NCBI GenBank assembly: GCA_050015515.1
Contig: JBEKBG010000001.1
Coordinates: 6,028 to 70,027, forward strand
Length of the DNA: 64,000 nt
Source of the DNA: Minisyncoccia bacterium
GTDB lineage: Bacteria > Patescibacteriota > Minisyncoccia > UBA6257 > 2-01-FULL-56-20
Direction of reading: 5' to 3'
Positions within the stretch are counted from its first letter, which is position 1; each line of letters starts with the position of its first letter. The notes under the pieces were generated by a model. That model saw only the letters and a program-made list of their open reading frames with translations, was not told the origin of the DNA and made no database searches. Shown here piece after piece: positions 1 to 64,000 of the stretch. The position numbers were made by a program, and so were the translations under genes.

Positions 1-717
1 GTAGATCGCCCGATACGAATCGGTGACGAAGCAGTCCTGCAAGCCCGGAGGAAGCGGTATGCTGATGGAAAATGGAATGGGCCCTGTCGCTTTGAACCAT
101 GCAGCGATCCGACCGCTTAATTTTCCCAAGGGTCCTGTAAGTCCCCGCGCGTGGAGTTTGTTGATCCGCTCGCGATCATCGAACGTAAGCGGACGATACG
201 CCTCAAGGTTTGAGGAATACAGTTGCACGCCCACGGCCCAACCTTCAGCCGCTTCGAAACGATACAAAAGAATCGTATCGAAATGAGTGTCGTTTTCGTC
301 GATCAGCGGCTGGTCGAGCGTGACGAGGAAGCTGTCGAACGGCCAGTTCACTTCGGACCAACGAATGCCGTCGAGCGACGTAAGAGAGAGCAATGTAAGC
401 AACTCCTCGGTCAGGTGGAAAACCCGCCGTGAATTTCTGCTCCACTCACTTAGCCCAAGCGGAAAATTATGCAGTGGCCCGAAGGCGACGCCATGAAGAT
501 ACTTCTCGTCAATCTCATCAGCGGAAGCTCCGCGCAAGAGATCGCCGCGAAAATTATTCCAGTTGATGACAGCTCCTTCAAGCGGGGTGGGCTCGCCTTC
601 GATCTTTTGACCGAGGGTAACGAGCATCCGCTCAAGATGAGCCAAACGATTGGTCATGAAGCAGGTGTCCTCCCAAAGCCGCAAGGCCTGATCGAGACGC
701 CGCACGAGAAACTTCAT
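1..717 (-). CDS. hypothetical protein (3' end runs off the window)
   Basis: Uninterrupted minus-strand reading frame from ATG (complement of 715-717) to position 1, >235 codons (MKFLVRRLDQALRLWEDT...). GGAGG Shine-Dalgarno 5 nt upstream (complement of 722-726). Absent from the ORF track because there is no stop in the window; the listed plus/minus fragments here are shorter and lack signals. Confidence 0.55.
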   Translation of the reverse strand, partial: MKFLVRRLDQALRLWEDTCFMTNRLAHLERMLVTLGQKIEGEPTPLEGAVINWNNFRGDLLRGASADEIDEKYLHGVAFGPLHNFPLGLSEWSRNSRRVFHLTEELLTLLSLTSLDGIRWSEVNWPFDSFLVTLDQPLIDENDTHFDTILLYRFEAAEGWAVGVQLYSSNLEAYRPLTFDDRERINKLHARGLTGPLGKLSGRIAAWFKATGPIPFSISIPLPPGLQDCFVTDSYRAIY

Positions 718-774
718 ATTGCCTCCGCGAATCTGGTGGATTTTTGAATCAAGAAACTGGCATGATTATAGCAT

Positions 775-803
775 TTGACGGCTAATTTGTAAAGTGGTAT
801 AAT
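775..803 (+). promoter_or_regulatory. sigma70-type promoter TTGACG-17 bp-TATAAT
   Basis: -35 TTGACG at 775-780, 17-nt spacer, -10 TATAAT at 798-803. AGGAGA RBS at 845-850 precedes ATG 857. Confidence 0.5.
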
Positions 804-856
804 CTCCGAGGAATTAGAGCTCTCGGCACCTTACCAGTTTCATTAGGAGAAATCTC

Positions 857-1420
857 ATGCGGATGGGAATGGGGACGTACTGTCGCCCGATGCCTGTGTT
901 ACGCCTCGAGTTGAGGCCGCGCTGTGGCACCTGCTTGCAACGTTTCGGCGAGGATCAAAAACCCCGTCGTCGCGATTGGCAAATCCAAGACCTCGAACGT
1001 CGCGGAAATGCAATCTATCAACCCTGCTTGGAATGCGCTAAGGCCGTTCCCAAACCCGAGAGCCGCAGATACCGGCAACGCGCACGAAAGTTCGCTAAGG
1101 AACTTCTCGGCGAGAAAACTGCCAACGAGCAGCGGCTCAAGGAGTTTGAGGCGAACAAGGACTGGCCAGCCGATACCAAAAGCTTGGTTGGCGTCTACTG
1201 GGTCCGTGATTGTCCAAATTGCGGCGACCTCATGGAAGCCAATCTCGGCGACTACTTCGAGTGCGTCCGCTGCCGCCTCCAGATCTGCATCGCTGGCGAG
1301 GTCAGAATTATTCGGCACAAGGGCCTCGGATTGTTCAGGAGGGAAGGCGTCGAAGCCAAGACATTCCCGGTACCCCAAGACGTTTGCGGGATGATCGCAG
1401 TCGACGAACGAGTGGCATAG
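857..1420 (+). CDS. hypothetical double zinc-ribbon protein (four CxxC pairs)
   Basis: ORF with textbook promoter and RBS. CxxC motifs (CGTC, CLEC, CPNC, CVRC). Competing antisense ORFs lack signals. Confidence 0.6.
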   Translation: MRMGMGTYCRPMPVLRLELRPRCGTCLQRFGEDQKPRRRDWQIQDLERRGNAIYQPCLECAKAVPKPESRRYRQRARKFAKELLGEKTANEQRLKEFEANKDWPADTKSLVGVYWVRDCPNCGDLMEANLGDYFECVRCRLQICIAGEVRIIRHKGLGLFRREGVEAKTFPVPQDVCGMIAVDERVA

Positions 1421-1441
1421 TCAGAACCATCAGCAAGTGGC

Positions 1442-1480
1442 GGGCGCAGTTAATATCTGCGACCCGCCATTTTTTTATTA
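1442..1480 (+). terminator. intrinsic terminator (GC hairpin plus T7 run)
   Basis: GGGCGCAG..CTGCGaCCCG stem followed by TTTTTTT at 1470-1476, downstream of the 857-1420 gene. Confidence 0.4.
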
Positions 1481-1494
1481 AGATCTTCAGTTAT

Positions 1495-1530
1495 TTTTAT
1501 AAAAATAGGCCCCGTTGTTTCACGGGGCCC
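1495..1530 (-). terminator. intrinsic terminator for the convergent minus-strand gene
   Basis: GGCCCCG (1508-1514) / CGGGGCC (1523-1529) stem. A-run on the plus strand gives a U-run on the minus transcript, directly downstream of the gene ending at 1574. Confidence 0.4.
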
Positions 1531-1573
1531 TCTTGAATGCCTTGGGTCAATCTTTTTCTGGCGACCTGGCACA

Positions 1574-2737
1574 TTAGTGTTCTGAATACGACACCTTCCT
1601 CTGCCGCGGCAAAAATCGTAGATGCCGCTTCTCTTCATCTATCAGAAGAAAAAGTCGATGTTCTCTCCCTGCGCGAACGATTTTCCATCCCAGCATTTCT
1701 TGGTCTATCATGACCCTTTTTATCTGCTGACGCTGGGCGGTTTTCAATCTGGTAACCATCATTAGCTGGCTATACACTTTCGCTGTAGGAAGGTTGGGAT
1801 AAGCTGCCCTTTCCAAAGCGGTTTGAAGACATGCCAAGAATTTTTCCTTTTCCGTAGGCAACTCCTGGCCTTCTTCGTTTTCGTTGAATGTCAACCAGAA
1901 TCTCCACGCTGGCATCGGAACCACAGCACGTTCCTCTACTGAAGCGACAGAAACACGGGACCGCATGCGACGCCGCTTACCGTTGCCCACTTGAGTGTGA
2001 TCCAAAGCGGGCGATGGCGGGAACAGATCGATGAGATTGTCAGTCGGAAAACGAACTTGATACCGACGGACAATATCATCCTTGTAGGAAGGCCCGTGTT
2101 TCAAGACCCATTCCAAATGGCCTCGACTTTGAGTCGACCACTCCACCTGATTGGTGCGGTGTTCCAGAACCTTGCCCTCTGCTTGGCGGAGAGCGTCCTC
2201 AAGACAATGCCGCACTTGGCGATAATGTTCTTCGAGCTTCTTAATGCTCTCATTCACTTCGTCAAACGCCCGCTGTCTTTCTCGTTGCTCACTCTCGGCC
2301 TCGGCCTCCATTTGTTGGTAGAGTTTTCCCACCTCTTCGATGGGTGCCTCGAGCTCAAAGACCATTCTTTTTTCCTGCCCCCGTATGTACTCGGGAGCAC
2401 CGAGCTTTTCGAGCGTTGCAAGACGTTTTCGACGCTCACCTAATTGACGGGCGATGCCTTGCTGTGTACCCAGATCAGTTAAGGCCCTCCTTCTTTTTAG
2501 GGTGCGCTGATGTCTTTCGCTTGTTGCTTCGATGTCCTCCTTATGGAAGTGAATCGTGCTGCCCAACCGCGCGGCCTCGTCTTTGAGTTTCTGTTTTTCC
2601 TCAAGAAGCTTTTTCATTTCCAGCTCTTGTGGCAAAGAAGAAAGCTTCCGTCTTAATTGCTCCGCCTCGCCCATAAGTCGTTGCCGCTCATGCAAGAGGC
2701 GTTCCCACTCGGGTAAAAACTGCTCAGCGGTGTCCAT
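1574..2737 (-). CDS. hypothetical coiled-coil protein (387 aa); start moved to the internal ATG with strong SD
   Basis: Track ORF 1574..2824. AAGGAGGA lies 5 nt upstream of the ATG at 2737 (MDTAEQFLPEW...). N-terminal ~200 aa are E/K/R/Q/L-rich heptad-like. C-terminal domain has no recognised family. Confidence 0.6.
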   Translation of the reverse strand: MDTAEQFLPEWERLLHERQRLMGEAEQLRRKLSSLPQELEMKKLLEEKQKLKDEAARLGSTIHFHKEDIEATSERHQRTLKRRRALTDLGTQQGIARQLGERRKRLATLEKLGAPEYIRGQEKRMVFELEAPIEEVGKLYQQMEAEAESEQRERQRAFDEVNESIKKLEEHYRQVRHCLEDALRQAEGKVLEHRTNQVEWSTQSRGHLEWVLKHGPSYKDDIVRRYQVRFPTDNLIDLFPPSPALDHTQVGNGKRRRMRSRVSVASVEERAVVPMPAWRFWLTFNENEEGQELPTEKEKFLACLQTALERAAYPNLPTAKVYSQLMMVTRLKTAQRQQIKRVMIDQEMLGWKIVRAGREHRLFLLIDEEKRHLRFLPRQRKVSYSEH

Positions 2738-2824
2738 CCGTATCCTCCTTTCTTTTGTCAAATTGCGATGCTGCCATAGCAAATGAGAGATCCCAAATCT
2801 GCTTTGACGTAAACATAATACCAC

Positions 2825-2853
2825 TTGACGTATTGTTAGTCAAATGCTATAAT
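2825..2853 (+). promoter_or_regulatory. sigma70-type promoter TTGACG-17 bp-TATAAT
   Basis: -35 TTGACG 2825-2830, -10 TATAAT 2848-2853. AGGAGG 2870-2875, ATG 2884. Same hexamers as the 775-803 promoter. Confidence 0.5.
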
Positions 2854-2883
2854 TGCCTCGTTCTTTACTAGGAGGTGCTCGTC

Positions 2884-3264
2884 ATGGATGAGCTCGATAA
2901 AGGCGTAAATCGCATAGCCAACGCAGTGGCAGGGAAGAATATCAGGGATTTGTTTGATCCCGACAGTCCCCGCCATTGCAAGAACTGCAAACAAACGGCC
3001 GATTCGGATCATGTGTTCTGTATGTGGTGCGGCCAACACAATCCCAACTTCGACCGGGAAAGCTTCCGCGATACGTACGGCACGACCAACATCGCGGACG
3101 TGCGGCTGGAAAAATGCGGAGAATACCATGCGGAAGCCATTGCCTATTTCGGCGAGGAATACAAAATGTTCCCCGATGACGAAACAGGACCATATGTCCA
3201 CCCTCGGTATTGCACTCTGTGCGGCAGAGACCTAATGCCGAAGGACTTCGTCGCCACAGCATAG
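2884..3264 (+). CDS. hypothetical zinc-ribbon protein (CKNC, CMWC, CTLC)
   Basis: ORF with promoter and RBS. The track starts it at GTG 2875; ATG 2884 has the better spacing. Cys pairs typical of zinc ribbons. Confidence 0.6.
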   Translation: MDELDKGVNRIANAVAGKNIRDLFDPDSPRHCKNCKQTADSDHVFCMWCGQHNPNFDRESFRDTYGTTNIADVRLEKCGEYHAEAIAYFGEEYKMFPDDETGPYVHPRYCTLCGRDLMPKDFVATA

Positions 3265-3372
3265 CGCCGACACTAATCTAACCCGTAGCGCAAGCTACTC
3301 GCTGACCGAGAACGGTCATTTTTTACATTCCTACCAAACAGGTTCTGACATCCTTCACCCAGGCACCCCCCC

Positions 3373-3549
3373 CTATTTCCCAATCTTCCCTTTCCCGGCT
3401 GAGCGTTTCACGCCGCCGCTTTTCATGTGCTTGAACATTTCAACCTGGCCGAGGCGATGATTCGCTTCGACTTTTGTGGCATAACTTCCAAACGAACGCC
3501 CGGTTTTCTCCGAGAGCACTACATATTTCCCTTTGATTTTTTTGATCAT
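3373..3549 (-). CDS. small basic protein, 58 aa, not in the ORF track (possible DUF2188-like)
   Basis: Minus-strand ATG (complement of 3547-3549) through TAG (complement of 3373-3375): MIKKIKGKYVVLSEKTGRSFGSYATKVEANHRLGQVEMFKHMKSGGVKRSAGKGKIGK. Starts 19 nt downstream of the cupin stop. No obvious SD. Below the 60-aa cut-off of the supplied track. Confidence 0.35.
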   Translation of the reverse strand: MIKKIKGKYVVLSEKTGRSFGSYATKVEANHRLGQVEMFKHMKSGGVKRSAGKGKIGK

Positions 3550-3568
3550 TGATGCCGCTATTTTTAGC

Positions 3569-4048
3569 CTATTCCGTCGTCTTGCCGTCGAACGGCTTGT
3601 CTCCGGCTACCGCATCTGCTTTTGTTTTATAGATAATATTTTCCTCGTGATCCGGTGGTGAATAGACGGTGTATAGCTTCATCGGATCCGTAGGCGAGGT
3701 ATTGATAATATTGTGCCGCGTCCCCGCAGGAACGATGATCGCAAATCCGTCGCCAATGGCGTGAGTCACTCCATCAAGAACCGCTTTGCCCGTTCCCTTT
3801 TCAATGCGCAGGAATTGATCAAGCCCATGCACTTCTTCACCAATCTCTTCTCCTGGAAGCAAGCTCATCAGGACGAGCTGGCTGTAATGCGCCGTGTAAA
3901 GCACCTTGCGGAAATTATCGTTTCCTTCAGCCAACTGCTCAATGTTATCGACAAATCCCTTCATTATCATAGGACTATTTATTTTCTCTTTGTTGCTCCG
4001 CTGCCTTGTCGTGCTGTCGTGCTGCCGCCTCATTGGCTTCAGCGGCAT
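3569..4048 (-). CDS. cupin-domain protein (N-terminus uncertain)
   Basis: Conserved cupin barrel pattern (GEEVHGLDQFLRIEKGTGKAVLDG ... IIVPAGTRHNIINTS). A basic N-terminal extension may be absent if the start is at MIMKGF. Confidence 0.55.
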   Translation of the reverse strand: MPLKPMRRQHDSTTRQRSNKEKINSPMIMKGFVDNIEQLAEGNDNFRKVLYTAHYSQLVLMSLLPGEEIGEEVHGLDQFLRIEKGTGKAVLDGVTHAIGDGFAIIVPAGTRHNIINTSPTDPMKLYTVYSPPDHEENIIYKTKADAVAGDKPFDGKTTE

Positions 4049-4304
4049 TTTCCCTGGTTTCGTCGGCTTGTTGATTTGCCTTTTGAGCGTCTGCGTCCGT
4101 GCTCCGTGTATCGGGCATATTATTATTTATTAGATTTATTTTAGTGGATTCTCTCCATGAATGATTCTGATCAGAAATAGGATTATGGCGGCGACAAGAA
4201 GCACATAGATGAACCCTCCTAACGTGTACGAGGTAACAATGCCCAACAACCACAGCACAAGAAGAATGACAGCGATAGTAACTAACATAGGTAAATTATT
4301 TTAT

Positions 4305-4655
4305 TTATTTTTCGTCGAGTTTCGCCGCCGCCTCAGGGGTGGAAACGGTCTTGCTCATCGTGAACAAACTCACAATGCCCCATGCGATGAGAAGGTAGAC
4401 GACCATCGCAAGGAGGGTGGTCCACTCAAAGACCTTGCCGGCGACAACGGTCGGTTGGAACACCGCGATGAAGGGTTGCGCGAACGGCCAGCTTATTGCA
4501 TAGATGAAATCGGTAAATCCGGCGCCCGCATTCGCTCCTGCGAGCCGCAAAAAGAACCGAAATGCGAGGATTATCTCAAGTAACGCACAAATGTACCAAA
4601 CGATCTGCGTCCCCCGAAACAGCGGCTTAGTGGTCGGAGAGTTGTATGAATCCAT
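4305..4655 (-). CDS. small integral membrane protein (YggT-like?)
   Basis: Two to three hydrophobic helices. Distal gene in the same orientation as the ECF sigma gene. Confidence 0.45.
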   Translation of the reverse strand: MDSYNSPTTKPLFRGTQIVWYICALLEIILAFRFFLRLAGANAGAGFTDFIYAISWPFAQPFIAVFQPTVVAGKVFEWTTLLAMVVYLLIAWGIVSLFTMSKTVSTPEAAAKLDEK

Positions 4656-4760
4656 GGTTATAAAATAAGATTGCGACCTTTTAGCTCTACTCTATAAGAT
4701 TGAGCCGTCCGGATCATGAGTCTATTACATATAAGAATCGGACCGGTGCAAGCCTAGTAT

Positions 4761-4997
4761 TTACAGGCCATTCCCGAGATCCTCGATTTCTGCTTTTATA
4801 TCCTCGAACACCGAGGCAAGCTCGGCAGGTGTCGGATTGAATCCCGGCGCGCCGTCGTTCACACGGGGAAGATCGGAGATGCTCGCATTGAGCTCATCGC
4901 TCTGTTCGGCCATCACGTTGGACATTTTTTTTAGAATCGCGGGGGTTCCTGCGACCTCCTCGACTCCCACTTCTTTTTTATTTTCGAGATTTTCCAT
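4761..4997 (-). CDS. small acidic hypothetical protein
   Basis: ORF immediately downstream of the ECF sigma gene on the same strand. No motif. Weak start context. Confidence 0.3.
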   Translation of the reverse strand: MENLENKKEVGVEEVAGTPAILKKMSNVMAEQSDELNASISDLPRVNDGAPGFNPTPAELASVFEDIKAEIEDLGNGL

Positions 4998-5069
4998 GTT
5001 TATGCGAACCGGTTTTCATGTCGCCAACATTCGCCTTATATAGCATAGGGAATCGCACGACAAAGCGCG

Positions 5070-5642
5070 TTACCGTGTACCATATAACAACCTCAATTTC
5101 TCGAGTCCGCGGTGGGCCTGCACGGCGATGGCATTCTTTGATTGCCCGGTGATGAGCGCCATCTCTTTGAGTGAAAGTTCGTACACGTAGCGCATGCGCA
5201 TCACTTTTTGATACGCAACCGGAAGCCGTGCGATCAAAAGCAGAGCCGCCTTTCCATCAAGCGCATCGTAAAAGCGTGCCGAGTTTCCCGTGTTCGGCTC
5301 GAACCCTTTTTCTATCAACACGTCGAGTGGGATTGTTTTGCGTTTCCGATATTCGTCCACGATGAGGTTATTGAGCACGTGATAGAGGAACGCCTTCATC
5401 ACATCGATCTTTCCGCCACGCACAAGATAGCTCCATGTTTTTACGAAGGTGTCCTGCACGAGATCGTTCCCCATCGCGTGGTCATGCAGCTTAAAGTACG
5501 CGTGCGCATTAAGCCCCTTCTCGAAATCCATATGAGCGAGGGTAAGCGCCGCATGCCGTTTTGCTTCCTGCCTTGGGGTCATTATATAGTAGATAAGCCG
5601 CGCAGAACTGACCATTATTACACTATTACACGTCATGGTCAT
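5070..5642 (-). CDS. ECF-type RNA polymerase sigma factor (sigma-70 regions 2 and 4)
   Basis: Region 2 (DLVQDTFVKTW) and region 4 helix-turn-helix (YVYELSLKEMALITGQSKNAIAVQAHRGLEKLR). True start probably at MTPRQEAK (5582). Confidence 0.7.
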   Translation of the reverse strand: MTMTCNSVIMVSSARLIYYIMTPRQEAKRHAALTLAHMDFEKGLNAHAYFKLHDHAMGNDLVQDTFVKTWSYLVRGGKIDVMKAFLYHVLNNLIVDEYRKRKTIPLDVLIEKGFEPNTGNSARFYDALDGKAALLLIARLPVAYQKVMRMRYVYELSLKEMALITGQSKNAIAVQAHRGLEKLRLLYGTR

Positions 5643-5719
5643 ACTGAACCTTCAGTATGACCCCTTATTGCCGCAATAGCGAATCGTAATGCTTCTAATC
5701 CTCCTGCGTCTACATAGCT

Positions 5720-6286
5720 ATGGAAACAATTAATGACGGGATAGCGCAACGGGGGGCGGTTGTCGGTGCGGATTTTTTCGACAGCCTATGGGAGGAAAGT
5801 TGGGCATATATCAAAACCGTCGTGGACATCGTGCGGGAACCCGTGCTGATCCTCGATAAGGACCTGCACGTGATGGTGGCCAACGAATCGTTCTATCGGA
5901 CATTCCAGGTGGAATCGAAAGATACCGAAAAGAAATTGGTATACGACCTCGGCGACGGGCAATGGAATATCCCCTCCCTGCGAAAACTGCTCGACGATAT
6001 CCTCCCGAAGAATACGTTCTTCAAGGGATTTGAAGTCATTCACGAATTCCCCGTGATCGGCCGCAAGGTGATGATACTGAACGCGCGTCAGATCCATTCA
6101 AAGCAATTTCCACCGATCATCCTCCTCGCGATGGAAGACGTGACGGAAATGATGGCGGTGGCGGAGACGCTCGCCGGGCATGCGAATGCCGCGGAATTGC
6201 GGTTTGCGGAAAAGACGCAAAAGCTGGAGCTTCATATCGGAAAGCTTGAAGAAGAGATAAATGAGCTGAAAAAGAGAGCAGCGTAA
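5720..6286 (+). CDS. PAS-domain protein
   Basis: PAS-fold pattern (VLILDKDLHVMVANESFYRTF...). C-terminal coiled-coil. Divergent from the ECF sigma gene. Confidence 0.55.
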   Translation: METINDGIAQRGAVVGADFFDSLWEESWAYIKTVVDIVREPVLILDKDLHVMVANESFYRTFQVESKDTEKKLVYDLGDGQWNIPSLRKLLDDILPKNTFFKGFEVIHEFPVIGRKVMILNARQIHSKQFPPIILLAMEDVTEMMAVAETLAGHANAAELRFAEKTQKLELHIGKLEEEINELKKRAA

Positions 6287-6304
6287 TCTCCGCACCCAGG
6301 CGCG

Positions 6305-6802
6305 TTATGCCGCCTTTACAAACTTCCCCACAACGACGCCGATCACAATCGCCGCACCGCCGAGCAACATCATCTTTATGGCGTGGCGCCACATCTTTAC
6401 CTTCACGATCCTCGCACTGATCATCCCCACTATCAAAAGTGCGAGCAACGACAACCCGACGGAGCACCACAACGCGGCGCTTAGCCCGAAGACGACATAC
6501 GGAACGATCGGGATGAACGACGCGAGGATGAACGTGATGAACATCACGAGACCCGCAGTGAATGGCCCCGCTTCGGAGGTCTCTCCTTTCGCCTCATATT
6601 CTTCCGCGGACTGCTCCGAGAGGAAACTTCCCACCGCCATGGAAAACGCTTCCACGAAGGCGTAGACGATGCCCGTCAGGATGATCGCATGCCGTGCCGT
6701 GCCGGCGACGTCAATGCCGGCGAGCAGGCCCACGGTGGAAACAAGACTGTCCGAAATACCAAAAACGATATTGCGGAGATAAAGCTCTGTCTGTTTATGC
6801 AT
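6305..6802 (-). CDS. VIT1/CCC1 family membrane protein
   Basis: IVFGISDSLVSTVGLLAG signature and five TM helices. Confidence 0.65.
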   Translation of the reverse strand: MHKQTELYLRNIVFGISDSLVSTVGLLAGIDVAGTARHAIILTGIVYAFVEAFSMAVGSFLSEQSAEEYEAKGETSEAGPFTAGLVMFITFILASFIPIVPYVVFGLSAALWCSVGLSLLALLIVGMISARIVKVKMWRHAIKMMLLGGAAIVIGVVVGKFVKAA

Positions 6803-6897
6803 AAGAGAAGTATATCAGGTTTACGGACTTCTTTTTGACCATCGGCGAAAATCTTTATATAATTGTAGTACATTAATTAACTTCCCGTCGCACACGC

Positions 6898-8745
6898 GTG
6901 CGCGCGCTACTCCCCATGTCCAACCTTACCAAAAATATCATCTGGGCCATCATCACGCTGATCGTCATCTCGCTCATCTTCTCGTATTTTGTCGGGCCGA
7001 CCAAACAACCGACGACGCTTAACCTGGACCAACTGGTGGCGGATATCAACAACAACCAGATCAAGCAGATAAAAGTGAACGGTGATGAGCTTAACGTCAC
7101 GATGTCCGACGGTAGCGCGGCGGTGGCGCAGAAAGAAGATGGCGTGAGCATCACCGACACGCTGAAAAATTTGGGCGTCAACCAGTCGGCGATACAAAAT
7201 GTGGATCTCGAGATCGTGAACCAGTCCGGCTGGGAATATTGGGCGGGTATCTTGATCGATCCGCTCCTCACGCTCCTTATTATCGGCTTCTTCTTTTGGT
7301 TCATGTTCCGGCAGGCAAAGACCGGCGTCAACCAGGCATTCCAATTCGGTCGCTCCAATCTCAAGCTCTCAACGGTAAAAGATAAGGTGATGTTCAAGGA
7401 CGTCGCGGGATTGAAAGAGGCGAAAGAAGAATTGATAGAGGTCGTGGACTTTTTAAAAAATCCACAAAAGTTTTTGGATCTCGGCGCGCGCATCCCGCGC
7501 GGCATTTTGCTGATGGGGCCTCCGGGCACCGGTAAGACGCTCGTCGCGCGTGCGGTGGCAGGCGAGAGCAATGTTCCCTTCTTCTATATATCAGCATCCG
7601 AGTTTGTGGAAATGTTCGTCGGCGTCGGCGCCTCGCGCACGCGCGACGCCTTCATGCAGGCCAAGCGCGCTTCGCCCGCCATCCTATTCATCGATGAAAT
7701 CGATGCCGTCGGCCGCCAGCGCGGCGCCGGCATGGGAGGTGGCAGCGATGAACGCGAGCAGACCCTCAATCAGATCCTCGTCGAGATGGACGGCTTCGAC
7801 CGTGACACGCGCGTGATCGTCCTTGCGGCCACCAACCGCCCGGATATTTTGGATCCGGCATTGCTCCGCCCCGGTCGCTTCGACCGCCGCGTCATCCTTG
7901 ATCTCCCCGACATGAACGACCGCGAGGCGATCCTCCGCATCCACAGCGAGGGCAAAACGTTAGAAAAGAACGTCGATCTCCGCCGCGTCGCGGGACGCAC
8001 ACCGGGTTTCTCCGGCGCCGACCTTGCGAACTTGATGAATGAGGCCGCCATCGCAAGCGCGCGGCACAATAAAAAATCGATCGGCCAAGCCGAACTTTTT
8101 GAGGCCGCCGAAAAAGTGATCATGGGACCGGAGCGCAAAAGCCGCGTTATCTCGCAAAAAGAAAAAGAGATCACCGCGTACCACGAAGGCGGCCACGCGC
8201 TCGTCGCCGCAGCCGTCAAAGACGCCGATCCGGTGCAAAAAGTTTCCATCATCTCGCGCGGATTCGCCGGCGGATACACCATGAAACTCCCGATGGAAGA
8301 CCAGCATATTAAAACGCGTTCGCAGTTCATGGCTGACCTTGCCATGATGATGGGCGGCCACGTCTCGGAGAAGCTCACCTTCGGCGACGTCTCTACCGGG
8401 GCGTCGAGCGATCTCAAAGAAGCGTCCGAACTCGCGCGGCGCATGGTCACAAAGTACGGCATGAGCGAGCTCGGCCCGATCGTCTTCGGCAAGAGCGAAC
8501 AGATGATGTTTCTCGGCCAGGAAATTTCCAACGACAAAAATTATTCCGAGCGCGTCGCGTCGGAGATCGATGGGCAGATCCGCAAACTCCTCATCCACGC
8601 CCAGGATGTCGCGGAAAGAATATTGAAGACGCACAAGGCCGCGCTCAAAAAGATCGCCGATACGCTGATAGAAAAAGAAGTTTTGGAACAGGACGATTTC
8701 AACGCGGTGCTGAAGCCGTTCAAGATAAAACCGATCGCTGCCTAA
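6898..8745 (+). CDS. ftsH: ATP-dependent zinc metalloprotease FtsH
   Basis: N-terminal TM, AAA Walker [18 protein letters not shown] zinc site. Start may be ATG 6916 (MSNLTKN). Confidence 0.95.
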
Positions 8746-8764
8746 GGAATAGAAAAAAGCGGCA

Positions 8765-9289
8765 TCACCATCGTGACGCCGCCCAGGATATCCGATCTCT
8801 CTTATCGGCTTCGATTTCAAAACGAACCCCCTCGCGATCGCGTGCTTCTTTCAGGAGATCTTCCCAAGACCAGCATCCAAAACGCGGGGGCAAAAGGCGG
8901 AGCGCGGTAGTCAAAATATTTTGTTCCACAGACAGCGGCTGCTCGGAGATCTTCGCATCCTGCTCGTACCACAGCCGTAGAGATCCAAGGATCATCATCG
9001 CCAAATCCTGATCGCTCACGAGATCAAGACGAGGCAGTGGCAATTGCTGCTCAAGGAATATTCCAACGCGCCGCCGCGATGGCAATCCTGCCTCACCTTG
9101 GATGTCAAAAATAGTGAATTCTGAGATGTCTATATTAGGCCTTGGCAACAAATCCATCGCGGCCTCAAGAAGCGTGCTTCTCACTGAGCGGCCGCATGAT
9201 ACGCCGCCCGCATCCTGAATCCCCCAAAGGAGACTCAGCGTCAACCTCGCCAGCCCAATATGGGCAAGTCCGGACAGTACCTCTGCCAT
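8765..9289 (-). CDS. hypothetical protein
   Basis: 174-aa ORF between ftsH and the tRNA. No motif recognised. Confidence 0.4.
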   Translation of the reverse strand: MAEVLSGLAHIGLARLTLSLLWGIQDAGGVSCGRSVRSTLLEAAMDLLPRPNIDISEFTIFDIQGEAGLPSRRRVGIFLEQQLPLPRLDLVSDQDLAMMILGSLRLWYEQDAKISEQPLSVEQNILTTALRLLPPRFGCWSWEDLLKEARDREGVRFEIEADKRDRISWAASRW

Positions 9290-9344
9290 AAGAGAGTCTC
9301 CTTCGCTGACTCCATCCTACCCTAAAGATTAAATTCAAACAATG

Positions 9345-9416
9345 TGGGCGCACTAGGACTCGAACCTAGAACCGGACGTGTATAAGACGTCTGCTCTGCC
9401 ATTGAGCTATACGCCC
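9345..9416 (-). tRNA. tRNA-Ile (anticodon UAU)
   Basis: Manual cloverleaf of the reverse complement: GGGCGTA/TGCGCCC acceptor, GCTC/GAGC D-stem, GACGT-CTTATAC-ACGTC anticodon arm, CTAGG-TTCGAGT-CCTAG T-arm, discriminator A. No CCA encoded. Confidence 0.7.
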
Positions 9417-9563
9417 ATTCCCCTATTCAGACTAAAAGATTATCCGTAATAAGTAAATAAAAATCATAGTGTTTTGAAGGGTGTCGCGGAGGCACGAAGG
9501 TGCCGAGCGCCAAGGCGCGCGCCCAGCAGGGCGCGACGCCGTCCCTTCAAAGCACTGTGGTTT

Positions 9564-10157
9564 TTATTTCTCTATACTATCAAATTTATCCATCGCCTGC
9601 CCGGCCGTCGTGTTAAAGTTGTTGATCATATTCACGTCGGCGTTGATCTGGCTCACAATGTTCGCCACCTCGGTGTTCGGCTGGGGCGTACCGCTGAACC
9701 GTGATTGGAGCACGGCCAAGAGATGGTCGAGATCGTTGCTGTAAGTGATGAGCTCGTTGATGACCGCCAGCCGATTCGTCATGGACTGCACCGCCGCCTG
9801 CTGCGCGTCCGCCGATTTGATGTTCGGGATGTCCGTCGACATCTGCTGCACCTGCGCGGCGAGCTGCACTGCTTCATTACGCAACCCCGCGCTCTGGTTG
9901 ATGAGCGCCGTCGTTGAAGCGAGCGCGTCCGTGTAGTCACCCTCCTGATCGTACTTGTTGATCGCATTCAATTCGTCCGTTGACTGGTTGGAATCGTTGA
10001 CGATCGTCTGCGCGATGATGGCCCCTTGAACCCGTGCCGCAGTGAAGCTTGCCGGCACCCCATTCTGCCATTGCCAGAACAAGACAAGGCCGTATCCCAC
10101 CGCAACGATGATAATAAAAGCCGCAATGATCTTGGTGCGACGGGAAAATGTGGACAT
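9564..10157 (-). CDS. hypothetical membrane-anchored protein
   Basis: N-terminal TM helix followed by an Ala/Gln/Asn-rich helical domain. Confidence 0.5.
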   Translation of the reverse strand: MSTFSRRTKIIAAFIIIVAVGYGLVLFWQWQNGVPASFTAARVQGAIIAQTIVNDSNQSTDELNAINKYDQEGDYTDALASTTALINQSAGLRNEAVQLAAQVQQMSTDIPNIKSADAQQAAVQSMTNRLAVINELITYSNDLDHLLAVLQSRFSGTPQPNTEVANIVSQINADVNMINNFNTTAGQAMDKFDSIEK

Positions 10158-10253
10158 ATTGGATTATCTATTTTTAGCAAAAATCATTGAAAAAAGCAAG
10201 AAGGAATGGTAAATTGAATCACGCAGATCGGTGTGCGCCACGTGGCGGCGCAT

Positions 10254-10324
10254 CGCGGGTATTGTATAACGGTATTACGTCACCCTTCCAAGGTGAAGTC
10301 AGGGGTTCGACTCCCCTTACCCGC
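10254..10324 (+). tRNA. tRNA-Gly (anticodon UCC)
   Basis: GCGGGTA/TACCCGC acceptor, TCACC-CTTCCAA-GGTGA anticodon arm, AGGGG-TTCGACT-CCCCT T-arm, 4-nt variable loop, discriminator U. Confidence 0.85.
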
Positions 10325-10407
10325 TCAGCAAGAAGAATATGTGGCATTCCAAAACCGGGCTCACCCTCCGGGATGGTTTTGGAATGCCACATATTCTTCT
10401 TGCTGAG
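10322..10407. repeat. palindromic element, core family copy A (34-bp perfect arms, core GGGCTCACCCTCCGGGA)
   Basis: Left arm 10322-10355 is the exact reverse complement of right arm 10374-10407. Starts at the last bases of tRNA-Gly. Confidence 0.7.
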
Positions 10408-10508
10408 CTTGATGAGGAGGCGAACGGCGGAGCAAGATTTTCAGCAGAAAAATCTTGTGAGCCGGTGCCCAGACCAAATGCGAGCGACGGCGAGCATTTG
10501 AGTCGCGG

Positions 10509-10523
10509 GCGACTCCCCTTACC
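10509..10523 (+). repeat. direct repeat of the tRNA-Gly 3' end (CGACTCCCCTTACCC)
   Basis: 15-nt identity with tRNA positions 10307-10321, located 186 bp downstream. Confidence 0.5.
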
Positions 10524-10627
10524 CACTTCCCTCAAAACAATAGTGAGTGGAGGCGTAGGGTAAAGATAAAAAAAGCCCCGCCACAGTGTAAGCACAAGGC
10601 TTTCTGTTGCGAGGCGTGACATCAAAC

Positions 10628-10909
10628 TCACACAATGATTCGATGGGCTTTCCTCATCCGGTTATAGCTGAGGACGAGCAAGGCAAGAGCGAATATCGGC
10701 GCAAACATGCGGCCCATCGCGTCAAACAGGTCGACGTCTGGCTCAGTCGTCGTTATCGCCATAGCAAGAAGGCCATAGGCAAGTAAAGTGCTGAGCGCTC
10801 CCTGGAGGTAATATTTCCAGACCATCCAGCTAAAGCACATCCTGGCTACCAAGGACAGTGCCCAGATGAGGAGATATGCTCCTACAAGCAAGGTACATGT
10901 CAACAACAT
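10628..10909 (-). CDS. small membrane protein, hypothetical
   Basis: 93 aa, three hydrophobic segments. Confidence 0.4.
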   Translation of the reverse strand: MLLTCTLLVGAYLLIWALSLVARMCFSWMVWKYYLQGALSTLLAYGLLAMAITTTEPDVDLFDAMGRMFAPIFALALLVLSYNRMRKAHRIIV

Positions 10910-11062
10910 AGTTCTCTTTTCCTTTCTCCCGCAACTGCTTAGAGTCGCGGCTCCGTTCGTTCTGCCCGCATTCTACCGTTTGACGGATGGATTGTCAAAT
11001 GGTATAAGGAGGGTAGCTCACAACGCAACAAGATTTTACATTTCCATGAATGGAGGAAAAAT

Positions 11063-11641
11063 ATGGGCTACGCCTCGACGCTGAGCGTTCAAGACCAACT
11101 TGATCTGGAAGAAGTCCTGGCGGAACTCATAGAAGAGATCTTCCTCCGCCTCCAAGATCAGGGACACCTCGCTGCTGTTTTGGGATTTTACTGCCAAGCG
11201 GTAACACGGGACGAATTGTCCGTCTTTGCAATCGCATGGGATGGTTCAGGAGAAGAATTGTTTAAAACCTCCATCAATTCCATTGCAATTCCTGTTGTTA
11301 TGGATGGGGAGCAGATGGGACGATTTCTTCGCAACCACCTCCGTCGCAGCATGATTCATAAAGGATGGAGGAATAGTAATCAGGCTCTCTCCTGCTATCA
11401 AAAGAACGACGGAGGCATACTCCTACTCTCGCCCGTCGTCGCAAGCCCGAAAAACCAGACTATCGTTCTTGAGCAAACTAGCAATTCGTGGAATGCGTAC
11501 TTTGATTCCAACCCAAAGACCAAGGGCGTTGGGAGTTCACAGGGCGAAGCCGTTGCAAGCCTGTACACCAATGAAATCGGAAAGCTGATCTTGCAGAACC
11601 CCGAGCGATTCGCCCTTACTGTTATTACGAAGCCTACCTGA
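11063..11641 (+). CDS. hypothetical protein
   Basis: GGAGG RBS 6 nt upstream of the ATG. 192 aa. No motif. Confidence 0.55.
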   Translation: MGYASTLSVQDQLDLEEVLAELIEEIFLRLQDQGHLAAVLGFYCQAVTRDELSVFAIAWDGSGEELFKTSINSIAIPVVMDGEQMGRFLRNHLRRSMIHKGWRNSNQALSCYQKNDGGILLLSPVVASPKNQTIVLEQTSNSWNAYFDSNPKTKGVGSSQGEAVASLYTNEIGKLILQNPERFALTVITKPT

Positions 11642-11765
11642 GAAAAATATGGGTAGGCTTTTTTTATCCTCAACATTTCTCGGCCATCAAATCCGGAATC
11701 ACGAATTTGCTGCCGTTTTCCCCATAAAAGGTTCTAACGTCATTGACTAGCCCGCTCACTCGCAG

Positions 11766-11793
11766 ATAAAAAAGCGGAGCATTTCTGCTCCGC
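11766..11793 (-). terminator. intrinsic terminator downstream of the 11796-12521 gene
   Basis: GCGGAGCA-TTTC-TGCTCCGC hairpin (11774-11793) with an adjacent A-run on the plus strand, giving a U-run on the minus transcript. Confidence 0.4.
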
Positions 11794-11795
11794 GA

Positions 11796-12521
11796 TCAAG
11801 AACGTTCAGATTTCTTCCCTCTCATCCACTTCCTCTGAGGCTCTCTGCCTGCCGCGCGCTCGGCTTTGCGATAGCGATTGCGCGAACGCCTGCTTTCCTT
11901 GACGAGTGCGAGCACCTCATCCGAAAGCATGATATCCCACCGCGCCCAGACCGGCTTTTTATCGGGGAGATGTCCCTCCTTGTTCAGACAACCCCACCAT
12001 GTTTTGCCGTTTATCCTCCTTCGCATTATTTTCATGCGAGCGTTGCATCGCGGGCAACACGGCGGCCTGACAATCCTCAACCAAGTGACCCATATCCGCT
12101 TAAGAAAATTTTCGACGAAATTCTTTGTGCGATGGACGTCGGCGGCAAAATATTCTTCTCTGCCGTCACGCGCACTGACGATGAGCACGCGCCCCGCGTC
12201 TTCATACCGTGGTCTGCCGACAACAATATCACTGGAAAGCAATGGAAGCTGACTGCACCTTTCCACTTTTTCCCGCTCGCACGTGGTCCACACCTTTACC
12301 GCATAGCCATGACGCGGAATACTCACAAACCCAATCTCATAGCTCGGCTCTTCAGAAAAAGAAATTTCTCTGAACCCGCGCCTTCTGAGACGGTGCGCGA
12401 TCTCACAAAAATCCCGATAGGTTACCGAAACCGCTTCTGGCACGATACCACCTCCTCTTTCTGGGAAAGATACTGCGTATGTTATACAAAAATCGCCAAG
12501 GAAAAGCAATGGCTGCGGCAA
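11796..12521 (-). CDS. hypothetical protein with C4 zinc ribbon; possible PD-(D/E)xK/NERD-like nuclease fold
   Basis: CCPRC...C..C ribbon, basic C-terminal tail, D..E.K-like pattern. Family assignment is tentative. Confidence 0.45.
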   Translation of the reverse strand: MPQPLLFLGDFCITYAVSFPERGGGIVPEAVSVTYRDFCEIAHRLRRRGFREISFSEEPSYEIGFVSIPRHGYAVKVWTTCEREKVERCSQLPLLSSDIVVGRPRYEDAGRVLIVSARDGREEYFAADVHRTKNFVENFLKRIWVTWLRIVRPPCCPRCNARMKIMRRRINGKTWWGCLNKEGHLPDKKPVWARWDIMLSDEVLALVKESRRSRNRYRKAERAAGREPQRKWMRGKKSERS

Positions 12522-12738
12522 AGACCAAAAAATATCAGAAATGAGAAAAGGGATAACCAGTTGGTTATCCCTTAGAGAGTTGCGCGGTCATAGTCACGCG
12601 CTAGACAATGTGTTGCGAATAAATTCGCATTGTGCGACCGCTTTGAAAGCGGTTTAAATTAATATTGGTGTTGTTGTTCGGTCGCTATAATGACTATACC
12701 GTGAATCCCCTCCCCGCGCCAACCGCCCCTGTGGATAA

Positions 12739-13941
12739 CTAGAGAATAACTTTAAAAAAGCGCTTTTTGCCTACCTTGATGACCTCCCCGCCTTTAAGTA
12801 CGAGCGGTGGCTGCGGGTCGCGGCACGGACGGTTATCCACATCAAATCCCCCTTGCTCAATGAGGCGGCGCGCTTCACCTCTGCTCTTGAAAACGCCGGA
12901 AGCGATGATAAGATCCACCGGCAAGATAGTGCCGCTATTTATTTTTAGCGTAGGCACGACATCCGGCACTTCGCGCCGCGAGAACGTTTTCACAAAGTTT
13001 TCCGCCGCCGCGCGAGCTTTTTTCTCTCCGTGATAGCGCTTGACCACCTCGAATGCCAAAATTTCCTTCACTTTCTTGGGATTATCGCCTCCCTTGATGC
13101 CGTCAACATATTTTTTTATCTCACGATCGGAAACGTCGGTGGCAAGATGGAAATAATTCGGAATCTGGTCATCGCGGACGGACATCACTTTGCCGAATTG
13201 GTCGTCGGGCGCATCTATAATATTGATCACGTTGCCCCAGCTGGTGGACATCTTGCGCCCGTCGGTGCCAAGCAACATTTTATTTACTAAAATATCCTGT
13301 GGCTTTTGTTTATAACGCTCCTGGATCTTTCGCCCGGCCAGAAGATTGAAGAGTTGGTCTGTGCCAGCGAGTTCCACGTCCGCTTTTATCGCCACGGAGT
13401 CGTATCCTTGCATCAGCGGATATAAAAATTCCCGCACGCTTATCTCTTTATGCGCATCCCACCGGTCCTTGAAGTTGCGCCGATCCACCATCTGCTGAAC
13501 GGTGAACGCCTCCGCCAGCTCGGAAATTTCCTGAAAGTTCAACGCGGCAAGCCATTCGCTGTTGTAGCGCACCTCCGTTTTTTTGAGATCAATGATTCTG
13601 CCTATCTGCGGAAGATAGTTTTTAAGATTCTTTTTAACCGCCGCGGCGGTAAGGAATGGTCGTTTTTCCAGCTTATCCGACGGGTCGCCCACCTGCGCGG
13701 TAAAATCGCCGATGATGAGCACGATCTTGTGCCCGAGATCCTGGAACTCTTTGAGCTTCCAAAACACCACCGCGCGGCCAATGTGGATCTTATCCCCCGT
13801 CGGGTCAATGCCAAATTTTACGCGCAGCTTTTTGCCCGAAAGCAGGGCGGCACGCAAATGCCCCTCATCAATCACTTCTTCCACGTTGCGTGAGAGCAAC
13901 GCTTCAATCTTTTCTTTGTCTATCGCTTTAGAAACCGCCAT
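12739..13941 (-). CDS. tyrS: tyrosine--tRNA ligase
   Basis: Class I HIGH-like (DPTGDKIHIG) and KMSKS (KMSTS) motifs. C-terminal S4 domain. Confidence 0.9.
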   Translation of the reverse strand: MAVSKAIDKEKIEALLSRNVEEVIDEGHLRAALLSGKKLRVKFGIDPTGDKIHIGRAVVFWKLKEFQDLGHKIVLIIGDFTAQVGDPSDKLEKRPFLTAAAVKKNLKNYLPQIGRIIDLKKTEVRYNSEWLAALNFQEISELAEAFTVQQMVDRRNFKDRWDAHKEISVREFLYPLMQGYDSVAIKADVELAGTDQLFNLLAGRKIQERYKQKPQDILVNKMLLGTDGRKMSTSWGNVINIIDAPDDQFGKVMSVRDDQIPNYFHLATDVSDREIKKYVDGIKGGDNPKKVKEILAFEVVKRYHGEKKARAAAENFVKTFSRREVPDVVPTLKINSGTILPVDLIIASGVFKSRGEARRLIEQGGFDVDNRPCRDPQPPLVLKGGEVIKVGKKRFFKVIL

Positions 13942-14018
13942 GTACCCTTATTTTACCACAAAAAAGATGATATGATAATGACAGCAGAAAGCCGCCGGAT
14001 GGCGCAGGAGGAAACACC

Positions 14019-14315
14019 ATGGCGACGCAATCGCAGTTGGAACGACCTCTTGTTGAAAGATATGTAGAGCAGATACCTATATGGATGCCCGAACGCATGG
14101 ATCCTGGAACCGTCTTTCTCCTTGAAAACCAAACCAGGCTCGGCGAAGAACAAAATCCATTTGTGGCGGTGATGTCCTGCCCGCGATGCGGAACTCTCGG
14201 CCTCGTCACGCGACGCCAATTGTACACCGGCGAATTCATGATCTGCGGTGGCGATGTTTGCTCCGCAGAGTGGAATATCAAGGAAGGAATATTCACCACC
14301 CGCGAATCTCAGTGA
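14019..14315 (+). CDS. hypothetical zinc-ribbon protein
   Basis: AGGAGG RBS. CPRC...C..C motif. Confidence 0.55.
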   Translation: MATQSQLERPLVERYVEQIPIWMPERMDPGTVFLLENQTRLGEEQNPFVAVMSCPRCGTLGLVTRRQLYTGEFMICGGDVCSAEWNIKEGIFTTRESQ

Positions 14316-14338
14316 TTTTCTCTGTTCAAAAACAAAAA

Positions 14339-14368
14339 CCCGGCGCATCGCATGCCGGGTCTTTTTTA
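14339..14368. terminator. bidirectional intrinsic terminator between convergent genes
   Basis: ACCCGGC-GCATCGCAT-GCCGGGT hairpin with T6 on the plus strand and A-run upstream. Lies between the 14019-14315 (+) gene and clpP (-). Confidence 0.5.
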
Positions 14369-14389
14369 CCTCCGTAAATATCCCCCCCC

Positions 14390-15013
14390 CTACGACTTCT
14401 TGATGATTTCATCCACCACGCCGTACGCTTTCGCCTCTTCCGCAGAAAGCCAGAAGTCGCGTTCGGTATCCTTTTCCACTTTCGCAAGCGACTGCCCGGT
14501 GCTCTTGGCGAGGATCTGGTTTAGGCGTGCCTTCGTCTTTAATATCTGTCGCGCGGAGATTTCGATCTCCGTAGCCTGGCCGCCGATGGAATCCACCGCC
14601 ACCTGGTGCAAAAGAATTTCCGAGTTCGGCAGCGTGAAGCGTTTGCCCTTCTTGCCGGCGGCGAGGAGAAAGGCGCCCATGGACGCCGCGATGCCCACGC
14701 ACATCGTCGCCACATCCGGCTTCACATACTGCATCGCGTCGTAAATCGCCATCCCTGCCGTCACCGAGCCGCCAGGGCTATTGATATAGAGCTGGATATC
14801 CTTCTTGGCGTCCTCATGTTCCAGAAACAACAGCTGTGCGATCACCGTGTTCGCTACCGCATCGCTTACCGGGCCGCCCAAAAAGATGATCCGCTCCTTG
14901 AGAAGCCGCGAATAAATATCGTATGCGCGCTCGCCATTCGAAGTTTTTTCGATGACGGTCGGGATTAGATATTGCGAGTATTCATCCTCGCCATGTAATG
15001 ATCTTTTGTTCAT
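14390..15013 (-). CDS. clpP: ATP-dependent Clp protease proteolytic subunit
   Basis: Full-length ClpP signature ([20 protein letters not shown] ... catalytic Ser region). Confidence 0.92.
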
Positions 15014-15031
15014 AGTGCGATGTCGTTATTT

Positions 15032-16996
15032 TTAGTGAATGAATTTTACGATAAGCAATGCGATGATGTTCACCACTTTGATCAACGGGTTGATCGCCGG
15101 ACCGGTGGTGTCCTTATATGGATCGCCCACCGTATCGCCGGTGACCGCCGCTTTGTGCGCTTCCGAGCCTTTGCCGCCGAAGTTTCCGTCCTCTATATAT
15201 TTCTTCGCGTTGTCCCACGCCGCGCCGCCCGCGGTCATGGAAAGCGCCATGAAGAGTCCGCCCACGATCGTGCCGATCAAGAGTCCGCCGAGCGCCGCGG
15301 CACCAAGACCAAACCCAACGACGAGAACGCCGACGATCGGCACGAGCGCCGGGATGATCATCTCTTTGATCGCCGCCTTCGTCACGATATCAACCGCCTT
15401 GCCGTACTCCGGCTTGGCAGTGCCTTCCATCAAGCCCTTGATCTCGCGGAACTGGCGGCGGATCTCATCCACCACCGCGCCCGCGGCGCGTCCCACCGAA
15501 CGGAGCGTGAGCGATGCGAAGAAGTAGACCATCGCCGCGCCGAGCAAGAGTCCGACGAGCACCGCCGGGTTGCTTAGGCTGAAAATAATTCCCTTTGCCT
15601 CATTCGCGTAGCTCGAGAAAAGCACCAACGCCGCGAGTCCCGCGGATGCGATCGCATATCCTTTCGTGATCGCCTTTGTGGTATTCCCTACCGCATCGAG
15701 CGAGTCGGTGATCTTGCGTACGTTCTCCGGCTGCTTCGTCATCTCCGCGATACCACCGGCGTTGTCGGTGATTGGACCGAACGAATCAATGGAAACGATG
15801 ATGCCTGCCACGGAAAGCATCGCGACGGATGCGATCGCTACACCGTAAATTCCCGAAAGCGCGTAGCTCGCTAATATTCCCAACGCAATCACAAATGCCG
15901 GAAGAAGCGTTGATTCCATTCCCACCGAAAGACCGATGATAATGTTCGTTCCATGCCCGGACTTCGAAGCCTCGGCAACCGACTGCACGGGACGGAACTG
16001 TTTTGCTGTGTAGTAGTCGGTGATGATTACCATGAGTGCCGTCACCGCGAGGCCGGTCAACGATGACAAGAAAATATTCAGATACGCTGCGCCGAACACG
16101 TATATTGAGAGAAAGTAGAATCCGATTGCCGCGAACACAAGCGATGCGATCAATCCTTTGTAGAGAGCACCCATGATCGAATTATTTTTACTCAACCGTA
16201 CGAAGAACGTTCCTAATATAGAGGCGATAATAGAGACGCCGCCCAAGAGCAACGGGAACCCGATTGTGCCGGAAACCACCGTCGTCAATGAGCCGAGTAA
16301 AATGCCCGCGGTAAGCGTGACGGCGTACGTTTCAAAAAGATCAGCAGCCATGCCGGCGCAATCGCCGACGTTGTCGCCGACGTTATCCGCAATGACGCCC
16401 GGGTTGCGCGGATCATCTTCCGGAATCCCCGCTTCAACTTTTCCAACCAAGTCGGTGCCGACGTCCGCCGCTTTTGTATAGATACCACCGCCCAAGCGCG
16501 CAAAGATCGAGATCAAGCTCGCGCCGAACCCAAGTCCGATGAGTGCTTCGATATTTCCACCGGAAACAAAGTACGTTCCGGCCACCGCCAGTAAGCCGAG
16601 CGCCGTTACCAAAAGCCCCGTAACGGAACCCGCCTTGAACGCGAGCGAGAGCGCTGGGAATAATCCCTTCTTCGCCGCCTCTGTGGTCTTCGCATTCGCA
16701 CGCACCGCGACGTTCATACCGATGTAGCCAGTCAGTGCCGATGCGATGCCGCCCACTAGAAACGCGAGTGCGACTGGCGCGCCGAGCGCGAACCAAATCA
16801 CCGCAGCGAGTATCACCGCCACCACAGCGACGGTCTTATACTGCCGGTTCAAATACGCCATCGATCCCTCTTGAATGGCTTTTGAAATTTCCACCATGCC
16901 CACATCCCCCGCCGGCTGTTTTTTTAACCAAAGCGCGAGCCACGCGCTGTAAATTATTGCTATCGCGACCGGAACAAAAATGAGTAAGTAGGTCAT
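15032..16996 (-). CDS. hppA: membrane-bound proton-translocating pyrophosphatase
   Basis: [18 protein letters not shown] signature. About 15 TM helices. 654 aa. Confidence 0.92.
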
Positions 16997-17014
16997 CTTT
17001 TTATTATAATATTT

Positions 17015-18268
17015 TTATATTGCGATATCTTCTTTATCATCCTCTTCCGGCGGAGCGATCTGGTCGGAACCGGAACCCGCGTCAACGAGTCCTGCGATGC
17101 CGCCCTCCACTTCCTCCTCCGGTCGCGTCTGCGAACGCACATCGATCTTCCATCCTGTCAGCTTCGCCGCGAGCCGCACGTTCTGGCCGCCCTTGCCGAT
17201 CGCCAAACTCAGTTGGCTCTCCGGAACATACGCGCGTGCTTCGCGGCGTGGAAGGATCTCCACACGCTCAACCTTCGCCGGCGAAAGCGCATTCGCGATG
17301 AACTTCTCCGGATCGTCGGACCACTCCGCAATATCGATCTTCTCGTTGCCCAGCTCGTTGTTCACCGCCATCACGCGCGTGCCGCGCTGACCCACGAGCG
17401 CACCCACCGGATCCACACCATCCGCCTTTGAGGCCGCGGCGATCTTCGTTCGATTGCCCGGCTCACGTGCGATGGCTTTGATCTCGATTGCATCCTCAAT
17501 CAACTCCGGAACCTCCATGCGGAAAAGTTCTATGACAAACTTCGGATGCGAGCGCGAAAGAATGATCCCGGGAAGCCGCGTGTCTTCCTGCACGGCCGTC
17601 ACTAGAAATCGCAATCGCTCCCCTGCGCGATAATGCTCGCCAGGAATGGATTCGTTGCCGAACATCACGCCGATCGTACGACCGAGATCCACAAAAATAT
17701 TTCCACGCTCGAACCGTTGAATGACGCCGCTCACGATCTGCCCTTCGCGCCCGCGCCACTCATTCAATATTGAATCGCGTTCCGATTCGCGTAATTTTTG
17801 CAAAATGACCTGCTTCGCCGTCTGCGCCGCGATGCGCCCAAAATCTTCATGTGTCTCTAACGGAAATTCAAGTTCCTCGCCAAGCGCCACATCCTTCTTT
17901 ATTTTTTTTGCCTCCGCCAAAGTGATGTGCCGCTCCGGATTGAAACGTGGAAGTTTCTGCTCATCATCTTCCGCTACCATCGCCTCTTTTTGATTCACGG
18001 CGACAGCACCCTTAACTACCGGGCTTTCTTCTTCGTCCTCAACAAAACGCACCGTCGTGTCATCCACTACCGTTTTGACCTGCCAGAAATTCAACTCGCC
18101 GGTCTTCTGATCCATCTTGCACTTCACCACATCGCCACGCCCGGCATATTCTCTTTTGTAGGCCGCCGCGATGGACGACTCAATGACATCCAAAACTTTA
18201 TCCGGATCCAAACCCTTCTCATCCGCAACCTGCTTCAGCGCTTTTGATAATTCTTTTATGTTTAACAT
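17015..18268 (-). CDS. nusA: transcription termination/antitermination factor NusA
   Basis: N-terminal domain, S1 and two KH domains in NusA order. 417 aa. Confidence 0.92.
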   Translation of the reverse strand: MLNIKELSKALKQVADEKGLDPDKVLDVIESSIAAAYKREYAGRGDVVKCKMDQKTGELNFWQVKTVVDDTTVRFVEDEEESPVVKGAVAVNQKEAMVAEDDEQKLPRFNPERHITLAEAKKIKKDVALGEELEFPLETHEDFGRIAAQTAKQVILQKLRESERDSILNEWRGREGQIVSGVIQRFERGNIFVDLGRTIGVMFGNESIPGEHYRAGERLRFLVTAVQEDTRLPGIILSRSHPKFVIELFRMEVPELIEDAIEIKAIAREPGNRTKIAAASKADGVDPVGALVGQRGTRVMAVNNELGNEKIDIAEWSDDPEKFIANALSPAKVERVEILPRREARAYVPESQLSLAIGKGGQNVRLAAKLTGWKIDVRSQTRPEEEVEGGIAGLVDAGSGSDQIAPPEEDDKEDIAI

Positions 18269-18370
18269 TTATTTAATTGTTATTTAGTTGTCTTTCTTTA
18301 AAAAAGACCGCTTTGAAAGCGGACTTACACCATCGCTTTATTGTATTTGAAAACTGCATGGAGTGTCAAG

Positions 18371-18452
18371 GGCGGAGAGAAAAGGAGGAGCGTTCTCCGA
18401 CTGGGCTCACCCTTCGGGATAGTCGGAGAACGCTCCTCCTTTTCTCTCCGCC
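18371..18452. repeat. palindromic element, core family copy B (32-bp perfect arms, core GGGCTCACCCTTCGGGAT)
   Basis: 18371-18402 is the reverse complement of 18421-18452. Lies between nusA and yraN. Confidence 0.7.
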
Positions 18453-18478
18453 GATATATTAAAAGATTAAGAGGATCG

Positions 18479-18844
18479 CTAGATGTTTTTATAATGCCGG
18501 AGGTTGGATAGCTTCCCGCCATCCAAGACTATTGCGACAAGATCAATCTGCCATCCAGCATTTTCCCAGACCAGCTCAGGATGCCGCGCCAAGAAAATAT
18601 TGGCTGCCCTGATCATTTTATGCCGTTTTGCCGAGCTGAGATTATCTTCCGGCATAAACCCGCTATTATTGTAATTACTAGTTTTAACCTCACAAAAGAC
18701 CAATACGCCGCCAGGGTCACGAGTAAGAATATCTATTTCATCGAATCTTTCCCTGTGATTTCTGGCCAATATTAAATAGGAGTTTTTTAATAAATATTGA
18801 CACGCGATATCCTCCCCTATTTTGCCGGTTTCGATATTTTTCAT
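18479..18844 (-). CDS. YraN family (UPF0102) predicted endonuclease
   Basis: Characteristic N-terminal G.GE..A..YL and PD-(D/E)xK core (FDEIDILTRDP...EVKTS). Confidence 0.8.
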   Translation of the reverse strand: MKNIETGKIGEDIACQYLLKNSYLILARNHRERFDEIDILTRDPGGVLVFCEVKTSNYNNSGFMPEDNLSSAKRHKMIRAANIFLARHPELVWENAGWQIDLVAIVLDGGKLSNLRHYKNI

Positions 18845-18851
18845 AATTAAA

Positions 18852-18985
18852 GAATTTTAATTGTGTTTTCCGTAAAACATCATTAAAAATGTTTTTGGGC
18901 TTTATTTTAAATCAAATTAAAAATAAAATGCTATTTTATCTCCAAGATGGCCATTTTGAATTTTAATTGTGTTTTCCGTAAAACA
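18852..18985. repeat. pair of 28-bp direct repeats (GAATTTTAATTGTGTTTTCCGTAAAACA) in an AT-rich ORF-free region
   Basis: Copies at 18852-18879 and 18958-18985, in the yraN / dksA-like divergent intergenic region. Confidence 0.5.
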
Positions 18986-19080
18986 ATTTTGAAAAACATT
19001 TTTGTTTTACAGTAGGTTTTATGGGCTTACCGGGTTTTGCCGTATTATTTGGATTTAATCCGGCAATCCGGCAAACCATG

Positions 19081-19150
19081 CGGATGAGGAGGGGCATTCT
19101 CCGACTGGGCTCACCCTTCGGGACAGTCGGAGAATGCCCCTCCTCATCCG
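19081..19150. repeat. palindromic element, core family copy C (26-bp arms, core GGGCTCACCCTTCGGGAC)
   Basis: Inner 46 bp nearly identical to copy B. Outer arms differ but are perfectly complementary. Confidence 0.7.
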
Positions 19151-19178
19151 CGCAGTCTTATTAGTTTAATAGGGGAAT

Positions 19179-19259
19179 CCGAAGGCAACATGATGGGCAT
19201 ATCTTTGAGGACCATTAATCTTCTGGTCCTCAAAGATATGCCCATCATGTTGCCTTCGG
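19179..19259. repeat. unique 36-bp perfect hairpin (loop TTAATCTTC)
   Basis: 19179-19214 is the reverse complement of 19224-19259. Lies 29 bp upstream of the dksA-like start. Confidence 0.65.
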
Positions 19260-19287
19260 AGCCATCTCGCCGTATTCTTATAGAACT

Positions 19288-19620
19288 ATGAACCAAAACC
19301 AATTAAAAGAATATAAAATCGCACTAGAAAAGGAACGGGTAATGATCGCAGCAGAGATTGCACGCGACGAAAAGCCTGTTGATTTTGGCAATGACATTGA
19401 CCACGACGATGAGGCGACCGATAAGTCGGAAGAGGTAGGGGATCAGCTCGCAGCGGCGCGATCTCTCAAAGACCGTTTGAACGAAATTGGTATCGCGCTG
19501 GGGAAAATCCAAAATGGTGTGTACGGTGTTTGCGAAAAATGTGGGAAAACCATTGAGCACGAGATTCTTGCTATTGATCCCGAATCCCGTTTCTGCAAAG
19601 CGTGCAAGCTCGCTCATTAA
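19288..19620 (+). CDS. DksA/TraR family C4-type zinc-finger protein
   Basis: Coiled-coil N-terminus and C-terminal CxxC-17-CxxC. Confidence 0.75.
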   Translation: MNQNQLKEYKIALEKERVMIAAEIARDEKPVDFGNDIDHDDEATDKSEEVGDQLAAARSLKDRLNEIGIALGKIQNGVYGVCEKCGKTIEHEILAIDPESRFCKACKLAH

Positions 19621-19728
19621 TCTTAATCACCTGGATCTAAAAACTCCCACCCCCTCTTCTTGAACCGTCGAGTCTGTTCGCTAGGTTCAAAAAGAGGATG
19701 GGTATTTTAGATTCTTTTAATGTGAGAT

Positions 19729-21264
19729 ATGTATAGTGTTTGCATGGCTAAAAAATTAGGGCGATTGTATTCCGCGGCGCTGGAGGGTATTGATGCAAAA
19801 ATTATTGAGGTTGAAGCGGACATTAATATTGGGCTGCACTCGTTCAATATCGTTGGGCTTGGCGACCGCTCGCTGAACGAAGCGAAGGAACGCGTAAACT
19901 CCGCGCTGAAAAATTCCGGCATTAAACCGCCAAATCGCGAGAACCGGAAGATCACGATCAATCTTGCGCCGGCGGATATAAAAAAGACCGGCGCGCATTA
20001 CGACCTCGCAATCGCGCTTGGATATCTTCTTGCCACAAAACAGATCAGAAATTTTGAGTGCACAGATAAAATATTTTTGGGCGAGCTCGCACTTGATGGA
20101 CGGCTCCGCCCGGTGAGCGGTGCGCTGAACATCGCGGAGAAAGCTGCGCACGATGGATTTAAATATTTATTTTTACCACAGGAGAATGCAAATGAGGCGG
20201 CGGTGATCGAAGGGATCAAAGTGGTCGCCGTACAAGATCTTCGTGAAACGATCGCCATTCTTGAAGGAAGGACAAACCGAGAACCGACACAATTTAGTGA
20301 GGGAGCGGAACGGCACCTTGGGAATATCGCTGACTTTTCGGAGATCAGAGGACAAGAGAATGCGAAGCGCGCATTTACGATCGCTGCAGCGGGGCAACAT
20401 AATATCCTGCTCTTTGGGCCGCCGGGCGTCGGGAAAACATTTCTCTCCCACGCACTCGCGGGTATCATGCCACGCCTTACGATGCCGGAGGCGATTGAGA
20501 CCACAAAAATATGGAGTGCCGCAGGGCTCAGCCCCGGCGGCCTTATTCGCGAACGACCGTTCCGCGCGCCGCACCATACGGCGTCCATCACGGCGCTTGT
20601 TGGCGGGGGACCGGACCCGCGCCCGGGAGAGATCAGCCTCGCGCATCGGGGGATACTTTTTCTTGATGAGCTTCCCGAGTTTCAAAGAAATGCGCTTGAG
20701 GCATTACGCCAGCCGCTCGAATCCGGCGTGGTGCATCTTGCGCGAATAAAACAAAGCGTCACATTCCCCGCAAAGTTTATCCTTGTTGCAGCGATGAATC
20801 CATGCCCGTGCGGATTTTATGGTGACGCGGAACGGGAATGTAAATGTTCCGCGTATGAAATAATAAAATATCAGAAGAAAATCTCCGGGCCGTTGCTCGA
20901 CCGTATCGATCTACAGGTGAAAGTGGGTCGCGTGGCGATTGAGGCGTTGCAAAACAAACCAGGTGGCGAACAAGGGGAAAGCGCGGTGATACAGGAGTGT
21001 GTCGCCCGCGCGCGAATAGCGCAACGTGAGAGGTATGGAAAGCTAAATGCCGAACTCAGTTCACGTGAAGCGCAAGAATCCACAAAGATGGATCATAGCG
21101 CCCGAGCGTTTTTAGAAACCCTCAACGCCGGGCATCTTTCTCCGCGCGGATATTATCGGTTGATAAAAGTGGCCCGCACCATTGCGGACCTTGAAGAGAA
21201 GGACATGATCTCCTCCGAACACCTCGCGGAGGCGTTCAGCTATCGGCTGAAAGAAATTTTTTGA
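19729..21264 (+). CDS. YifB/ComM family Mg-chelatase-like AAA ATPase
   Basis: Lon-like N-domain, Walker A GPPGVGKT, C-terminal chelatase domain. Start may be ATG 19744. Confidence 0.9.
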   Translation: MYSVCMAKKLGRLYSAALEGIDAKIIEVEADINIGLHSFNIVGLGDRSLNEAKERVNSALKNSGIKPPNRENRKITINLAPADIKKTGAHYDLAIALGYLLATKQIRNFECTDKIFLGELALDGRLRPVSGALNIAEKAAHDGFKYLFLPQENANEAAVIEGIKVVAVQDLRETIAILEGRTNREPTQFSEGAERHLGNIADFSEIRGQENAKRAFTIAAAGQHNILLFGPPGVGKTFLSHALAGIMPRLTMPEAIETTKIWSAAGLSPGGLIRERPFRAPHHTASITALVGGGPDPRPGEISLAHRGILFLDELPEFQRNALEALRQPLESGVVHLARIKQSVTFPAKFILVAAMNPCPCGFYGDAERECKCSAYEIIKYQKKISGPLLDRIDLQVKVGRVAIEALQNKPGGEQGESAVIQECVARARIAQRERYGKLNAELSSREAQESTKMDHSARAFLETLNAGHLSPRGYYRLIKVARTIADLEEKDMISSEHLAEAFSYRLKEIF

Positions 21265-21288
21265 CCGGCGCGGCTTATTCCTTGGCGC

Positions 21289-21792
21289 CTATCCCTCGAA
21301 AAGGGCGGCGTCGTTCCGGCTTGGGATGACAATGGAAATTCCGGGAACAAGCGATGAAAAATTTACCGATGGATTAAATTCGACTATAGTATTGATAGGA
21401 ACGCCGAACGCAGTCGAGATAGACGCCAAAGTATCTCCCGTGGCTACCGTATAAACGACGCTGTATGTCAACGGCTTTGTGGCGGAATTCGATGCGGCAG
21501 TGGTGGTGGTCTTAATCGCCCGCTCCGGATCTTTGAAGGCGCCTTCACCGTAGAGCACGTCCGTGTCTTCTGCCAGCTGGGTGGATTTCGCGCCGGCTTC
21601 GACGGAAGCGAGGGATGGGACGCTTTGCGGGGTAAGGGCAGCGCTATCGATCTCCGCACCTTCGGCCTGGGGGATCAGCGACGAACCGCCCTGGACCCTC
21701 CGCTCCTGGACCATCCCTGCCGGGTTCGCAACAAAAAATGAGCTCCAGAGGGCTCCGGCCAATAATCCTCCAATCGCCAAAAAAACAGCCAC
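21289..21792 (-). CDS. LysM domain-containing membrane-anchored protein
   Basis: N-terminal TM. C-terminal LysM (YTVATGDTLASISTAFGVPINTIVEFNP). Confidence 0.7.
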   Translation of the reverse strand: MAVFLAIGGLLAGALWSSFFVANPAGMVQERRVQGGSSLIPQAEGAEIDSAALTPQSVPSLASVEAGAKSTQLAEDTDVLYGEGAFKDPERAIKTTTTAASNSATKPLTYSVVYTVATGDTLASISTAFGVPINTIVEFNPSVNFSSLVPGISIVIPSRNDAALFEG

Positions 21793-21857
21793 GCTTAATG
21801 GCTTATACTCCTTATTGAGTTTTTCGATAGTCGTACTAATAGATTCATCCTACCATA

Positions 21858-23750
21858 ATGACCCCCAAACCTCAACCGCCTGGCAAGTCAGAACAAGCGC
21901 CTTTAAATCTTGCCCAGGACGCGGCGGTCCATGCCCCCGGCATCCCTCTATTAATAGTGGCGGGGGCCGGAACGGGCAAAACAAAGACTCTGACCAGCCG
22001 GATTGTCCATTTAATAGAGACAGGAACACCCCCAGAGCGGATTTGCGCCATCACCTTCACTAACAAGGCGGCGAAGGAAATGGCAAGGCGGGTCGGGCGC
22101 GAGGGACCGTTTTTAGGGACTTTTCATTCTTTGGGCGCTAAAATCCTTCGGAAAGAGTGTCGCTTGACAGGCCGCTACCCGAATTTTGCCATTTTTGACG
22201 ACCACGATTCTTTCGATCTGGTCAAAAAAGCAGTCAAAGCCGTTCTCCCGCACAAAAAAGATGACGAAGATGATGGGATTTTGGCGAAGAAAAATAAGAA
22301 GGACACGCCGGTCTATTTTGCCAAGAAGATCTCCGAGTTGAAGAACCTTGGGCGGCTTTTGCCGGAAGCACGCCCGTCAGCGGACAAAGAGGCGCAAATC
22401 CGGCATGTTTTTGAAAAGTACGAAGCGGCGCTCATCCGCAACAATGCGTTCGACTTTGACGACCTCATTGAGAAAACGGTGGCGATACTAAAAACCCATC
22501 CCGAGGTATTAAAAAAATATCAGCACGCATACGACGCGATCCTCGTGGACGAATATCAGGACATCAACCCGAAGCAGTATGAACTTGTTTCGTTACTGGC
22601 GGGAGAACACCGCAACCTGAGCGTGGTAGGGGATGATGAACAAACTATTTACAGCTGGCGCTATGCGGACATAAAAACGTTTTTGAATTTTGATAAAGAA
22701 TGGAAGGGTGCGAGCGTACATTTTTTGGAAGAGAATTATCGCTCGACCGGCATCATCATCCGCGCGGCGGCGGCGGTCACAAAACACAACCGTTTCCGCA
22801 CGCCGAAAAATCTGTGGACAAAGAATCCCGATGGCGATCCGATCGTACTCTTTGAGGCATGGGGCGAGAACGAAGAAGCGGAATGGATCGCACAACAAAT
22901 TTATTCTTTACGGGCGCGCGACAAGAATGCGGATATCGGCATTTTGTACCGGACGAACGCGCAGTCGCGCGCGATCGAACAGGCGCTCATCCGCAACAAT
23001 ATTCCGTACCGCATTTTTGGCGGGTTGAAATTTTATGAGCGGCGCGAGATCAAAGATGCGGTGTCGGCGTTGCGCTATATTTCGAACGCGAAGGATGAGC
23101 CTGCGCGCGAGCGACTGGAAAAAAATCTGACCAAGCGACGTTTCGCGGAATTTAAAAATAAAGTTGCGGAGCTGCAGGACCCGGCAAAACTTTCCGCAGT
23201 TGCCGCGGGGACGGTCGCGCCGCTCGCCGCGTTGAAATTGTTCTTGGAAACGTTCGGTTATTTTGATTATCTTGAGTCGAACTTTGCGAACGCCGATGAA
23301 CGTGAGGAGAACATCGCGGAGTTGATCACGTTTGCAACGGATTTCCAAAGCCTGGATGAGCTGCTTGAACGTTTAAGCCTCTTGCAGGCCGCCGACGAGA
23401 TAGGAAACAAGCCTGCCGACGGGCGAGAGGTCAACTTAATGACCATCCACCTGGCCAAGGGACTCGAGTTTGACTCGGTATTCATTGCCGGCGTGGCCGA
23501 AGGGCTCCTGCCGCACGGCCGGTCGCAGGGCGACGAAAATGCACTCGAAGAAGAGCGCCGCCTGATGTATGTGGCCATGACGCGCGCACGAAAAAATCTC
23601 TATCTGAGTTTCTATGGAATCCCTTCGCGGTTCGTGAATGAGATCCCGGAAGATTGCATCGTGCTCGCGGACGGCGCGGCGGCGAGAGGAGCCAGCGATT
23701 ACGATGGCGGCGAACACGATGAGTACGAACATTTTGTTTCGCTCGACTAA
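21858..23750 (+). CDS. UvrD/PcrA/Rep family ATP-dependent DNA helicase
   Basis: Walker A GAGTGKTKTL and SF1 helicase motifs throughout. Confidence 0.88.
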   Translation: MTPKPQPPGKSEQAPLNLAQDAAVHAPGIPLLIVAGAGTGKTKTLTSRIVHLIETGTPPERICAITFTNKAAKEMARRVGREGPFLGTFHSLGAKILRKECRLTGRYPNFAIFDDHDSFDLVKKAVKAVLPHKKDDEDDGILAKKNKKDTPVYFAKKISELKNLGRLLPEARPSADKEAQIRHVFEKYEAALIRNNAFDFDDLIEKTVAILKTHPEVLKKYQHAYDAILVDEYQDINPKQYELVSLLAGEHRNLSVVGDDEQTIYSWRYADIKTFLNFDKEWKGASVHFLEENYRSTGIIIRAAAAVTKHNRFRTPKNLWTKNPDGDPIVLFEAWGENEEAEWIAQQIYSLRARDKNADIGILYRTNAQSRAIEQALIRNNIPYRIFGGLKFYERREIKDAVSALRYISNAKDEPARERLEKNLTKRRFAEFKNKVAELQDPAKLSAVAAGTVAPLAALKLFLETFGYFDYLESNFANADEREENIAELITFATDFQSLDELLERLSLLQAADEIGNKPADGREVNLMTIHLAKGLEFDSVFIAGVAEGLLPHGRSQGDENALEEERRLMYVAMTRARKNLYLSFYGIPSRFVNEIPEDCIVLADGAAARGASDYDGGEHDEYEHFVSLD

Positions 23751-23758
23751 TAGCACAC

Positions 23759-23764
23759 TATAAT
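23759..23764 (+). promoter_or_regulatory. TATAAT -10 hexamer 4 nt upstream of the rsmA ATG (probable leaderless start)
   Basis: No SD is possible in the 4-nt gap. TTGTTT lies 19 nt upstream. Confidence 0.3.
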
Positions 23765-23768
23765 TTTT

Positions 23769-24539
23769 ATGCAAAAATTTGGTCAACATTTTTTAAAGAA
23801 CGCGATGGTCTTGGAAAAGATCGTGGACGCGCTCGCACTCGCGGACGGCGATTGCGTGATAGAGATCGGCCCGGGGCACGGCGAGCTCACCGCGCCGCTT
23901 ACACGCGCGGCGCGCGGAAAACGCTGCGAAATCTTTTGCATCGAAAAAGATCACGCGCTGGTCGGCGGGTTGGGACAATTCGCCGCGCGCGTGACCATCA
24001 TAGAAGGCGATGTATTAAAATTATTACCGGATATGGTAGCAACAAAAATCGTTGGCAACATCCCATACTACATCACCGGAAAATTATTACGCACCATTGG
24101 CGGACTCGAGCACAAACCGGAGCGTACGGTGCTGCTCATCCAAAAAGAGGTGGCGGAGCGGATCTGCGCCGCGCCGCCGGATATGAACCGGCTCGCGGCG
24201 AGCGTGCAGTTTTGGGCGGATGCAAAAATTGTCGCGCACGTGCCGCGCAGCGATTTTTCTCCGGCGCCGGACGTGGATTCGGCGGTGATCGTGCTCAACG
24301 CCGATCATCACGCCGCGCGCGATCTCGATCCGACACTCTATTATAGAGCGGTGCGCGCCATTTTTGCCCAACCCCGGAAAACGCTATTGAATAATCTCTT
24401 CGCGGCGGCAGGAAAAACCGTCAAAAAAAACGATGTCGGCGCGCGGATCGAAAAAATCGGCATCAATCCCGGCTCGCGGCCGCAAGACCTTAGCATCGAT
24501 CAAATCGTTTCCATCGCACATATGGGTTTATGGGGATAA
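23769..24539 (+). CDS. rsmA: 16S rRNA (adenine1518/1519-N6)-dimethyltransferase
   Basis: FGQHFL N-terminus and SAM-binding motifs. 256 aa. Confidence 0.9.
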   Translation: MQKFGQHFLKNAMVLEKIVDALALADGDCVIEIGPGHGELTAPLTRAARGKRCEIFCIEKDHALVGGLGQFAARVTIIEGDVLKLLPDMVATKIVGNIPYYITGKLLRTIGGLEHKPERTVLLIQKEVAERICAAPPDMNRLAASVQFWADAKIVAHVPRSDFSPAPDVDSAVIVLNADHHAARDLDPTLYYRAVRAIFAQPRKTLLNNLFAAAGKTVKKNDVGARIEKIGINPGSRPQDLSIDQIVSIAHMGLWG

Positions 24540-24550
24540 CTGGGGATAAC
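24531..24550. promoter_or_regulatory. tandem TGGGGATAAC x2 (reverse complement of the DnaA-box variant TTATCCCCA)
   Basis: Exact 10-nt tandem duplication overlapping the rsmA stop, 43 bp upstream of the T4SS-like operon start. The same 9-mer occurs twice in the dnaA-dnaN spacer. Confidence 0.35.
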
Positions 24551-24578
24551 CCTTGTAGCACGCATTTTCTTTTGGCGC

Positions 24579-24584
24579 TATAAT
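24579..24584 (+). promoter_or_regulatory. TATAAT -10 hexamer 8 nt upstream of ATG 24593 (short or leaderless 5' UTR)
   Basis: No SD. TTGTAG lies 19 nt upstream. Confidence 0.3.
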
Positions 24585-24592
24585 CTATATTA

Positions 24593-26842
24593 ATGATAGA
24601 TGTCAAGAAGCTGATTACGGGTTTTTTGATCTTGGCTGTCGCTGCGGTCTGTTCTGGGCTGATATTTTCGCTCGCGAACTTTTCATCGCCCGCGACAACC
24701 AATGCCGCCAGCGGAATAGCGATTGGCGCGGGCACCGCAGCCGCAGATAACGCCAACGCGTTCCTGCCCACCGAGGAACAGGTGCAGGAAACCGCCGCCG
24801 CGCTTGCGCCGGAACTCGCATCATCAACAATGCTCGTCAGCTCCACCGACCCGACCAACCTTACCGACGACCTCGCGGCAGAATTTGTGAACGGCGTCGT
24901 TGCCGCGAACCCCAACGGAGCGACCGGCACCGATACCGACGGCAATCCCACCTTCACCTCTCCCGATGTGAACGCGATCGCGGCGAACATCGCCGACAGT
25001 ACCACCACGCAGGCGCTGCAAATTCCTAACTGGGACACCGAGGTCGCGGCAATTCCCGTGACCGTCGTCGCCACCACGAGTGCGACAGCTCTTACCAACT
25101 ACGGCGATGCGGTCAATGGCATTTTAAACAGCCATCTTAACGCGCAAGTGCAAAGCATCGCGAGCGACCAAACCGATGGCGCAACCGCGAGCGAATTAAC
25201 GTATGTGCAGTCGCAGGTGCAAAGCGCGCTTCAAGATACTGCCTCACTAAAAACTCCTGCGCCTGCCGAGGCATATCAGAAAAGTTTATTAGCCAACCTC
25301 GTTTATGAAAAGAACATGATCCAGTTATATACCCTCGCCCAGACCGACCCGGTAAAAGCATCCCTGATCTTCAGTCAAGAAGATACAAAGTTTTCTGCCG
25401 TCCAACAAAATTTTGCGAACCAGGCGCAGGAGCTCACCAGTAATTACCTTTCTCTCGAGCAGGTTCCTCAAAAACCACAAAATGGAATATTACTCTCTTT
25501 TATTAACAATACATTCGGCGTTCCCGAAGCCCACGCACTTTTGCCAGTGTTCGACCCCGCGACGTGGGCCCTGATCATATCGAATGAATGGACAACTATT
25601 CAAACCCAGCTTGAAGGAATCCTTAAAAACATGCTCCTCCAAATCCTCAAGAACGTCCTCATCGCAATTATTCAGCAGAAAGTGCTGGCGTGGGTGCAGG
25701 GGAGCGGGGCGCCGCGATTTATCACCAACTGGGGAACGACGCTCATAAATGTGGCGCAGACAAATGCGCTGAACGCGCTTAATAAAGACATGACGTGCGG
25801 CGCATACTCCGCTTTTGTTCCACAGATCAACATTACCTTAAAAGCTTTTTATTCCCCTAGCGCCAATAATTGCGCAAATCAATTTCAGGCGGCGCTCGGC
25901 GCAAACACCTTCCAACAATTCTATAATAATTTTTCGAATGGGGGATTTGTTGCGTTTGGCGCAAGCACCCTTCCGAGCGGCAACCCTTATGGAGCGCAAT
26001 TTTTTGAAGCTCAGAAAACTGATATCTCTTATCACAATCAGCAGGCAGCCACCGCACTGCAAACACAGACCTCACAAGGATTCAAAGGTGACGCGGTATG
26101 TACCGACGGGAGCAATCCTAACGGAAACAGCACCGTATGCGAAAACCCCAATGGCACATACGATCCGCCCAATATAACCGGGGGAGCATGCCCTGCGGGC
26201 GACAAATCAACCACCGTCTCAAATGGCGGCCTATGCGAGGACGGCACACAACCAATCGTGCAAACGCCTGCGGCGGTCACCGGATTTACCGTTCAAACCA
26301 CGGCAGGTGGCAACGCGACCGTCGCCCAGGTCACCGCAGCGACCGATATCGTCGGCATTCTCAATTCTGTCATGAGTTCCATTGTGATGGGTCTGGCAAA
26401 CGCCGCAGTGAACGCGGCGGGGAAATTGGTGAATCAAACGCTTAGCTCTCCCTCTCTGGATTCCAATATCACCTCCGGTGCCAACCTTTCCGGCATCACT
26501 ACCTCTACTATTGCGAGCACCTCCGCCGCGATCAGCGGCACCCTTGCTTCAATCCCGCTCGCGTGCAATCCGTTGACGCAAACCATCCCGTCCGCATCGG
26601 CCAGCACGCCGACATCAACCGGACTCACGGCTACCAGCACCTCCCCGGTCTCGCTCTCCGCCGCCGGCGGTACGCTTGACGCAAACGACAATCCGCCTAC
26701 TTATAATTGGTCCGACTCCAACGGCGTCACCGGCACTGGCTCGTTCTTCTCCGACACATTCACTATCCCGGGAACGTATACCGTCACCCTCGGCGATTCG
26801 ACGGGCGATGCGCCAACAACATGCACCGTCATTCAACAATAA
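24593..26842 (+). CDS. large secreted/surface protein (749 aa), Ala/Thr/Asn/Gln/Ser-rich; first gene of the T4SS-like operon
   Basis: N-terminal signal/TM, low-complexity repetitive N-half, Cys-containing C-terminal region. Adhesin-like composition. Confidence 0.6.
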   Translation: MIDVKKLITGFLILAVAAVCSGLIFSLANFSSPATTNAASGIAIGAGTAAADNANAFLPTEEQVQETAAALAPELASSTMLVSSTDPTNLTDDLAAEFVNGVVAANPNGATGTDTDGNPTFTSPDVNAIAANIADSTTTQALQIPNWDTEVAAIPVTVVATTSATALTNYGDAVNGILNSHLNAQVQSIASDQTDGATASELTYVQSQVQSALQDTASLKTPAPAEAYQKSLLANLVYEKNMIQLYTLAQTDPVKASLIFSQEDTKFSAVQQNFANQAQELTSNYLSLEQVPQKPQNGILLSFINNTFGVPEAHALLPVFDPATWALIISNEWTTIQTQLEGILKNMLLQILKNVLIAIIQQKVLAWVQGSGAPRFITNWGTTLINVAQTNALNALNKDMTCGAYSAFVPQINITLKAFYSPSANNCANQFQAALGANTFQQFYNNFSNGGFVAFGASTLPSGNPYGAQFFEAQKTDISYHNQQAATALQTQTSQGFKGDAVCTDGSNPNGNSTVCENPNGTYDPPNITGGACPAGDKSTTVSNGGLCEDGTQPIVQTPAAVTGFTVQTTAGGNATVAQVTAATDIVGILNSVMSSIVMGLANAAVNAAGKLVNQTLSSPSLDSNITSGANLSGITTSTIASTSAAISGTLASIPLACNPLTQTIPSASASTPTSTGLTATSTSPVSLSAAGGTLDANDNPPTYNWSDSNGVTGTGSFFSDTFTIPGTYTVTLGDSTGDAPTTCTVIQQ

Positions 26843-26844
26843 CA

Positions 26845-29427
26845 ATGGCGCACAAGAACCACTACAAAAAAATATTCGTCGTCGTCGCGGCGCTGTTCGT
26901 GCTTTTCGCGCCGGTGGGAATAACGACGGTCGGGGGGACGCAAAATTCCACCTCTATTCCAGCGGCCGCGCCAACAACACGAGGAATCCTAATAAAATCA
27001 GCGCCGCCGTCTCCTTATTCTGCATTCCGTTTATCGTTCAATCTTAGCCTTGCGCAGGCGACTCCAACAGCGCCCACTACCGGCGCTGGGGCTGGCCAAA
27101 ATATTCCCGTCAATCCAAATTGGTACAGTTGTACCACGAATCTGGCAACGTGCGGTGTTTATTACGTAGCGCTTACCATAAATGGCGTTATGGGTCTTCT
27201 TGTTTCTCTTGGAGCTACTTTGGTTCGGTTGGGACTTCAACTTAACGATAATGTGTTTAATTCGCCCGCGGTCCAAACGGGATTTTCCGTTGCCCTTGCG
27301 ATCGCGAATCTTGGATTTGTGCTTGGCATTATTATTATCGCCATCGCTACCATTATCAGAAATCAAACCTATGGGATGAAACAGCTTCTTTGGAAGCTGG
27401 TGTTCATGGCCATCCTTGTAAATTTTGGTCTTGTTATCACTGCGCCGATCGTGGGCTTTGCGAGCAGTATGAGTAATTATTTTATCAACGCCACCAGTCC
27501 CTCTTCCGTCAGCATCGCCGGATATGAGGGATATGCCCAAACGATGATGTCCGCCTTCAACCCCCAGGCGCCGGCAGGGGCAGCTTCGGCGGGAACGGGG
27601 ACGCAAAGTTGGACTCCCGCCAGTGGATTTTGTTTAGGTCCTTGGAGCTATTTCAACAGCATCGCGGCCTGGTGCAATAAAAACAATCTACCGACACAGG
27701 ATCCTCCTGGAGTTTTTTGGCAACAGACAATGGCTATGGCTTTCGACATAGTTTTTTCTGCTCTTATCGTCTTTACCTTTTTTTGCCTCGCCATTCTCCT
27801 TCTTATCCGCTACGTTATGCTTGGCGGATTGCTCATCGTCCTTCCTCTTGCGTGGCTTACTTACATATTTCCAAAATTCGATAGTAGCTACAGTAAATGG
27901 TGGAATACTTTTATTAAATGGACATTCTTCCCGCCAATTGCACTTTTTTTCATCTATCTTGCGTTCATTACCGCCACAAATACCAATACTAGTGGAAGTG
28001 CGAGCGCCACCACTGCGGGTCAAACTTATATGACTCAAGCTGTCCAGCTTCCTTCTAACGCACAGACCGGAGTAGAAGCAGCACTGCAAACTCAAACTGG
28101 CACCACCCCGGGCCTTATTCAGTCGATGCTCGACGAAGTCCTTTTGGTAGGTCTCACTGTCATGGGGCTTATGTTCGCTCTTTCGCTTTCCGGAAAGGCG
28201 GGCTCGACGGTGGTAAATGGCGCGACGGCAGTTACTAAGGCGGCGGGAGGATATGTGGGGAAGAAAACCGGCAAAGCTGCAGCGCGAGTTTATCAAAAAG
28301 CAGGAGGGGGAGATCTTAATAAGAATATGCAACAAAGCAGAATTCCTGGCTTCTCGGCGATCGGCAGAGGTATGGCCAACTTGACCGAATCGGCAACCAA
28401 AAATCAGGTTGATGCCCAGCATAAAGCATTGGGGCTTGGCGCCATGGACGATGACCGGCTGCAAGCGGTAACCCAAGGGTTGCACGGGAAGGAAGCCCAG
28501 CTCGCGGCAGTGCAGGAATGGCAGAAGCGTGGAAAAGTGGACAAGATAGAAAGTATCGGCGGCGACAATTTCCAGACATGGCTCAAAAAGAACCAAGGGA
28601 CATTTAAAGATTATGGGCAGGGCAAGCTGCGTGGAGATGTTGATAACGCGATAATGTCGAATGAAGAGATACGGGAGATCGCAAGACAAAAAACCGCCGC
28701 AGCTCCAGCAGCGCGCGCCGCAGCTGAAGTGGTTGATGAAAAAGGGATTGTGGGCCCAGCAGGGGCAACGGTTCGCGCGAGTGATATGGTAAGCCGCGCA
28801 AATGAAGAGGCTAAGAAAGCGCAAGAGATTGTGGATCTTCGGGGAGCTGCTACGTTTATTCCTCATGGGGGAAGCATGGTCAGAGCCGGAGATCTTGTTA
28901 AAGAAGCCCAGGCGGCATCGGAATCTGCGAAGGATGCCATGGATAAAGCGCCAGATGATGCTCTTATTACTGATACGGAAGGCCGCTTAGGAGCAAAAGG
29001 AGAAAAGCAGAAAGCCGGGAAGCTTATGGAAGCCGCTTCTGAAAAATTCTGGGAAGGAAAAGACAAGGGCGATGCCGCAAAGACGCGCCCGAACGTCATA
29101 TTCGGAGATAAGCCAAGCCTCGGCTTTGATAAAGAGCAGCTTAATGAAATCGGGAAGGCGGTAGCCCATGGCGTAGTAGTGCAGGTACCTGGCGTCATGG
29201 GATCGTTAGCGGGCAAGACGGATAACTTGAAACAACTTACCATGCTTACGGAGGCCTACACGAAGAGCGTCCAAGAGGCGGAGAGGTCTAATAAGATATC
29301 AGCAACACAAGCAAAAGCGATGAACTCCGCAATTAAAAAAATGCTCGGGGGGAAACTGGCCTTCATGGGCGGATGGGAGCCAGGATCAGCCCCCACGCCA
29401 GCACCGACACCAACTCCTAAGCCTTAA
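26845..29427 (+). CDS. VirB6/TrbL-like polytopic membrane protein with long K/A/E-rich hydrophilic C-terminal domain
   Basis: ATG 26845 sits 2 nt after the upstream stop. About 6 TM helices across residues 130-420 (pattern typical of TrbL/VirB6), then ~430 aa hydrophilic tail ending in PTPAPTPTPKP. Confidence 0.5.
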   Translation: MAHKNHYKKIFVVVAALFVLFAPVGITTVGGTQNSTSIPAAAPTTRGILIKSAPPSPYSAFRLSFNLSLAQATPTAPTTGAGAGQNIPVNPNWYSCTTNLATCGVYYVALTINGVMGLLVSLGATLVRLGLQLNDNVFNSPAVQTGFSVALAIANLGFVLGIIIIAIATIIRNQTYGMKQLLWKLVFMAILVNFGLVITAPIVGFASSMSNYFINATSPSSVSIAGYEGYAQTMMSAFNPQAPAGAASAGTGTQSWTPASGFCLGPWSYFNSIAAWCNKNNLPTQDPPGVFWQQTMAMAFDIVFSALIVFTFFCLAILLLIRYVMLGGLLIVLPLAWLTYIFPKFDSSYSKWWNTFIKWTFFPPIALFFIYLAFITATNTNTSGSASATTAGQTYMTQAVQLPSNAQTGVEAALQTQTGTTPGLIQSMLDEVLLVGLTVMGLMFALSLSGKAGSTVVNGATAVTKAAGGYVGKKTGKAAARVYQKAGGGDLNKNMQQSRIPGFSAIGRGMANLTESATKNQVDAQHKALGLGAMDDDRLQAVTQGLHGKEAQLAAVQEWQKRGKVDKIESIGGDNFQTWLKKNQGTFKDYGQGKLRGDVDNAIMSNEEIREIARQKTAAAPAARAAAEVVDEKGIVGPAGATVRASDMVSRANEEAKKAQEIVDLRGAATFIPHGGSMVRAGDLVKEAQAASESAKDAMDKAPDDALITDTEGRLGAKGEKQKAGKLMEAASEKFWEGKDKGDAAKTRPNVIFGDKPSLGFDKEQLNEIGKAVAHGVVVQVPGVMGSLAGKTDNLKQLTMLTEAYTKSVQEAERSNKISATQAKAMNSAIKKMLGGKLAFMGGWEPGSAPTPAPTPTPKP

Positions 29428-29435
29428 ACCTCAAA

Positions 29436-30398
29436 ATGATTACCGTCTCACAACAACAAGCAGGCCAACGATGGGATATTATTACCCCGTCGCTTCGTGA
29501 AGCGCTTTTTTCCGACGTGAACGCCGACTTTGTATGGAATCTCTGCCAGAGCGAACATCTTCCCGAGGACAAATCCTATCAAGTTGCCGAATTCGCAGGA
29601 TATGTGCTTCTCGGATTTTTACATCCGGAAGATCTATCGGGAGAACTGGCCTCTTCATTAAATCTGCCCACACCGCTAGCAAAAACAATAAGCGACCAGA
29701 TCAACTCGAGGGTGTTTGCGCCGCTTCGAGCCGATATTGATAAAGTTTATTCCCCATTGAGCAGATTAGGAGATATTTCAATAGGGTCTGCGCCAAAAAT
29801 TCTCCAAGACATCGACGCCTCCCCAAAACACGATATCACACTAAGTAGTATCGCTCCATCAACCCCCAAACCCACAACCCTTTCCGACATCGGCTGGTCA
29901 AAACAACCGGCGATACAGCCAATCACGAGCGCCAAGACCAGCGCTCCAATACCAACTCCTCCAGCTCCGCCAAAACCCGCCGTTGAACCGGCGCCGATGA
30001 TGCTCCATGAGGACACGGTGTTCAAATCTGCGGAAAAAAATATGAGTTTTACGCTATCCAAGCCCGGAGACGCCGTCGAGATGAATATGAATCGCGGTGC
30101 GGTGGTGGTGCCTGCGCCAGCCCGTCCGGCGGTGTTAGAGTTCGGCGGCGCGACGGCAGCGGGCACGTCTGCTCCAAAACCGCCCGCACCCACATCGAGC
30201 ACGGCGCGCGCGCCGGGCTTTGGGTCTTCGCTCGCTTCCATGTCAACCACAAACACCGGCGCACGTAATGTAAGCCAGATCGTGCCGACGACATCAGTAC
30301 AAATCCCTAAGTCACCCACTTCGCCAATGCCGCCGCAGCCGCCACAAGCATCTCCCGCACCCCAGCCCAACAAGTCGATCGTAAAAGATTTCCTTTAA
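29436..30398 (+). CDS. hypothetical protein with Pro/Thr/Ser/Ala-rich C-terminal half
   Basis: No TM. PxP-rich linker. Operon context only. Confidence 0.5.
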   Translation: MITVSQQQAGQRWDIITPSLREALFSDVNADFVWNLCQSEHLPEDKSYQVAEFAGYVLLGFLHPEDLSGELASSLNLPTPLAKTISDQINSRVFAPLRADIDKVYSPLSRLGDISIGSAPKILQDIDASPKHDITLSSIAPSTPKPTTLSDIGWSKQPAIQPITSAKTSAPIPTPPAPPKPAVEPAPMMLHEDTVFKSAEKNMSFTLSKPGDAVEMNMNRGAVVVPAPARPAVLEFGGATAAGTSAPKPPAPTSSTARAPGFGSSLASMSTTNTGARNVSQIVPTTSVQIPKSPTSPMPPQPPQASPAPQPNKSIVKDFL

Positions 30399-30426
30399 TC
30401 GCGGGCTCGGTTTACAATAGTAGGTA

Positions 30427-31029
30427 ATGCAATATCAAGTTCCCCAATTCATCGAGACCGAAGACAAGGTTGTCGGACCGTTCTCGCTCCGACAATTCGC
30501 ATACGTGGGCGTCGCGGCGCTCATAAGCGGCGGCGCTTATTTTTTCCTGCAGACGTGGCTATTCCTTATCATCGCACTTGTGTTGGTGGGCGGATCGCTC
30601 GCGCTTTCGTTCGTAAAGATCAACGGCCGGTCGCTTATTAAAGTGGCCACCGCGGCCTTTTATTATTATTGGAAACCTCAGCTGTATGTGTGGAAACCGG
30701 ACCACCCCATGATCGCCCAGCAACCGCATGCGCCCGCGACAGCGAGGAAATTGCTTCCTGTTGCCGATAGTGCTCCCGAAGGCTTCCTCCATAAGATCTG
30801 GGGGAGCTCACAACACGCTCCCGCAGCCGTGAGGGCGTTGCCGCCCATCGCCGCGATCGCTTCCGGAGATTCCCTCCATAAGAGCTGGGGAAACCTGCAG
30901 ACCGGTACGCCGGAGACAAAAGAGATGTCCGACCGCCAGTTTTTGGAGAAAAAAATGATGGAGCGTTACCAGATATTCCGGCGGTTGAGCGGCGACCGTG
31001 CGGCGGCACGGCGCGTGGATTATCGTTAG
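30427..31029 (+). CDS. VirB3/PrgI-like small membrane protein
   Basis: About 100-aa N-terminal module with two TM helices (FAYVGVAALISGGAYFF..LFLIIALVLVGGSLAL) immediately upstream of VirB4, as in Gram-positive prgI-prgJ. Confidence 0.45.
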   Translation: MQYQVPQFIETEDKVVGPFSLRQFAYVGVAALISGGAYFFLQTWLFLIIALVLVGGSLALSFVKINGRSLIKVATAAFYYYWKPQLYVWKPDHPMIAQQPHAPATARKLLPVADSAPEGFLHKIWGSSQHAPAAVRALPPIAAIASGDSLHKSWGNLQTGTPETKEMSDRQFLEKKMMERYQIFRRLSGDRAAARRVDYR

Positions 31030-31032
31030 AAA

Positions 31033-31734
31033 TTGTGCGAAAATAGAATCATGGCAATCCCACAAATGCAGGATGCGGGGAGTTCCCTGGACCTTGTCGA
31101 CATCAAGGAGATCAAACAGAACACGGTCGTCGTAAAGGACGGCAGCTTCCGGCAGGTCATCATGGTAGGGGGTGTCAACTTTTCATTGAAGTCCGAAACG
31201 GAGCAGAATATCATCACGCAAGCGTATCAGACGTTTCTGAACGGTATTGATTTCCCCCTACAGATCCTTATCCACTCCCGCAAGGTGAATATCGATAAGT
31301 ATATCGAGGCGCTGGCTGCCCGGAAGGAGATAGAACAATCTCCCATCCTGCAAAACCAGATCGACGAATACAGCAAGTTCGTGCAGGGATTTGTGGAAAA
31401 GAACGCAATTATGGAAAAGATCTTTTTGGTGGTCGTCTCGTTTTATCCCGTTTCGGTGCTCCCCAACGCAAAAAAAGTTTCTGTGGCGATCCCATTTTTT
31501 GGGAAAAAGAAAATAAGTCCGGCGGAAACAGCCCAGCGCACGGAGGAAGCGGAAAAGATGTTTGGCGAGAACCTTGCGCAGTTAAGCCAACGCACGACCC
31601 AGGTGACGGGGGGGCTTCTGAACATCGGCCTTGAGACGACGGTGCTCAACGATGAACAGCTCATTGAGCTCTTCTATAATTTTTACAATCCACAGACCAT
31701 CGAACATAAAAAAACGCCCGTGGCGCGCGAATGA
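31033..31734 (+). CDS. VirB4-family ATPase, N-terminal domain (ends at an in-frame TGA)
   Basis: Same reading frame as the 31747 ORF. Only TGA 31732-31734 plus 4 codons separate them. Combined length ~815 aa matches VirB4/TrbE. Confidence 0.55.
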   Translation: MCENRIMAIPQMQDAGSSLDLVDIKEIKQNTVVVKDGSFRQVIMVGGVNFSLKSETEQNIITQAYQTFLNGIDFPLQILIHSRKVNIDKYIEALAARKEIEQSPILQNQIDEYSKFVQGFVEKNAIMEKIFLVVVSFYPVSVLPNAKKVSVAIPFFGKKKISPAETAQRTEEAEKMFGENLAQLSQRTTQVTGGLLNIGLETTVLNDEQLIELFYNFYNPQTIEHKKTPVARE

Positions 31735-31746
31735 TATCATTACCCC

Positions 31747-33483
31747 ATGCCAGACCAGCCACAAGAAAATAATTTCAGCGACGTAAAGAAGATCATCGCG
31801 CCGGCGGGCGCGCAGGTGTTCCCCAACTACCTGAAGATCGGCGACAAGCTCGCAAAGACGTTCTTTGTGTTCTCCTATCCGCGCTACCTTTCCACAGGCT
31901 GGTTCGAACCGCTCATCAACCTGCCGAACCTTTTTGACATCTCGATCTTCATCAACCCGATCGACACCGGGAGCGCGCTCAAGAATCTCCGTAAAAAAGC
32001 CGGACAGCTGGAGTCGCAAATGAACGATGAGCAGGACAAGGGCCTCGTGCGAAATCCGGTGCTGGAAACCGCGATCAACGATGTTGAGGGCCTGCGTGAT
32101 TCATTGCAACAGTCCGAGGAAAAGCTTTTCGACACCGGCGTATATATTACGGTCTACGCGGATACCATGGACGAGCTCGCACGGCTGGAAAGCAAGCTCG
32201 TCACGATGATGGAAGCAAAGCTGATCTACCTTAAGCCCGCGCTCTTTGAGCAGCTTGAGGGATTGTCTTCCATCCTGCCGATCAATAACGACAAGCTCCA
32301 GATCTACTCGCCGATGAACACCGGCCCGATCTCATCATTTTTTCCATTTGTCTCCGAAGATCTCTCCTCCAATGAGGGGATCATGTATGGCATCAACCTG
32401 CATAACAGCAACCTGGTGATCTTCGACCGTTTCTCGTTGGAAAACGCAAATGAAGTGGTGTTCGCCAAATCCGGCTCCGGCAAATCGTACACCACCAAGC
32501 TGGAGATCCTGCGCTCGCTCATGGCGGGTATTGACATGGTGATCGTGATCGACCCGGAAAACGAGTATGACCGCCTCGCAAAGACGTTCGGCGGGAGCAT
32601 GTTCAACATCTCTTTGTCTTCGCACGAGCACATCAATCCGTTCGACGTACCGCCGATCCCGGAGGGAGAAACACCGTCGGATGTTCTGCGATCGCATATC
32701 GTGAACATCGCAAGCCTGTTGAAGCTCATGCTCGGCAAGCTCTCGCCGGAGGAAGACGCGCTGCTCGATCGCGCGATCACGGAAACGTACGCCTCCCGCG
32801 AGATCGTCGCCGATACGGATTTTATCGGCAAAGAACCGCCGCTCTTGGGCGACCTGGAAACGGTACTGCGGAATCTGGAAGGCGGGCGCGGCCTTGCGGA
32901 AAAGCTCTATAAATACACCAAGGGAAGTTTTGCGGGCTTCTTGAACCAGCCAACCAATATCGATGTCAATAATCGCCTTATTGTGTTCTCCATCCGCGAC
33001 CTGGAAGAAGAGCTCCGCCCGCTCGGTATGTTCGTTGTGCTCAACTACATCTGGAACCTCATCCGCGCCAAGCTCGCCAAGCGATTATTGTTCATTGATG
33101 AGGCGTGGATCATGATGCAGAACGAAGACAGCGCGACGTTCTTGTTCGGCCTCGTCAAGCGCGCGCGCAAATATTATCTCGGCGTCACGACGATCACGCA
33201 GGATGTGGAAGACTTCTTGCGGTCGCCTTACGGGCGCCCGATCGTCACCAACTCTTCGCTGCAATTGCTGCTCAAGCAGGCGCCCGCCACGATCGATATT
33301 GTCGCCAAAGCGTTCGATCTCACCGAAGCGGAAAAGAACTTCTTGCTCGGCGCGGAGATCGGCACCGGCATCTTCTTCGCCGGCAAGCGCCACGTGGCCA
33401 TCCAGATCGTCCCGTCGTATTACGAAGATCAAATCATCACGACGAATCCCGAGCAAATCCTGGAGGAAAAAAGTGAGCTATAA
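31747..33483 (+). CDS. VirB4/TrbE/PrgJ-family ATPase, C-terminal ATPase domain
   Basis: Walker A AKSGSGKSYTTK, Walker B LLFIDEAW (DEAW is typical of VirB4), GVTTITQD motif. Confidence 0.8.
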   Translation: MPDQPQENNFSDVKKIIAPAGAQVFPNYLKIGDKLAKTFFVFSYPRYLSTGWFEPLINLPNLFDISIFINPIDTGSALKNLRKKAGQLESQMNDEQDKGLVRNPVLETAINDVEGLRDSLQQSEEKLFDTGVYITVYADTMDELARLESKLVTMMEAKLIYLKPALFEQLEGLSSILPINNDKLQIYSPMNTGPISSFFPFVSEDLSSNEGIMYGINLHNSNLVIFDRFSLENANEVVFAKSGSGKSYTTKLEILRSLMAGIDMVIVIDPENEYDRLAKTFGGSMFNISLSSHEHINPFDVPPIPEGETPSDVLRSHIVNIASLLKLMLGKLSPEEDALLDRAITETYASREIVADTDFIGKEPPLLGDLETVLRNLEGGRGLAEKLYKYTKGSFAGFLNQPTNIDVNNRLIVFSIRDLEEELRPLGMFVVLNYIWNLIRAKLAKRLLFIDEAWIMMQNEDSATFLFGLVKRARKYYLGVTTITQDVEDFLRSPYGRPIVTNSSLQLLLKQAPATIDIVAKAFDLTEAEKNFLLGAEIGTGIFFAGKRHVAIQIVPSYYEDQIITTNPEQILEEKSEL

Positions 33484-33494
33484 TTTCTTCACAT

Positions 33495-34298
33495 ATGGAT
33501 GAAGGAGAAAAACCGTTCCCGATAGAATTCATCGTCATCCTTTTGATCGTCGCTGTGGCGAACGACGTCGCGGAAATTTTTTTCGACCTCCTTGACTTCA
33601 CCGGCGTAGGCGTCGCCGGAGAAGCGATCATGGAGCCGGCAAATTTTGTTTTGGACTTTTTCTTTACCGGAATTTTTTGGTGGAAGGTTGGCCCGGGAGG
33701 CGGCACTATAACGCAATACATCGGAGATATTCTCGAACCATTTCTTATTCCGGGGAGAACAATCTCGGTGGGGCTCGGTATGTGGATAGCGAACCATCCC
33801 AATTCCGCGATAGGGGAAGCGGCGAATACTGCGGTCTCGCTTGAAAGCGGCAACGTCGCGGGTGCGACAGGTGAAGTTGAGGGAATCGCGGGAACTGCGG
33901 AAAAAGAAGCGGCTGATGCCGAGAAGAAACTTCAAGGCGGGAGTGCGAGTGGTACCGGCGAAGGCGGTGAAGGCGGATTAGAAGCTGCTAAAGAAGGCCA
34001 AACTGCCGAATCGAAATCTCCTGAAGCCCAAAGCGGCGGAGAAAAAGAAAACGCCCCCGAAGAAGACGTATTTAAAAATCCCTACGAAAATCCCGTGGGA
34101 ACTGCCGGAGAAGAGCTTAACGAACCACCCGAGGAAGAATTCCACGAAGGGGAAGGATTTAAGCCAAAAGAAGAACCGCAGGAAAACGAGATCCAATCAC
34201 AGAAAGTCGTTGATATTGCGAGCCGCCGGCCGCCATCGCCAAAAAATGAGAACCGCGCAGGTGATGCCGACGCCGAAGACCTCGCAGAAGCGGCATAG
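33495..34298 (+). CDS. membrane protein with highly acidic Gly/Glu-rich C-terminal tail
   Basis: Two to three N-terminal TM helices. C-terminal ~150 aa E/G/A/K-rich and disordered. Confidence 0.5.
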   Translation: MDEGEKPFPIEFIVILLIVAVANDVAEIFFDLLDFTGVGVAGEAIMEPANFVLDFFFTGIFWWKVGPGGGTITQYIGDILEPFLIPGRTISVGLGMWIANHPNSAIGEAANTAVSLESGNVAGATGEVEGIAGTAEKEAADAEKKLQGGSASGTGEGGEGGLEAAKEGQTAESKSPEAQSGGEKENAPEEDVFKNPYENPVGTAGEELNEPPEEEFHEGEGFKPKEEPQENEIQSQKVVDIASRRPPSPKNENRAGDADAEDLAEAA

Positions 34299-34333
34299 CC
34301 TCGTCCATTGGGGGGGGCGCCGATTGGCGGAAT

Positions 34334-35083
34334 TTGTTATACTTAAGGAAAGATATGTTCTCGCGAATTGTGCTTAAAAAGATGGCGCTTGTGGGTTTTA
34401 TCGCGATTGCCCTCGTAGCCGGTGGCACCTTTCTTTTAGTAACATCAATAGCTCACGCACAGACGGCATCATCGCCCACATTTCTTATCACGTGGAAAAC
34501 GACGGGGAGCTATATCCCATCGTTTTATATCGGTAAGGCCTTGTCAACCTATGGGTCGAAGATTACCGCGTCGCTCGAGTTGGTCTCGCCGCAGGGAAAG
34601 ATCCTTGATCTCAGCGGGCAGACGATCTATTGGTACGTGAATGACACCTTAGTGGGCGGTGGAGTGGGTGTTCAACAAGTAACATTCCCGCCTGTCGGTG
34701 ACGCACCGAATACCGCCAACCTACGCGTGACGCTCCCGAACTATAATGGCGCATATCTTATTCACGCGATCAATATCCCTATGGTTCTACCGGAGGCGGT
34801 GATCTACGCGCCATACCCTAATGGGCAGTTTACACAGAATCCGCTGACGGTGCAGGCTATCCCGTATTTCTTTAACATCGCCGATCCTTCCGGCCTTTCC
34901 TACGCGTGGTCGGTAGATGACCAAGCCGGCTCCAACGCCGAAAATCCGGAGACGGCGCAGGTCACGTTGCCGCAGGGCACGCAGTCGGGAACCGGCGTGA
35001 ACGCATCGCTCAGCGTTGAGAATCCCAACGACTCCACCGTCGCCACCGCGAGCGCCAACTTAACCTACGAAAGCCAGCTATGA
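34334..35083 (+). CDS. bitopic secreted protein (topology compatible with VirB8-like, not established)
   Basis: Short cytoplasmic tail, one TM, beta-rich ~200-aa extracytoplasmic domain. Confidence 0.45.
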   Translation: MLYLRKDMFSRIVLKKMALVGFIAIALVAGGTFLLVTSIAHAQTASSPTFLITWKTTGSYIPSFYIGKALSTYGSKITASLELVSPQGKILDLSGQTIYWYVNDTLVGGGVGVQQVTFPPVGDAPNTANLRVTLPNYNGAYLIHAINIPMVLPEAVIYAPYPNGQFTQNPLTVQAIPYFFNIADPSGLSYAWSVDDQAGSNAENPETAQVTLPQGTQSGTGVNASLSVENPNDSTVATASANLTYESQL

Positions 35084-35805
35084 AGAAATTTTTTTATAGC
35101 TTAGCTGCGATTGTCTCAAATTTCTTCCTTTTGTCCGCCGCGCATGCGGTGACGATTAGTATGGCCATCCCGGGCGGCCCAAACGCTTATCCCACCAGCA
35201 CCGGTCCTGGCGGTTTTGTCGCCAACTTCTACCAGTTTGCACTGATGATCGGCGGGGTTCTTGCTTTCGGGGTTATTGTGTATGGAGGAGTGCGATATAT
35301 GGCATCCGCAGGCAATCCTTCGGGGCAAAGCGATGCGAAAGAATGGATAGAGGCGGCTCTGTTGGGATTATTACTACTTGTGGGCGCATATTTTATCCTT
35401 AATGTGGTGAATCCACAGCTGACGAATCTTGTGCCGCCAACGCTCACGCCGGTAAATATCCAAACGCCGGCCGCCGCCACAACACAAACGGAGATACAAA
35501 CCGCTATCGCTGCTTGTGTCGCTGCTTGTCAAGATGCAAGCTGTACCGCTGCATGTAATGCCCAGGGATCATCTTTGCAATCGGCGTTCAGCGGAGCATG
35601 TAGCGCGAACACTTGTCCATCAGGCCAGACGTGTCAAAATGACGGAAGTGGAGGGCATATGTGCCTTAATATCAACCCCTTATCAACAAACCCTCTGGGC
35701 TCTACACCTGCAGGAGATTACTCAAGCTGTGCGCAAGCCAACTGCGCATCGGGCAAAAACTGCGTAGTAGATCTCAGTAATAGCAAATACTACACCTGCA
35801 TGTAA
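35080..35805 (+). CDS. VirB2/TrbC-like pilin with Cys-rich C-terminal extension
   Basis: Signal peptide (AHA|V), two long hydrophobic helices separated by a short polar loop (…VRYMASAGNPSGQSDAKEW…), then a T/Q-rich linker and 12 Cys in the last ~95 aa. Confidence 0.45.
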   Translation: MKKFFYSLAAIVSNFFLLSAAHAVTISMAIPGGPNAYPTSTGPGGFVANFYQFALMIGGVLAFGVIVYGGVRYMASAGNPSGQSDAKEWIEAALLGLLLLVGAYFILNVVNPQLTNLVPPTLTPVNIQTPAAATTQTEIQTAIAACVAACQDASCTAACNAQGSSLQSAFSGACSANTCPSGQTCQNDGSGGHMCLNINPLSTNPLGSTPAGDYSSCAQANCASGKNCVVDLSNSKYYTCM

Positions 35806-35828
35806 TACCCAGCGAAAAATCTATATCT

Positions 35829-37154
35829 ATGAAACGCTATCTCTATATTATAATCGGCATCATCGTCGCGGCGGCCATCGTAATATTGGTTCTTTTCCTG
35901 ATAAAAAATAATGCGGCGAGCACGACGATCACCACCTCGGGGACGACCGGCGGTTCGCTTCCGGCGGCGGGTACGCAAGGGAGTGGTGGATCGGGAGTAA
36001 CGAGCAGCGTTGCCACACTCGGCCTCTCGCCGATAGCAAGTGGCACCAGTGCGAACACAAACAACCAAACGGTTGTGCAAAACTTTGGCGTGCTTTCACA
36101 AAGCCCCGCTTTGGATTATTTCGTTGACGCTCAAAATAATATCACCGCCATCCAACCGACGGGCGCCATTATCACAATAAAAAACGGCCAGACGACGACA
36201 GTAAATTCCTCGACGATTGACGGCATCATCTCCGCAAGCTTTTCCTATGATGGCAAAAAGATCGTTGTGAATTATGGCGATCCGTCCGATCCGCGGGCGG
36301 GCGTTTATGATGTTGCGACGAACGCGTGGACGGCACTGCCGCAGGGAATTCTCTCGCCCCAATGGTCTCCGGCCAATAATTACCAGATCGCATACCTTGC
36401 GGTACCGAGCGCCGGAAAGCTTACGCTCGCTACCGTTAACGCCGCGAATTTAAAAACTACGCCGACGACCCTCCTTACGCTTAACGCGAACGATCTCGCG
36501 CTCCAATGGCCCACGGCGAGCGAATTTATCCTTTCCGATAAGCCGACTTCGCAGAACGCAGGGTCGGTGTGGGTTTATAATTCGTCGGCTGGAACACTGG
36601 AGCCCCTCATATATGAGGTTCCTGGCGCGGAGGGAATATGGAGTCATAATGCCGCCATTCCTTATGGCCTGACCTTCTTTAATAATCCGTCCGGCCAAGG
36701 GGGGAATACATTACAGCTACAGGTTTTTTCTGGAAATTTGCCGACTCAGCCGCTCGTTTTCTCAACCTTGCCTTCCAAGTGCGCTTTTAACACCGAACTC
36801 ATGCCGGTTGCGACATCTACCGCTGGCGCGGCGACGTCCACGACGGCTTCGTCCACCGCAAAGATATCGGCGAAAGTCGCCGCAACTTCCACGCCGTACC
36901 TCGCGCTCTATTGCGGCATTCCACGCAGCTCGAGCGGGTTCTCCTCCGCACACCTGCCGGACGCCTATAATACGATGGCGCTCTTTACCTCCGACGATAT
37001 TTATAAAATAAACACCGCGACGGGCGCGGAACAGGTGCTTTGGAGCGATGCCACACAGAACATGGACGTCTCTGATGTAAAGTTCTTCAATGATGCGTTG
37101 TTCTTTGTAAACCGCTATGATCAAAAACTGTACGGTCTTACTTTTAGTAATTAA
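35829..37154 (+). CDS. secreted Thr/Ser/Gly/Ala-rich protein (beta-propeller-like?), last gene of the operon
   Basis: N-terminal TM/signal and a long beta-rich domain. No motif. Confidence 0.5.
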   Translation: MKRYLYIIIGIIVAAAIVILVLFLIKNNAASTTITTSGTTGGSLPAAGTQGSGGSGVTSSVATLGLSPIASGTSANTNNQTVVQNFGVLSQSPALDYFVDAQNNITAIQPTGAIITIKNGQTTTVNSSTIDGIISASFSYDGKKIVVNYGDPSDPRAGVYDVATNAWTALPQGILSPQWSPANNYQIAYLAVPSAGKLTLATVNAANLKTTPTTLLTLNANDLALQWPTASEFILSDKPTSQNAGSVWVYNSSAGTLEPLIYEVPGAEGIWSHNAAIPYGLTFFNNPSGQGGNTLQLQVFSGNLPTQPLVFSTLPSKCAFNTELMPVATSTAGAATSTTASSTAKISAKVAATSTPYLALYCGIPRSSSGFSSAHLPDAYNTMALFTSDDIYKINTATGAEQVLWSDATQNMDVSDVKFFNDALFFVNRYDQKLYGLTFSN

Positions 37155-37171
37155 TCAACTACGCAATAGTT

Positions 37172-37264
37172 AACCGATAGCATAACAAAATACCCTCTTG
37201 TTTCGAACAATCCCGAAGGGTGAGCCCGTTCGAAACAAGAGGGTATTTTGTTATGCTATCGGTT
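37172..37264. repeat. palindromic element, core family copy D (37-bp perfect arms, core in reverse orientation TCCCGAAGGGTGAGCCC)
   Basis: 37172-37208 is the reverse complement of 37228-37264. Right arm overlaps the last codons and stop of jag. Lies between convergent genes. Confidence 0.7.
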
Positions 37265-37685
37265 TAATGATGACATACCGCTCCTTTCCTTCTCCCGCGC
37301 TCTCGGTCTTTACATCCGGATGTACCGCGAGCTCCACGTGAACCAAGCGGCGCTCGTAGGAATTCATCGCGGGAAGCGAGATCTCCGTCTTCGTTGCTGT
37401 TGCTTTTTTTGCCGCCGCGCGGGCAAGCTCCGCAATCAGCCGTTCACGGTCATGCCGATAATTATTTATGTCGAGGAATATCGATTCGGTGCGATTTTTT
37501 TTCGCGACCATTTGGAGAACGTGATTCACCGCATCAACGATCGCGGGAAGATTCTCCCTCACCATCTCCTGATCCTCGTAAATAAAAACCGACCCCCGAT
37601 GTTCATCTATCTTTATCTCCAGGTGATAATCGCGGAACCCGATAAGATCTAATGTTTTTTTAATGAATGATTCCCAGTTGTCCAT
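37251..37685 (-). CDS. jag: Jag/KhpB (R3H + KH domain) RNA-binding protein
   Basis: Jag_N, KH and R3H pattern (ERRLVHVELAVHPDVKTESAGEGKERYVII). Conserved position after yidC. Confidence 0.8.
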   Translation of the reverse strand: MDNWESFIKKTLDLIGFRDYHLEIKIDEHRGSVFIYEDQEMVRENLPAIVDAVNHVLQMVAKKNRTESIFLDINNYRHDRERLIAELARAAAKKATATKTEISLPAMNSYERRLVHVELAVHPDVKTESAGEGKERYVIIKPIA

Positions 37686-37860
37686 GCGTTCCCGTCATCA
37701 TTCCATATTTCGCCACAAAAATCAAGCGATGCGCAGAAAGAACTTATCGCCATCTCGCTCCAACGTAAGAACGTCCACTCGCTCAATGGCGATAAGTTCT
37801 TTCTACCCCCTTGGTTTTTCCACCGAAAATTTTCTCTCTTAAATATTAAAGATGGTGGCG

Positions 37861-37955
37861 AAGTACGGCGCATAGCAAAATACCTGTTTGTTTGGAACAA
37901 TCCCGAAGGGTGAGCCCGTTCCAAGCAAGTAGGTATTTTGCTATGCGCCGTACTT
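37861..37955. repeat. palindromic element, core family copy E (38-bp arms with 3 mismatches, core TCCCGAAGGGTGAGCCC)
   Basis: About 80% identical to copy D over 70 bp. Right arm overlaps the last codons and stop of yidC. Confidence 0.65.
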
Positions 37956-38657
37956 CTTTATGAGATGCTTATTCACAAAATATTGCTGGACGACGGAGAA
38001 GAGCGACGTCATAAGCCAGTAGAGACCGAGTGCTGCGGGAAAATTATAGAACACAAGGATAGTGATGACCGGCCCCACAAACACCATCTGGCGCGCGATC
38101 TTTTCCGCTTGCGACAGCGCACCCGCCGTGTTTCCCGGCGCGCGATAGATGGCAAGCTTCGCTTGGAAATATTGCGCAAGGGCGGCGGCGAGGATAAGAA
38201 CGAAGTTCGGCTTCGCGAGATCAATGAAGCCAAGAAAGATGGTATTGATGCTATGTGGCGCGGTGATAAACGAATATAATCCTGTCAGCTGTGCGGTACC
38301 GACGCCGGATCGGATCACCCAATAGAATGTGAGGAGAATCGGGATCTGGATGATGAGCAGCAATATACCGGAGAATGGATTGACGCCATGCTCTTTATAC
38401 AACCCCATCAGCGCCTTCGCCTGCTGGTCGCGATCGTCTTTGTGTTTTGTTTGTATCTCTTTTATCTTCGGCTGGATGCGCTGCATGAGCATCTGCTGTT
38501 TCGCACCGGTATGAAAAAACGGATAGAGGATAATGCGGATAAAAAGTGTCACCAATATGATCGCGATGCCGAGGTCGTGGAACGCGATCGTCTGATAGAA
38601 AAAAACAAGAAGATTGAGGATTGGCCTATAAAGTATCTGCTGATAAAGATAGATCAT
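37941..38657 (-). CDS. yidC: membrane protein insertase YidC (short form)
   Basis: Five-TM YidC/Oxa1 core without a large periplasmic domain. Position rnpA-yidC-jag. Confidence 0.88.
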   Translation of the reverse strand: MIYLYQQILYRPILNLLVFFYQTIAFHDLGIAIILVTLFIRIILYPFFHTGAKQQMLMQRIQPKIKEIQTKHKDDRDQQAKALMGLYKEHGVNPFSGILLLIIQIPILLTFYWVIRSGVGTAQLTGLYSFITAPHSINTIFLGFIDLAKPNFVLILAAALAQYFQAKLAIYRAPGNTAGALSQAEKIARQMVFVGPVITILVFYNFPAALGLYWLMTSLFSVVQQYFVNKHLIKKYGA

Positions 38658-38663
38658 GGATTT

Positions 38664-38969
38664 TTATTTTTGCTGCGCCGTGGCCAGTACTTTTGAGATC
38701 TCCTCTCTGAACTGTTTTTTAGTAAGGCGACGGATGTTCGGCGAAACCATCATAAGGATATCACTTCCGGCGCTCGCGCGCAGGGTGATCTCCGCACGCG
38801 CCTGCCGCTTCCAAAAATTTCTCCTTGCAGCGGCCTTACTGACCGAGACCCCGACCACCACCCCAACACGTGTGGTTTTATAGGAATTTTTCTTTATTTT
38901 TAATAAAAAAAATGGGGTGGATACCGTCTTGTACCCACGGGCGCGGAACTGATCCGAGGGAAGGCGCAT
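38664..38969 (-). CDS. rnpA: ribonuclease P protein component
   Basis: Basic 101-aa protein with the RnpA motif region. Conserved rpmH-rnpA order. Confidence 0.85.
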   Translation of the reverse strand: MRLPSDQFRARGYKTVSTPFFLLKIKKNSYKTTRVGVVVGVSVSKAAARRNFWKRQARAEITLRASAGSDILMMVSPNIRRLTKKQFREEISKVLATAQQK

Positions 38970-38980
38970 AATACCTTCTT

Positions 38981-39115
38981 TTAAACAGCCAATTTCCGCC
39001 GGCCTTTCGCGCGGCGGCGGGAAAGGACACGCCGACCGGTCGGCGTGGCTTGGCGCACCAAAAAACCGTGGGTGGTTTTGCGCTTCTTCTTTTTGGGACT
39101 ATAGCTAAATGACAT
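38981..39115 (-). CDS. rpmH: 50S ribosomal protein L34
   Basis: Last 44 codons of track ORF 38981..39277: [47 protein letters not shown] is the complement of 39113-39115. Confidence 0.85.
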
Positions 39116-39286
39116 CCCCTCGATGATACCACACCATTTTAAAAAAGCAAAATAATACCGATGGAGCATATAAAAAGTTCTCCCCACGTAATCCCCAGGA
39201 AGATAACTTTTTAGATCTTTCCCACCCTTTGACTTGTTCCACGGAAGAGATAATAATGAATCCACAAACTTAATCAATTTTTAATC

Positions 39287-40642
39287 ATGGATCTTGAACA
39301 AATGTGGCAGTCGACGTTGGGGGAGATGGAAGTTCAACTGACGAAGGCGCATTTTGCAACGTGGTTAAAAAATAGCCGACCGATCGATAAAAAGGATGAT
39401 ACGCTCTTTGTCGCCCTTCCAAGCAACTTCGCGAAGACATGGGTGGAGGAAAAGTATCAGAAAAACATCATCGGCATCGTCCGGAATATGGACACGTCGG
39501 TTAAAAAGATCGAGTTTGTAGTGGGAAATAAGAATATTTCTTTCAATAAGGCGCCGTCCGAACAAACCACCACACAACAAAATGCCGCCGCCGAGCTGGA
39601 CTTCAATAAGACCGACCCGGAAACGGGGCTCAATCCAAAATACACCCTCGCATCGTTCGTTGTTGGACCCTCAAATGAGCTTGCCTTTGCCGCCGCCACC
39701 GCGATCACCGAAGGGCCGGGCAAAAAATATAATCCTTTTTTCATCTACGGCGGCGTCGGCCTCGGGAAGACCCATCTCATTCAAGCTATCGGCAACGAAC
39801 TCATGGTAAAATATAAGGGTAAAGTAAAAACAAAATATGTTTCTTCGGAACAGTTCACGCGCGACATCGTGTGGGGACTACGCAATGATCGCATCGAAAG
39901 TGTAAAGAAAAAATACCGCGACGTTGACGTGCTGATTATCGACGATATTCAGTTTATCGGCGGAAAGGAAAAAACAGAGGAAGAATTCTTCCATACCTTT
40001 AACGCGCTCTATGAGAATGATAAGCAGATCATTATCTCGTCCGATCGTCCGCCACAGTCGTTGCCAACGCTGGAGGAGCGGCTTCGATCGCGTTTTGAAG
40101 GCGGCCTCATTGCCGATGTTTCCTATCCGGAATACGAGATGCGGGTGGCGATCGTCCGCAGCAAGCTCCAGGAGATGAATCGGCAGCTCCCTGACGAAGT
40201 GATCGACCTCATTGCAAAGCGGCTCCGAAAGAACATCCGTGAGTTAGAGGGGGTTCTTAAAAAGATCATATTCCACGAGGAGCGAAAACAGACGGTGATT
40301 ACCGTAAAGGCGGCCGAGGAGATTATCGAGAAGGTGACCCAGAACCTCTCTAGGCGTGTCACTGATGCCCAAATTTTGAAGTCTGTGGCGGAATTCTTTA
40401 ATATCGCCGTGGAAGACCTCATCAGCCATAATCGCCGGAAAGAAGTGGTGGAGCCGCGCCAGATCGCTATCTATCTTCTTCGGGATATCTCGGAGCTTTC
40501 CTATCCGTATATTGGTGAGAAGCTGGGGAGAGACCACACCACCGCTATCCACTCCTATGAAAAGATCAACCGTGAAATCAACAGGAATCCCGCACTTAAC
40601 CAAAAGATATTAACCATAAAGGATATGATTTATAAGAGTTAA
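39287..40642 (+). CDS. dnaA: chromosomal replication initiator protein DnaA
   Basis: AAA+ Walker A GGVGLGKTHL, sensor motifs, C-terminal DNA-binding domain. Confidence 0.95.
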   Translation: MDLEQMWQSTLGEMEVQLTKAHFATWLKNSRPIDKKDDTLFVALPSNFAKTWVEEKYQKNIIGIVRNMDTSVKKIEFVVGNKNISFNKAPSEQTTTQQNAAAELDFNKTDPETGLNPKYTLASFVVGPSNELAFAAATAITEGPGKKYNPFFIYGGVGLGKTHLIQAIGNELMVKYKGKVKTKYVSSEQFTRDIVWGLRNDRIESVKKKYRDVDVLIIDDIQFIGGKEKTEEEFFHTFNALYENDKQIIISSDRPPQSLPTLEERLRSRFEGGLIADVSYPEYEMRVAIVRSKLQEMNRQLPDEVIDLIAKRLRKNIRELEGVLKKIIFHEERKQTVITVKAAEEIIEKVTQNLSRRVTDAQILKSVAEFFNIAVEDLISHNRRKEVVEPRQIAIYLLRDISELSYPYIGEKLGRDHTTAIHSYEKINREINRNPALNQKILTIKDMIYKS

Positions 40643-40774
40643 TCCAGCGCTTATCCCCGTGGCGATGGGCGAAAAATATAATTAATACTTGATTAAATAA
40701 TTTTTATCCCCAGAAAAGCGCTTCACTAATAACAACTCTAATAAAAAGTATTTAATATAAATTATAATTAAGAG
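40643..40774. promoter_or_regulatory. candidate oriC core: AT-rich dnaA-dnaN spacer with two TTATCCCC(A/G) DnaA-box variants
   Basis: Boxes at 40651-40659 and 40704-40712 in direct orientation. About 100 bp of AT-rich sequence could serve as an unwinding element. Confidence 0.5.
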
Positions 40775-41887
40775 ATGAAATTTATCGCAATCCGTTCAAA
40801 TATCAAAGATGCGGTTTCAACCATTGAGAAGGCGGTTGGAGAAAACACCAATCTACCAATATTAAAAAACATTTTTATTGAGGCGGAGAACAACACTATC
40901 ATTTTTTCCGCCACCAACTTGGAGATTGCGATCACCCACCGCGTTGCGGGAAAGGTGATCGAGGATGGGAAGATAACCGTGCCTCTCGCGCTTTTTTCTA
41001 GCCTTATTGGGAACATCCAGAGCGACCGGTTGAATTTTGAGAAGAAGGAAAATAACATGGAGATCGCGACGGATAATTACAGCGCGGTGATCAATGGGAT
41101 GTCGCCGGAAGATTTTCCCCTCACGCCGAAAATAAAAAACACCGAGAGCTATATTGAGATCAAAGGCGCGTTTCTCAAGGAGGCGATCCAGCAGGTGACG
41201 GTCGCGTCGCAGTATTCCGATCTGCGGCCGGAGTTGAACAGCGTTCTATTTAATTTTTCATTGGAAAGTTTGGTGCTCGCGTCGACTGATGGATTTCGTT
41301 TGGCGGAGCGATCGATCCCCTCGAATCTTTTTGTGATAAAAAAGAAGGAGCCGTTCAAGATGCTTATTCCTCTGCGAACGGCCATTGAGGTGGCGCGCAT
41401 CATGCGCGATGACGAAGTGGTGCGTATCCATCAGGATGAAAACCAGGTATTGTTTAAAACCGACCAGACGGAACTGATTTCCCGGTTGGTGGAAGGCGCG
41501 TTCCCGGATTATTCCGCGATCGTGCCGCACGAGTTCGCCGCGGAGATCGTGGTAAATCGCGATGAATTCTTGAACGCGATAAAGCTCGCTGGCGTATTCG
41601 GCCAGAAGAACAGCGAGGTTAAAATAAGGATCCATCACAACAAAAAAGCGATCGAGATCAGCTCCGCGGACCAGGCGCTTGGCGAGAACAACAACGTCCT
41701 CCCGGCGAAGATACAAGGAGACATCCCGGAAGTGTTTTTTAATTGGCGCTATCTCTCCGATCCAATGAAGGGCATTAAAGCGGAGGAGGTGTTTCTCGGG
41801 CTGCAGGAAGACGCAGGACCGGCACTGATCCGTTCAGTGAGCGATCAATCGTATTTCTATGTGTTGAAGCCGATTCTCAAACCCTAG
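40775..41887 (+). CDS. dnaN: DNA polymerase III beta sliding clamp
   Basis: Three-domain beta-clamp, 370 aa, immediately after dnaA. Confidence 0.92.
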   Translation: MKFIAIRSNIKDAVSTIEKAVGENTNLPILKNIFIEAENNTIIFSATNLEIAITHRVAGKVIEDGKITVPLALFSSLIGNIQSDRLNFEKKENNMEIATDNYSAVINGMSPEDFPLTPKIKNTESYIEIKGAFLKEAIQQVTVASQYSDLRPELNSVLFNFSLESLVLASTDGFRLAERSIPSNLFVIKKKEPFKMLIPLRTAIEVARIMRDDEVVRIHQDENQVLFKTDQTELISRLVEGAFPDYSAIVPHEFAAEIVVNRDEFLNAIKLAGVFGQKNSEVKIRIHHNKKAIEISSADQALGENNNVLPAKIQGDIPEVFFNWRYLSDPMKGIKAEEVFLGLQEDAGPALIRSVSDQSYFYVLKPILKP

Positions 41888-41999
41888 CTCCATACGCATT
41901 ATTATTTGGAGGTCGCGTATTTTTCTGCTGAAAAATCGCTACTTCTCGCCGCCTTCGCGGCTCCGAAATACCTCCAAATAATAATGCGTATGGAGCTAG
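41884..41999. repeat. unique 30-bp perfect inverted repeat flanking a 56-bp spacer with internal GC hairpins
   Basis: 41884-41913 is the reverse complement of 41970-41999. Begins at the dnaN stop codon. Spacer contains GCCGC-CTTC-GCGGC. Confidence 0.65.
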
Positions 42000-42095
42000 G
42001 ATTTGACAGTTTGAATTTTTAAAACCCCCTATCCTCCAAGAATCACAGAGGACATCTTATATTTGCCAAAACGAAGTTCCTTAGATGGGAACAAT

Positions 42096-42839
42096 TCAAT
42101 TTAAAAATAATTTTCTAAGTGCTATTGCCAAGCCATCATTCGTCACGCTCGGAGCAATAAAATCAGCCTTCTTTTTAAGCTCATCTGAACCATTTCCCAT
42201 GGCTATTTTATACTTTGAAATCTCAAATAGCGGTAAGTCATTATTTCCATCTCCTGCTGTGACTATATTATCTTTATGTATGTCTAATATTTTTAAAAGT
42301 ACTTCTAGGGCGTGACGTTTTGTTGCTTCGGCATGCGTTATATGGATGTCAAAATGGTCTGGTGTCCACGACATGACTTTATACGCCGCGATGTCGGGTA
42401 TTCGATTTAACTTCGCGAGTATGTCTTCTGCGTCTTCCCTATTAACTGGTTCAATATAGATTATTCTTTCCGGTTCTTTGACCACTTTCTTTTTTGCTAG
42501 TTCACTTACTTCGTCATCGCCAAAGAAGACGGGATACGGATATTGAGAAGCAATTTTCATAATCGCCTCAACTTGAAATATTTCCATATCTTTTCCCCAG
42601 AGAATCTTCTTGGTCGTCGGATCTACGATTTGTGTTCCTCCGGAGATAATACATGGGTCGGTTAGCCCCAATCTCTGAATAATCGGCAGTGAGTTGAAGA
42701 GCGGCCTCCCGGTCGCAACGCATACTTTCATCCTGCCTCGCAGTTGTTTAATAACTTCTATTAAATTATCAGTAGGCATCCCGTTCGGCTCGTTTGGAAT
42801 TGCTGTACCATCTAGATCAAATATTAGTGCTTTGTACAT
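42096..42839 (-). CDS. HAD-IIB (Cof-type) hydrolase
   Basis: Start moved to ATG 42839 (MYKALIFDLDGT, SD AAAGGA). HAD motifs I-IV are present. Confidence 0.8.
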   Translation of the reverse strand: MYKALIFDLDGTAIPNEPNGMPTDNLIEVIKQLRGRMKVCVATGRPLFNSLPIIQRLGLTDPCIISGGTQIVDPTTKKILWGKDMEIFQVEAIMKIASQYPYPVFFGDDEVSELAKKKVVKEPERIIYIEPVNREDAEDILAKLNRIPDIAAYKVMSWTPDHFDIHITHAEATKRHALEVLLKILDIHKDNIVTAGDGNNDLPLFEISKYKIAMGNGSDELKKKADFIAPSVTNDGLAIALRKLFLN

Positions 42840-42864
42840 TTCCTTTCTCAGGGTGATTGGGATA

Positions 42865-44997
42865 TTAGTTCCCATATCCATTCGCGCGCGCCCAGTTCTC
42901 GACGCCAACCTCCCAGTTATTATATTGCGGGTCCACTGCGGGGTTGGTAGGATCCGGTCCGGTGGGGTCGCTCTTGTCCACATAGTAGAGAATGCTGTGT
43001 ATTTGTCCGTTGATGTTGTATTGCCCGGCGAGGATCGGCTTATCGGGGCTTGTCGGGTCGGGCGGGGTGAAGGTCGTGTTCGGCGCTTCGGGTAGTGCTT
43101 GGGTCATGAACGCGCTCCACATCGGGACTGCTGCCAGAATACTTGACCCCGCCTTCTGCATCGGCGCATCATTGTTGTTGCCTGCCCAGACGCCGACGAC
43201 GAGCGACGGCGTGTATCCCATTGCCCACGCATCGGTGTAGTTGTTCGACGTTCCCGTCTTGAGCGCCACATCATAACCCGGGAATACAGTAAGGCCTTGG
43301 CTCCCCCCCATCAGCGGCGCGCGCGCGGCGGCGTCGGATAAAATATCATTCACAAGATTTATTGATTGCGCGTCCGCCACTTGTGATACCTGGTCTTGAT
43401 AAGACTCCAGTGTGTTGCCATTCGCGTCTTGCACGGAAAGGATCATCGACTGAGCGTGCTTAACCCCTTGTTCCGCGAGCACGGAATATGCCTCGGTGAG
43501 ATCGATGAGTTTTACCGCGCCGCCGCCGAGCACAAGCGAGAGGCCGTACTGCGATGGGCTGCCGAAAGTGCTGATGCCAAAGTTGGTCATGTTTTGGATC
43601 GCGTTTTGCTCGCCCACGAGGTAGAGCATTTTTACCGCCGGTACGTTCACCGACTGGGCGAGCGCGTTGCGGATAGTGAGCGGCCCGGCAAATGTTCCCT
43701 CGAAGTCCTGTGGATGGAAGCAATTTTTATTGGTGGAATTAAAATCAGGGACAGCAGGACATTCCGCATTGGTGCTGAACTCCGTCGGGACGTCAAATAA
43801 GATCGTGTCTGGCGTGTATCCCATTTGGAAAGCGGTCATATAGACAAATGGCTTCAGCGACGATCCCGGTTGGCGCAGGCCCTGCGTTGCCACGTCAAAG
43901 TTGCCGTCATTCGCGGTATTAAAGTAATCTGCCGACCCTACCAGCGCCAAAATTTGGCCCGTCACGGGGTCTTGCGCGACGAGCGCGGCGTTCGTTGATT
44001 TGTAAAGCTGCGTGTTGCGTGCGACGCCCGCAGTGACCGCCACTTCGGCTTGCTGCTGCATCGTCCAGTTAAGCGTGGTGATCACTTTCAACCCGCCATT
44101 ATCCACCTCATTCTCGCCATATTTTTGCACGAGATAATTTTCCACTGCCATCACAAAGTGCGGTGCGCGGATTCCCGTTCCGCTCTCCGTCTGCGGCTGG
44201 AAGACGATCTTGAAGTTTTGCGCGGCGGTCAGCTGGGCTTTGGTGATCTTGCCGGTGCTATACATCTGTTGAAGCACCAACTGCTGGCGTTGGAGTAGCT
44301 CGCTCACGTGCGTACCGTACGGGGAATAGTATGTTGGCGCCTGCGGGAGCGCGGCGAGCACCGCACTTTGTGCGATACTGAGCTGGCTCACCGGCACACC
44401 AAAATAATCCTGTGCTGCCTCACCCACGCCGGAAATATTCGGGCCGTACGGGACCTCGTTCAGGTAGAGCGCGAGAATCTGGTCTTTGGAATAATACTCA
44501 TTCAATTTGACCGCGAGAATGAATTCCCTGATCTTGCGCGAGACTGTCTGGTTGAGCGTCAGGAACGCGGTGCGCGCGAGCTGTTGGGTGAGCGTCGATC
44601 CACCCTCGGCAAATGAATGGGTGGTGATGTCCACGAAGAGTGCGCGGATGATGCCTTTAATGTCGAACGCCGGCTCATTATAAAATTGCTGGTCTTCGAT
44701 GGCGATCGTAGCATCCTTGACGCTCTGCGGAATTTGGTCAAACGGCACGAGCGTCCGATGCTGGCCATTGTCTATGTCGTATAAAAGCACAGTGCCCGTC
44801 CGATCGTAGATTTTTGTGGATTGTCCGATTTGCTGGGTGCCGATCTCCTGGATAGACGGCACCGTTTTTGCAAAATAAAGCACCGCCAGACAGAGGATGA
44901 TCGCGCCCGACGCCACAACGACGCCTGATATTTGCAGCATCTTGACGTATTTTTTCTTTTTTGGACGGCGAAGAAGGCTTTTAACGTCGTTACTCAT
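42865..44997 (-). CDS. bifunctional class A penicillin-binding protein (PBP1A-type)
   Basis: GT51 motif EDQQFY, transpeptidase SSLKP (SxxK) and KTG. N-terminal TM. Confidence 0.9.
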   Translation of the reverse strand: MSNDVKSLLRRPKKKKYVKMLQISGVVVASGAIILCLAVLYFAKTVPSIQEIGTQQIGQSTKIYDRTGTVLLYDIDNGQHRTLVPFDQIPQSVKDATIAIEDQQFYNEPAFDIKGIIRALFVDITTHSFAEGGSTLTQQLARTAFLTLNQTVSRKIREFILAVKLNEYYSKDQILALYLNEVPYGPNISGVGEAAQDYFGVPVSQLSIAQSAVLAALPQAPTYYSPYGTHVSELLQRQQLVLQQMYSTGKITKAQLTAAQNFKIVFQPQTESGTGIRAPHFVMAVENYLVQKYGENEVDNGGLKVITTLNWTMQQQAEVAVTAGVARNTQLYKSTNAALVAQDPVTGQILALVGSADYFNTANDGNFDVATQGLRQPGSSLKPFVYMTAFQMGYTPDTILFDVPTEFSTNAECPAVPDFNSTNKNCFHPQDFEGTFAGPLTIRNALAQSVNVPAVKMLYLVGEQNAIQNMTNFGISTFGSPSQYGLSLVLGGGAVKLIDLTEAYSVLAEQGVKHAQSMILSVQDANGNTLESYQDQVSQVADAQSINLVNDILSDAAARAPLMGGSQGLTVFPGYDVALKTGTSNNYTDAWAMGYTPSLVVGVWAGNNNDAPMQKAGSSILAAVPMWSAFMTQALPEAPNTTFTPPDPTSPDKPILAGQYNINGQIHSILYYVDKSDPTGPDPTNPAVDPQYNNWEVGVENWARANGYGN

Positions 44998-45000
44998 AAA

Positions 45001-45089
45001 AAGTGCCTCTTTATTTTACCTCTTTTCACTCTTTTCTTGTATCTTTCTTTCTCTTTCTTCTTCTCTTTCTTCTTCTCTCCATTTTTTCG
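45001..45089. repeat. CT-rich low-complexity tract (TCTTTCTTC-like repeats)
   Basis: About 90 bp pyrimidine run on the plus strand immediately upstream of the PBP start. Confidence 0.5.
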
Positions 45090-45167
45090 AACAAAACAAA
45101 ACTCCCCCTACTTTTGGACCGTTATTCTTATATCTAGGTCCAAAAGTAGGGGGAGTTTTGTTTTGTT
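45090..45167. repeat. unique 31-bp perfect hairpin (loop GTTATTCTTATATCTA)
   Basis: 45090-45120 is the reverse complement of 45137-45167. Downstream of ruvC on the minus strand, with T-rich flank. Confidence 0.6.
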
Positions 45168-45384
45168 ACTCCGTCGGTTCGGCGTCGTCAGGCGCAGCAT
45201 TGTCATCGCCCTTGAGAAGATTATCGTCACCATCTTCATCAACATCCTCGTCGGGACTGTCGATGGTTATCTCATCCGGATCTTCATCGCTCAATCCGCG
45301 GAATTCGAGTTTTAATGGAAATAATTCAGTTACCATAGTTACCAATGTTTCACGACCTTTTTTATTTTCAACCAGTATATTGTA

Positions 45385-45867
45385 TCATCGCGTGCTGTCA
45401 AGCAAGTGGTCGCCTGTGGATAAGATCGCGAGTGCGAGCGCGTCGCTCGCGTCATCGATTACCCTAAGGTCAGCCTTGCCCAGGATAAGGCGTACCATCT
45501 TAAGCACCGCTTTCTTGTCCGCCATACCGTATCCCGCCACGCCGGACTTTACTTCGTTCGGGGTGTATTCCTTTATACGAACACCGCGCTCTTTTGTTGC
45601 AAGAAGGATGACGCCGCGTGCCTGTGCTACCGCGAGCGCGGTTTTTGTATTTTTTGCAAAGAACAATTTTTCAATGGCCACCACATCCGGCTTGTGCTTT
45701 TTTATGAGCGCATCGATGCCTTTTTTTGTCTCCTTAAGCGCAGGGACGTCGTCGGCGGAGGTGATGGTAAGAATTCCCGCAGCCACGTAGGCGACCGTCG
45801 GCCCATTACACTCCACCACGCCGTATCCTATCCGCCGGGTTCCGGGGTCAATGCCAAGCGCGATCAT
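45385..45867 (-). CDS. ruvC: crossover junction endodeoxyribonuclease RuvC
   Basis: Start moved to ATG 45867 (MIALGIDPGTRRIGYGVVE). Confidence 0.88.
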   Translation of the reverse strand: MIALGIDPGTRRIGYGVVECNGPTVAYVAAGILTITSADDVPALKETKKGIDALIKKHKPDVVAIEKLFFAKNTKTALAVAQARGVILLATKERGVRIKEYTPNEVKSGVAGYGMADKKAVLKMVRLILGKADLRVIDDASDALALAILSTGDHLLDSTR

Positions 45868-45883
45868 AAAAGTGAAAATTTCA

Positions 45884-46429
45884 TTAAAAATTAATATTGG
45901 TATAAACGTTTTGGACGTCGTCATTCTCTTCGAGCGTTTCAAGGAGGTCGGCAAGTTTTTGCTTTTCTTCTTCGTTGGCGATATCCTGCGGGAACTTTGC
46001 GGTCCATTCGCCCCACTCTTCTCCTCCAGCCGGTTCAAACGCCCATCGCACACTTCCGGATTCTGCCCACTTACCGTTATGGTCGCGCAAAATAGTTTTT
46101 ATTTCCTGGACGGTGCGATTGCGGTTGTCGCTAATCGCGGTGATAAGGATCGCGGAGCCGCTTGGGCCGTATGCCTCGAACAATAACTCCTCCAATTTTT
46201 CCGTCGGCTCGGCGGCACGCTTGATCGCGCGATCGATCGTATCCGCCGGCACGCCCGCCTCGCGCGCTTTTTCCATCGCCGTGCGCAGGCGCGGATTAAA
46301 GTCCGGGTTCGGCTCCGTGCGCGCCGCCGCCGAGATCAGCTTGAGCGATTTCGAAAATATCTTCGCCCGCTTTTTGTCGGTGATCTCCTTTTTATGCTTT
46401 ATTCCTGACCAATGCGAGTGTCCTGACAT
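45884..46429 (-). CDS. YebC/PmpR family transcriptional regulator
   Basis: Start at MSGHSHWSGIKHKK (ATG 46429). yebC-ruvC adjacency is classic. Confidence 0.85.
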   Translation of the reverse strand: MSGHSHWSGIKHKKEITDKKRAKIFSKSLKLISAAARTEPNPDFNPRLRTAMEKAREAGVPADTIDRAIKRAAEPTEKLEELLFEAYGPSGSAILITAISDNRNRTVQEIKTILRDHNGKWAESGSVRWAFEPAGGEEWGEWTAKFPQDIANEEEKQKLADLLETLEENDDVQNVYTNINF

Positions 46430-46536
46430 GGTGTTATATATCCCTCGCATTATATCGCCGCCCACGTGCAAAAAAAAGCCGCCGGAGGAAAGACTGGTTG
46501 GTCTTTCCGTCCGGCGGGCTGGGTGCTTTCATGCGG

Positions 46537-47235
46537 CTAGCGCCTAAAAGCATTCGTGATCTCCGTGTCGGCACCAGGGAACCACTTGGAGTAGGTTCCC
46601 CAGGCCATGAATTGGCTGAACGCGTTCCGGCTGAGAAGGCGGTTGAGATCCTGTCTCGCCGCATTACCAATCGTGGCGTTTAGATCGCTGGAGTCGCTCT
46701 CGTAATACGTTCCTCCGCCACGATTCCCGTAGCTGGAGCTGAAGCTACTTCCGCTTCCAGCCGGTGCCAGGCACTGGGAGTGGCCCAGCGGTACGGTTGG
46801 TCTCTCGCCGCCATTCTTCTCGTCGTACTTCACAAGGAAGACGTCAAGGTTGATAGGATAGAGACTCCCGTTGAACGAGCCACCGGATTGATATCCGTTT
46901 CCGCCGTAGCCGCCCATTTGGCTGGACGATGCGACTTGCATCGCGCCACCGACACTGATCCGTACGCAGACGAGGGTATGGCCGAAAACGCACGGGTTGC
47001 GCCCTTCGACGAAGTCGCGAGCGCCTAGCTTCATAAAGAGGTCCTTTGCGCTCACTGCGCTGGTTCCGCCGAAGTCGATCGCGATTAGAGCCCCCTTGAA
47101 GTCGGGGCGCTTGGAGTCCGCTTTTGCGTCGGCGTCATAATGTATGACGCGTGCTTCCTGCGCCAGCGCGATGCCGGCACAGAAGAGAACCATTATTCCG
47201 GTCCATGCCAGAACGTTAGTGATGAGTTTCTTCAT
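46537..47235 (-). CDS. secreted hypothetical protein (Gly/Ser/Tyr-rich C-terminal half)
   Basis: GGAGGAGG SD before ATG 47235. Signal peptide MKKLITNVLAWTGIMVLFCAGIALA. Confidence 0.55.
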   Translation of the reverse strand: MKKLITNVLAWTGIMVLFCAGIALAQEARVIHYDADAKADSKRPDFKGALIAIDFGGTSAVSAKDLFMKLGARDFVEGRNPCVFGHTLVCVRISVGGAMQVASSSQMGGYGGNGYQSGGSFNGSLYPINLDVFLVKYDEKNGGERPTVPLGHSQCLAPAGSGSSFSSSYGNRGGGTYYESDSSDLNATIGNAARQDLNRLLSRNAFSQFMAWGTYSKWFPGADTEITNAFRR

Positions 47236-47365
47236 AGTTCCTCCTCCGCGCCGTATAGGCGCTGACCATATTTCAATTTCAAGTTGCAGGTATATTATAC
47301 CAGATAACATAGCGATTTGTCAAGCTTCGCAAAAAGGCATTAAAAACCTCTTAAAACCTGCTTGA

Positions 47366-64000: not shown

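Follow-up and report, generated by a model that had tools for sequence, protein, structure and literature searches.

Long palindromes with conserved centres and variable, self-complementary arms in a Minisyncoccia genome

Results

Hairpins sharing a common core

We identified five long hairpins (copies A to E) with the common core GGGCTCACCCT(T/C)CGGGA in the window, the 64-kb stretch of DNA analysed here. All five lie within 1 nt of where an earlier sequence-only reading had placed them, and the shared 17-nt core described there was recovered. At one mismatch or fewer it occurs five times (+ strand at 10357, 18403 and 19107; - strand at 37211 and 37901), versus 0.11 expected from shuffled sequence, and none of 100 shuffles reached five. 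The arms (28-39 nt) had been described as almost perfectly self-complementary yet different between copies, and this is the case: they are 100% complementary in copies A to D and 92% in copy E, where all three mismatches are G.T on the + strand. Identity between copies B and C is 91% over 58 nt, and between copies D and E it is 87% over 77 nt.

Copy A (10323..10408, + strand) has 34-bp perfect arms and the centre GGGCTCACCCTCCGGGAT, a UCCG variant, and begins on the last bases of tRNA-Gly(UCC), at its 3' end. Orthologues are present in the relatives L190 and L200, and similar copies follow other tRNA-Gly genes in L186 and L152. The L186 copy has arms identical to those of copy A, but follows another tRNA-Gly gene, and its flanks differ; the L152 palindrome reaches 7 nt into the CCA end of the tRNA-Gly. 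Copy B (18371..18452, + strand), whose 32-bp arms are perfect, is placed between the stop codon of yraN (18479) and the -35 box (18369-18364, - strand) of the nusA promoter, with its centre antisense to the yraN transcript. A copy is present at this site in L142 and L148 and absent in L125. Copy C (19080..19151, + strand; 28-bp perfect arms) is located in the divergent region between yraN and a dksA-like gene, and adjoins highly conserved non-coding DNA. Copy D (37172..37264, - strand; 37-bp perfect arms) is situated between the convergent genes for a 441-aa ORF and jag, covers the last 14 nt of jag, and shows compensated substitutions in L203, L208 and L147. Copy E (37860..37956, - strand; 39-nt arms) takes in the final 16 nt of yidC (KYGA-stop); in L203 this site carries another centre, GTTATTCTTATATCTA. 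The placement of A, C and D, and the overlap of D and E with gene ends, are as first reported.

Sister palindromes with other centres

The five copies are real, but the extent of the repeats had been undercounted: at least seven further long palindromes in the 64 kb have the same build as A to E and different centres. The core family (family 1) is one of at least five palindrome families in this genome that differ only in the central module. One palindrome (19178..19260), with the centre TTAATCTTC and perfect arms of 37 bp, is found immediately upstream of the dksA-like start. L125 retains the outer arms at the orthologous site, around a family-1 centre, and in L142 the centre is deleted. Another (approximately 19630..19712; centre GTCGAGTCTGTTCGCTA), at the 3' end of the dksA-like gene, is imperfect in the window and perfect in L148; the L142 centre is inverted relative to both, and in L125 a canonical terminator stands at precisely the position where its relatives have the palindrome. 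A third (37735..37804), between yidC and jag, has 19-bp arms and a 32-nt centre with a mini-hairpin. It is present in L203, replaced in L208 and absent in L147. The palindrome at 45090..45167 has 31-bp perfect arms around the centre GTTATTCTTATATCTA; compared with L208 the centre is identical at 16/16 positions, and the arms are about 70% identical (by eye).

Three palindromes have large centres. The first (41877..42006; 37-nt arms, 56-nt centre with two mini-hairpins) has an outer arm made up of the last codons and stop of dnaN. The second (49060..49202; 41-nt arms, 61-nt centre) overlaps the stop of a gene for a PilB-like ATPase, and the third (49933..50084; 28-bp perfect arms, 96-nt centre) immediately follows a gene for a 227-aa protein.

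Distribution beyond the window

Scans of public data, of the kind suggested with the first description, identified the exact core in 44 hairpin copies (40 non-redundant) at 38 loci. These scans added about 40 non-redundant copies. The sources are three GTDB MAGs, including Ca. Harrisonbacteria and Ca. Parcubacteria, and peat and soil metagenomes. The same core occurs in MAGs of differing taxonomic names and at about 25 distinct sites. The members of the family are near-perfect palindromes of 70-100 bp, and the family is restricted to a group of uncultured bacteria that are probably Parcubacteria-like. Copies fall into subfamilies by arm type. Most family-1 copies were retrieved using a pattern that required the exact core, and the invariance of the core is therefore partly a retrieval effect. 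Family-1 copies found without this pattern include decayed ones (the orthologues of copy C in L142 and L125, and L133:13859).

Pairing and growth of the arms

Pairing is kept while sequence drifts, as had been proposed. In 34 copies, 98.9% of stem cells are paired, compared with 64.6% in shuffles and at most 49.5% with a slid partner, and 23 of the 24 stem pairs have changed on both sides. Only 3 of 816 stem cells are G.U. Among 1265 pairs there are 22 mismatches (10 of A.C type, 7 of G.T type and 5 other), so that G.U pairing is no commoner than A.C mismatching, which argues against a strand-specific structured RNA. Orthologous arms are 75% identical, and four-fold sites are 61-74% identical in five closer relatives and 40% in L125. 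Pairing in orthologous arms exceeds 98% although the stems turn over at about the neutral rate. A 6-nt indel that separates L190 from the window copy is mirrored in both arms. The arms look like DNA kept complementary through arm-to-arm copying rather than strand-specific RNA. Alternatively, selection on both transcribed strands could produce Watson-Crick-only pairing without a DNA mechanism.

One pair of related sites captures a filled and an empty state: a palindrome is present at L124:4012-4101, and none at the orthologous site in L119. The outer 11 nt of the right arm in L124 (TCACCCATTCG) repeat, in inverted form, the final codons of the gene itself (CGAATGGGTGA), and codons orthologous to those duplicated are present in the empty genome. 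Palindromes grow outward in this way, inverted duplication carrying them into the final codons of ancestral genes. Composition of the arms is skewed. In the 5' arm, 20-32 nt from the centre, the frequency of A is about 0.5, of G about 0.3 and of T about 0.05; the 5' outer arm is purine/A-rich and the 3' arm therefore T/C-rich.

Structure and conservation of the centre

The family-1 centre (18-19 nt) comprises the 7-nt single-stranded GGGCTCA, a 3-bp mini-hairpin (CCC-TNC-GGG) and AT. It is surrounded by about 13 bp of semi-conserved inner stem, with half-sites flanking it in the order GSNTTYYNNRACC, centre, GGTYNNRRAANSC, and then by the outer stem. The mini-hairpin is capped by UNCG when one strand folds and by GNA when the complementary strand does, and all four bases are found at the N of T-N-CG. 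This variation is expected of UNCG tetraloops in RNA, but fits a GNA triloop on the opposite strand equally well.

Centres that were not picked by the search pattern are 83% identical in family 1 (91/110) and 90% in the other families (133/147), in a tally made by eye. Most centres are kept above the neutral rate given by four-fold sites (61-74% in the closer relatives). Two centres fold as a small covarying hairpin: in L092 the family-1 mini-stem has changed from CCC/GGG to TCG/CGA, and in the GT...CTA family from TGAT/ATCA to CGAG/CTCG. The L092 variants keep the mini-hairpin and can no longer form the GGG-CUCA-CCC helix, which contradicts the switch between two mutually exclusive folds that had been suggested.

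The orientation of the centre relative to the upstream gene is mixed. At 10 co-directional sites (analyst's ORF calls) the centre is in sense orientation to the upstream gene at about 4 and antisense at about 6. Centres have been exchanged with outer arms retained at the 5' site of the dksA-like gene and the 3' site of yidC. The copies at site B in L142 and site E in L208 are chimeras: the centre is intact, but the arm to its left comes from one copy and the arm to its right from another.

Location at gene ends

The palindromes are located mostly at gene 3' ends, with few copies in divergent promoter regions. They cover, or come straight after, the stop codons of jag, yidC, dnaN, pilB and the 227-aa gene, in addition to the 3' end of tRNA-Gly. 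A simple terminator scan called none of the long palindromes as such; the sole overlap is a 5-bp stem inside the centre of copy A. The elements have no clean U-run, and ordinary short terminators also occur in the genome. For copy C and its neighbour in the divergent region, a terminator would be unexpected unless an unannotated RNA gene is present.

Discussion

We think it somewhat probable, from comparison of the sequences, that these elements are lineage-restricted, REP/BIME-like DNA palindromes that are maintained by template switching and are putative orientation-independent 3'-end hairpins. The MITE- or REP-like foldback element of the first description is supported: the copies are dispersed, numerous and lineage-restricted, their stems covary massively, and they are present, absent or replaced among close relatives. 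During replication, the nascent strand would fold back and one arm would be copied from the other. Fold-back copying would keep the arms perfect, mirror indels between them, extend the palindromes outward, and flip or exchange centres. Template switching homogenises arms and inverts spacers, and has lengthened one inverted repeat from 5 to 16 bp (PMC8604942; PMC7202029). The resulting bidirectional hairpins may end or protect transcripts at gene 3' ends. New copies may arise through copying of centre modules into intergenic sites or into existing palindromes. The centre may be kept as a compact, fast-folding cap for both strands, or as the target of some recognising factor. A hairpin cap leaves the conservation of GGGCTCA unexplained, and a single recognising factor can hardly account for conserved centres of at least five different kinds.

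We consider it unlikely, though worth weighing, that the family is a strict non-autonomous mobile element (a MITE, or a REP/REPIN moved by a Y1/HUH-type transposase), with the centre and inner stem as a transposase recognition site on single-stranded DNA and the association with gene ends incidental. Arm-type subfamilies, presence, absence or replacement among close relatives, the identical element after a different tRNA-Gly gene, orientation independent of transcription, and the decay at site C speak for mobility, and a folded centre with a covarying mini-stem suits single-stranded recognition. However, the classical MITE hallmarks are lacking: target-site duplications, for which a test had been proposed, do not exceed chance, and the outer arms are not conserved between copies. 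There is no GTAG/CGTC tag, and no transposase or integrase domain was identified among the Pfam-annotated genes at 7-50 kb of the window. Furthermore, a genome that is probably small would have to encode several enzymes to serve at least five unrelated centres, and in situ conservation of several centres above the neutral rate would not be expected of inert selfish copies.

In E. coli, BIME-1/RIP (RIB) elements are pairs of inverted REPs with a conserved IHF-binding motif between them. On this model, the palindromes would be binding sites on duplex or cruciform DNA for a nucleoid-associated protein, gyrase or a recombinase. An asymmetric, 18-bp centre with above-neutral conservation and semi-conserved inner half-sites is consistent with such a site; chimeric arms around an intact centre also fit, and orientation independence is natural at the DNA level. 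We nevertheless find this improbable. Mini-stem covariation favours a folded, single-stranded centre, which as read from sequence has no IHF-type consensus; several unrelated centres call for several proteins, and no candidate protein was identified.

It is also doubtful that the palindromes are functionless products of chance enlarged by template switching, with similar centres reflecting youth or gene conversion. That process alone accounts for the perfection of the arms, their mirrored indels and outward growth, and the flips (PMC8604942), some copies do decay, and the search method inflated core invariance. However, the same core recurs in differently named MAGs and at about 25 distinct sites, and centres of families outside the search are 90% identical in situ versus 64-74% at four-fold sites. 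Skewed arm composition, 3'-end placement and scarcity in divergent regions also argue against this explanation.

A strand-specific structured RNA (cis-regulatory or small RNA) whose apical loop binds protein or acts as a GGG-CUCA-CCC/CCC-UUCG-GGG switch is very improbable, even with a conserved centre and covarying mini-stem, copies in transcribed 3' regions and a very stable predicted fold (-64.6 kcal/mol, z = -14), given the Watson-Crick-only stems, a centre that is antisense to the upstream gene at about 6 of 10 co-directional sites, the loss of the alternative helix in L092, mirrored indels and near-neutral arm turnover that point to DNA-level copying, and an Rfam search of the hairpins that matched no family.

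Comparison with known systems

Several known systems share features with the palindromes that we interpret as template-switch-maintained 3'-end hairpins. Template-switched inverted repeats (quasipalindromes and hairpin-associated inversions) show the same arm homogenisation, spacer inversion and lengthening (PMC8604942, PMC7202029, PMC5941160), but are usually isolated, with arms of 5-20 bp, whereas the palindromes in the window form a dispersed family with a common centre. Palindromic repeats in the organelles of Volvox carteri have a constant loop (TAAA/TTTA) and variable stems (4-37 nt), are intergenic, include palindromes nested in palindromes, and have been read as selfish DNA (PMC2670323). 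Their loops are unstructured (3-5 nt) and they make up about 80% of non-coding organelle DNA, whereas the window family, in a bacterial genome that is compact, has a structured 18-nt centre and is associated with gene ends.

Bacterial MITEs (Correia/NEMIS, RUP, MITEAba12) are likewise small, non-autonomous and intergenic, and may act as terminators or processing sites (PMC6382973, PMC10969869). In MITEs the terminal inverted repeats are conserved, the interior varies and the target site is duplicated; the window family shows the reverse pattern, with no duplication. TIGR stem-loop arrays, which belong to RNA-guided systems with Tas/Nop-domain proteins in phages and parasitic bacteria, also have variable yet consistently palindromic stems around a central part (PMC12045711). 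However, these are tandem arrays beside tas, with two variable spacers of 8-12 nt between box C/D motifs as loops, whereas members of the window family are dispersed and single, lack spacers and share an 18-nt centre that does not vary.

BIME-1/RIP elements share with the window family a large palindrome, a conserved asymmetric central motif and a position after genes. The arms of those elements are conserved REPs and the centre carries the IHF consensus, whereas the window family has variable arms and a centre that lacks an IHF-like consensus and folds with a covarying mini-stem. The REP/BIME/REPIN elements of Enterobacteria and Pseudomonas, mobilised by RAYT, are multi-copy short intergenic palindromes (PMC3337134, PMC3733652, PMC3184786). 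They too lie mostly at gene 3' ends, sometimes over stop codons and often clustered in twos or threes, have been proposed to terminate transcription or stabilise mRNA, and show turnover among related genomes. Within the annotated part of the window, we found no RAYT gene. Conservation in REPs lies in the stem and the GTAG/CGTC tag, with a free loop; in the window family it lies in the centre, with variable stems and no enrichment of a tag. The window family resembles E. coli REP elements with the pattern of conservation reversed.

Palindromes of the window

We identified all five family-1 hairpins described by the sequence-only reading, at 10323-10408 (copy A), 18371-18452 (copy B), 19080-19151 (copy C), 37172-37264 (copy D) and 37860-37956 (copy E). 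Their core, GGGCTCACCCT(T/C)CGGGA, occurs five times in the window with at most one mismatch, where shuffled sequences are expected to yield 0.11 occurrences. Arms are 100% complementary over 28-37 nt in four of the five copies, and those of copy E pair over 39 nt with three mismatches. The closer relationships within the set were also recovered (B and C are 91% identical over 58 nt, D and E 87% over 77 nt), as was the placement of the copies. Copy A begins where tRNA-Gly ends, copy C lies between the divergent genes yraN and a dksA-like gene, copy D is between convergent genes and overlaps the final 14 nt of jag, and copy E overlaps the final 16 nt of yidC. Copy B has the yraN stop on one side and, on the other, a strong promoter-like site of nusA with a -35 box that abuts the palindrome.

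A palindrome scan that was not seeded on the core identified 63 long hairpins in the window and related loci. Several families share the build of family 1 yet have other conserved centres. These include a TTAATCTTC(C) centre (19178-19260), a centre with GT and CTA on either side of a 4-bp mini-hairpin (45090-45167 and approximately 19630-19712), a 32-nt centre with an ACGT-AAGA-ACGT mini-hairpin (37735-37804), and large centres of 56-96 nt with two small hairpins each (41877-42006, 49060-49202 and 49933-50084). CPR/Patescibacteria genomes are small and usually called repeat-poor; here there are approximately 12 long palindromes in 64 kb, about one per 5 kb.

Two contigs from other assemblies of the same population (loci L222 and L223) terminate precisely where the 19178-19260 palindrome has its foot (window position 19260), which suggests that the palindromes break short-read assemblies. 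A repeated module of about 50 nt with two small hairpins occurs at 10415-10460, 41914-41969, 49101-49161 and 56210-56262. It is the centre of long palindromes in two places and free-standing elsewhere, and has covarying stems (GCCGC-GAAG-GCGGC; GATTTTTC-AGCA-GAAAAATC versus CCGGCC-AGAA-GGCCGG). No match to the module was identified in the Rfam gathering-score scan of the whole window.

Other features near the palindromes were noted. On the minus strand at 18308-18369, a canonical terminator (CCGCTTTCAAAGCGG and a T-run) comes after a promoter-like TTGACA-18-TACAAT and immediately before the nusA start. The arrangement is conserved in three related loci (L142, L148 and L125) and looks like a transcription attenuator of the nusA leader. 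The intergenic region from yraN to the dksA-like gene (18845-19078) is near-invariant among relatives of 73-90% identity. A 45-nt stretch (GAATTTTAATTGTGTTTTCCGTAAAACA...) recurs within it as a direct repeat, at 18852 and 18958. The region could comprise operator sites or an unannotated RNA gene, either of which would account for the position of palindromes C and 19178-19260. The 15-nt CGACTCCCCTTACCC, the 3' (T-arm/acceptor) part of tRNA-Gly (10308-10322), recurs about 190 nt downstream at 10510-10524. The two occurrences flank palindrome A plus a two-hairpin module, and the second is missing from locus L190; the duplication looks like a scar of integration into the tRNA-Gly 3' end. A type IV secretion-like cluster at 30427-35805 (PrgI, TraC-like, VirB4/TraG-like ATPase, T4SS pilin) adjoins the rnpA-yidC-jag / dnaA-dnaN origin region. 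Genes for a PilB-like ATPase, a ComM-like (Mg-chelatase family) protein, RuvC and RuvB are present in the window as well.

Family 1 in other genomes

The same architecture is present in three MAGs (including Ca. Harrisonbacteria and Ca. Parcubacteria) and in metagenomes. The window itself lies within a 156-kb ENA contig, and its organism, judging from these relatives, probably belongs to the Parcubacteria/CPR. The genome scan, with one genome per species and the bare 17-mer as query, gave three genuine loci of 118 among the matches listed, the other approximately 115 being chance matches from GC-rich genomes. With YGGGCTCACCCTNCGGGAYNG as the query, 96 loci were obtained from metagenomes. Across the fetched loci and the window, long arms flank 44 core sites in 38 sources (40 non-redundant), mainly from peat and soil samples. 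All four bases occur among the copies at the N of the core. Judged from sequence, DNA uptake sequences were set aside; for these the arms would be needless, and the core never occurs outside a hairpin. Five matches to the 17-mer in viral contigs were also set aside as chance, given the lack of flanking arms and the 52-67% G+C of the contigs. Five contigs that share an identical NusA are identical throughout, except that one has 1 mismatch in 16.5 kb, and thus strain-level variation is uninformative.

In relatives, a family-1 palindrome is found about 80 nt downstream of a tRNA-like piece; none is there in the window. The piece (52238-52314, plus strand, 77 nt) is identified as tRNA-Ser(cga) by ARAGORN, and in Rfam it matches only the two ends of tmRNA (19.6 bits versus a gathering score of 47). 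Around it are about 350 nt of conserved non-coding DNA (52009-52361), which six to seven related loci share at 73-88% identity and which may be an unusual or split tmRNA.

Evolution of the arms

The window aligns collinearly with several metagenome loci, at 73-90% identity. Their identity to it at four-fold sites is 0.61-0.74 (L142, L208, L203, L147 and L148), and 0.40 for L125. Orthologous arms have a mean identity of 75% (range 61-91%), which is divergence at about the neutral rate, and pairing is still above 98%; pairing is indeed kept while sequence drifts, as first proposed. Independent compensatory mutation would be too slow for this, and arm-to-arm copying suffices. Compensated transversions occur at site D in L147, and L190 differs from the window at the tRNA-Gly site by a mirrored 6-nt indel. 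Some chimeric or imperfect copies also occur (L142 copy B, L208 copy E and L145).

Palindromes also grow into the genes that they follow. At L124:4012-4101, the foot of the far arm is an inverted copy (TCACCCATTCG, from CGAATGGGTGA) of the last codons of the gene; L119, where the site is empty, has orthologous final codons of the same length. At tRNA-Gly the palindrome reaches 7 nt into the gene in L152 (the acceptor/CCA end), 2-3 nt in the window, and not at all in L186. At dnaN, yidC, jag and pilB, the foot likewise consists of the final codons of the gene. Construction from the genes' own last codons explains how palindromes overlap stop codons without gene damage, the four proteins being unchanged.

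Centres flip, and are lost or exchanged. The window and L148 have the same 17-nt centre at the dksA 3' site, and L142 carries its exact reverse complement there. Upstream of dksA, the centre is TTAATCTTC in the window and L148, and in L125 a family-1 centre lies within the same outer arms. In L142 the centre is lost and a short perfect palindrome remains; there (approximately 5800-5840, orthologous to window 19178-19260), a symmetric deletion of centre and inner arms leaves CTCCGAAGGCAATATGCT-GG-AGCATATTGCCTTCGGAG, which fits expectation for cleavage or slippage at the hairpin tip. The yidC 3' site has a GTTATTCTTATATCTA centre in L203 and a family-1 centre in the window, L208 and L147.

Template switching in replication is documented to homogenise arms, invert spacers and lengthen inverted repeats (PMC8604942; PMC7202029). 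As homogenised arms, a flipped centre and lengthened repeats are all found here, we infer that replication template switching keeps the palindrome arms perfect. The syntenic comparisons provide an unusually clear natural record of the process, with mirrored indels, a flipped centre and growth.

An alternative is that the palindromes are strictly mobile, mobilised by a hairpin-specific transposase. Consistent with this, they are dispersed and differ in presence between relatives in three cases (site B, empty in L125; the 37735 site, empty in L147 and with another hairpin in L208; and L124:4012, empty in L119). In L186, arms identical to those of copy A lie behind another tRNA-Gly gene, with unrelated DNA downstream. 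The MITE- or REP-like foldback element of the sequence-only reading is itself supported by this dispersal and turnover, strict mobility aside. Target-site duplications, a proposed check, were not found (the longest direct repeats across junctions equal those of a shuffled control), nor were conserved terminal repeats. Strict mobility is therefore unlikely.

Conservation and folding of the centre

Family-1 scans demanded the exact core, so its invariance partly reflects how copies were found. Second copies, present in loci that were fetched for another copy, were not selected in this way. Their centres are 83% identical to orthologues (91/110, tallied by eye) and range from intact (site D in L208, 18/19, and in L147) to decayed (site C in L142 and L125; L133:13859). 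In the other families, used in no search, the centres are 90% identical (133/147, also by eye; e.g., 16/16, 31/32 and 8/9). Four-fold sites of the same genomes are 64-74% identical. Thus, constraint acts on the centres, with some copies excepted.

The centres fold and their mini-stems covary. One locus (L092) has TCG/CGA instead of CCC/GGG and retains GGGCTCA and AT, and the mini-stems of the GT...CTA family are TGAT/ATCA, CGAG/CTCG or TAT/ATA. The L092 variant abolishes the GGG-CUCA-CCC alternative, so the two-way switch originally proposed is unsupported. A free N is as compatible with a GNA triloop on one strand as with a UNCG tetraloop on its complement, and hence cannot tell the strand. 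Beyond the centre, the inner stem is semi-conserved (reading inward in the 5' to 3' direction, G-S-N-T-T-Y-Y-N-N-R-A-C-C). Further out, 20-32 nt away from the centre, A and G prevail in the 5' arm (A about 0.5, T about 0.05), and the 3' arm is consequently T/C-rich (T about 0.5).

Conserved centres could reflect a DNA-binding-protein site of the BIME-1/RIP type. The architecture, a conserved central motif between inverted palindromic units, is matched here, and that alone; the IHF consensus WATCAANNNNTTR of the BIME-1/RIP centre is absent from ATCCCGNAGGGTGAGCCC and its complement, as read from the sequence. We consider such a site improbable. That the palindromes are a neutral by-product is very improbable given the constraint on the centres.

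Pairing of DNA type

In a gap-free alignment of 34 copies, 98.9% of stem cells are in standard pairs, compared with 64.6% in column shuffles and at most 49.5% with a slid partner, and 23 of the 24 stem pairs have changed on both sides. Such excellent covariation statistics put the palindromes at risk of being mistaken for structured RNAs. A selected RNA stem is expected to tolerate G.U far better than A.C. However, G.U accounts for 3 of 816 stem cells, and the 22 mismatches among 1265 pairs (40 copies) comprise ten of A.C type, seven of G.T type and five others. As G.U is not favoured over A.C on either strand, the covariation is real but of DNA type.

Orientation of the centre relative to the upstream gene is mixed (approximately four sense, at tRNA-Gly, yidC and two others; approximately six antisense, at yraN, the tmRNA-like block and others). 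This tally used our own ORF calls at co-directional sites, and an apparent sense bias vanished once convergent sites were set aside. Orientation also differs among copies on one side of the dnaA/rnpA origin region. At the gathering score, two tRNAs alone reach the Rfam 15 threshold in the whole window; below it, the hairpins matched generic miRNA-precursor models on both strands (including in an E-value-threshold search of 18300-19300). A strand-specific RNA, the structured-RNA alternative of the sequence-only reading, is thus highly improbable, with no Rfam family, no preference for G.U and mixed orientation.

Proposed role at gene 3' ends

Nearly all of the window elements overlap a stop codon or come immediately after one (jag, yidC, dnaN, pilB, a gene of 227 aa, the dksA-like gene and yraN), and one follows the 3' end of tRNA-Gly. 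Few are in divergent regions. At the dksA 3' site, L125 has a canonical terminator (10-bp GC-rich stem and T6) exactly at the palindrome position of its relatives. Based on these positions, the L125 terminator and the A-rich/T-rich outer arms, an orientation-independent role at transcript 3' ends is most likely, either bidirectional termination and/or protection from 3' exonucleases, a role also proposed for REPs. The outer arms (T/C-rich 3', A/G-rich 5') are without a clean U-run, and a consensus terminator scan of the window called none of the long palindromes. Ordinary terminators are also present in the genome. Should the palindromes serve this lineage to terminate transcripts or protect their 3' ends, they would be relevant to the way in which transcription units are bounded in unculturable organisms.

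A 3'-end role leaves conservation of the specific 18-nt centre unexplained. The centre may be kept as a fast-folding cap for both strands, or via recognition by some factor.

A broader reading, which we offer tentatively and regard as unlikely, is that these are a previously undescribed class of CPR element, i.e., self-extending palindromes whose foldable central modules are heritable, exchangeable units of gene-end punctuation. There would be at least five kinds of module, all of them more conserved than expected at the neutral rate. Each would spread as a copy, placed in the middle of a palindrome already present or at a site behind a gene, gain flanking sequence as a new stem through inverted duplication, and be recognised by a putative hairpin-specific factor; the system would serve as the gene-end punctuation of the lineage. 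We found no description of such elements in the CPR/Patescibacteria literature searched.

Comparison with known systems

Several systems were rejected. TIGR-Tas arrays are tandem, lie by a Nop-domain tas gene, and have loops with two variable spacers between box C/D motifs (PMC12045711). The copies here are scattered one by one and their 18-nt centre does not vary; among annotated window genes, none with a Nop domain was identified. Judged from sequence, integron attC sites have conserved boxes at the foot rather than the centre, the 18-bp segment is too short for recombinase-mediated inversion as in invertons, and parS, IHF and K-turn motifs have no match. The likeness of GGGCUCA-CCC to the 16S rRNA hairpin GGGCUCAACC was judged coincidental.

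Like REP/REPIN sequences, these are multi-copy short intergenic palindromes located mainly after genes. In REPs, however, the stem is conserved and the loop free, whereas here the stem pairs vary and the centre is kept. The GTAG/CGTC tag of the REP palindrome foot is not enriched (1-3 occurrences per tag in 40 copies, versus about 1.7 by chance), and no RAYT (Y1 transposase) Pfam domain was identified among genes called across 7-50 kb of the window. The palindromes would work like REP/BIME elements but lack the conserved stem and the tag that define REPs. Presence/absence polymorphism between relatives is shared with MITEs. MITEs have terminal inverted repeats common to copies and to a parent IS; here each site has its own outer arms, derived in part from adjacent genes by copying, and no parent IS was seen. 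The conservation pattern is inverted relative to both REPs and MITEs, with the centre fixed and the stems free.

Intrinsic bidirectional terminators are likewise positioned right after stops or RNA gene ends. Inverted repeats shaped by template switching show all three behaviours seen here between relatives (homogenisation, spacer inversion and arm lengthening). For a constant loop, variable stem and nested palindromes, the nearest analogue is the selfish palindromes of Volvox organelles (PMC2670323). The elements are well documented at the DNA level.

Follow-up and report, generated by a model that had tools for sequence, protein, structure and literature searches.

A run of ten genes close to dnaA in the chromosome of a Minisyncoccia bacterium raises the question of whether it encodes a resident type IV secretion system (T4SS) or a mobile conjugative element, and of how such an apparatus might be expressed and used. 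We analysed a 64-kb stretch of DNA (the window) in which ten co-directional + strand open reading frames (ORFs), g1-g10, occupy positions 24593-37154 between rsmA and jag, with dnaA ~2 kb away. These coordinates, proposed in an initial annotation of the window, were confirmed, as were the flanking genes rsmA, jag (R3H), yidC, dnaA and dnaN.

Gene content and secretion components

The successive spacings from g1 to g10 are 2, 8, 28, 3/21, 12, 11, 35, -4 (overlap) and 23 nt, and an alternative TTG start for g5 is present at 31033. The ten genes are as follows.

24593..26842, + strand: g1, 749-aa surface protein with N-terminal anchor, conserved central region and C-terminal PKD domain
26845..29427, + strand: g2, extended VirB6-like polytopic membrane protein, ~430-aa helical membrane domain plus ~430-aa tail
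29436..30398, + strand: g3, 320 aa, conserved ~110-aa N-terminal domain and Pro-rich tail
30427..31029, + strand: g4, small membrane protein of the VirB3/PrgI family (Pfam PrgI 36.4 bits, threshold 27)
31051..31734, + strand: g5, TrsD-like VirB4 N-terminal domain as its own ORF (NCBIfam matches)
31747..33483, + strand: g6, VirB4 ATPase of the CD1110 family (NCBIfam conju_CD1110 399.8 bits, cut-off 325)
33495..34298, + strand: g7, small membrane protein, N-terminal segment hydrophobic by eye, 2-4 putative transmembrane (TM) helices
34334..35083, + strand: g8, membrane-anchored protein with two tandem Ig-like beta-sandwich domains, stop overlapping the g9 start by 4 nt
35080..35805, + strand: g9, VirB2-like T4SS pilin (Pfam T4SS_pilin 33.4 bits, threshold 26.6)
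35829..37154, + strand: g10, N-terminally anchored beta-propeller with TolB/PD40-like blades (orthologue profile)

T4SS identities can be given to five of the ten ORFs, including a VirB3/PrgI protein (g4), a VirB4 divided between g5 and g6, and a VirB2-like pilin (g9). The PrgI, T4SS pilin and VirB4 matches all pass curated cut-offs, bearing out the VirB3, VirB4 and VirB2-like assignments made previously, and VirB4 is thus not the only T4SS homologue at the locus. The translation of g6 contains the Walker A (KSGSGKS) and DEAW Walker B motifs that had been claimed for it, and also matches Pfam P-loop_TraG (84.6 bits). Thousands of g6 homologues of ~578 aa with 82-96% identity are found in Paceibacteria, the nearest of those with a named source being from metagenome-assembled genomes (MAGs) labelled Paceibacterota, Minisyncoccia or Patescibacteria; the closest plasmid VirB4s (30-37% identity) come from monoderms (Actinobacteria, Firmicutes) and belong to the CD1110 family.

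The earlier gene list requires one correction, in that the VirB4 N-terminal domain forms a separate ORF, g5. This ORF matches the NCBIfam models VirB4_plasma at positions 104-215 (E 4e-11), TrsD (E 1e-6) and VirB4_CagE at positions 19-192, the matches to TrsD/VirB4 N-terminal positions (E 1e-6 to 4e-11) falling below full-length cut-offs. The division between g5 and g6 is kept in 72 loci, which use all three stop codons with no frame preference; the in-frame TGA in the window is coincidental. As judged from sequence, g5 and g6 are a genuinely split VirB4, made up of a TrsD-like N-domain and a CD1110-family ATPase. Immediately 5' of this pair, g4 was detected in 70 relatives.

For g2, which has a counterpart at 100% identity in a Minisyncoccia MAG, a TrwI/VirB6 fold was found in the membrane domain, consistent with a polytopic VirB6 channel; at the sequence level its VirB6 match stays sub-threshold, and its ~430-aa tail is hydrophilic and rich in Lys, Ala and Glu. 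The pilin g9 supplies the expected PF18895 VirB2-like gene near virB4, and comprises a signal peptide, two hydrophobic helices and a 130-aa C-terminal extension containing 12 Cys. Among relatives the core is conserved, whereas the extension ranges from 0 to ~240 aa and from 0 to 32 Cys.

The other five products, g1, g3, g7, g8 and g10, are envelope proteins specific to the lineage. The PKD domain of g1 scores 20.8 bits in the window copy (sub-threshold) and is matched in 11 of 28 orthologues (best E 1e-11). An internal motif of g1, FGVPEAHA-LLPVFDP, is similar to the N-terminus of mature VirB5; the form common to g1 orthologues, also internal, is TAHA-Q-x-x-VFDP, which may be compared with VMA-QGIPVFD of TrwJ. 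Matches of DUF4141 and TrbJ to this motif are sub-threshold only, and both comparison of g1 with TrwJ by hhalign and profile searches of the PDB with g1 were negative. Found in 41 relatives, g3 has no Pfam match and no sequence relative in the PDB, and no TM segment is evident on inspection by eye. The tail of g7 is acidic, of low complexity and composed of Gly, Ala and Glu; Pfam/NCBIfam-type profile searches gave no family match for this protein, and nearly all syntenic relatives have a positional counterpart (187-346 aa) of like architecture and divergent sequence. Identification of g8 as VirB8 (NTF2 fold; PrgL/TraM) was considered and rejected, as g8 consists of two Ig-like domains. The profile built from g10 orthologues, of which 35 were found, matches TolB chains (E 8e-5).

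Promoter-like elements and a conserved putative DnaA box

Four non-coding elements accompany the cluster.

24531..24550, + strand: tandem DnaA-box-like 9-mers, TGGGGATAAC x2 (equivalent to TTATCCCCA on the - strand)
24579..24584, + strand: -10 hexamer TATAAT, 8 nt 5' of the g1 ATG (24593), putative leaderless promoter P1
30413..30418, + strand: -10-like hexamer TACAAT, 8 nt 5' of the g4 ATG, putative internal leaderless promoter P2
37172..37264, no strand assigned: hairpin with a 37-bp perfect stem between the convergent g10 and jag

The TATAAT box without a Shine-Dalgarno (SD) sequence, previously reported 8 nt from the g1 ATG, is indeed present, and upstream of g1 there is neither an SD nor a canonical -35 element. 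In 23 of 30 genomes a -10-like hexamer lies 6-10 nt 5' of the predicted g1 ATG, the distance usually being exactly 8 nt. Before g4, such a hexamer occurs 5-10 nt from the start in 26 of 47 relatives, compared with one of 47 in a control window, and on this sequence evidence the cluster is probably transcribed as more than one unit. Whilst conservation therefore backs the leaderless g1 start, the single leaderless operon first envisaged is probably too simple a description. At its 3' end the cluster is probably closed by the hairpin between g10 and jag (MFE -66.9 kcal/mol, z -14.4), a likely bidirectional terminator, and at this position relatives for the most part have hairpins of the A-tract/stem/T-tract type. 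The cumulative GC-skew minimum at ~37-39 kb of the window, together with the ~70% of coding bases that are co-directional with replication on either side (excluding the 19.3-37.2 kb block), supports an origin at dnaA and transcription of the cluster head-on to replication, as had been suggested.

Both copies of the annotated tandem are present upstream of P1, although only the promoter-proximal second copy (24541-24549) is conserved in relatives; the first overlaps the rsmA stop codon. The 9-mer TTATCCCCA occurs three times in the 64-kb window, twice in the tandem and once in the dnaA-dnaN spacer, against 0.42 copies by chance, and in 847 kb of sequence from relatives 39-41 of 57 boxes sit in the rsmA-g1 or dnaA-dnaN spacers. 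At the g1 promoter 18 of 30 genomes carry a box, always in + orientation and 27-31 nt 5' of the -10 hexamer; in 16 of the 30 a box (TGGGGATAA or TGTGGATAA) has this spacing to a TATAAT located 8 nt from the g1 ATG. The window box differs from the consensus TTATCCACA at one position.

It is possible, if somewhat unlikely, that TGGGGATAA is an operator for a protein other than DnaA, or belongs to a DnaA-titrating or origin-accessory cluster without any part in transcribing the T4SS genes. In Bacillus, oriC-proximal DnaA-box clusters modulate initiation, which favours this alternative, as do the small number of boxes (just one or two) and the lack of any box at the g1 promoter in 12 of the 30 genomes. 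Nevertheless, the motif matches the DnaA-box consensus or lies one mismatch from it, with exact TGTGGATAA at the g1 site in two relatives, and the dnaA-dnaN spacer is marked by this variant as well. Moreover, orientation is fixed and the spacing to the -10 hexamer is held despite divergence of the sequence between, which argues for a promoter-linked role.

Known relatives, function and descent

The initial annotation could name no system that matched this gene order, Cys-rich pilin and set of accessory proteins; the locus is nevertheless not new, since an origin-proximal, non-conjugative T4SS cluster of Patescibacteria (CPR) has already been described (Quinonero-Coronel et al. 2025, PMC12102498) and the T4SS of this clade is covered in a review (PMC12857230). 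The published systems share the repertoire found here (TrsD plus VirB4, PrgI/VirB3, VirB6 and VirB2-like PF18895 pilins), relaxases being rare among them and relaxase and T4CP genes absent nearby here, and in Paceibacteria they have the same chromosomal position beside dnaA, dnaN, ksgA, rnpA and rpmH. They differ in that the present locus has one pilin gene, with a Cys-rich C-terminal extension, in place of the array of 2-11 in Saccharimonadia, and in that g1-g10 includes no peptidoglycan hydrolase. PMC12102498 does not mention the DnaA box and leaderless promoter of g1, the -10-like hexamer of g4, the hypervariable Cys-rich extension of the pilin or the head-on orientation; the sole new detail at the locus is the conserved putative DnaA box beside the apparently leaderless g1 promoter.

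Among conjugation systems, the monoderm MPF-FATA group (CTn2/CD1110 of C. difficile, pCF10 Prg, pGO1/pSK41 Trs) resembles the locus in the CD1110 equivalog cut-off passed by g6, the PrgI-type VirB3, the separate TrsD-like VirB4 N-domain (compare the pGO1 subclass) and the absence of outer-membrane core proteins. Unlike these systems, g1-g10 lacks a relaxase, a T4CP, a VirB1-like hydrolase and a VirB8-like protein, has a VirB2-like pilin that the Gram-positive systems do not, and is chromosomal and vertically inherited, its VirB4 sharing only the 30-37% identity noted above with plasmid homologues. In their inner-membrane complex and stalk, the MPF-T systems (R388 Trw, A. tumefaciens VirB) share the TrwI/VirB6 fold of g2, VirB2-, VirB3- and VirB4-type partners and the VirB5-like motif of g1, but their VirB7, VirB9, VirB10, VirB11 and VirD4 are missing at this locus, and there is no significant sequence similarity to TrwI or TrwJ. 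Bordetella Ptl, Brucella VirB and H. pylori ComB are likewise VirD4-less and non-conjugative (PMC12857230); they differ, belonging to diderms and being built around VirB7-10 cores, with substrates that pass via the periplasm or are imported.

Epibiotic growth of Southlakia requires a homologous T4SS (reviewed in PMC12857230 and PMC11665869), the essentiality data being from a single Saccharimonadia species; the Southlakia epibionticum locus is that of Wang et al. 2023, as cited in PMC12857230. A different role, in which the cluster would be a ComB-kind machine importing DNA or nucleotides from the host or environment, is unlikely, although several observations are compatible with it: T4CP and relaxase are absent from the 40 ORFs scanned, the cluster lies directly 3' of comM and uvrD, all in one orientation within a conserved block, T4SS genes are co-located with comF, recG and radA in class ABY1 (PMC12102498), and nucleotide uptake has been raised as a candidate role for the T4SS (PMC11665869). 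The comM/uvrD adjacency may be fortuitous, however; neither a DNA-binding protein nor any component specific to ComB was identified, and Patescibacteria already achieve competence via T4P/ComEC. In Southlakia, moreover, comEC is dispensable whilst the T4SS is essential, so its role there is not classical transformation.

The synteny search proposed with the initial annotation found the block uvrD-rsmA-g1..g10-jag-yidC-dnaA-dnaN in ~45 species-level Paceibacteria genomes. Median identities are 86% for VirB4, 74% for DnaA and 65% for DnaN, indicating strong purifying selection on VirB4 and, with the synteny, vertical inheritance of the cluster rather than carriage on an integrative conjugative element (ICE). 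As had been stated, a scan of 40 ORFs (the 10 of the cluster and 30 further large ones from the window) detected no relaxase, T4CP or integrase, although a relaxase or T4CP gene may lie beyond the 64 kb; nor were VirB1-type hydrolase or VirB8-like genes found within g1-g10. It is extremely improbable, and already largely refuted, that the cluster is an integrated or decaying ICE with its relaxase or integrase just beyond the window, for despite the conjugation-system descent of its genes and a VirB4 family typical of Firmicutes ICEs, it occupies one and the same site in all ~45 species, its VirB4 is better conserved than DnaA, the window shows no flanking ICE genes, no tRNA at the cluster borders and no direct repeats, and the GC content of the block (0.50-0.54) does not fall outside that of the remaining window (0.44-0.56). 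The view of a minimal, non-mobilisable VirB4/VirB6-type apparatus beside oriC, akin to Gram-positive and CPR clusters, is thus supported by gene assignments, missing mobility genes and synteny alike, and we consider with high confidence that g1-g10 is the Paceibacteria/Minisyncoccia copy of a vertically inherited chromosomal T4SS of the Patescibacteria clade, derived from monoderm MPF-FATA conjugation machinery.

A putative host-contact apparatus

In the mechanism we propose, VirB4/TrsD would dock via VirB3 on the VirB6 channel to form a membrane translocon and would power assembly of a VirB2-type pilus. The variable Cys-rich C-terminal domain of the pilin, PKD-tailed g1, Ig-like g8 and the propeller g10 would decorate or support the extracellular part and may contact the host cell, and the system would serve an epibiotic lifestyle through effector delivery or uptake of host molecules rather than conjugation. 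Expression would begin at the leaderless g1 promoter coupled to the DnaA box, with DnaA probably modulating the first transcription unit, and a second leaderless promoter is likely to precede g4.

Tentatively, these elements may be combined in a single reading, in which the first unit of the Paceibacteria T4SS (g1, VirB6 and g3) would be transcribed from a leaderless promoter set by DnaA ~29 nt upstream of the -10 hexamer (centre near -46), g1 would act as a stalk or tip protein comparable to VirB5, and the hypervariable Cys-rich C-terminal domain of the pilin would be a determinant of host specificity. If this is correct, the DnaA-set g1 promoter would link the formation of the contact apparatus in an obligate epibiont to its state of replication initiation.

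Layout and components of the gene cluster

Ten co-directional open reading frames (ORFs), g1 to g10, fill a single block with intergenic gaps of 2-35 nt and one 4-nt overlap (g8/g9), bearing out the block proposed in the initial annotation. Flanking genes were assigned with Pfam, and the locus is laid out as follows.

24593-37154, + strand: cluster g1 to g10
Upstream flank, + strand: comM, uvrD and rsmA
37172-37264: hairpin between the convergent g10 and jag
Downstream flank, − strand: jag (R3H) and yidC
Beyond yidC, + strand: dnaA (39287) and dnaN

Three products pass the curated thresholds of their families: g4 as PrgI/VirB3 (36.4 bits, threshold 27), g6 as a CD1110-family VirB4 (399.8 bits, cut-off 325) and g9 as a type IV secretion system (T4SS) pilin (PF18895; 33.4 bits, threshold 26.6). 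VirB4 is encoded in two pieces, since the matches of g5 are confined to the N-terminal part of VirB4 models and to the TrsD family, and g6 covers CD1110 model positions 186-733. Across 75 relatives all three stop codons are used between g5 and g6, with no frame preference, and on this comparison the split is judged genuine and old. In the window the two genes lie in one frame, parted by a single TGA and four codons (31732-31749); stop-codon readthrough or a recent nonsense mutation was rejected, as the frame is shared in only 14 of the 75 relatives and the spacers vary.

For the VirB6 candidate g2, the window copy gave no family match, the TrbL/VirB6 matches of its relatives were all sub-threshold, and hhalign against TrwI of R388 (reference NC_028464) reached no significance, thus providing no sequence-level proof of VirB6; PDB profile searches likewise returned no match for g2, g3 or g8. 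Confirmation is structural, in that the AlphaFold2 model of residues 1-500 (74 sequences, pLDDT 76.9) shows the VirB6 fold. The hydrophilic tail of ~430 aa makes g2 an 'extended VirB6' as that term is used in PMC12857230.

The other five products are envelope proteins. The surface protein g1 carries a C-terminal PKD domain, sub-threshold in the window copy (20.8 bits) and matched in 11 of 28 orthologues (best E 1e-11), and PKD was the only hit of its PDB profile search. A conserved internal motif, FG(I/V)xTA(H/Y/N)A-Q-x-x-(V/T)FDP ('TAHA-Q-x-x-VFDP'; window 25500-25560, residues ~303-322, with orthologues in the relatives' loci L001-L052), resembles the signal-peptidase site and mature N-terminus of VirB5/TrwJ, 'VMA-QGIPVFD', and the same region gives DUF4141 matches in at least six orthologues and one weak TrbJ match, all sub-threshold. 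No significant VirB5 similarity was found against TrwJ (hhalign, R388) or PDB profiles, and a tie between g1 and VirB5 is possible. The g3 protein combines a conserved N-domain with a Pro-rich tail, and neither Pfam nor PDB searches yielded a relative of it. A small membrane protein, g7 carries a low-complexity acidic tail; its positional counterparts share this architecture in nearly all syntenic relatives. The confident g8 model (pLDDT 83.4) comprises a membrane anchor and two Ig-like sandwiches; assignment as VirB8 was rejected on this fold, which is not the VirB8-type NTF2 fold. The g10 orthologue profile matches TolB propeller blades (E 8e-5; PDB search, one TolB blade).

The g9 pilin core is conserved across relatives. 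The C-terminal extension is missing in some of them and reaches ~240 aa in others, and its cysteines number 0-32, as would be expected of an exposed domain that evolves fast; PMC12102498 makes no mention of this extension. In one distant relative (L047, 12589-13647) the pilin gene precedes the g8 homologue, and the extension holds a lytic-transglycosylase-like motif (GIESGG...GLFQIN), suggesting a pilin-VirB1 fusion.

Replication origin, synteny and inheritance

The minimum of the cumulative GC skew falls at ~37-39 kb of the window, DnaA-box variants lie beside an AT-rich stretch in the dnaA-dnaN spacer, and on either side of ~37-39 kb some 70% of coding bases run in the direction of the outgoing forks (counted outside the 19.3-37.2 kb block). 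The earlier placement of the origin near dnaA, with the cluster head-on to replication, therefore holds. Upstream of dnaA, at 39170-39200, two near-box repeats, TTCTCCCCA and TAATCCCCA, lie 11 nt apart, suggesting a bipartite origin flanking dnaA and using the same CCCCA box variant.

The hairpin between g10 and jag has a 37-bp perfect stem (−66.9 kcal/mol, z −14.4); it overlaps the last jag codons, and its stem is far longer than that of a usual terminator. Relatives carry shorter A-tract/stem/T-tract hairpins at this junction, which are comparable bidirectional terminators, and the hairpin is taken to mark the cluster end. Elsewhere in the window, 47366-49075 encodes a PilB/T2SSE-type ATPase carrying an MshEN domain (E 3e-117), which indicates that genes for type IV pilus machinery lie ~10 kb from the T4SS. 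A tRNA-Ile with anticodon TAT (9344-9416) provides an unusual means of reading AUA, and ARAGORN calls a tRNA-Ser(CGA) (52238-52313) within ORF 52201-52947, to which Rfam gives no confirmation at gathering threshold.

No relaxase, coupling protein or integrase was found among 40 scanned window ORFs, made up of the ten in the cluster and a further thirty large ones, in agreement with the absences originally reported. A survey with each species represented by one genome found 80 loci, and synteny extends over the full block uvrD-rsmA-g1…g10-jag-yidC-dnaA-dnaN in ~45 Paceibacteria species, thus recovering the arrangement beside rsmA and jag for which a search had been proposed; in more distant classes, e.g. 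Moranbacteria, only g2 and g4-g5-g6 are kept.

Median identity across 33 syntenic loci
VirB4 (g6): 86%
DnaA: 74%
DnaN: 65%
g2: 36%
g1: 33%

The closest plasmid-borne VirB4s, from Actinobacteria and Firmicutes, are 30-37% identical. Taken together, the synteny, the identities and the distance from plasmid VirB4s mark the cluster as a core machine that is inherited vertically and has monoderm (MPF-FATA) ancestry. An integrative conjugative or other mobile element was rejected on the synteny and conservation, which with the gene scan uphold the initial view that the cluster is not a mobilisable conjugative element.

Candidate leaderless starts and a DnaA box at the g1 promoter

SD-like sequences precede only ~10 of 60 window ORFs and a −10-like hexamer lies 5-10 nt before the start codon in 11 of 60, hence leaderless starts look common and this Paceibacteria genome may produce many leaderless mRNAs. 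Examples of the hexamer sites are as follows.

13942-13960: tyrS
40755-40777: dnaN
58040-58062
59150-59171
62436-62457

Among relatives, a hexamer at this spacing precedes g1 in 20 of 26 (compared with 4 in control windows) and g4 in 26 of 47 (compared with 1). At least two transcription units, g1-g3 and g4-g10, are thus likely, and of the single leaderless operon first envisaged the leaderless-type −10 at g1 stands whilst the single unit is probably too simple, given the second hexamer before g4. A scan for canonical sigma-70 promoters detected no −35/−10 pair before g1, and internal promoters were not in excess. A full-text search returned no paper combining 'leaderless', 'Patescibacteria' and 'Shine-Dalgarno'.

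The tandem TGGGGATAAC described upstream of g1 (24531-24550) is present. TTATCCCCA occurs three times in the 64 kb, the third copy being in the dnaA-dnaN spacer, and in 847 kb of relatives 39-41 of 57 copies of TG[GT]GGATAA fall within the rsmA|g1 or dnaA|dnaN spacer. At the g1 promoter the box always has the same orientation, lies 27-31 nt (mode 29) upstream of a TATAAT that is mostly exactly 8 nt before the ATG, and occurs together with the −10 in 16 of 30 genomes, the sequence between the two diverging among genomes. Two species carry the exact consensus TGTGGATAA there, and of the window tandem the promoter-proximal copy alone is conserved. From this pattern we infer that the g1 promoter would be DnaA-modulated and effectively leaderless; a literature search linking DnaA box, T4SS and CPR found no report. 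The window holds 26 DnaA-box matches within one mismatch (9.4 expected). Outside the origin region there are four exact consensus boxes TTATCCACA (12730-12738, 12833-12841, 45415-45423 and 50315-50323), of which two bracket the tyrS 3' end and one is at the ruvB start.

Relation to the described system and putative function

A 2025 survey of T4SSs across Patescibacteria (PMC12102498) describes a monophyletic VirB4 clade related to MPF-FATA, with TrsD, PrgI/VirB3, VirB6 and VirB2-like (PF18895) genes abundant near virB4, relaxase genes in only ~100 genomes and few near virB4, and T4CP (VirD4) homologues in many genomes, a small minority of them near virB4. Its Paceibacteria T4SSs lie close to dnaA, dnaN, ksgA, rnpA and rpmH, which is read as a gene-dosage effect. 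Two reviews (PMC12857230, PMC11665869) report that Southlakia requires the homologous locus for its epibiotic growth, with effector delivery or uptake as its suggested role. The minimal T4SS reading of the initial annotation is accordingly correct in identity, given the component set with its VirB6 fold, the synteny and the lack of conjugation genes in the scanned ORFs, and is not novel: the cluster is an already described system and adds no new kind.

By analogy with the known architecture of T4SSs, VirB3 would anchor VirB4 and its TrsD domain on the VirB6 channel, VirB4 would energise assembly of a VirB2-type pilus, and g1, g8, g10 and the pilin extension may form or decorate the extracellular part and touch the host. 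The main rival to such a host-interaction role is ComB-like uptake of DNA or nucleotides, to which the conserved adjacency of comM and uvrD points weakly; host interaction, by effector delivery or by acquiring host molecules, is favoured.

No T4SS before that of the Patescibacteria had been reported as essential for its own bacterium. Our comparison yields a fixed ten-gene Paceibacteria architecture, including five conserved lineage-specific envelope proteins, and two candidate leaderless promoters. Of most interest are the promoter architecture of DnaA box and candidate leaderless start, the extension of the pilin and the possibly VirB5-like g1: through the conserved box, a link of replication control to host attachment can be tested, and the hypervariable pilin domain may underlie host range.

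Follow-up and report, generated by a model that had tools for sequence, protein, structure and literature searches.

The in-frame TGA at 31732-31734 is an ordinary stop codon, neither a lesion nor a recoding site, and the two reading frames on either side of it are best explained as separate, co-transcribed genes for a TrsD-like protein and a VirB4 ATPase, belonging to the chromosomal type IV secretion system (T4SS) typical of Patescibacteria (CPR), with a probability of about 0.92. This explanation is built on the conservation of the split, the complementary profile coverage of the two proteins, the VirB4-like fold of the upstream protein model, purifying selection and the T4SS context, all of which are regarded as established. 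A two-gene VirB4 arrangement in Patescibacteria is already known and published (PMC12102498), and the window (the whole 64,000-nt stretch analysed) offers one more ordinary example, with little significance beyond correct annotation. That annotation is two genes, TrsD-like and virB4, of a Patescibacteria T4SS; it would be wrong to label the locus as a pseudogene, as recoding or as faulty assembly.

23769-24539, KsgA-like RrnaAD gene
26821..29427, + strand, polytopic membrane protein of 868 aa with about 7 hydrophobic segments, candidate VirB6-like component
30427..31029, + strand, PrgI-family (VirB3-like) small membrane protein of 200 aa, immediately upstream of the pair (Pfam PF12666 PrgI)
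31051..31734, + strand, TrsD-like gene of 227 aa, stand-alone VirB4 N-terminal homologue (profiles, homologues, AF2 model)
31735..31746, + strand, intergenic spacer of 12 nt, TATCATTACCCC (direct reading)
31747..33483, + strand, VirB4-type T4SS ATPase of 578 aa (NCBIfam and Pfam profiles, Walker motifs)
35080..35805, + strand, VirB2-like T4SS pilin gene of the same cluster (Pfam PF18895 T4SS_pilin)
39287-40642, + strand, dnaA (Pfam Bac_DnaA, 1.6e-67)
40775-41887, + strand, dnaN (Pfam DNA_pol3_beta domains)

Delimited mechanically, the upstream ORF extends from a TTG at 31033 to the TGA, which is followed by TAT CAT TAC CCC (31735-31746) and then by ATG 31747, the start of an ORF ending in TAA at 33483. 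Both ORFs lie in one frame (31747-31033 = 714 = 3 x 238). The sequence-only reading had described the common frame, the stop and the four-codon gap correctly, but its upstream start and its total of ~815 aa needed revision: because homologues align from MAxPxKQDAG, the true start is almost certainly ATG 31051, which gives a 227-aa product and a combined length of 805 aa (227+578). No Shine-Dalgarno motif is found in the 12-nt spacer, and such motifs precede just 8 of the 49 genes in the window. Of the 49 non-overlapping ORFs in the window that reach 150 aa or more, 10 are terminated by TGA, among them a T2SSE/GspE-like gene (47366..49075); TGA is thus a real stop in this genome, as had been proposed, and a genetic code with UGA as a sense codon, previously judged unlikely, is rejected.

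The upstream protein is related to the beginning of VirB4. It matches NCBIfam VirB4_plasma at profile positions 104-215 (4e-11) and TIGR00929 VirB4 at positions 19-192 (4e-6), so that the similarity to the VirB4 N-domain on which the sequence-only reading depended was recovered in profile searches, and Pfam PF26593 TraC-like is assigned, as a precomputed annotation, to identical and near-identical proteins. The match to the TrsD/TraD model NF041427 (E=1.1e-6) covers aa 18-91 only, and its 28.6 bits lie far below the curated cutoff of 200, which places the protein outside the curated family, as a remote homologue; as a small stand-alone VirB4 N-terminus homologue directly upstream of a VirB4 gene, it is of the TrsD/TraD type. 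When its AF2 model is compared with the PDB, the top 14 fold matches are all TrwK/VirB4, with moderate model confidence (mean pLDDT 65.7) and modest fold similarity (TM 0.34-0.47, E about 1e-3), and a VirB4-like fold is accepted as predicted by this model. An alignment profile of the protein found no meaningful match among PDB sequences, the one match, Utp18 (E=0.34), being due to chance. Among 628 homologues, the best 120 (66-100% identity) all measure 204-238 aa; 1845 representatives were found at E<=1e-3, and the top 150 of these include one fusion of ~800 aa, the others spanning 107-452 aa. Values of dN/dS between 0.08 and 0.19, rough because dS is saturated, point to purifying selection on the upstream gene.

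The downstream protein scores above the curated cutoff of a VirB4 family profile, NCBIfam NF045971 conju_CD1110 (2.3e-119, 399.8 bits, cutoff 325; positions 186-733 of 752), and also matches TIGR00929 (positions 250-724 of 792) and Pfam P-loop_TraG, AAA_10 and DUF87. Its Walker A (AKSGSGKS, aa 240-247, 32464-32487) and Walker B (LLFIDE, aa 447-452, 33085-33102) motifs are intact. The N-terminal region and ATPase domain, which VirB4 holds in one polypeptide of ~750-800 aa, are not united here: the first ~185-250 positions of full-length VirB4 profiles are absent from the downstream protein and are supplied instead by the upstream gene, a separate one. Coverage by the two proteins is complementary and colinear in CD1110 (6-110 upstream, 186-733 downstream) and TIGR00929 (19-192 and 250-724), and Pfam TraC_F_IV is shared out likewise (26-181 and 275-373). 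Earlier, the two ORFs had been assigned to the VirB4 N-terminal domain and the ATPase domain, which is roughly right, but judged by these alignments the break falls within Pfam's single TraC N-terminal region and not at the boundary between the two domains; Walker A begins only at residue 240 of the downstream protein.

Relatives of the upstream gene are encoded in at least 596 Patescibacteria species genomes, the nearest proteins and loci (up to 98-100% identity) coming from Candidatus Paceibacterota / Patescibacteria MAGs. Junctions were compared in the 78 fetched loci containing the two genes together. The TrsD-like gene adjoins virB4 in all 78, very tightly spaced or overlapping in most, and a stop codon separates the two in every case (TAA 38, TAG 29, TGA 11), with no fused locus (0/78); a stop at the homologous position is present in at least 78 species-level genomes. 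Relative frames 0, +1 and +2 occur in 22, 30 and 26 of these loci, a random distribution (chi-square p = 0.54). Because same-strand neighbours share a frame in one case out of three, the shared frame is no more frequent than chance, and at this locus it appears to be a 1-in-3 coincidence peculiar to the lineage. This comparison of orthologues at the TGA, which the sequence-only reading had put forward as a check, together with the complementary profiles lends strong support to a genuine two-polypeptide VirB4, the first of three possibilities it had listed; its description of VirB4 as interrupted misleads, since the two genes are both of long standing.

The second of these possibilities was programmed UGA readthrough, which, like selenocysteine insertion or other recoding, would yield the 227-aa protein and a fused VirB4 of ~810 aa. 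It is consistent with the in-frame arrangement, with a 12-nt spacer that contains no stop and is unchanged in three 98% relatives, and with the existence of a fused relative (P0130), from which a fused protein would probably be functional. As a conserved mechanism, however, readthrough is largely refuted by the comparative data, with three stop codons, a variable spacer and a random frame: the two genes are in different frames in 56 of the 78 related loci, 67 of the 78 carry TAA or TAG, and in the nearest non-identical relatives (85, 79 and 77%) the corresponding codon is TAA and the spacer measures 11, 10 and 8 nt, so that neither UGA nor the in-frame arrangement is conserved among orthologues. 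A SECIS-like or readthrough-stimulating structure had been suggested as a thing to look for downstream, and none was found: the fold of 31720-31820 (MFE -23.7 kcal/mol, shuffle mean -25.8) is not more stable than shuffles (z=+0.69). Within the window no tRNA-Sec was found, which counts against recoding, as does the ordinary use of TGA to close other genes. The stop is followed here by a U, a base that in E. coli reportedly makes for strong termination (Poole, Brown & Tate 1995), which also speaks against readthrough. Altogether, readthrough is considered very unlikely.

In P0130 (MAG GCA_964615945.1), the fused relative, a single TIGR00929 match runs over positions 18-725, and the alignment spans the junction. 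The P0130/L081 fusion junction (L081 1204-1215) reads CGC CAA GGG ATG, as if the TAA of a 'stop + 3 nt + ATG' layout had become CAA. It could be proposed that in this Paceibacterota lineage the in-frame, stop-free spacer allows occasional UGA misreading and a small fraction of covalently fused VirB4 beside the two separate proteins. More broadly, a single point mutation would then suffice to re-fuse in-frame split loci (about 28% of relatives), as the P0130/L081 junction suggests, and split and fused forms would interconvert repeatedly in evolution. This idea is given a slim chance.

The third possibility was a stop created by recent nonsense mutation or by faulty sequencing or assembly, or else a T4SS decaying into pseudogenes, and the in-frame appearance is all that speaks for it. 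The TGA, the 12 nt and the ATG are identical in three independent 98% assemblies from different projects (JGI 3300037093, ENA WOOD18-1, Logan SRR6960546), and the stop recurs at the homologous position across the species-level genomes counted above, which argues against mutation or error. Decay is contradicted by purifying selection on the upstream gene and by the intact Walker motifs; neither relaxed selection, nor disrupted motifs, nor a disruption unshared by relatives was found. Moreover, in the passages of PMC12102498 concerned with Southlakia epibionticum, T4SS genes are reported to be essential for epibiotic growth, and so is the TrsD homologue beside virB4 in strain ML1, a result attributed there to Wang et al., Cell 2023, and one that makes the system itself biologically important. 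Mutation, error and decay are thus given next to no credence.

The neighbouring genes place the pair in a T4SS cluster. The protein encoded directly upstream matches PF12666 PrgI (E=7.8e-9, 36.4 bits, cutoff 27) and has one strong hydrophobic segment (aa 45-63); relatives L081-L087 and a Miltoncostaea plasmid likewise have a PrgI gene ahead of the pair. Downstream, the pilin gene product matches PF18895 (4.8e-8, 33.4 bits, cutoff 26.6) and has three hydrophobic segments. The 868-aa membrane protein has no family match in Pfam or NCBIfam; in relatives L083 and L085 the corresponding place ahead of PrgI is taken by a gene of 800+ aa, and the protein in the window is tentatively regarded as a VirB6-like component. 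Flanking ORFs 24593-26842, 29436-30398, 33495-34298, 34355-35083 and 35829-37154 have no Pfam or NCBIfam matches. As context, dnaA and dnaN put the cluster beside the replication origin, a neighbourhood that recurs in L081.

These features agree with the T4SS described for Patescibacteria, whose clusters lie near dnaA (PMC12102498, Quinonero-Coronel et al., Microb Genom 2025). There, TrsD shows remote homology to the N-terminus of VirB4 and is more abundant in Patescibacteria than any other T4SS component, with 1,664 homologues adjoining virB4 (PMC12102498). The word TrsD is absent from the main text of Guglielmini et al. 2014 (PMC4027160), which that paper cites, so PMC12102498 is the single source for the TrsD statement. 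Gene content and order (PrgI, TrsD-like, VirB4, then VirB2-like pilin) and the chromosomal site beside KsgA, dnaA and dnaN are the same as those described in PMC12102498, TrsD is a separate gene adjoining virB4 in both, here at 12 nt, and the nearest relatives place the host in the same group, Patescibacteria. The sole peculiarity at this locus is the shared frame with a 12-nt spacer, and nothing substantive differs.

Conjugative plasmids of monoderms in the pGO1 subclass (MPF-FATA; NF041427) have a like arrangement, in which a small TrsD/TraD protein, a remote homologue of the VirB4 N-terminus, is encoded just ahead of a shortened VirB4. The protein in the window resembles the curated TrsD model only weakly, however, and the ATPase is matched best by the CD1110-type and not the pGO1-type model. 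The system in the window is also chromosomal, a scan of ~20 larger ORFs (ten large ORFs and the cluster neighbours) found neither a relaxase nor a VirD4 domain, and presumably the system is not conjugative. TrwK of R388 (PDB 7O42/7O43/8RTB; TIGR00929) represents the one-piece form, whose VirB4 profile is covered colinearly by the two proteins; the Walker motifs are conserved and the upstream model matches only TrwK chains. TrwK is a single polypeptide and belongs to a diderm system that has a core complex in the outer membrane, whereas two polypeptides of a monoderm-type system are found here.

Under the two-gene reading, an ancestral full-length VirB4 of monoderm (MPF-FATA) type would be represented by two polypeptides. 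The VirB4 N-terminal region would be divided between them, its first part lying in the 227-aa protein and its remainder, together with the Walker A/B ATPase domain, in the 578-aa protein. Translation of the ATPase would start independently at ATG 31747, and the tight 12-nt spacing may couple translation of the two genes and keep their products at roughly equal amounts. The TrsD-like protein presumably joins the ATPase and the upstream PrgI/VirB3-like protein non-covalently at the membrane, where it would fill the place of the covalently attached N-terminal region in R388 TrwK/VirB4. Profile complementarity and the rare natural fusion lead to a testable hypothesis, in which TrsD is a detached VirB4 N-terminal module bridging PrgI/VirB3 and the ATPase.

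Alternatively, the upstream protein could descend from the VirB4 N-terminus and now act as an independent accessory or regulatory T4SS factor, leaving the 578-aa ATPase to work without an N-terminal module. TrsD homologues of Gracilibacteria are mostly located away from virB4, and some homologues (P0244, P0270, P0210) carry long low-complexity extensions, which suggest added roles. Yet the two proteins occupy complementary profile positions with no part duplicated, adjacency is near-universal and very tight or overlapping in most loci, the natural fusion aligns colinearly, and the order PrgI, TrsD-like, VirB4 mirrors VirB3, VirB4 N-region, VirB4 C-region; an independent factor is therefore unlikely, and a detached module of a two-gene VirB4 is preferred. 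In keeping with the two-gene reading, a small upstream gene, a TrsD-like gene and a short VirB4 follow one another in this order on plasmids of two cultured monoderms, Miltoncostaea and Pontibacillus, the small gene being annotated as a PrgI family protein in Miltoncostaea only and as a 116-aa hypothetical protein in Pontibacillus.

At the junction, an upstream ORF read mechanically from TTG 31033 ends at TGA 31732-31734, four sense codons (TAT CAT TAC CCC, 31735-31746) follow, and an ORF of 578 codons then runs from ATG 31747 to TAA 33481-33483; both lie in one frame, with starts 714 nt apart. The layout claimed by the sequence-only reading, a VirB4 homolog interrupted by a single in-frame TGA, is thus borne out, as is its view of TGA as a real stop. 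This codon is a normal stop within the window, where 49 non-overlapping ORFs of at least 150 aa end in TAA (26), TAG (13) or TGA (10, including the T2SSE/GspE-like gene 47366..49075). The upstream gene almost certainly starts at ATG 31051, giving 227 aa, because every homologue aligns from MAxPxKQDAG. A Shine-Dalgarno motif is absent ahead of ATG 31747, which is uninformative because just 8 of the 49 genes carry one.

Features of the locus (window coordinates, strand where recorded)
26821-29427, 868-aa protein with about seven hydrophobic segments, candidate VirB6-like component
30427-31029, PrgI-family (VirB3-like) gene, directly upstream of the TrsD-like gene
31051-31734, + strand, TrsD-like gene
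31747-33483, + strand, VirB4-type ATPase gene
32464-32487, + strand, Walker A (AKSGSGKS), intact in the ATPase gene
33085-33102, + strand, Walker B (LLFIDE), intact in the ATPase gene
35080-35805, VirB2-like T4SS pilin gene, downstream of the ATPase gene

Judged by profile matches, the downstream product is a bona fide VirB4-type ATPase: it scores 399.8 bits against NCBIfam conju_CD1110 (curated cutoff 325, E=2.3e-119), with coverage limited to positions 186-733 of 752, and matches TIGR00929 VirB4_CagE at 250-724 of 792. The upstream product fits the N-terminal positions that the ATPase lacks, weakly but consistently across VirB4 profiles (VirB4_plasma 104-215, E=4e-11; TIGR00929 19-192, E=4e-6; CD1110 6-110), and also matches the TrsD/TraD family NF041427 (1e-6, score far under the family cutoff). 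The earlier proposal of an N-terminal domain split from an ATPase domain therefore stands as regards the N-terminal similarity but not as regards the position of the break: Pfam TraC_F_IV is divided over both products (positions 26-181 upstream, 275-373 downstream), so the gene boundary falls inside what Pfam models as a single TraC N-terminal region rather than separating it from the ATPase domain. A profile search of the upstream product against PDB sequences gave no meaningful match. The 14 best PDB matches of its AlphaFold2 model (mean pLDDT 65.7) were all TrwK/VirB4 chains of plasmid R388 (probability 0.92-1.00, E 1e-3 to 3e-2, TM 0.34-0.47).

Homologues of the upstream protein numbered 628 in a search of 5.8 billion proteins, the best 120 being 66-100% identical and all 204-238 aa long, and when GTDB species genomes were scanned, at least 596 Patescibacteria genomes encoded a relative. 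Three homologues (P0244, P0270, P0210) bear long low-complexity P/Q/T/N-rich extensions, N-terminal (~190-230 aa) or C-terminal (~200 aa), which suggests lineage-specific additions to the module. Both genes were present in 78 of 80 relative loci fetched, and a stop separated them in every one (TAA 38, TAG 29, TGA 11; fused 0/78), with mostly very short spacers ranging from an 8-nt overlap to a few hundred nt. At locus L006 (4681-5243) of OY970354.1, a MAG chromosome from long reads, the ATPase gene after the TrsD-like gene is matched in fragments only, with no ATG in open frame; this may reflect frameshift/indel errors or real decay of that genome.

Taken together, stops, frames, concordant assemblies, dN/dS, RNA and tRNA-Sec argue against error, lesion and recoding at this junction, and of the three options in the sequence-only reading the genuine two-polypeptide VirB4 proves right, given the stop in all 78 loci and the stand-alone homologues. 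A sequencing error or recent nonsense mutation in a decaying system is refuted: the identical TGA, TATCATTACCCC and ATG recur in JGI 3300037093, ENA WOOD18-1 and Logan SRR6960546, three independent assemblies at 98% identity, and relatives at 85%, 79% and 77%, with spacers of 11, 10 and 8 nt, have TAA rather than a sense codon at the homologous position. Pseudogenisation is likewise out, with dN/dS of the upstream gene at 0.08-0.19 against relatives (dS saturated) and both Walker motifs intact. Conserved programmed readthrough is rejected too: ATPase-gene frames relative to the upstream gene (0/+1/+2: 22/30/26) are indistinguishable from random (p=0.54), so the shared frame here is a 1-in-3 coincidence; all three stops are used, RNA structure around and downstream of the TGA, where the sequence-only reading advised looking for a SECIS-like or readthrough-promoting context, does not exceed shuffled controls (z=+0.69), and the window contains no tRNA-Sec.

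When 1.84 billion representatives were searched exhaustively with HMMER, 1845 matched, and the top 150 were of 107-452 aa apart from one ~800-aa fusion, the 797-aa TrsD-VirB4 protein P0130 (MAG GCA_964615945.1, locus L081 544-2937). It aligns over the junction and matches TIGR00929 in a single stretch (18-725). Its junction, CGC CAA GGG ATG (L081 1204-1215), looks like a TAA to CAA stop-to-sense change in the 'stop + 3 nt + ATG' layout common among relatives; either a genuine re-fusion or an error in the MAG could account for it. The existence of this rare form supports functional equivalence of split and fused VirB4.

The sequence comparisons establish two conserved genes with complementary, colinear VirB4 coverage and tight linkage to PrgI, and the small protein, as modelled, has a VirB4-like fold. 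The TrsD-like protein would represent the detached N-terminal module of VirB4, forming a non-covalent membrane assembly with the ATPase and the VirB3-like PrgI, and the close spacing of the two genes would couple their expression.

The locus is the Patescibacteria T4SS reported by Quinonero-Coronel et al. (Microb Genom 2025); the split arrangement is ubiquitous in this group and has been published before. Patescibacteria VirB4 forms a clade related to the monoderm MPF-FATA class, 1,664 of 2,272 TrsD homologues adjoin virB4, PrgI/VirB3 and VirB2-like pilins accompany them, and clusters are frequently located close to dnaA, dnaN and ksgA, with relaxases mostly absent (PMC12102498). For Southlakia epibionticum ML1, the paper counts the TrsD homologue adjoining virB4 among essential genes, crediting Wang et al. 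2023 (PMC12102498). Outside CPR, the same split occurs on plasmids of Miltoncostaea oceani (PrgI, a 337-aa protein, a 661-aa DUF87 ATPase) and Pontibacillus (a small protein, a 274-aa protein, a 621-aa CD1110-family VirB4). Rubrobacter marinus plasmid NZ_CP045122.1 (L090 3659-7693) has the TrsD-like region inside a single 1344-aa 'ATP-binding protein', apparently a far larger fused protein of VirB4 type from a cultured actinobacterium.

A KsgA-like gene (23769-24539) flanks the cluster on one side and dnaA/dnaN (39287-41887) on the other, in a neighbourhood of housekeeping genes (FtsH, H+-PPase, NusA, TyrRS, UvrD, PBP1, CTP synthase); the window ORFs scanned included neither a relaxase nor a coupling protein. 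Six flanking ORFs (24593-26842, 26821-29427, 29436-30398, 33495-34298, 34355-35083, 35829-37154) match no Pfam/NCBIfam family; several carry an N-terminal hydrophobic segment, and relatives L082-L087 have similar-sized genes at matching positions. The 868-aa product is plausibly, though unconfirmed, a VirB6-like component. Elsewhere in the window, a tRNA-Ile with anticodon TAT (UAU) lies at 9344-9416 on the minus strand; this tRNA is uncommon in bacteria, in which AUA is usually decoded by a lysidine-modified CAU tRNA. The 5' end of a 248-aa ORF called mechanically at 52201-52947 contains a tRNA-Ser(CGA) (52238-52313, plus strand); the start of this ORF, or its entire extent, is probably spurious.

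Follow-up and report, generated by a model that had tools for sequence, protein, structure and literature searches.

The T4SS gene cluster studied here encodes a 241-residue protein that begins like a small pilin and ends in a module with 12 cysteines, raising the question of whether it is a pilin-family subunit and what its tail might do. The gene lies at 35080..35805 on the forward strand of the window, the 64-kb stretch of DNA that was analysed, and starts with ATG. The upstream ORF (34334..35083, +) stops with a TGA at 35081-35083, giving the 4-bp overlap (ATGA) with the pilin start that the initial annotation had described. The same overlap recurs in the related loci L003, L004, L006, L032, and L033, and suggests that translation of the two genes may be coupled.

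The initial annotation had also described a signal peptide, a two-helix hydrophobic hairpin with a polar loop, and a Thr/Gln-rich linker, and hydropathy, AlphaFold2 modeling, and the sequence itself all agree with this layout. Residues 1-23 (MKKFFYSLAAIVSNFFLLSAAHA; 35080..35148, +) have the hydropathy of a signal peptide ending in AHA. Signal peptidase I is predicted to cleave after this triplet, and the junction between AHA and VTIS is kept across homologues. The pilin core (residues 24-115; 35149..35424, +) comprises the mature N-terminus, TM helix 1, a loop, and TM helix 2. Hydrophobic segments lie at approximately residues 46-72 and 88-112, and AlphaFold2 places helices at 43-75 and 80-110 (pLDDT ~81-85), on either side of the polar loop GNPSGQSDAKEW. 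Within positions 24-145, Lys or Arg occurs only at R72 and K87, in the loop between the helices (RYMASAGNPSGQSDAKEW), which is consistent with a cytoplasmic loop and with both termini outside. TM helix 2 is followed by a motif (NPQLTNLVPPTLT; 35410..35448, +) with the family consensus NPQLxNLxLPTLT, and then by a linker rich in Thr, Pro, Gln, and Ala (residues 116-145; 35425..35514, +), with pLDDT below 50 at residues 133-152. The 12-Cys module, predicted to be extracytoplasmic, occupies the remaining 96 residues (146-241; 35515..35802, +). Residues 1-145 contain no Cys.

The surrounding genes form a T4SS cluster next to dnaA. A large polytopic membrane protein (26845..29427, +) with at least seven hydrophobic segments is a VirB6 candidate by position only, with no match in Pfam, NCBIfam, or PDB; translation likely starts from the ATG at 26845 rather than from the TTG at 26707. 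A PrgI family (VirB3-like) protein (30427..31029, +) matches Pfam PrgI with E = 7.8e-09 and 36.4 bits against a cut-off of 27. The VirB4 N-terminal domain is encoded by a separate TrsD/TraC-like gene (31033..31734, +; NCBIfam VirB4_plasma, 2.4e-11, and TrsD, 8.9e-07; Pfam TraC_F_IV, 1.7e-4), and the C-terminal P-loop part of the VirB4-type ATPase by another (31747..33483, +; Pfam P-loop_TraG, 7.5e-24, AAA_10, and DUF87). The gene directly upstream of the pilin encodes a 249-residue protein with an N-terminal hydrophobic segment and no known family, found in the same position at 15 or more related loci. The downstream gene (35829..37154, +) encodes 441 residues with an N-terminal TM helix, a Ser/Thr-rich linker, and a globular part. 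PDB sequence searches with these pilin-flanking genes returned nothing useful, and no VirB5 homologue was seen. The gene order (PrgI, TrsD-like, VirB4, two genes, pilin, 441-aa gene, jag, yidC, dnaA, dnaN) is identical in L003, L004, L006, and L033. The arrangement near dnaA is already known, with PF18895 pilins near virB4 and dnaA being the published layout of Patescibacteria T4SS (PMC12102498); the tail is the undescribed part.

We then asked whether the core is a VirB2/TrbC-like pilin, as had been proposed. Residues 46-110 match Pfam T4SS_pilin (PF18895) with 33.4 bits against a cut-off of 26.6 (E = 4.8e-08), over profile positions 8-71 of 71, and the same family is matched by all 120 closest relatives of the protein. 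The context agrees with this assignment, with T4SS core genes (VirB4, PrgI) upstream and a Minisyncoccia MAG as the source. The leader, the two TM helices, and the short charged loop reproduce the VirB2-like topology, although "small" fits the core only. PF04956 (VirB2/TrbC) gave no match at E<=1 for the pilin and none at E<=1e-3 for the 120 relatives, and a profile search of PDB sequences found nothing at E<=10. Comparison by hhalign of the core alignment with 120 PF04956 sequences, both alignments being of low diversity, returned a probability of 1.5% over 32 columns; given that low diversity, this null result may be compatible with very distant homology. The best Foldseek matches of the hairpin were generic TM hairpins (E>=2), a two-helix hairpin being too simple to discriminate folds. 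The pilin assignment therefore stands on the T4SS_pilin family, the topology, and the cluster, whereas sequence or profile similarity to PF04956 or to solved pilins was not found, and the label "VirB2-like" rests on topology, gene context, and family name.

Many classical VirB2/TrbC pilins are cyclised head to tail. Classical members (PF04956; Agrobacterium T-pilin, RP4 TrbC) share with the window protein the leader, two TM helices, a short charged loop, both termini outside, and a gene within a T4SS cluster, but are 102-128 aa long with 0-4 Cys and no extra domain, whereas the window protein adds a 126-residue C-terminal linker and module. The earlier statement that classical pilins lack a Cys-rich domain was confirmed in 120 sampled PF04956 proteins (median 126 aa, 0-4 Cys). 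Also comparable are the PF18895 pilins from Patescibacteria T4SS (Quinonero-Coronel et al. 2025, PMC12102498; Wang et al. 2023, PMC10633639), which share HMM membership and topology and likewise lie near virB4, prgI, and dnaA, with an array of pilin paralogues elsewhere in the genome. The MAG studied here has such an array of short T4SS_pilin paralogues (118-139 aa) at another locus; a second pilin gene within the 64-kb window was sought by tblastn and HMM over all six-frame ORFs, and none was present. The published PF18895 pilins are treated as small, whereas the window protein is about twice the usual size through its lineage-specific 12-Cys module, and C-terminal modules, Cys-rich tails, or pilin-enzyme fusions are not mentioned in PMC12102498, PMC10633639, or PMC12857230. 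PrgF(B2) of pCF10, a VirB2-like protein recently proposed for Gram-positive T4SS, is likewise a small two-TM hairpin, from a monoderm MPF-FATA-type system, for which a pilus on a VirB6 pentamer was proposed from modeling and mutagenesis; unlike the window protein, it has no reported extra domains (bioRxiv 10.64898/2025.12.18.695078).

The cysteines of the module lie at positions 146, 150, 155, 159, 174, 179, 185, 195, 217, 222, 228, and 240, with the spacing C-x3-C-x4-C-x3-C-x14-C-x4-C-x5-C-x9-C-x21-C-x4-C-x5-C-x11-C. Against a Cys content of 0.7% across 53 window ORFs, the probability of 12 or more in 96 residues is ~5e-12. A module of about 95 residues with 12 Cys in CxxxC/CxxC-like spacing had been described, and the count, the length, and the Cx3C pairs hold, whereas there is no true CxxC. 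CxxC pairs do occur in two other Cys-rich window ORFs, 857-1420 and 11796-12521, which look basic and cytoplasmic and are unrelated.

The module is directly predicted to consist of a twin-Cx3C unit and two copies of a four-Cys unit. Sub-unit A (C146-x3-C150-x4-C155-x3-C159; 35515..35556, +) is modeled as a helix-turn-helix, with helices at residues 2-15 and 19-34 of the 107-aa module-alone AlphaFold2 model, at low confidence. Sub-unit B (C174-x4-C179-x5-C185-x9-C195; CSANTCPSGQTC...C; 35599..35664, +) is modeled as a beta-hairpin with strands at 183-187 and 193-197 (pLDDT ~74-79), and a regular expression for its Cys spacing finds it in 26 of the 120 family members. Sub-unit C (C217-x4-C222-x5-C228-x11-C240; CAQANCASGKNC...C; 35728..35799, +) has the same framework as sub-unit B, with modeled strands at 228-231 and 237-240 (pLDDT ~71-84), and is missing in the orthologues P0004 and P0005, which stop after sub-unit B.

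No known family or fold was recovered for this module. Modeled alone from a clean five-sequence alignment, it reached a mean pLDDT of 58.6, and Foldseek with this low-confidence model gave no significant fold, the best match being the MSP1-19 EGF pair (E = 0.49); the EGF-pair and granulin likenesses were accordingly dropped. Searches for EGF-like, granulin, follistatin, knottin, and Pfam Cys-rich families gave no significant sequence or fold match. Pfam reported only AWS for the module (E = 0.007-0.022, under its cut-off), and Pfam and NCBIfam together found nothing above cut-off for the module and eight other tail types of relatives. An exhaustive phmmer search of 1.84 billion protein representatives, together with Pfam and PDB, yielded no accepted relative. 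Two phmmer matches were rejected as spurious, both being long tandem-repeat proteins that summed weak stretches, one of them without Cys in the matched repeats.

Whether the Cys spacing is conserved in homologues had been raised as a decisive point. All 12 Cys columns are kept in the orthologues P0002 (80% identical) and P0003 (70%), while P0004 and P0005 keep the first 8, indicating a conserved framework and not low-complexity sequence. Identity at non-Cys positions of the module is 46-81% among orthologues, and linker identity is 59-67%. The even number of Cys, with a framework that is kept while other residues vary, is the pattern of a disulfide-rich domain, and the 12 Cys would most likely form six disulfides. 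The module has a dN/dS of 0.18-0.30, below 1 yet 3-8 times the core value, and the averaged ratio does not point to positive selection. In the comparison of the window with L032, dS is lower in the module than in the core, which hints at transfer.

The initial annotation had suggested that a disulfide-knotted tip domain displayed on a pilus would be a new kind of pilin-adhesin fusion. The Cys-tail fusion is no isolated case, as 105 of 120 members of this Patescibacteria pilin subfamily have a Cys-bearing C-terminal extension, and the 110 extensions compared form about 40 sequence clusters. Across the species representatives, the tail is absent, contains 2, 6, 8, 12, or 32 Cys, or is a coiled-coil. 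Three loci have a VirB4 with 93-98% identity and a core with ~85% identity, yet their tails differ: that of L003 is 53% identical to the tail of the window protein, L004 has none, and L006 carries an unrelated 12-Cys module in its place. Furthermore, each genome has a second copy of the core (~85% identical) fused to SLT_3, CHAP/NlpC-like, or other enzyme-like domains.

Two other sources of such variation were considered and rejected. A polymorphic toxin/immunity pair is at odds with the downstream gene (440-445 aa), which is 67-81% identical in L003, L004, and L006 whether the tail is of type A, of type B, or absent. A diversity-generating retroelement was discarded, as the region 35425-35805 has no second copy (template repeat) in the 64-kb window; no reverse transcriptase was found among the window ORFs scanned.

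On balance, we lean towards reading the gene as a PF18895 pilin-family subunit of an origin-adjacent chromosomal T4SS, with the tail as a surface specificity or contact module that probably binds a host. Cleavage of the Sec signal peptide would leave a mature protein consisting of a helical hairpin in the membrane, whose short charged loop faces the cytoplasm while both ends lie outside; the linker and the 12-Cys module would therefore also be extracytoplasmic. By analogy with VirB2 and PrgF, the VirB4/VirB6-type machinery may recruit the hairpin into a short pilus or conduit and display the module on its outer surface; in all solved conjugative pili, the pilin termini point outward (bioRxiv 10.64898/2025.12.18.695078). 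A nearly frozen core, combined with a tail that is swapped, truncated, or lost among loci with almost identical VirB4, points to a surface-exposed specificity or contact module. This evolutionary pattern makes the surface of the host cell, which these bacteria need, the most likely target. In the second copy, the core carries other cargo, namely peptidoglycan-hydrolase-like domains. The genes for the T4SS and its pilins have proved essential in a cultivated relative (PMC10633639; PMC12857230). Several points count against this reading. The same two studies report no T4SS filament of Patescibacteria. The short paralogues could form the filament shaft, leaving this protein another role; tails of ~230-250 aa, as in the orthologues L027 and L028, could hardly be accommodated on each subunit of a filament; and the module, with its low-confidence model and no known fold or family match, offers no readable binding function.

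The same observations bear on a second reading, in which the hairpin would remain in the cytoplasmic membrane next to the T4SS as a conserved anchor or docking element. From there, the ~30-residue linker would place the module in or just beyond the cell's own wall, as a wall or S-layer binder or a spacer, and any filament would be built by the short pilins of the second locus. Fusion of the same core to SLT_3 and CHAP/NlpC-like domains recalls the membrane-anchored VirB1-type hydrolases found in T4SS of monoderms, and the short paralogues in the same MAG, the generic hairpins returned by the fold search, and the length of the longest orthologue tails (~250 aa) all fit such an anchor. The core, however, is constrained beyond the needs of a simple anchor: it is 84-91% identical among relatives, has a dN/dS of 0.03-0.07, and retains as invariant elements the cytoplasmic loop (GNPS...W) and the motif following TM helix 2. 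Additionally, tail-less orthologues occupy the same T4SS position in L004, L009, and L014, indicating that the core has a function of its own, and the swapping of tails between close relatives has no obvious reason if the module faces only its own wall. We consider the anchor a possible reading, though a doubtful one.

The motif after TM helix 2 also raises the possibility of a pro-pilin, in which NPQLxNLxLP would be a processing site and the Cys module would be cut off and then either lost or secreted as a small disulfide-rich factor, for example an effector or signal. C-terminal processing is established for P-type pilins (RP4 TrbC/TraF), and the trimming of RP4 TrbC provides a precedent. 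Throughout the 120 family members, and irrespective of what comes after it, the motif is strongly conserved: N111, P112, and L117 never vary, and Q113, L114, L119, and P120 are conserved to at least 90%. The cargo beyond it is extremely diverse. However, the T4SS cluster showed no TraF-like or otherwise dedicated protease, and the motif, with ~10-20 further residues, is retained in members that have no extension, suggesting that it may belong to the mature core. Purifying selection on the module fits either fate and decides neither. Overall, removal of the module appears unlikely.

The state of the cysteines is a further point of doubt, as they might bind metal (Zn or Fe-S) or remain reduced in mostly anaerobic organisms that perhaps have no oxidising compartment. 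The Patescibacteria typically live by anaerobic fermentation (PMC12102498), and no thiol-oxidase, Dsb-like, or VKOR-like gene turned up among the window ORFs scanned. The module is nevertheless predicted to be extracytoplasmic, and its Cx3C, Cx4C, and Cx5C spacings with a single His are unlike the CxxC pairs of zinc ribbons. In the extensions of the 120 members, the Cys number is even and non-zero in 96, odd in 9, and zero in 15, as paired cysteines would give, with the core nearly Cys-free; the complete pilin copies at the T4SS locus have an even number or none in 17 of 17. Metal-binding or reduced cysteines are thus very improbable. Finally, an artefact (a mis-called ORF, a two-gene frameshift fusion, or a functionless low-complexity tail), for which unusual composition is the sole argument, is refuted by the identical protein on two contigs and its listing in four collections (NCBI, JGI, Logan, ENA), by orthologues of the same architecture and gene order on other contigs, by the invariant Cys framework, and by a dN/dS well below 1 in both core and module.

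The preferred reading, a pilin-family subunit with a displayed contact module, has parallels in other systems. Modular type IV pilins, such as PilB and PilC of Streptococcus sanguinis, and the disulfide-bonded D-region of type IVa pilins embody the same concept of a conserved polymerising moiety with a grafted, variable, and often disulfide-stabilised adhesive C-terminal part. Type IV pili are nevertheless unrelated, with a single N-terminal helix, a prepilin peptidase, a PilB/PilT motor, and no homology to the hairpin core. The VirB5/CagL tip adhesins and the Bartonella Trw pilin arrays fill the role proposed here, a lineage-diversified and host-specific contact made by a T4SS surface structure, but VirB5/CagL is a separate protein and Trw variation arises by duplication of whole pilin genes, whereas the variable part described here forms one polypeptide with the pilin. 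The second core copy resembles the VirB1-type hydrolases (PrgK, TraG of pIP501, CwlT) in combining a membrane anchor with lytic transglycosylase or CHAP-like domains in association with a T4SS. Their anchor is a plain TM segment and not a pilin-family hairpin, and the window protein itself carries a Cys-rich module and no enzyme.

A large part of bacterial diversity belongs to the Patescibacteria, which seem to live attached to other microbes; in the one tractable species, this way of life requires the T4SS and its pilins. As a tentative and rather uncertain generalisation, the Paceibacteria/Minisyncoccia may use one conserved T4SS pilin core as a display scaffold, with the operon copy carrying swappable disulfide-rich host-recognition modules and the second copy peptidoglycan hydrolases. 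If so, the operon-copy modules would set host range and the hydrolases of the second copy would breach a cell wall. The fused cargo would stand in for VirB5 and VirB1, both of which seem to be missing from these systems, and the pilin-hydrolase fusions may account for the seeming lack of VirB1 in most of them. Should the tail turn out to be cleaved off or to have only a structural role, the finding would shrink to an annotation detail of a known family. If the protein is built into a pilus, these would be the first "modular T4SS pilins", joining an adhesin or enzyme and a filament subunit in one polypeptide, and the modular-pilin idea, known from type IV pili, would then hold for T4SS pilins too. 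Being small, probably disulfide-rich, and very diverse, the modules lend themselves to expression and binding screens. A surface-exposed, pilin-fused module exchanged between near-identical genomes would be a testable candidate determinant of host specificity.

The pilin gene (35080-35805, + strand) encodes 241 aa from an ATG start, which shares bases with the TGA stop of ORF 34334-35083 just upstream, confirming the 4-base overlap reported in the initial annotation. The protein begins with a signal peptide (aa 1-23, ending in AHA) and a mature N-terminus of 22 residues, followed by two hydrophobic segments that show in the hydropathy profile and are modelled as helices at aa 43-75 and 80-110 with pLDDT 81-85. 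The helices are joined by the loop RYMASAGNPSGQSDAKEW, and a conserved motif, NPQLTNLVPPTLT, follows TM helix 2. A linker of Thr/Pro/Gln/Ala composition then extends up to aa 145 and leads into a 96-residue module with 12 Cys (positions 146, 150, 155, 159, 174, 179, 185, 195, 217, 222, 228, and 240). Within aa 24-145, Lys and Arg are confined to the inter-helix loop; by the positive-inside rule, this loop is cytoplasmic, and the two termini, with the Cys module, lie outside. Sec export and a hairpin that leaves the tail outside the cytoplasm are directly predicted for this pilin.

The hairpin matches T4SS_pilin (PF18895) with 33.4 bits, against a Pfam cut-off of 26.6, and we filed the protein under this family rather than under PF04956. 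An identical protein is on record as a 'hypothetical protein' of a Minisyncoccia MAG, Minisyncoccia being a class in the phylum Minisyncoccota, that is, Patescibacteria/CPR. The initial annotation had described a VirB2-like pilin. The core fits the operational definition of such a pilin (a leader that is cleaved off, a pair of TM helices with a short charged loop, both termini outside, gene in a T4SS cluster), but the homology searches gave no link to VirB2. PF04956 was absent from the query and 120 relatives in a profile search, and the family profile matched nothing among PDB sequences at E≤10. Foldseek with the hairpin returned generic TM hairpins alone, and hhalign of the core alignment against 120 PF04956 sequences gave a probability of 1.5%. 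With low diversity in both alignments and so simple a fold, these searches do not count against homology.

Upstream of the pilin, the type IV secretion locus encodes a large membrane protein of polytopic type, whose position alone makes it a VirB6 candidate, and a PrgI/VirB3-like protein. For the VirB6 candidate, ATG 26845 (MAHKNHYKK...), which directly abuts the stop of the 749-aa gene at 24593-26842, is the likelier start; a 906-aa ORF from TTG 26707 runs over the end of that gene. The TrsD/TraC-like N-terminal part of VirB4 (31033-31734, 233 aa) is a gene of its own, adjoined by the P-loop ATPase part (31747-33483, 578 aa), and the same two-gene split occurs in the related loci L003, L004, L006, and L033. 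Two function-unassigned genes stand between the VirB4 ATPase and the pilin, and a 441-aa membrane-anchored protein is encoded downstream of it, followed by jag and yidC on the opposite strand and then dnaA and dnaN. This gene order agrees with the published Patescibacteria T4SS layout (PMC12102498), an MPF-FATA-like system whose PF18895 'VirB2-like' pilins are encoded close to virB4 and the origin of replication. Southlakia epibionticum cannot grow epibiotically without its T4SS and pilin genes (PMC10633639; reviewed in PMC12857230). The identity of the pilin and its gene cluster, including the PF18895 family, the T4SS operon, and the location of that operon by the origin, is therefore already known. 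A few kb past dnaN lie a T2SSE/MshEN-type ATPase (47366-49075), probably the motor of a type IV pilus or of type II secretion, and a Lamin Tail Domain protein that looks secreted (52201-52947); two surface-appendage systems are therefore grouped around the origin.

The Cys module proved to be real and constrained, with all 12 Cys kept in the orthologues P0002 (80% identical) and P0003 (70%). Cys is rare in this genome (0.7% across 53 window ORFs), and the binomial probability of twelve within 96 residues is ~5e-12. The module consists of three units: one twin Cx3C unit and two copies of a four-Cys framework, C-x4-C-x-S-G-x-x-C-x9/11-C. Its non-Cys residues are 81% identical in P0002 and 46% in P0003, compared with 87-88% for the core. 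Two further orthologues, P0004 and P0005, break off past Cys 8, without the final four-Cys unit, which points to whole units being gained or lost. Nei-Gojobori dN/dS was 0.03-0.07 in the core; in the module it was 0.18-0.30, or 0.32-0.46 once the Cys codons were removed, all rough values with dS partly saturated. The module is therefore under purifying selection, yet its constraint is 3-8 times weaker than that on the core. The twelve Cys would form six disulfides. Between the window and the related locus L032 (1716-2438), dS is 0.48 for the module (35515-35802) versus 1.40 for the core, with fewer than 100 codons per region; this lower module dS hints weakly that the module may have moved by recombination, perhaps recently. 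The gene also carries a 20-nt direct repeat of 85% identity (35544-35563, TACCGCTGCATGTAATGCCC; 35791-35810, TACACCTGCATGTAATACCC), whose copies lie in differing reading frames, the second covering the stop codon, and which probably arose by chance.

An exhaustive phmmer search with the module against 1.84 billion representatives returned two matches only, both spurious repeat proteins, and neither Pfam nor NCBIfam gave a match above cut-off. AF2 modelled the module alone as a helix-turn-helix followed by two beta-hairpins at low confidence (pLDDT 58.6); with this low-confidence model, the top Foldseek matches were EGF-like pairs and granulin, none of them significant. Two other predicted window ORFs are Cys-rich, 857-1420 (+, 5.9% Cys) and 11796-12521 (-, 3.3%). 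With their CxxC pairs and basic sequence, they look like cytoplasmic zinc-ribbon proteins with no kinship to the pilin module.

With the window as reference, we compared tails across its close relatives L003, L004, and L006. VirB4 identities are 97.1%, 92.9%, and 97.8%, respectively; the pilin core is 84-85% identical and the downstream 441-aa gene 67-81%. The tail is 53% identical in L003, absent in L004, and replaced by an unrelated 12-Cys module in L006. The tail is thus swapped among very close relatives and hypervariable on a frozen core. A DGR origin of this variation was rejected, as the window contains no DGR-type template repeat, and a toxin-immunity arrangement is argued against by the downstream gene, which does not vary with the tail. 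The 267-aa gene directly after virB4 (33495-34298), whose product has hydrophobic segments at the N-terminus and ends in an acidic tail rich in Gly, Glu, and Pro, is a second fast-evolving part of the cluster: it is 66% identical to L003 over the full protein, and only its C-terminal 78-87 residues align with L004 and L006 (36-41% identity), while VirB4 of these loci is 93-98% identical.

Among the 120 closest family members of the window pilin, a Cys-rich tail is the rule, not the exception. The signal peptide and core are Cys-free in 107 of the 120, and the extension has an even, non-zero Cys count in 96, an odd count in 9, and no Cys in 15; the odd counts all fall in an enzyme-like class with 'GDIVIQAQDGHVGIC'. 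Median length is 221.5 aa, versus 126 aa for 120 PF04956 VirB2 proteins. Clustering of 110 extensions yielded ~40 unrelated tail types, the window's type comprising five members.

Contig look-ups were combined with a scan of GTDB species representatives, which gave 25 loci from ~14 genomes; most genomes have two copies of the pilin core. The T4SS-operon copy is preceded by VirB4 and a 249-aa gene and followed by the 441-aa gene. At this position, the tail is absent (L004, L009, L014), Gly/Ser (L010), a ~250-aa coiled-coil tail (L027), or a small module rich in Cys (2, 6, 6, 8, 8, 12, or 32 of them), and the 12-Cys tails are of at least three unrelated types. The Cys count is even or zero in 17/17 complete copies. 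Two orthologues at this position have extreme tails: a Liptonbacteria pilin (L027:5926-7035) has a ~250-aa charged, coiled-coil-like tail ending in CAQNSLRSC, and the L028 pilin (gene matched from 6001) has a 232-aa tail with 32 Cys in repeated Cys-rich units and a weak DUF7107 match below cut-off.

The other copy, ~85% identical in the core, is the second gene in a pilin array that follows a solute-binding-protein (SBP_bac_1) gene (L001:3474-4367, P0060; L005:8001-8834, P0113; also L008, L011, L013, L015-L019, L022, L025, L026, and L031). Its extensions, 148-263 aa long, are SLT_3 lysozyme-like, CHAP/NlpC-like, or otherwise enzyme-like domains, or a domain with 12 Cys and His/Asp motifs. Such an array is present in the window's own MAG (P0060); locus L001 carries a protein annotated from that MAG. 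VirB1-type wall-lytic function is reported to be mostly missing from Patescibacteria T4SS (PMC12102498), and these putative pilin-hydrolase fusions may supply it. The arrays also contain short T4SS_pilin paralogues of 118-139 aa (L001:4934-6257, L005:9423-10758), each with exactly two Cys, the first just ahead of TM helix 1 (e.g. LFCTIFAW, FLCSVVDW) and the second 2-8 residues or fewer from the C-terminus (NLTSC, NVDCLG, LQAC). A disulfide between these N- and C-terminal Cys could serve the short paralogues as head-to-tail cyclisation serves VirB2/TrbC pilins.

The Cys-tailed pilin is a solid observation; its function is inferred. The VirB4/VirB6 machinery would recruit the core and incorporate it into a pilus or conduit, with the tail on its outer surface, since pilin termini face outward in all solved conjugative pili (bioRxiv 10.64898/2025.12.18.695078). 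There, the tail would contact the host surface. In rough geometry, F-type pili have five subunits per ~12-13 Å rise and an outer diameter of ~87 Å, so that at radii of 43-70 Å each subunit has ~700-1100 Å2 to itself. All subunits could therefore bear a 10-kDa module tethered by a 30-residue linker. Tails of 230-250 aa, as in some orthologues, would better suit a minor subunit or one at the tip. The main rival reading takes the hairpin for a membrane anchor associated with the T4SS, and is favored by the core paralogues bearing enzyme domains and by the short pilins in the array. A third option is that the protein is cut at the conserved motif that follows TM helix 2.

The literature searched yielded no description of a distinct T4SS pilin subfamily that serves as a carrier, bearing hypervariable modules rich in Cys at the T4SS locus and domains of hydrolase-like type in the array; unsearched literature may hold one. 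The window protein is one example of this subfamily, with a lineage-specific 12-Cys module, and the observation opens a testable route into how CPR bacteria recognise their hosts.
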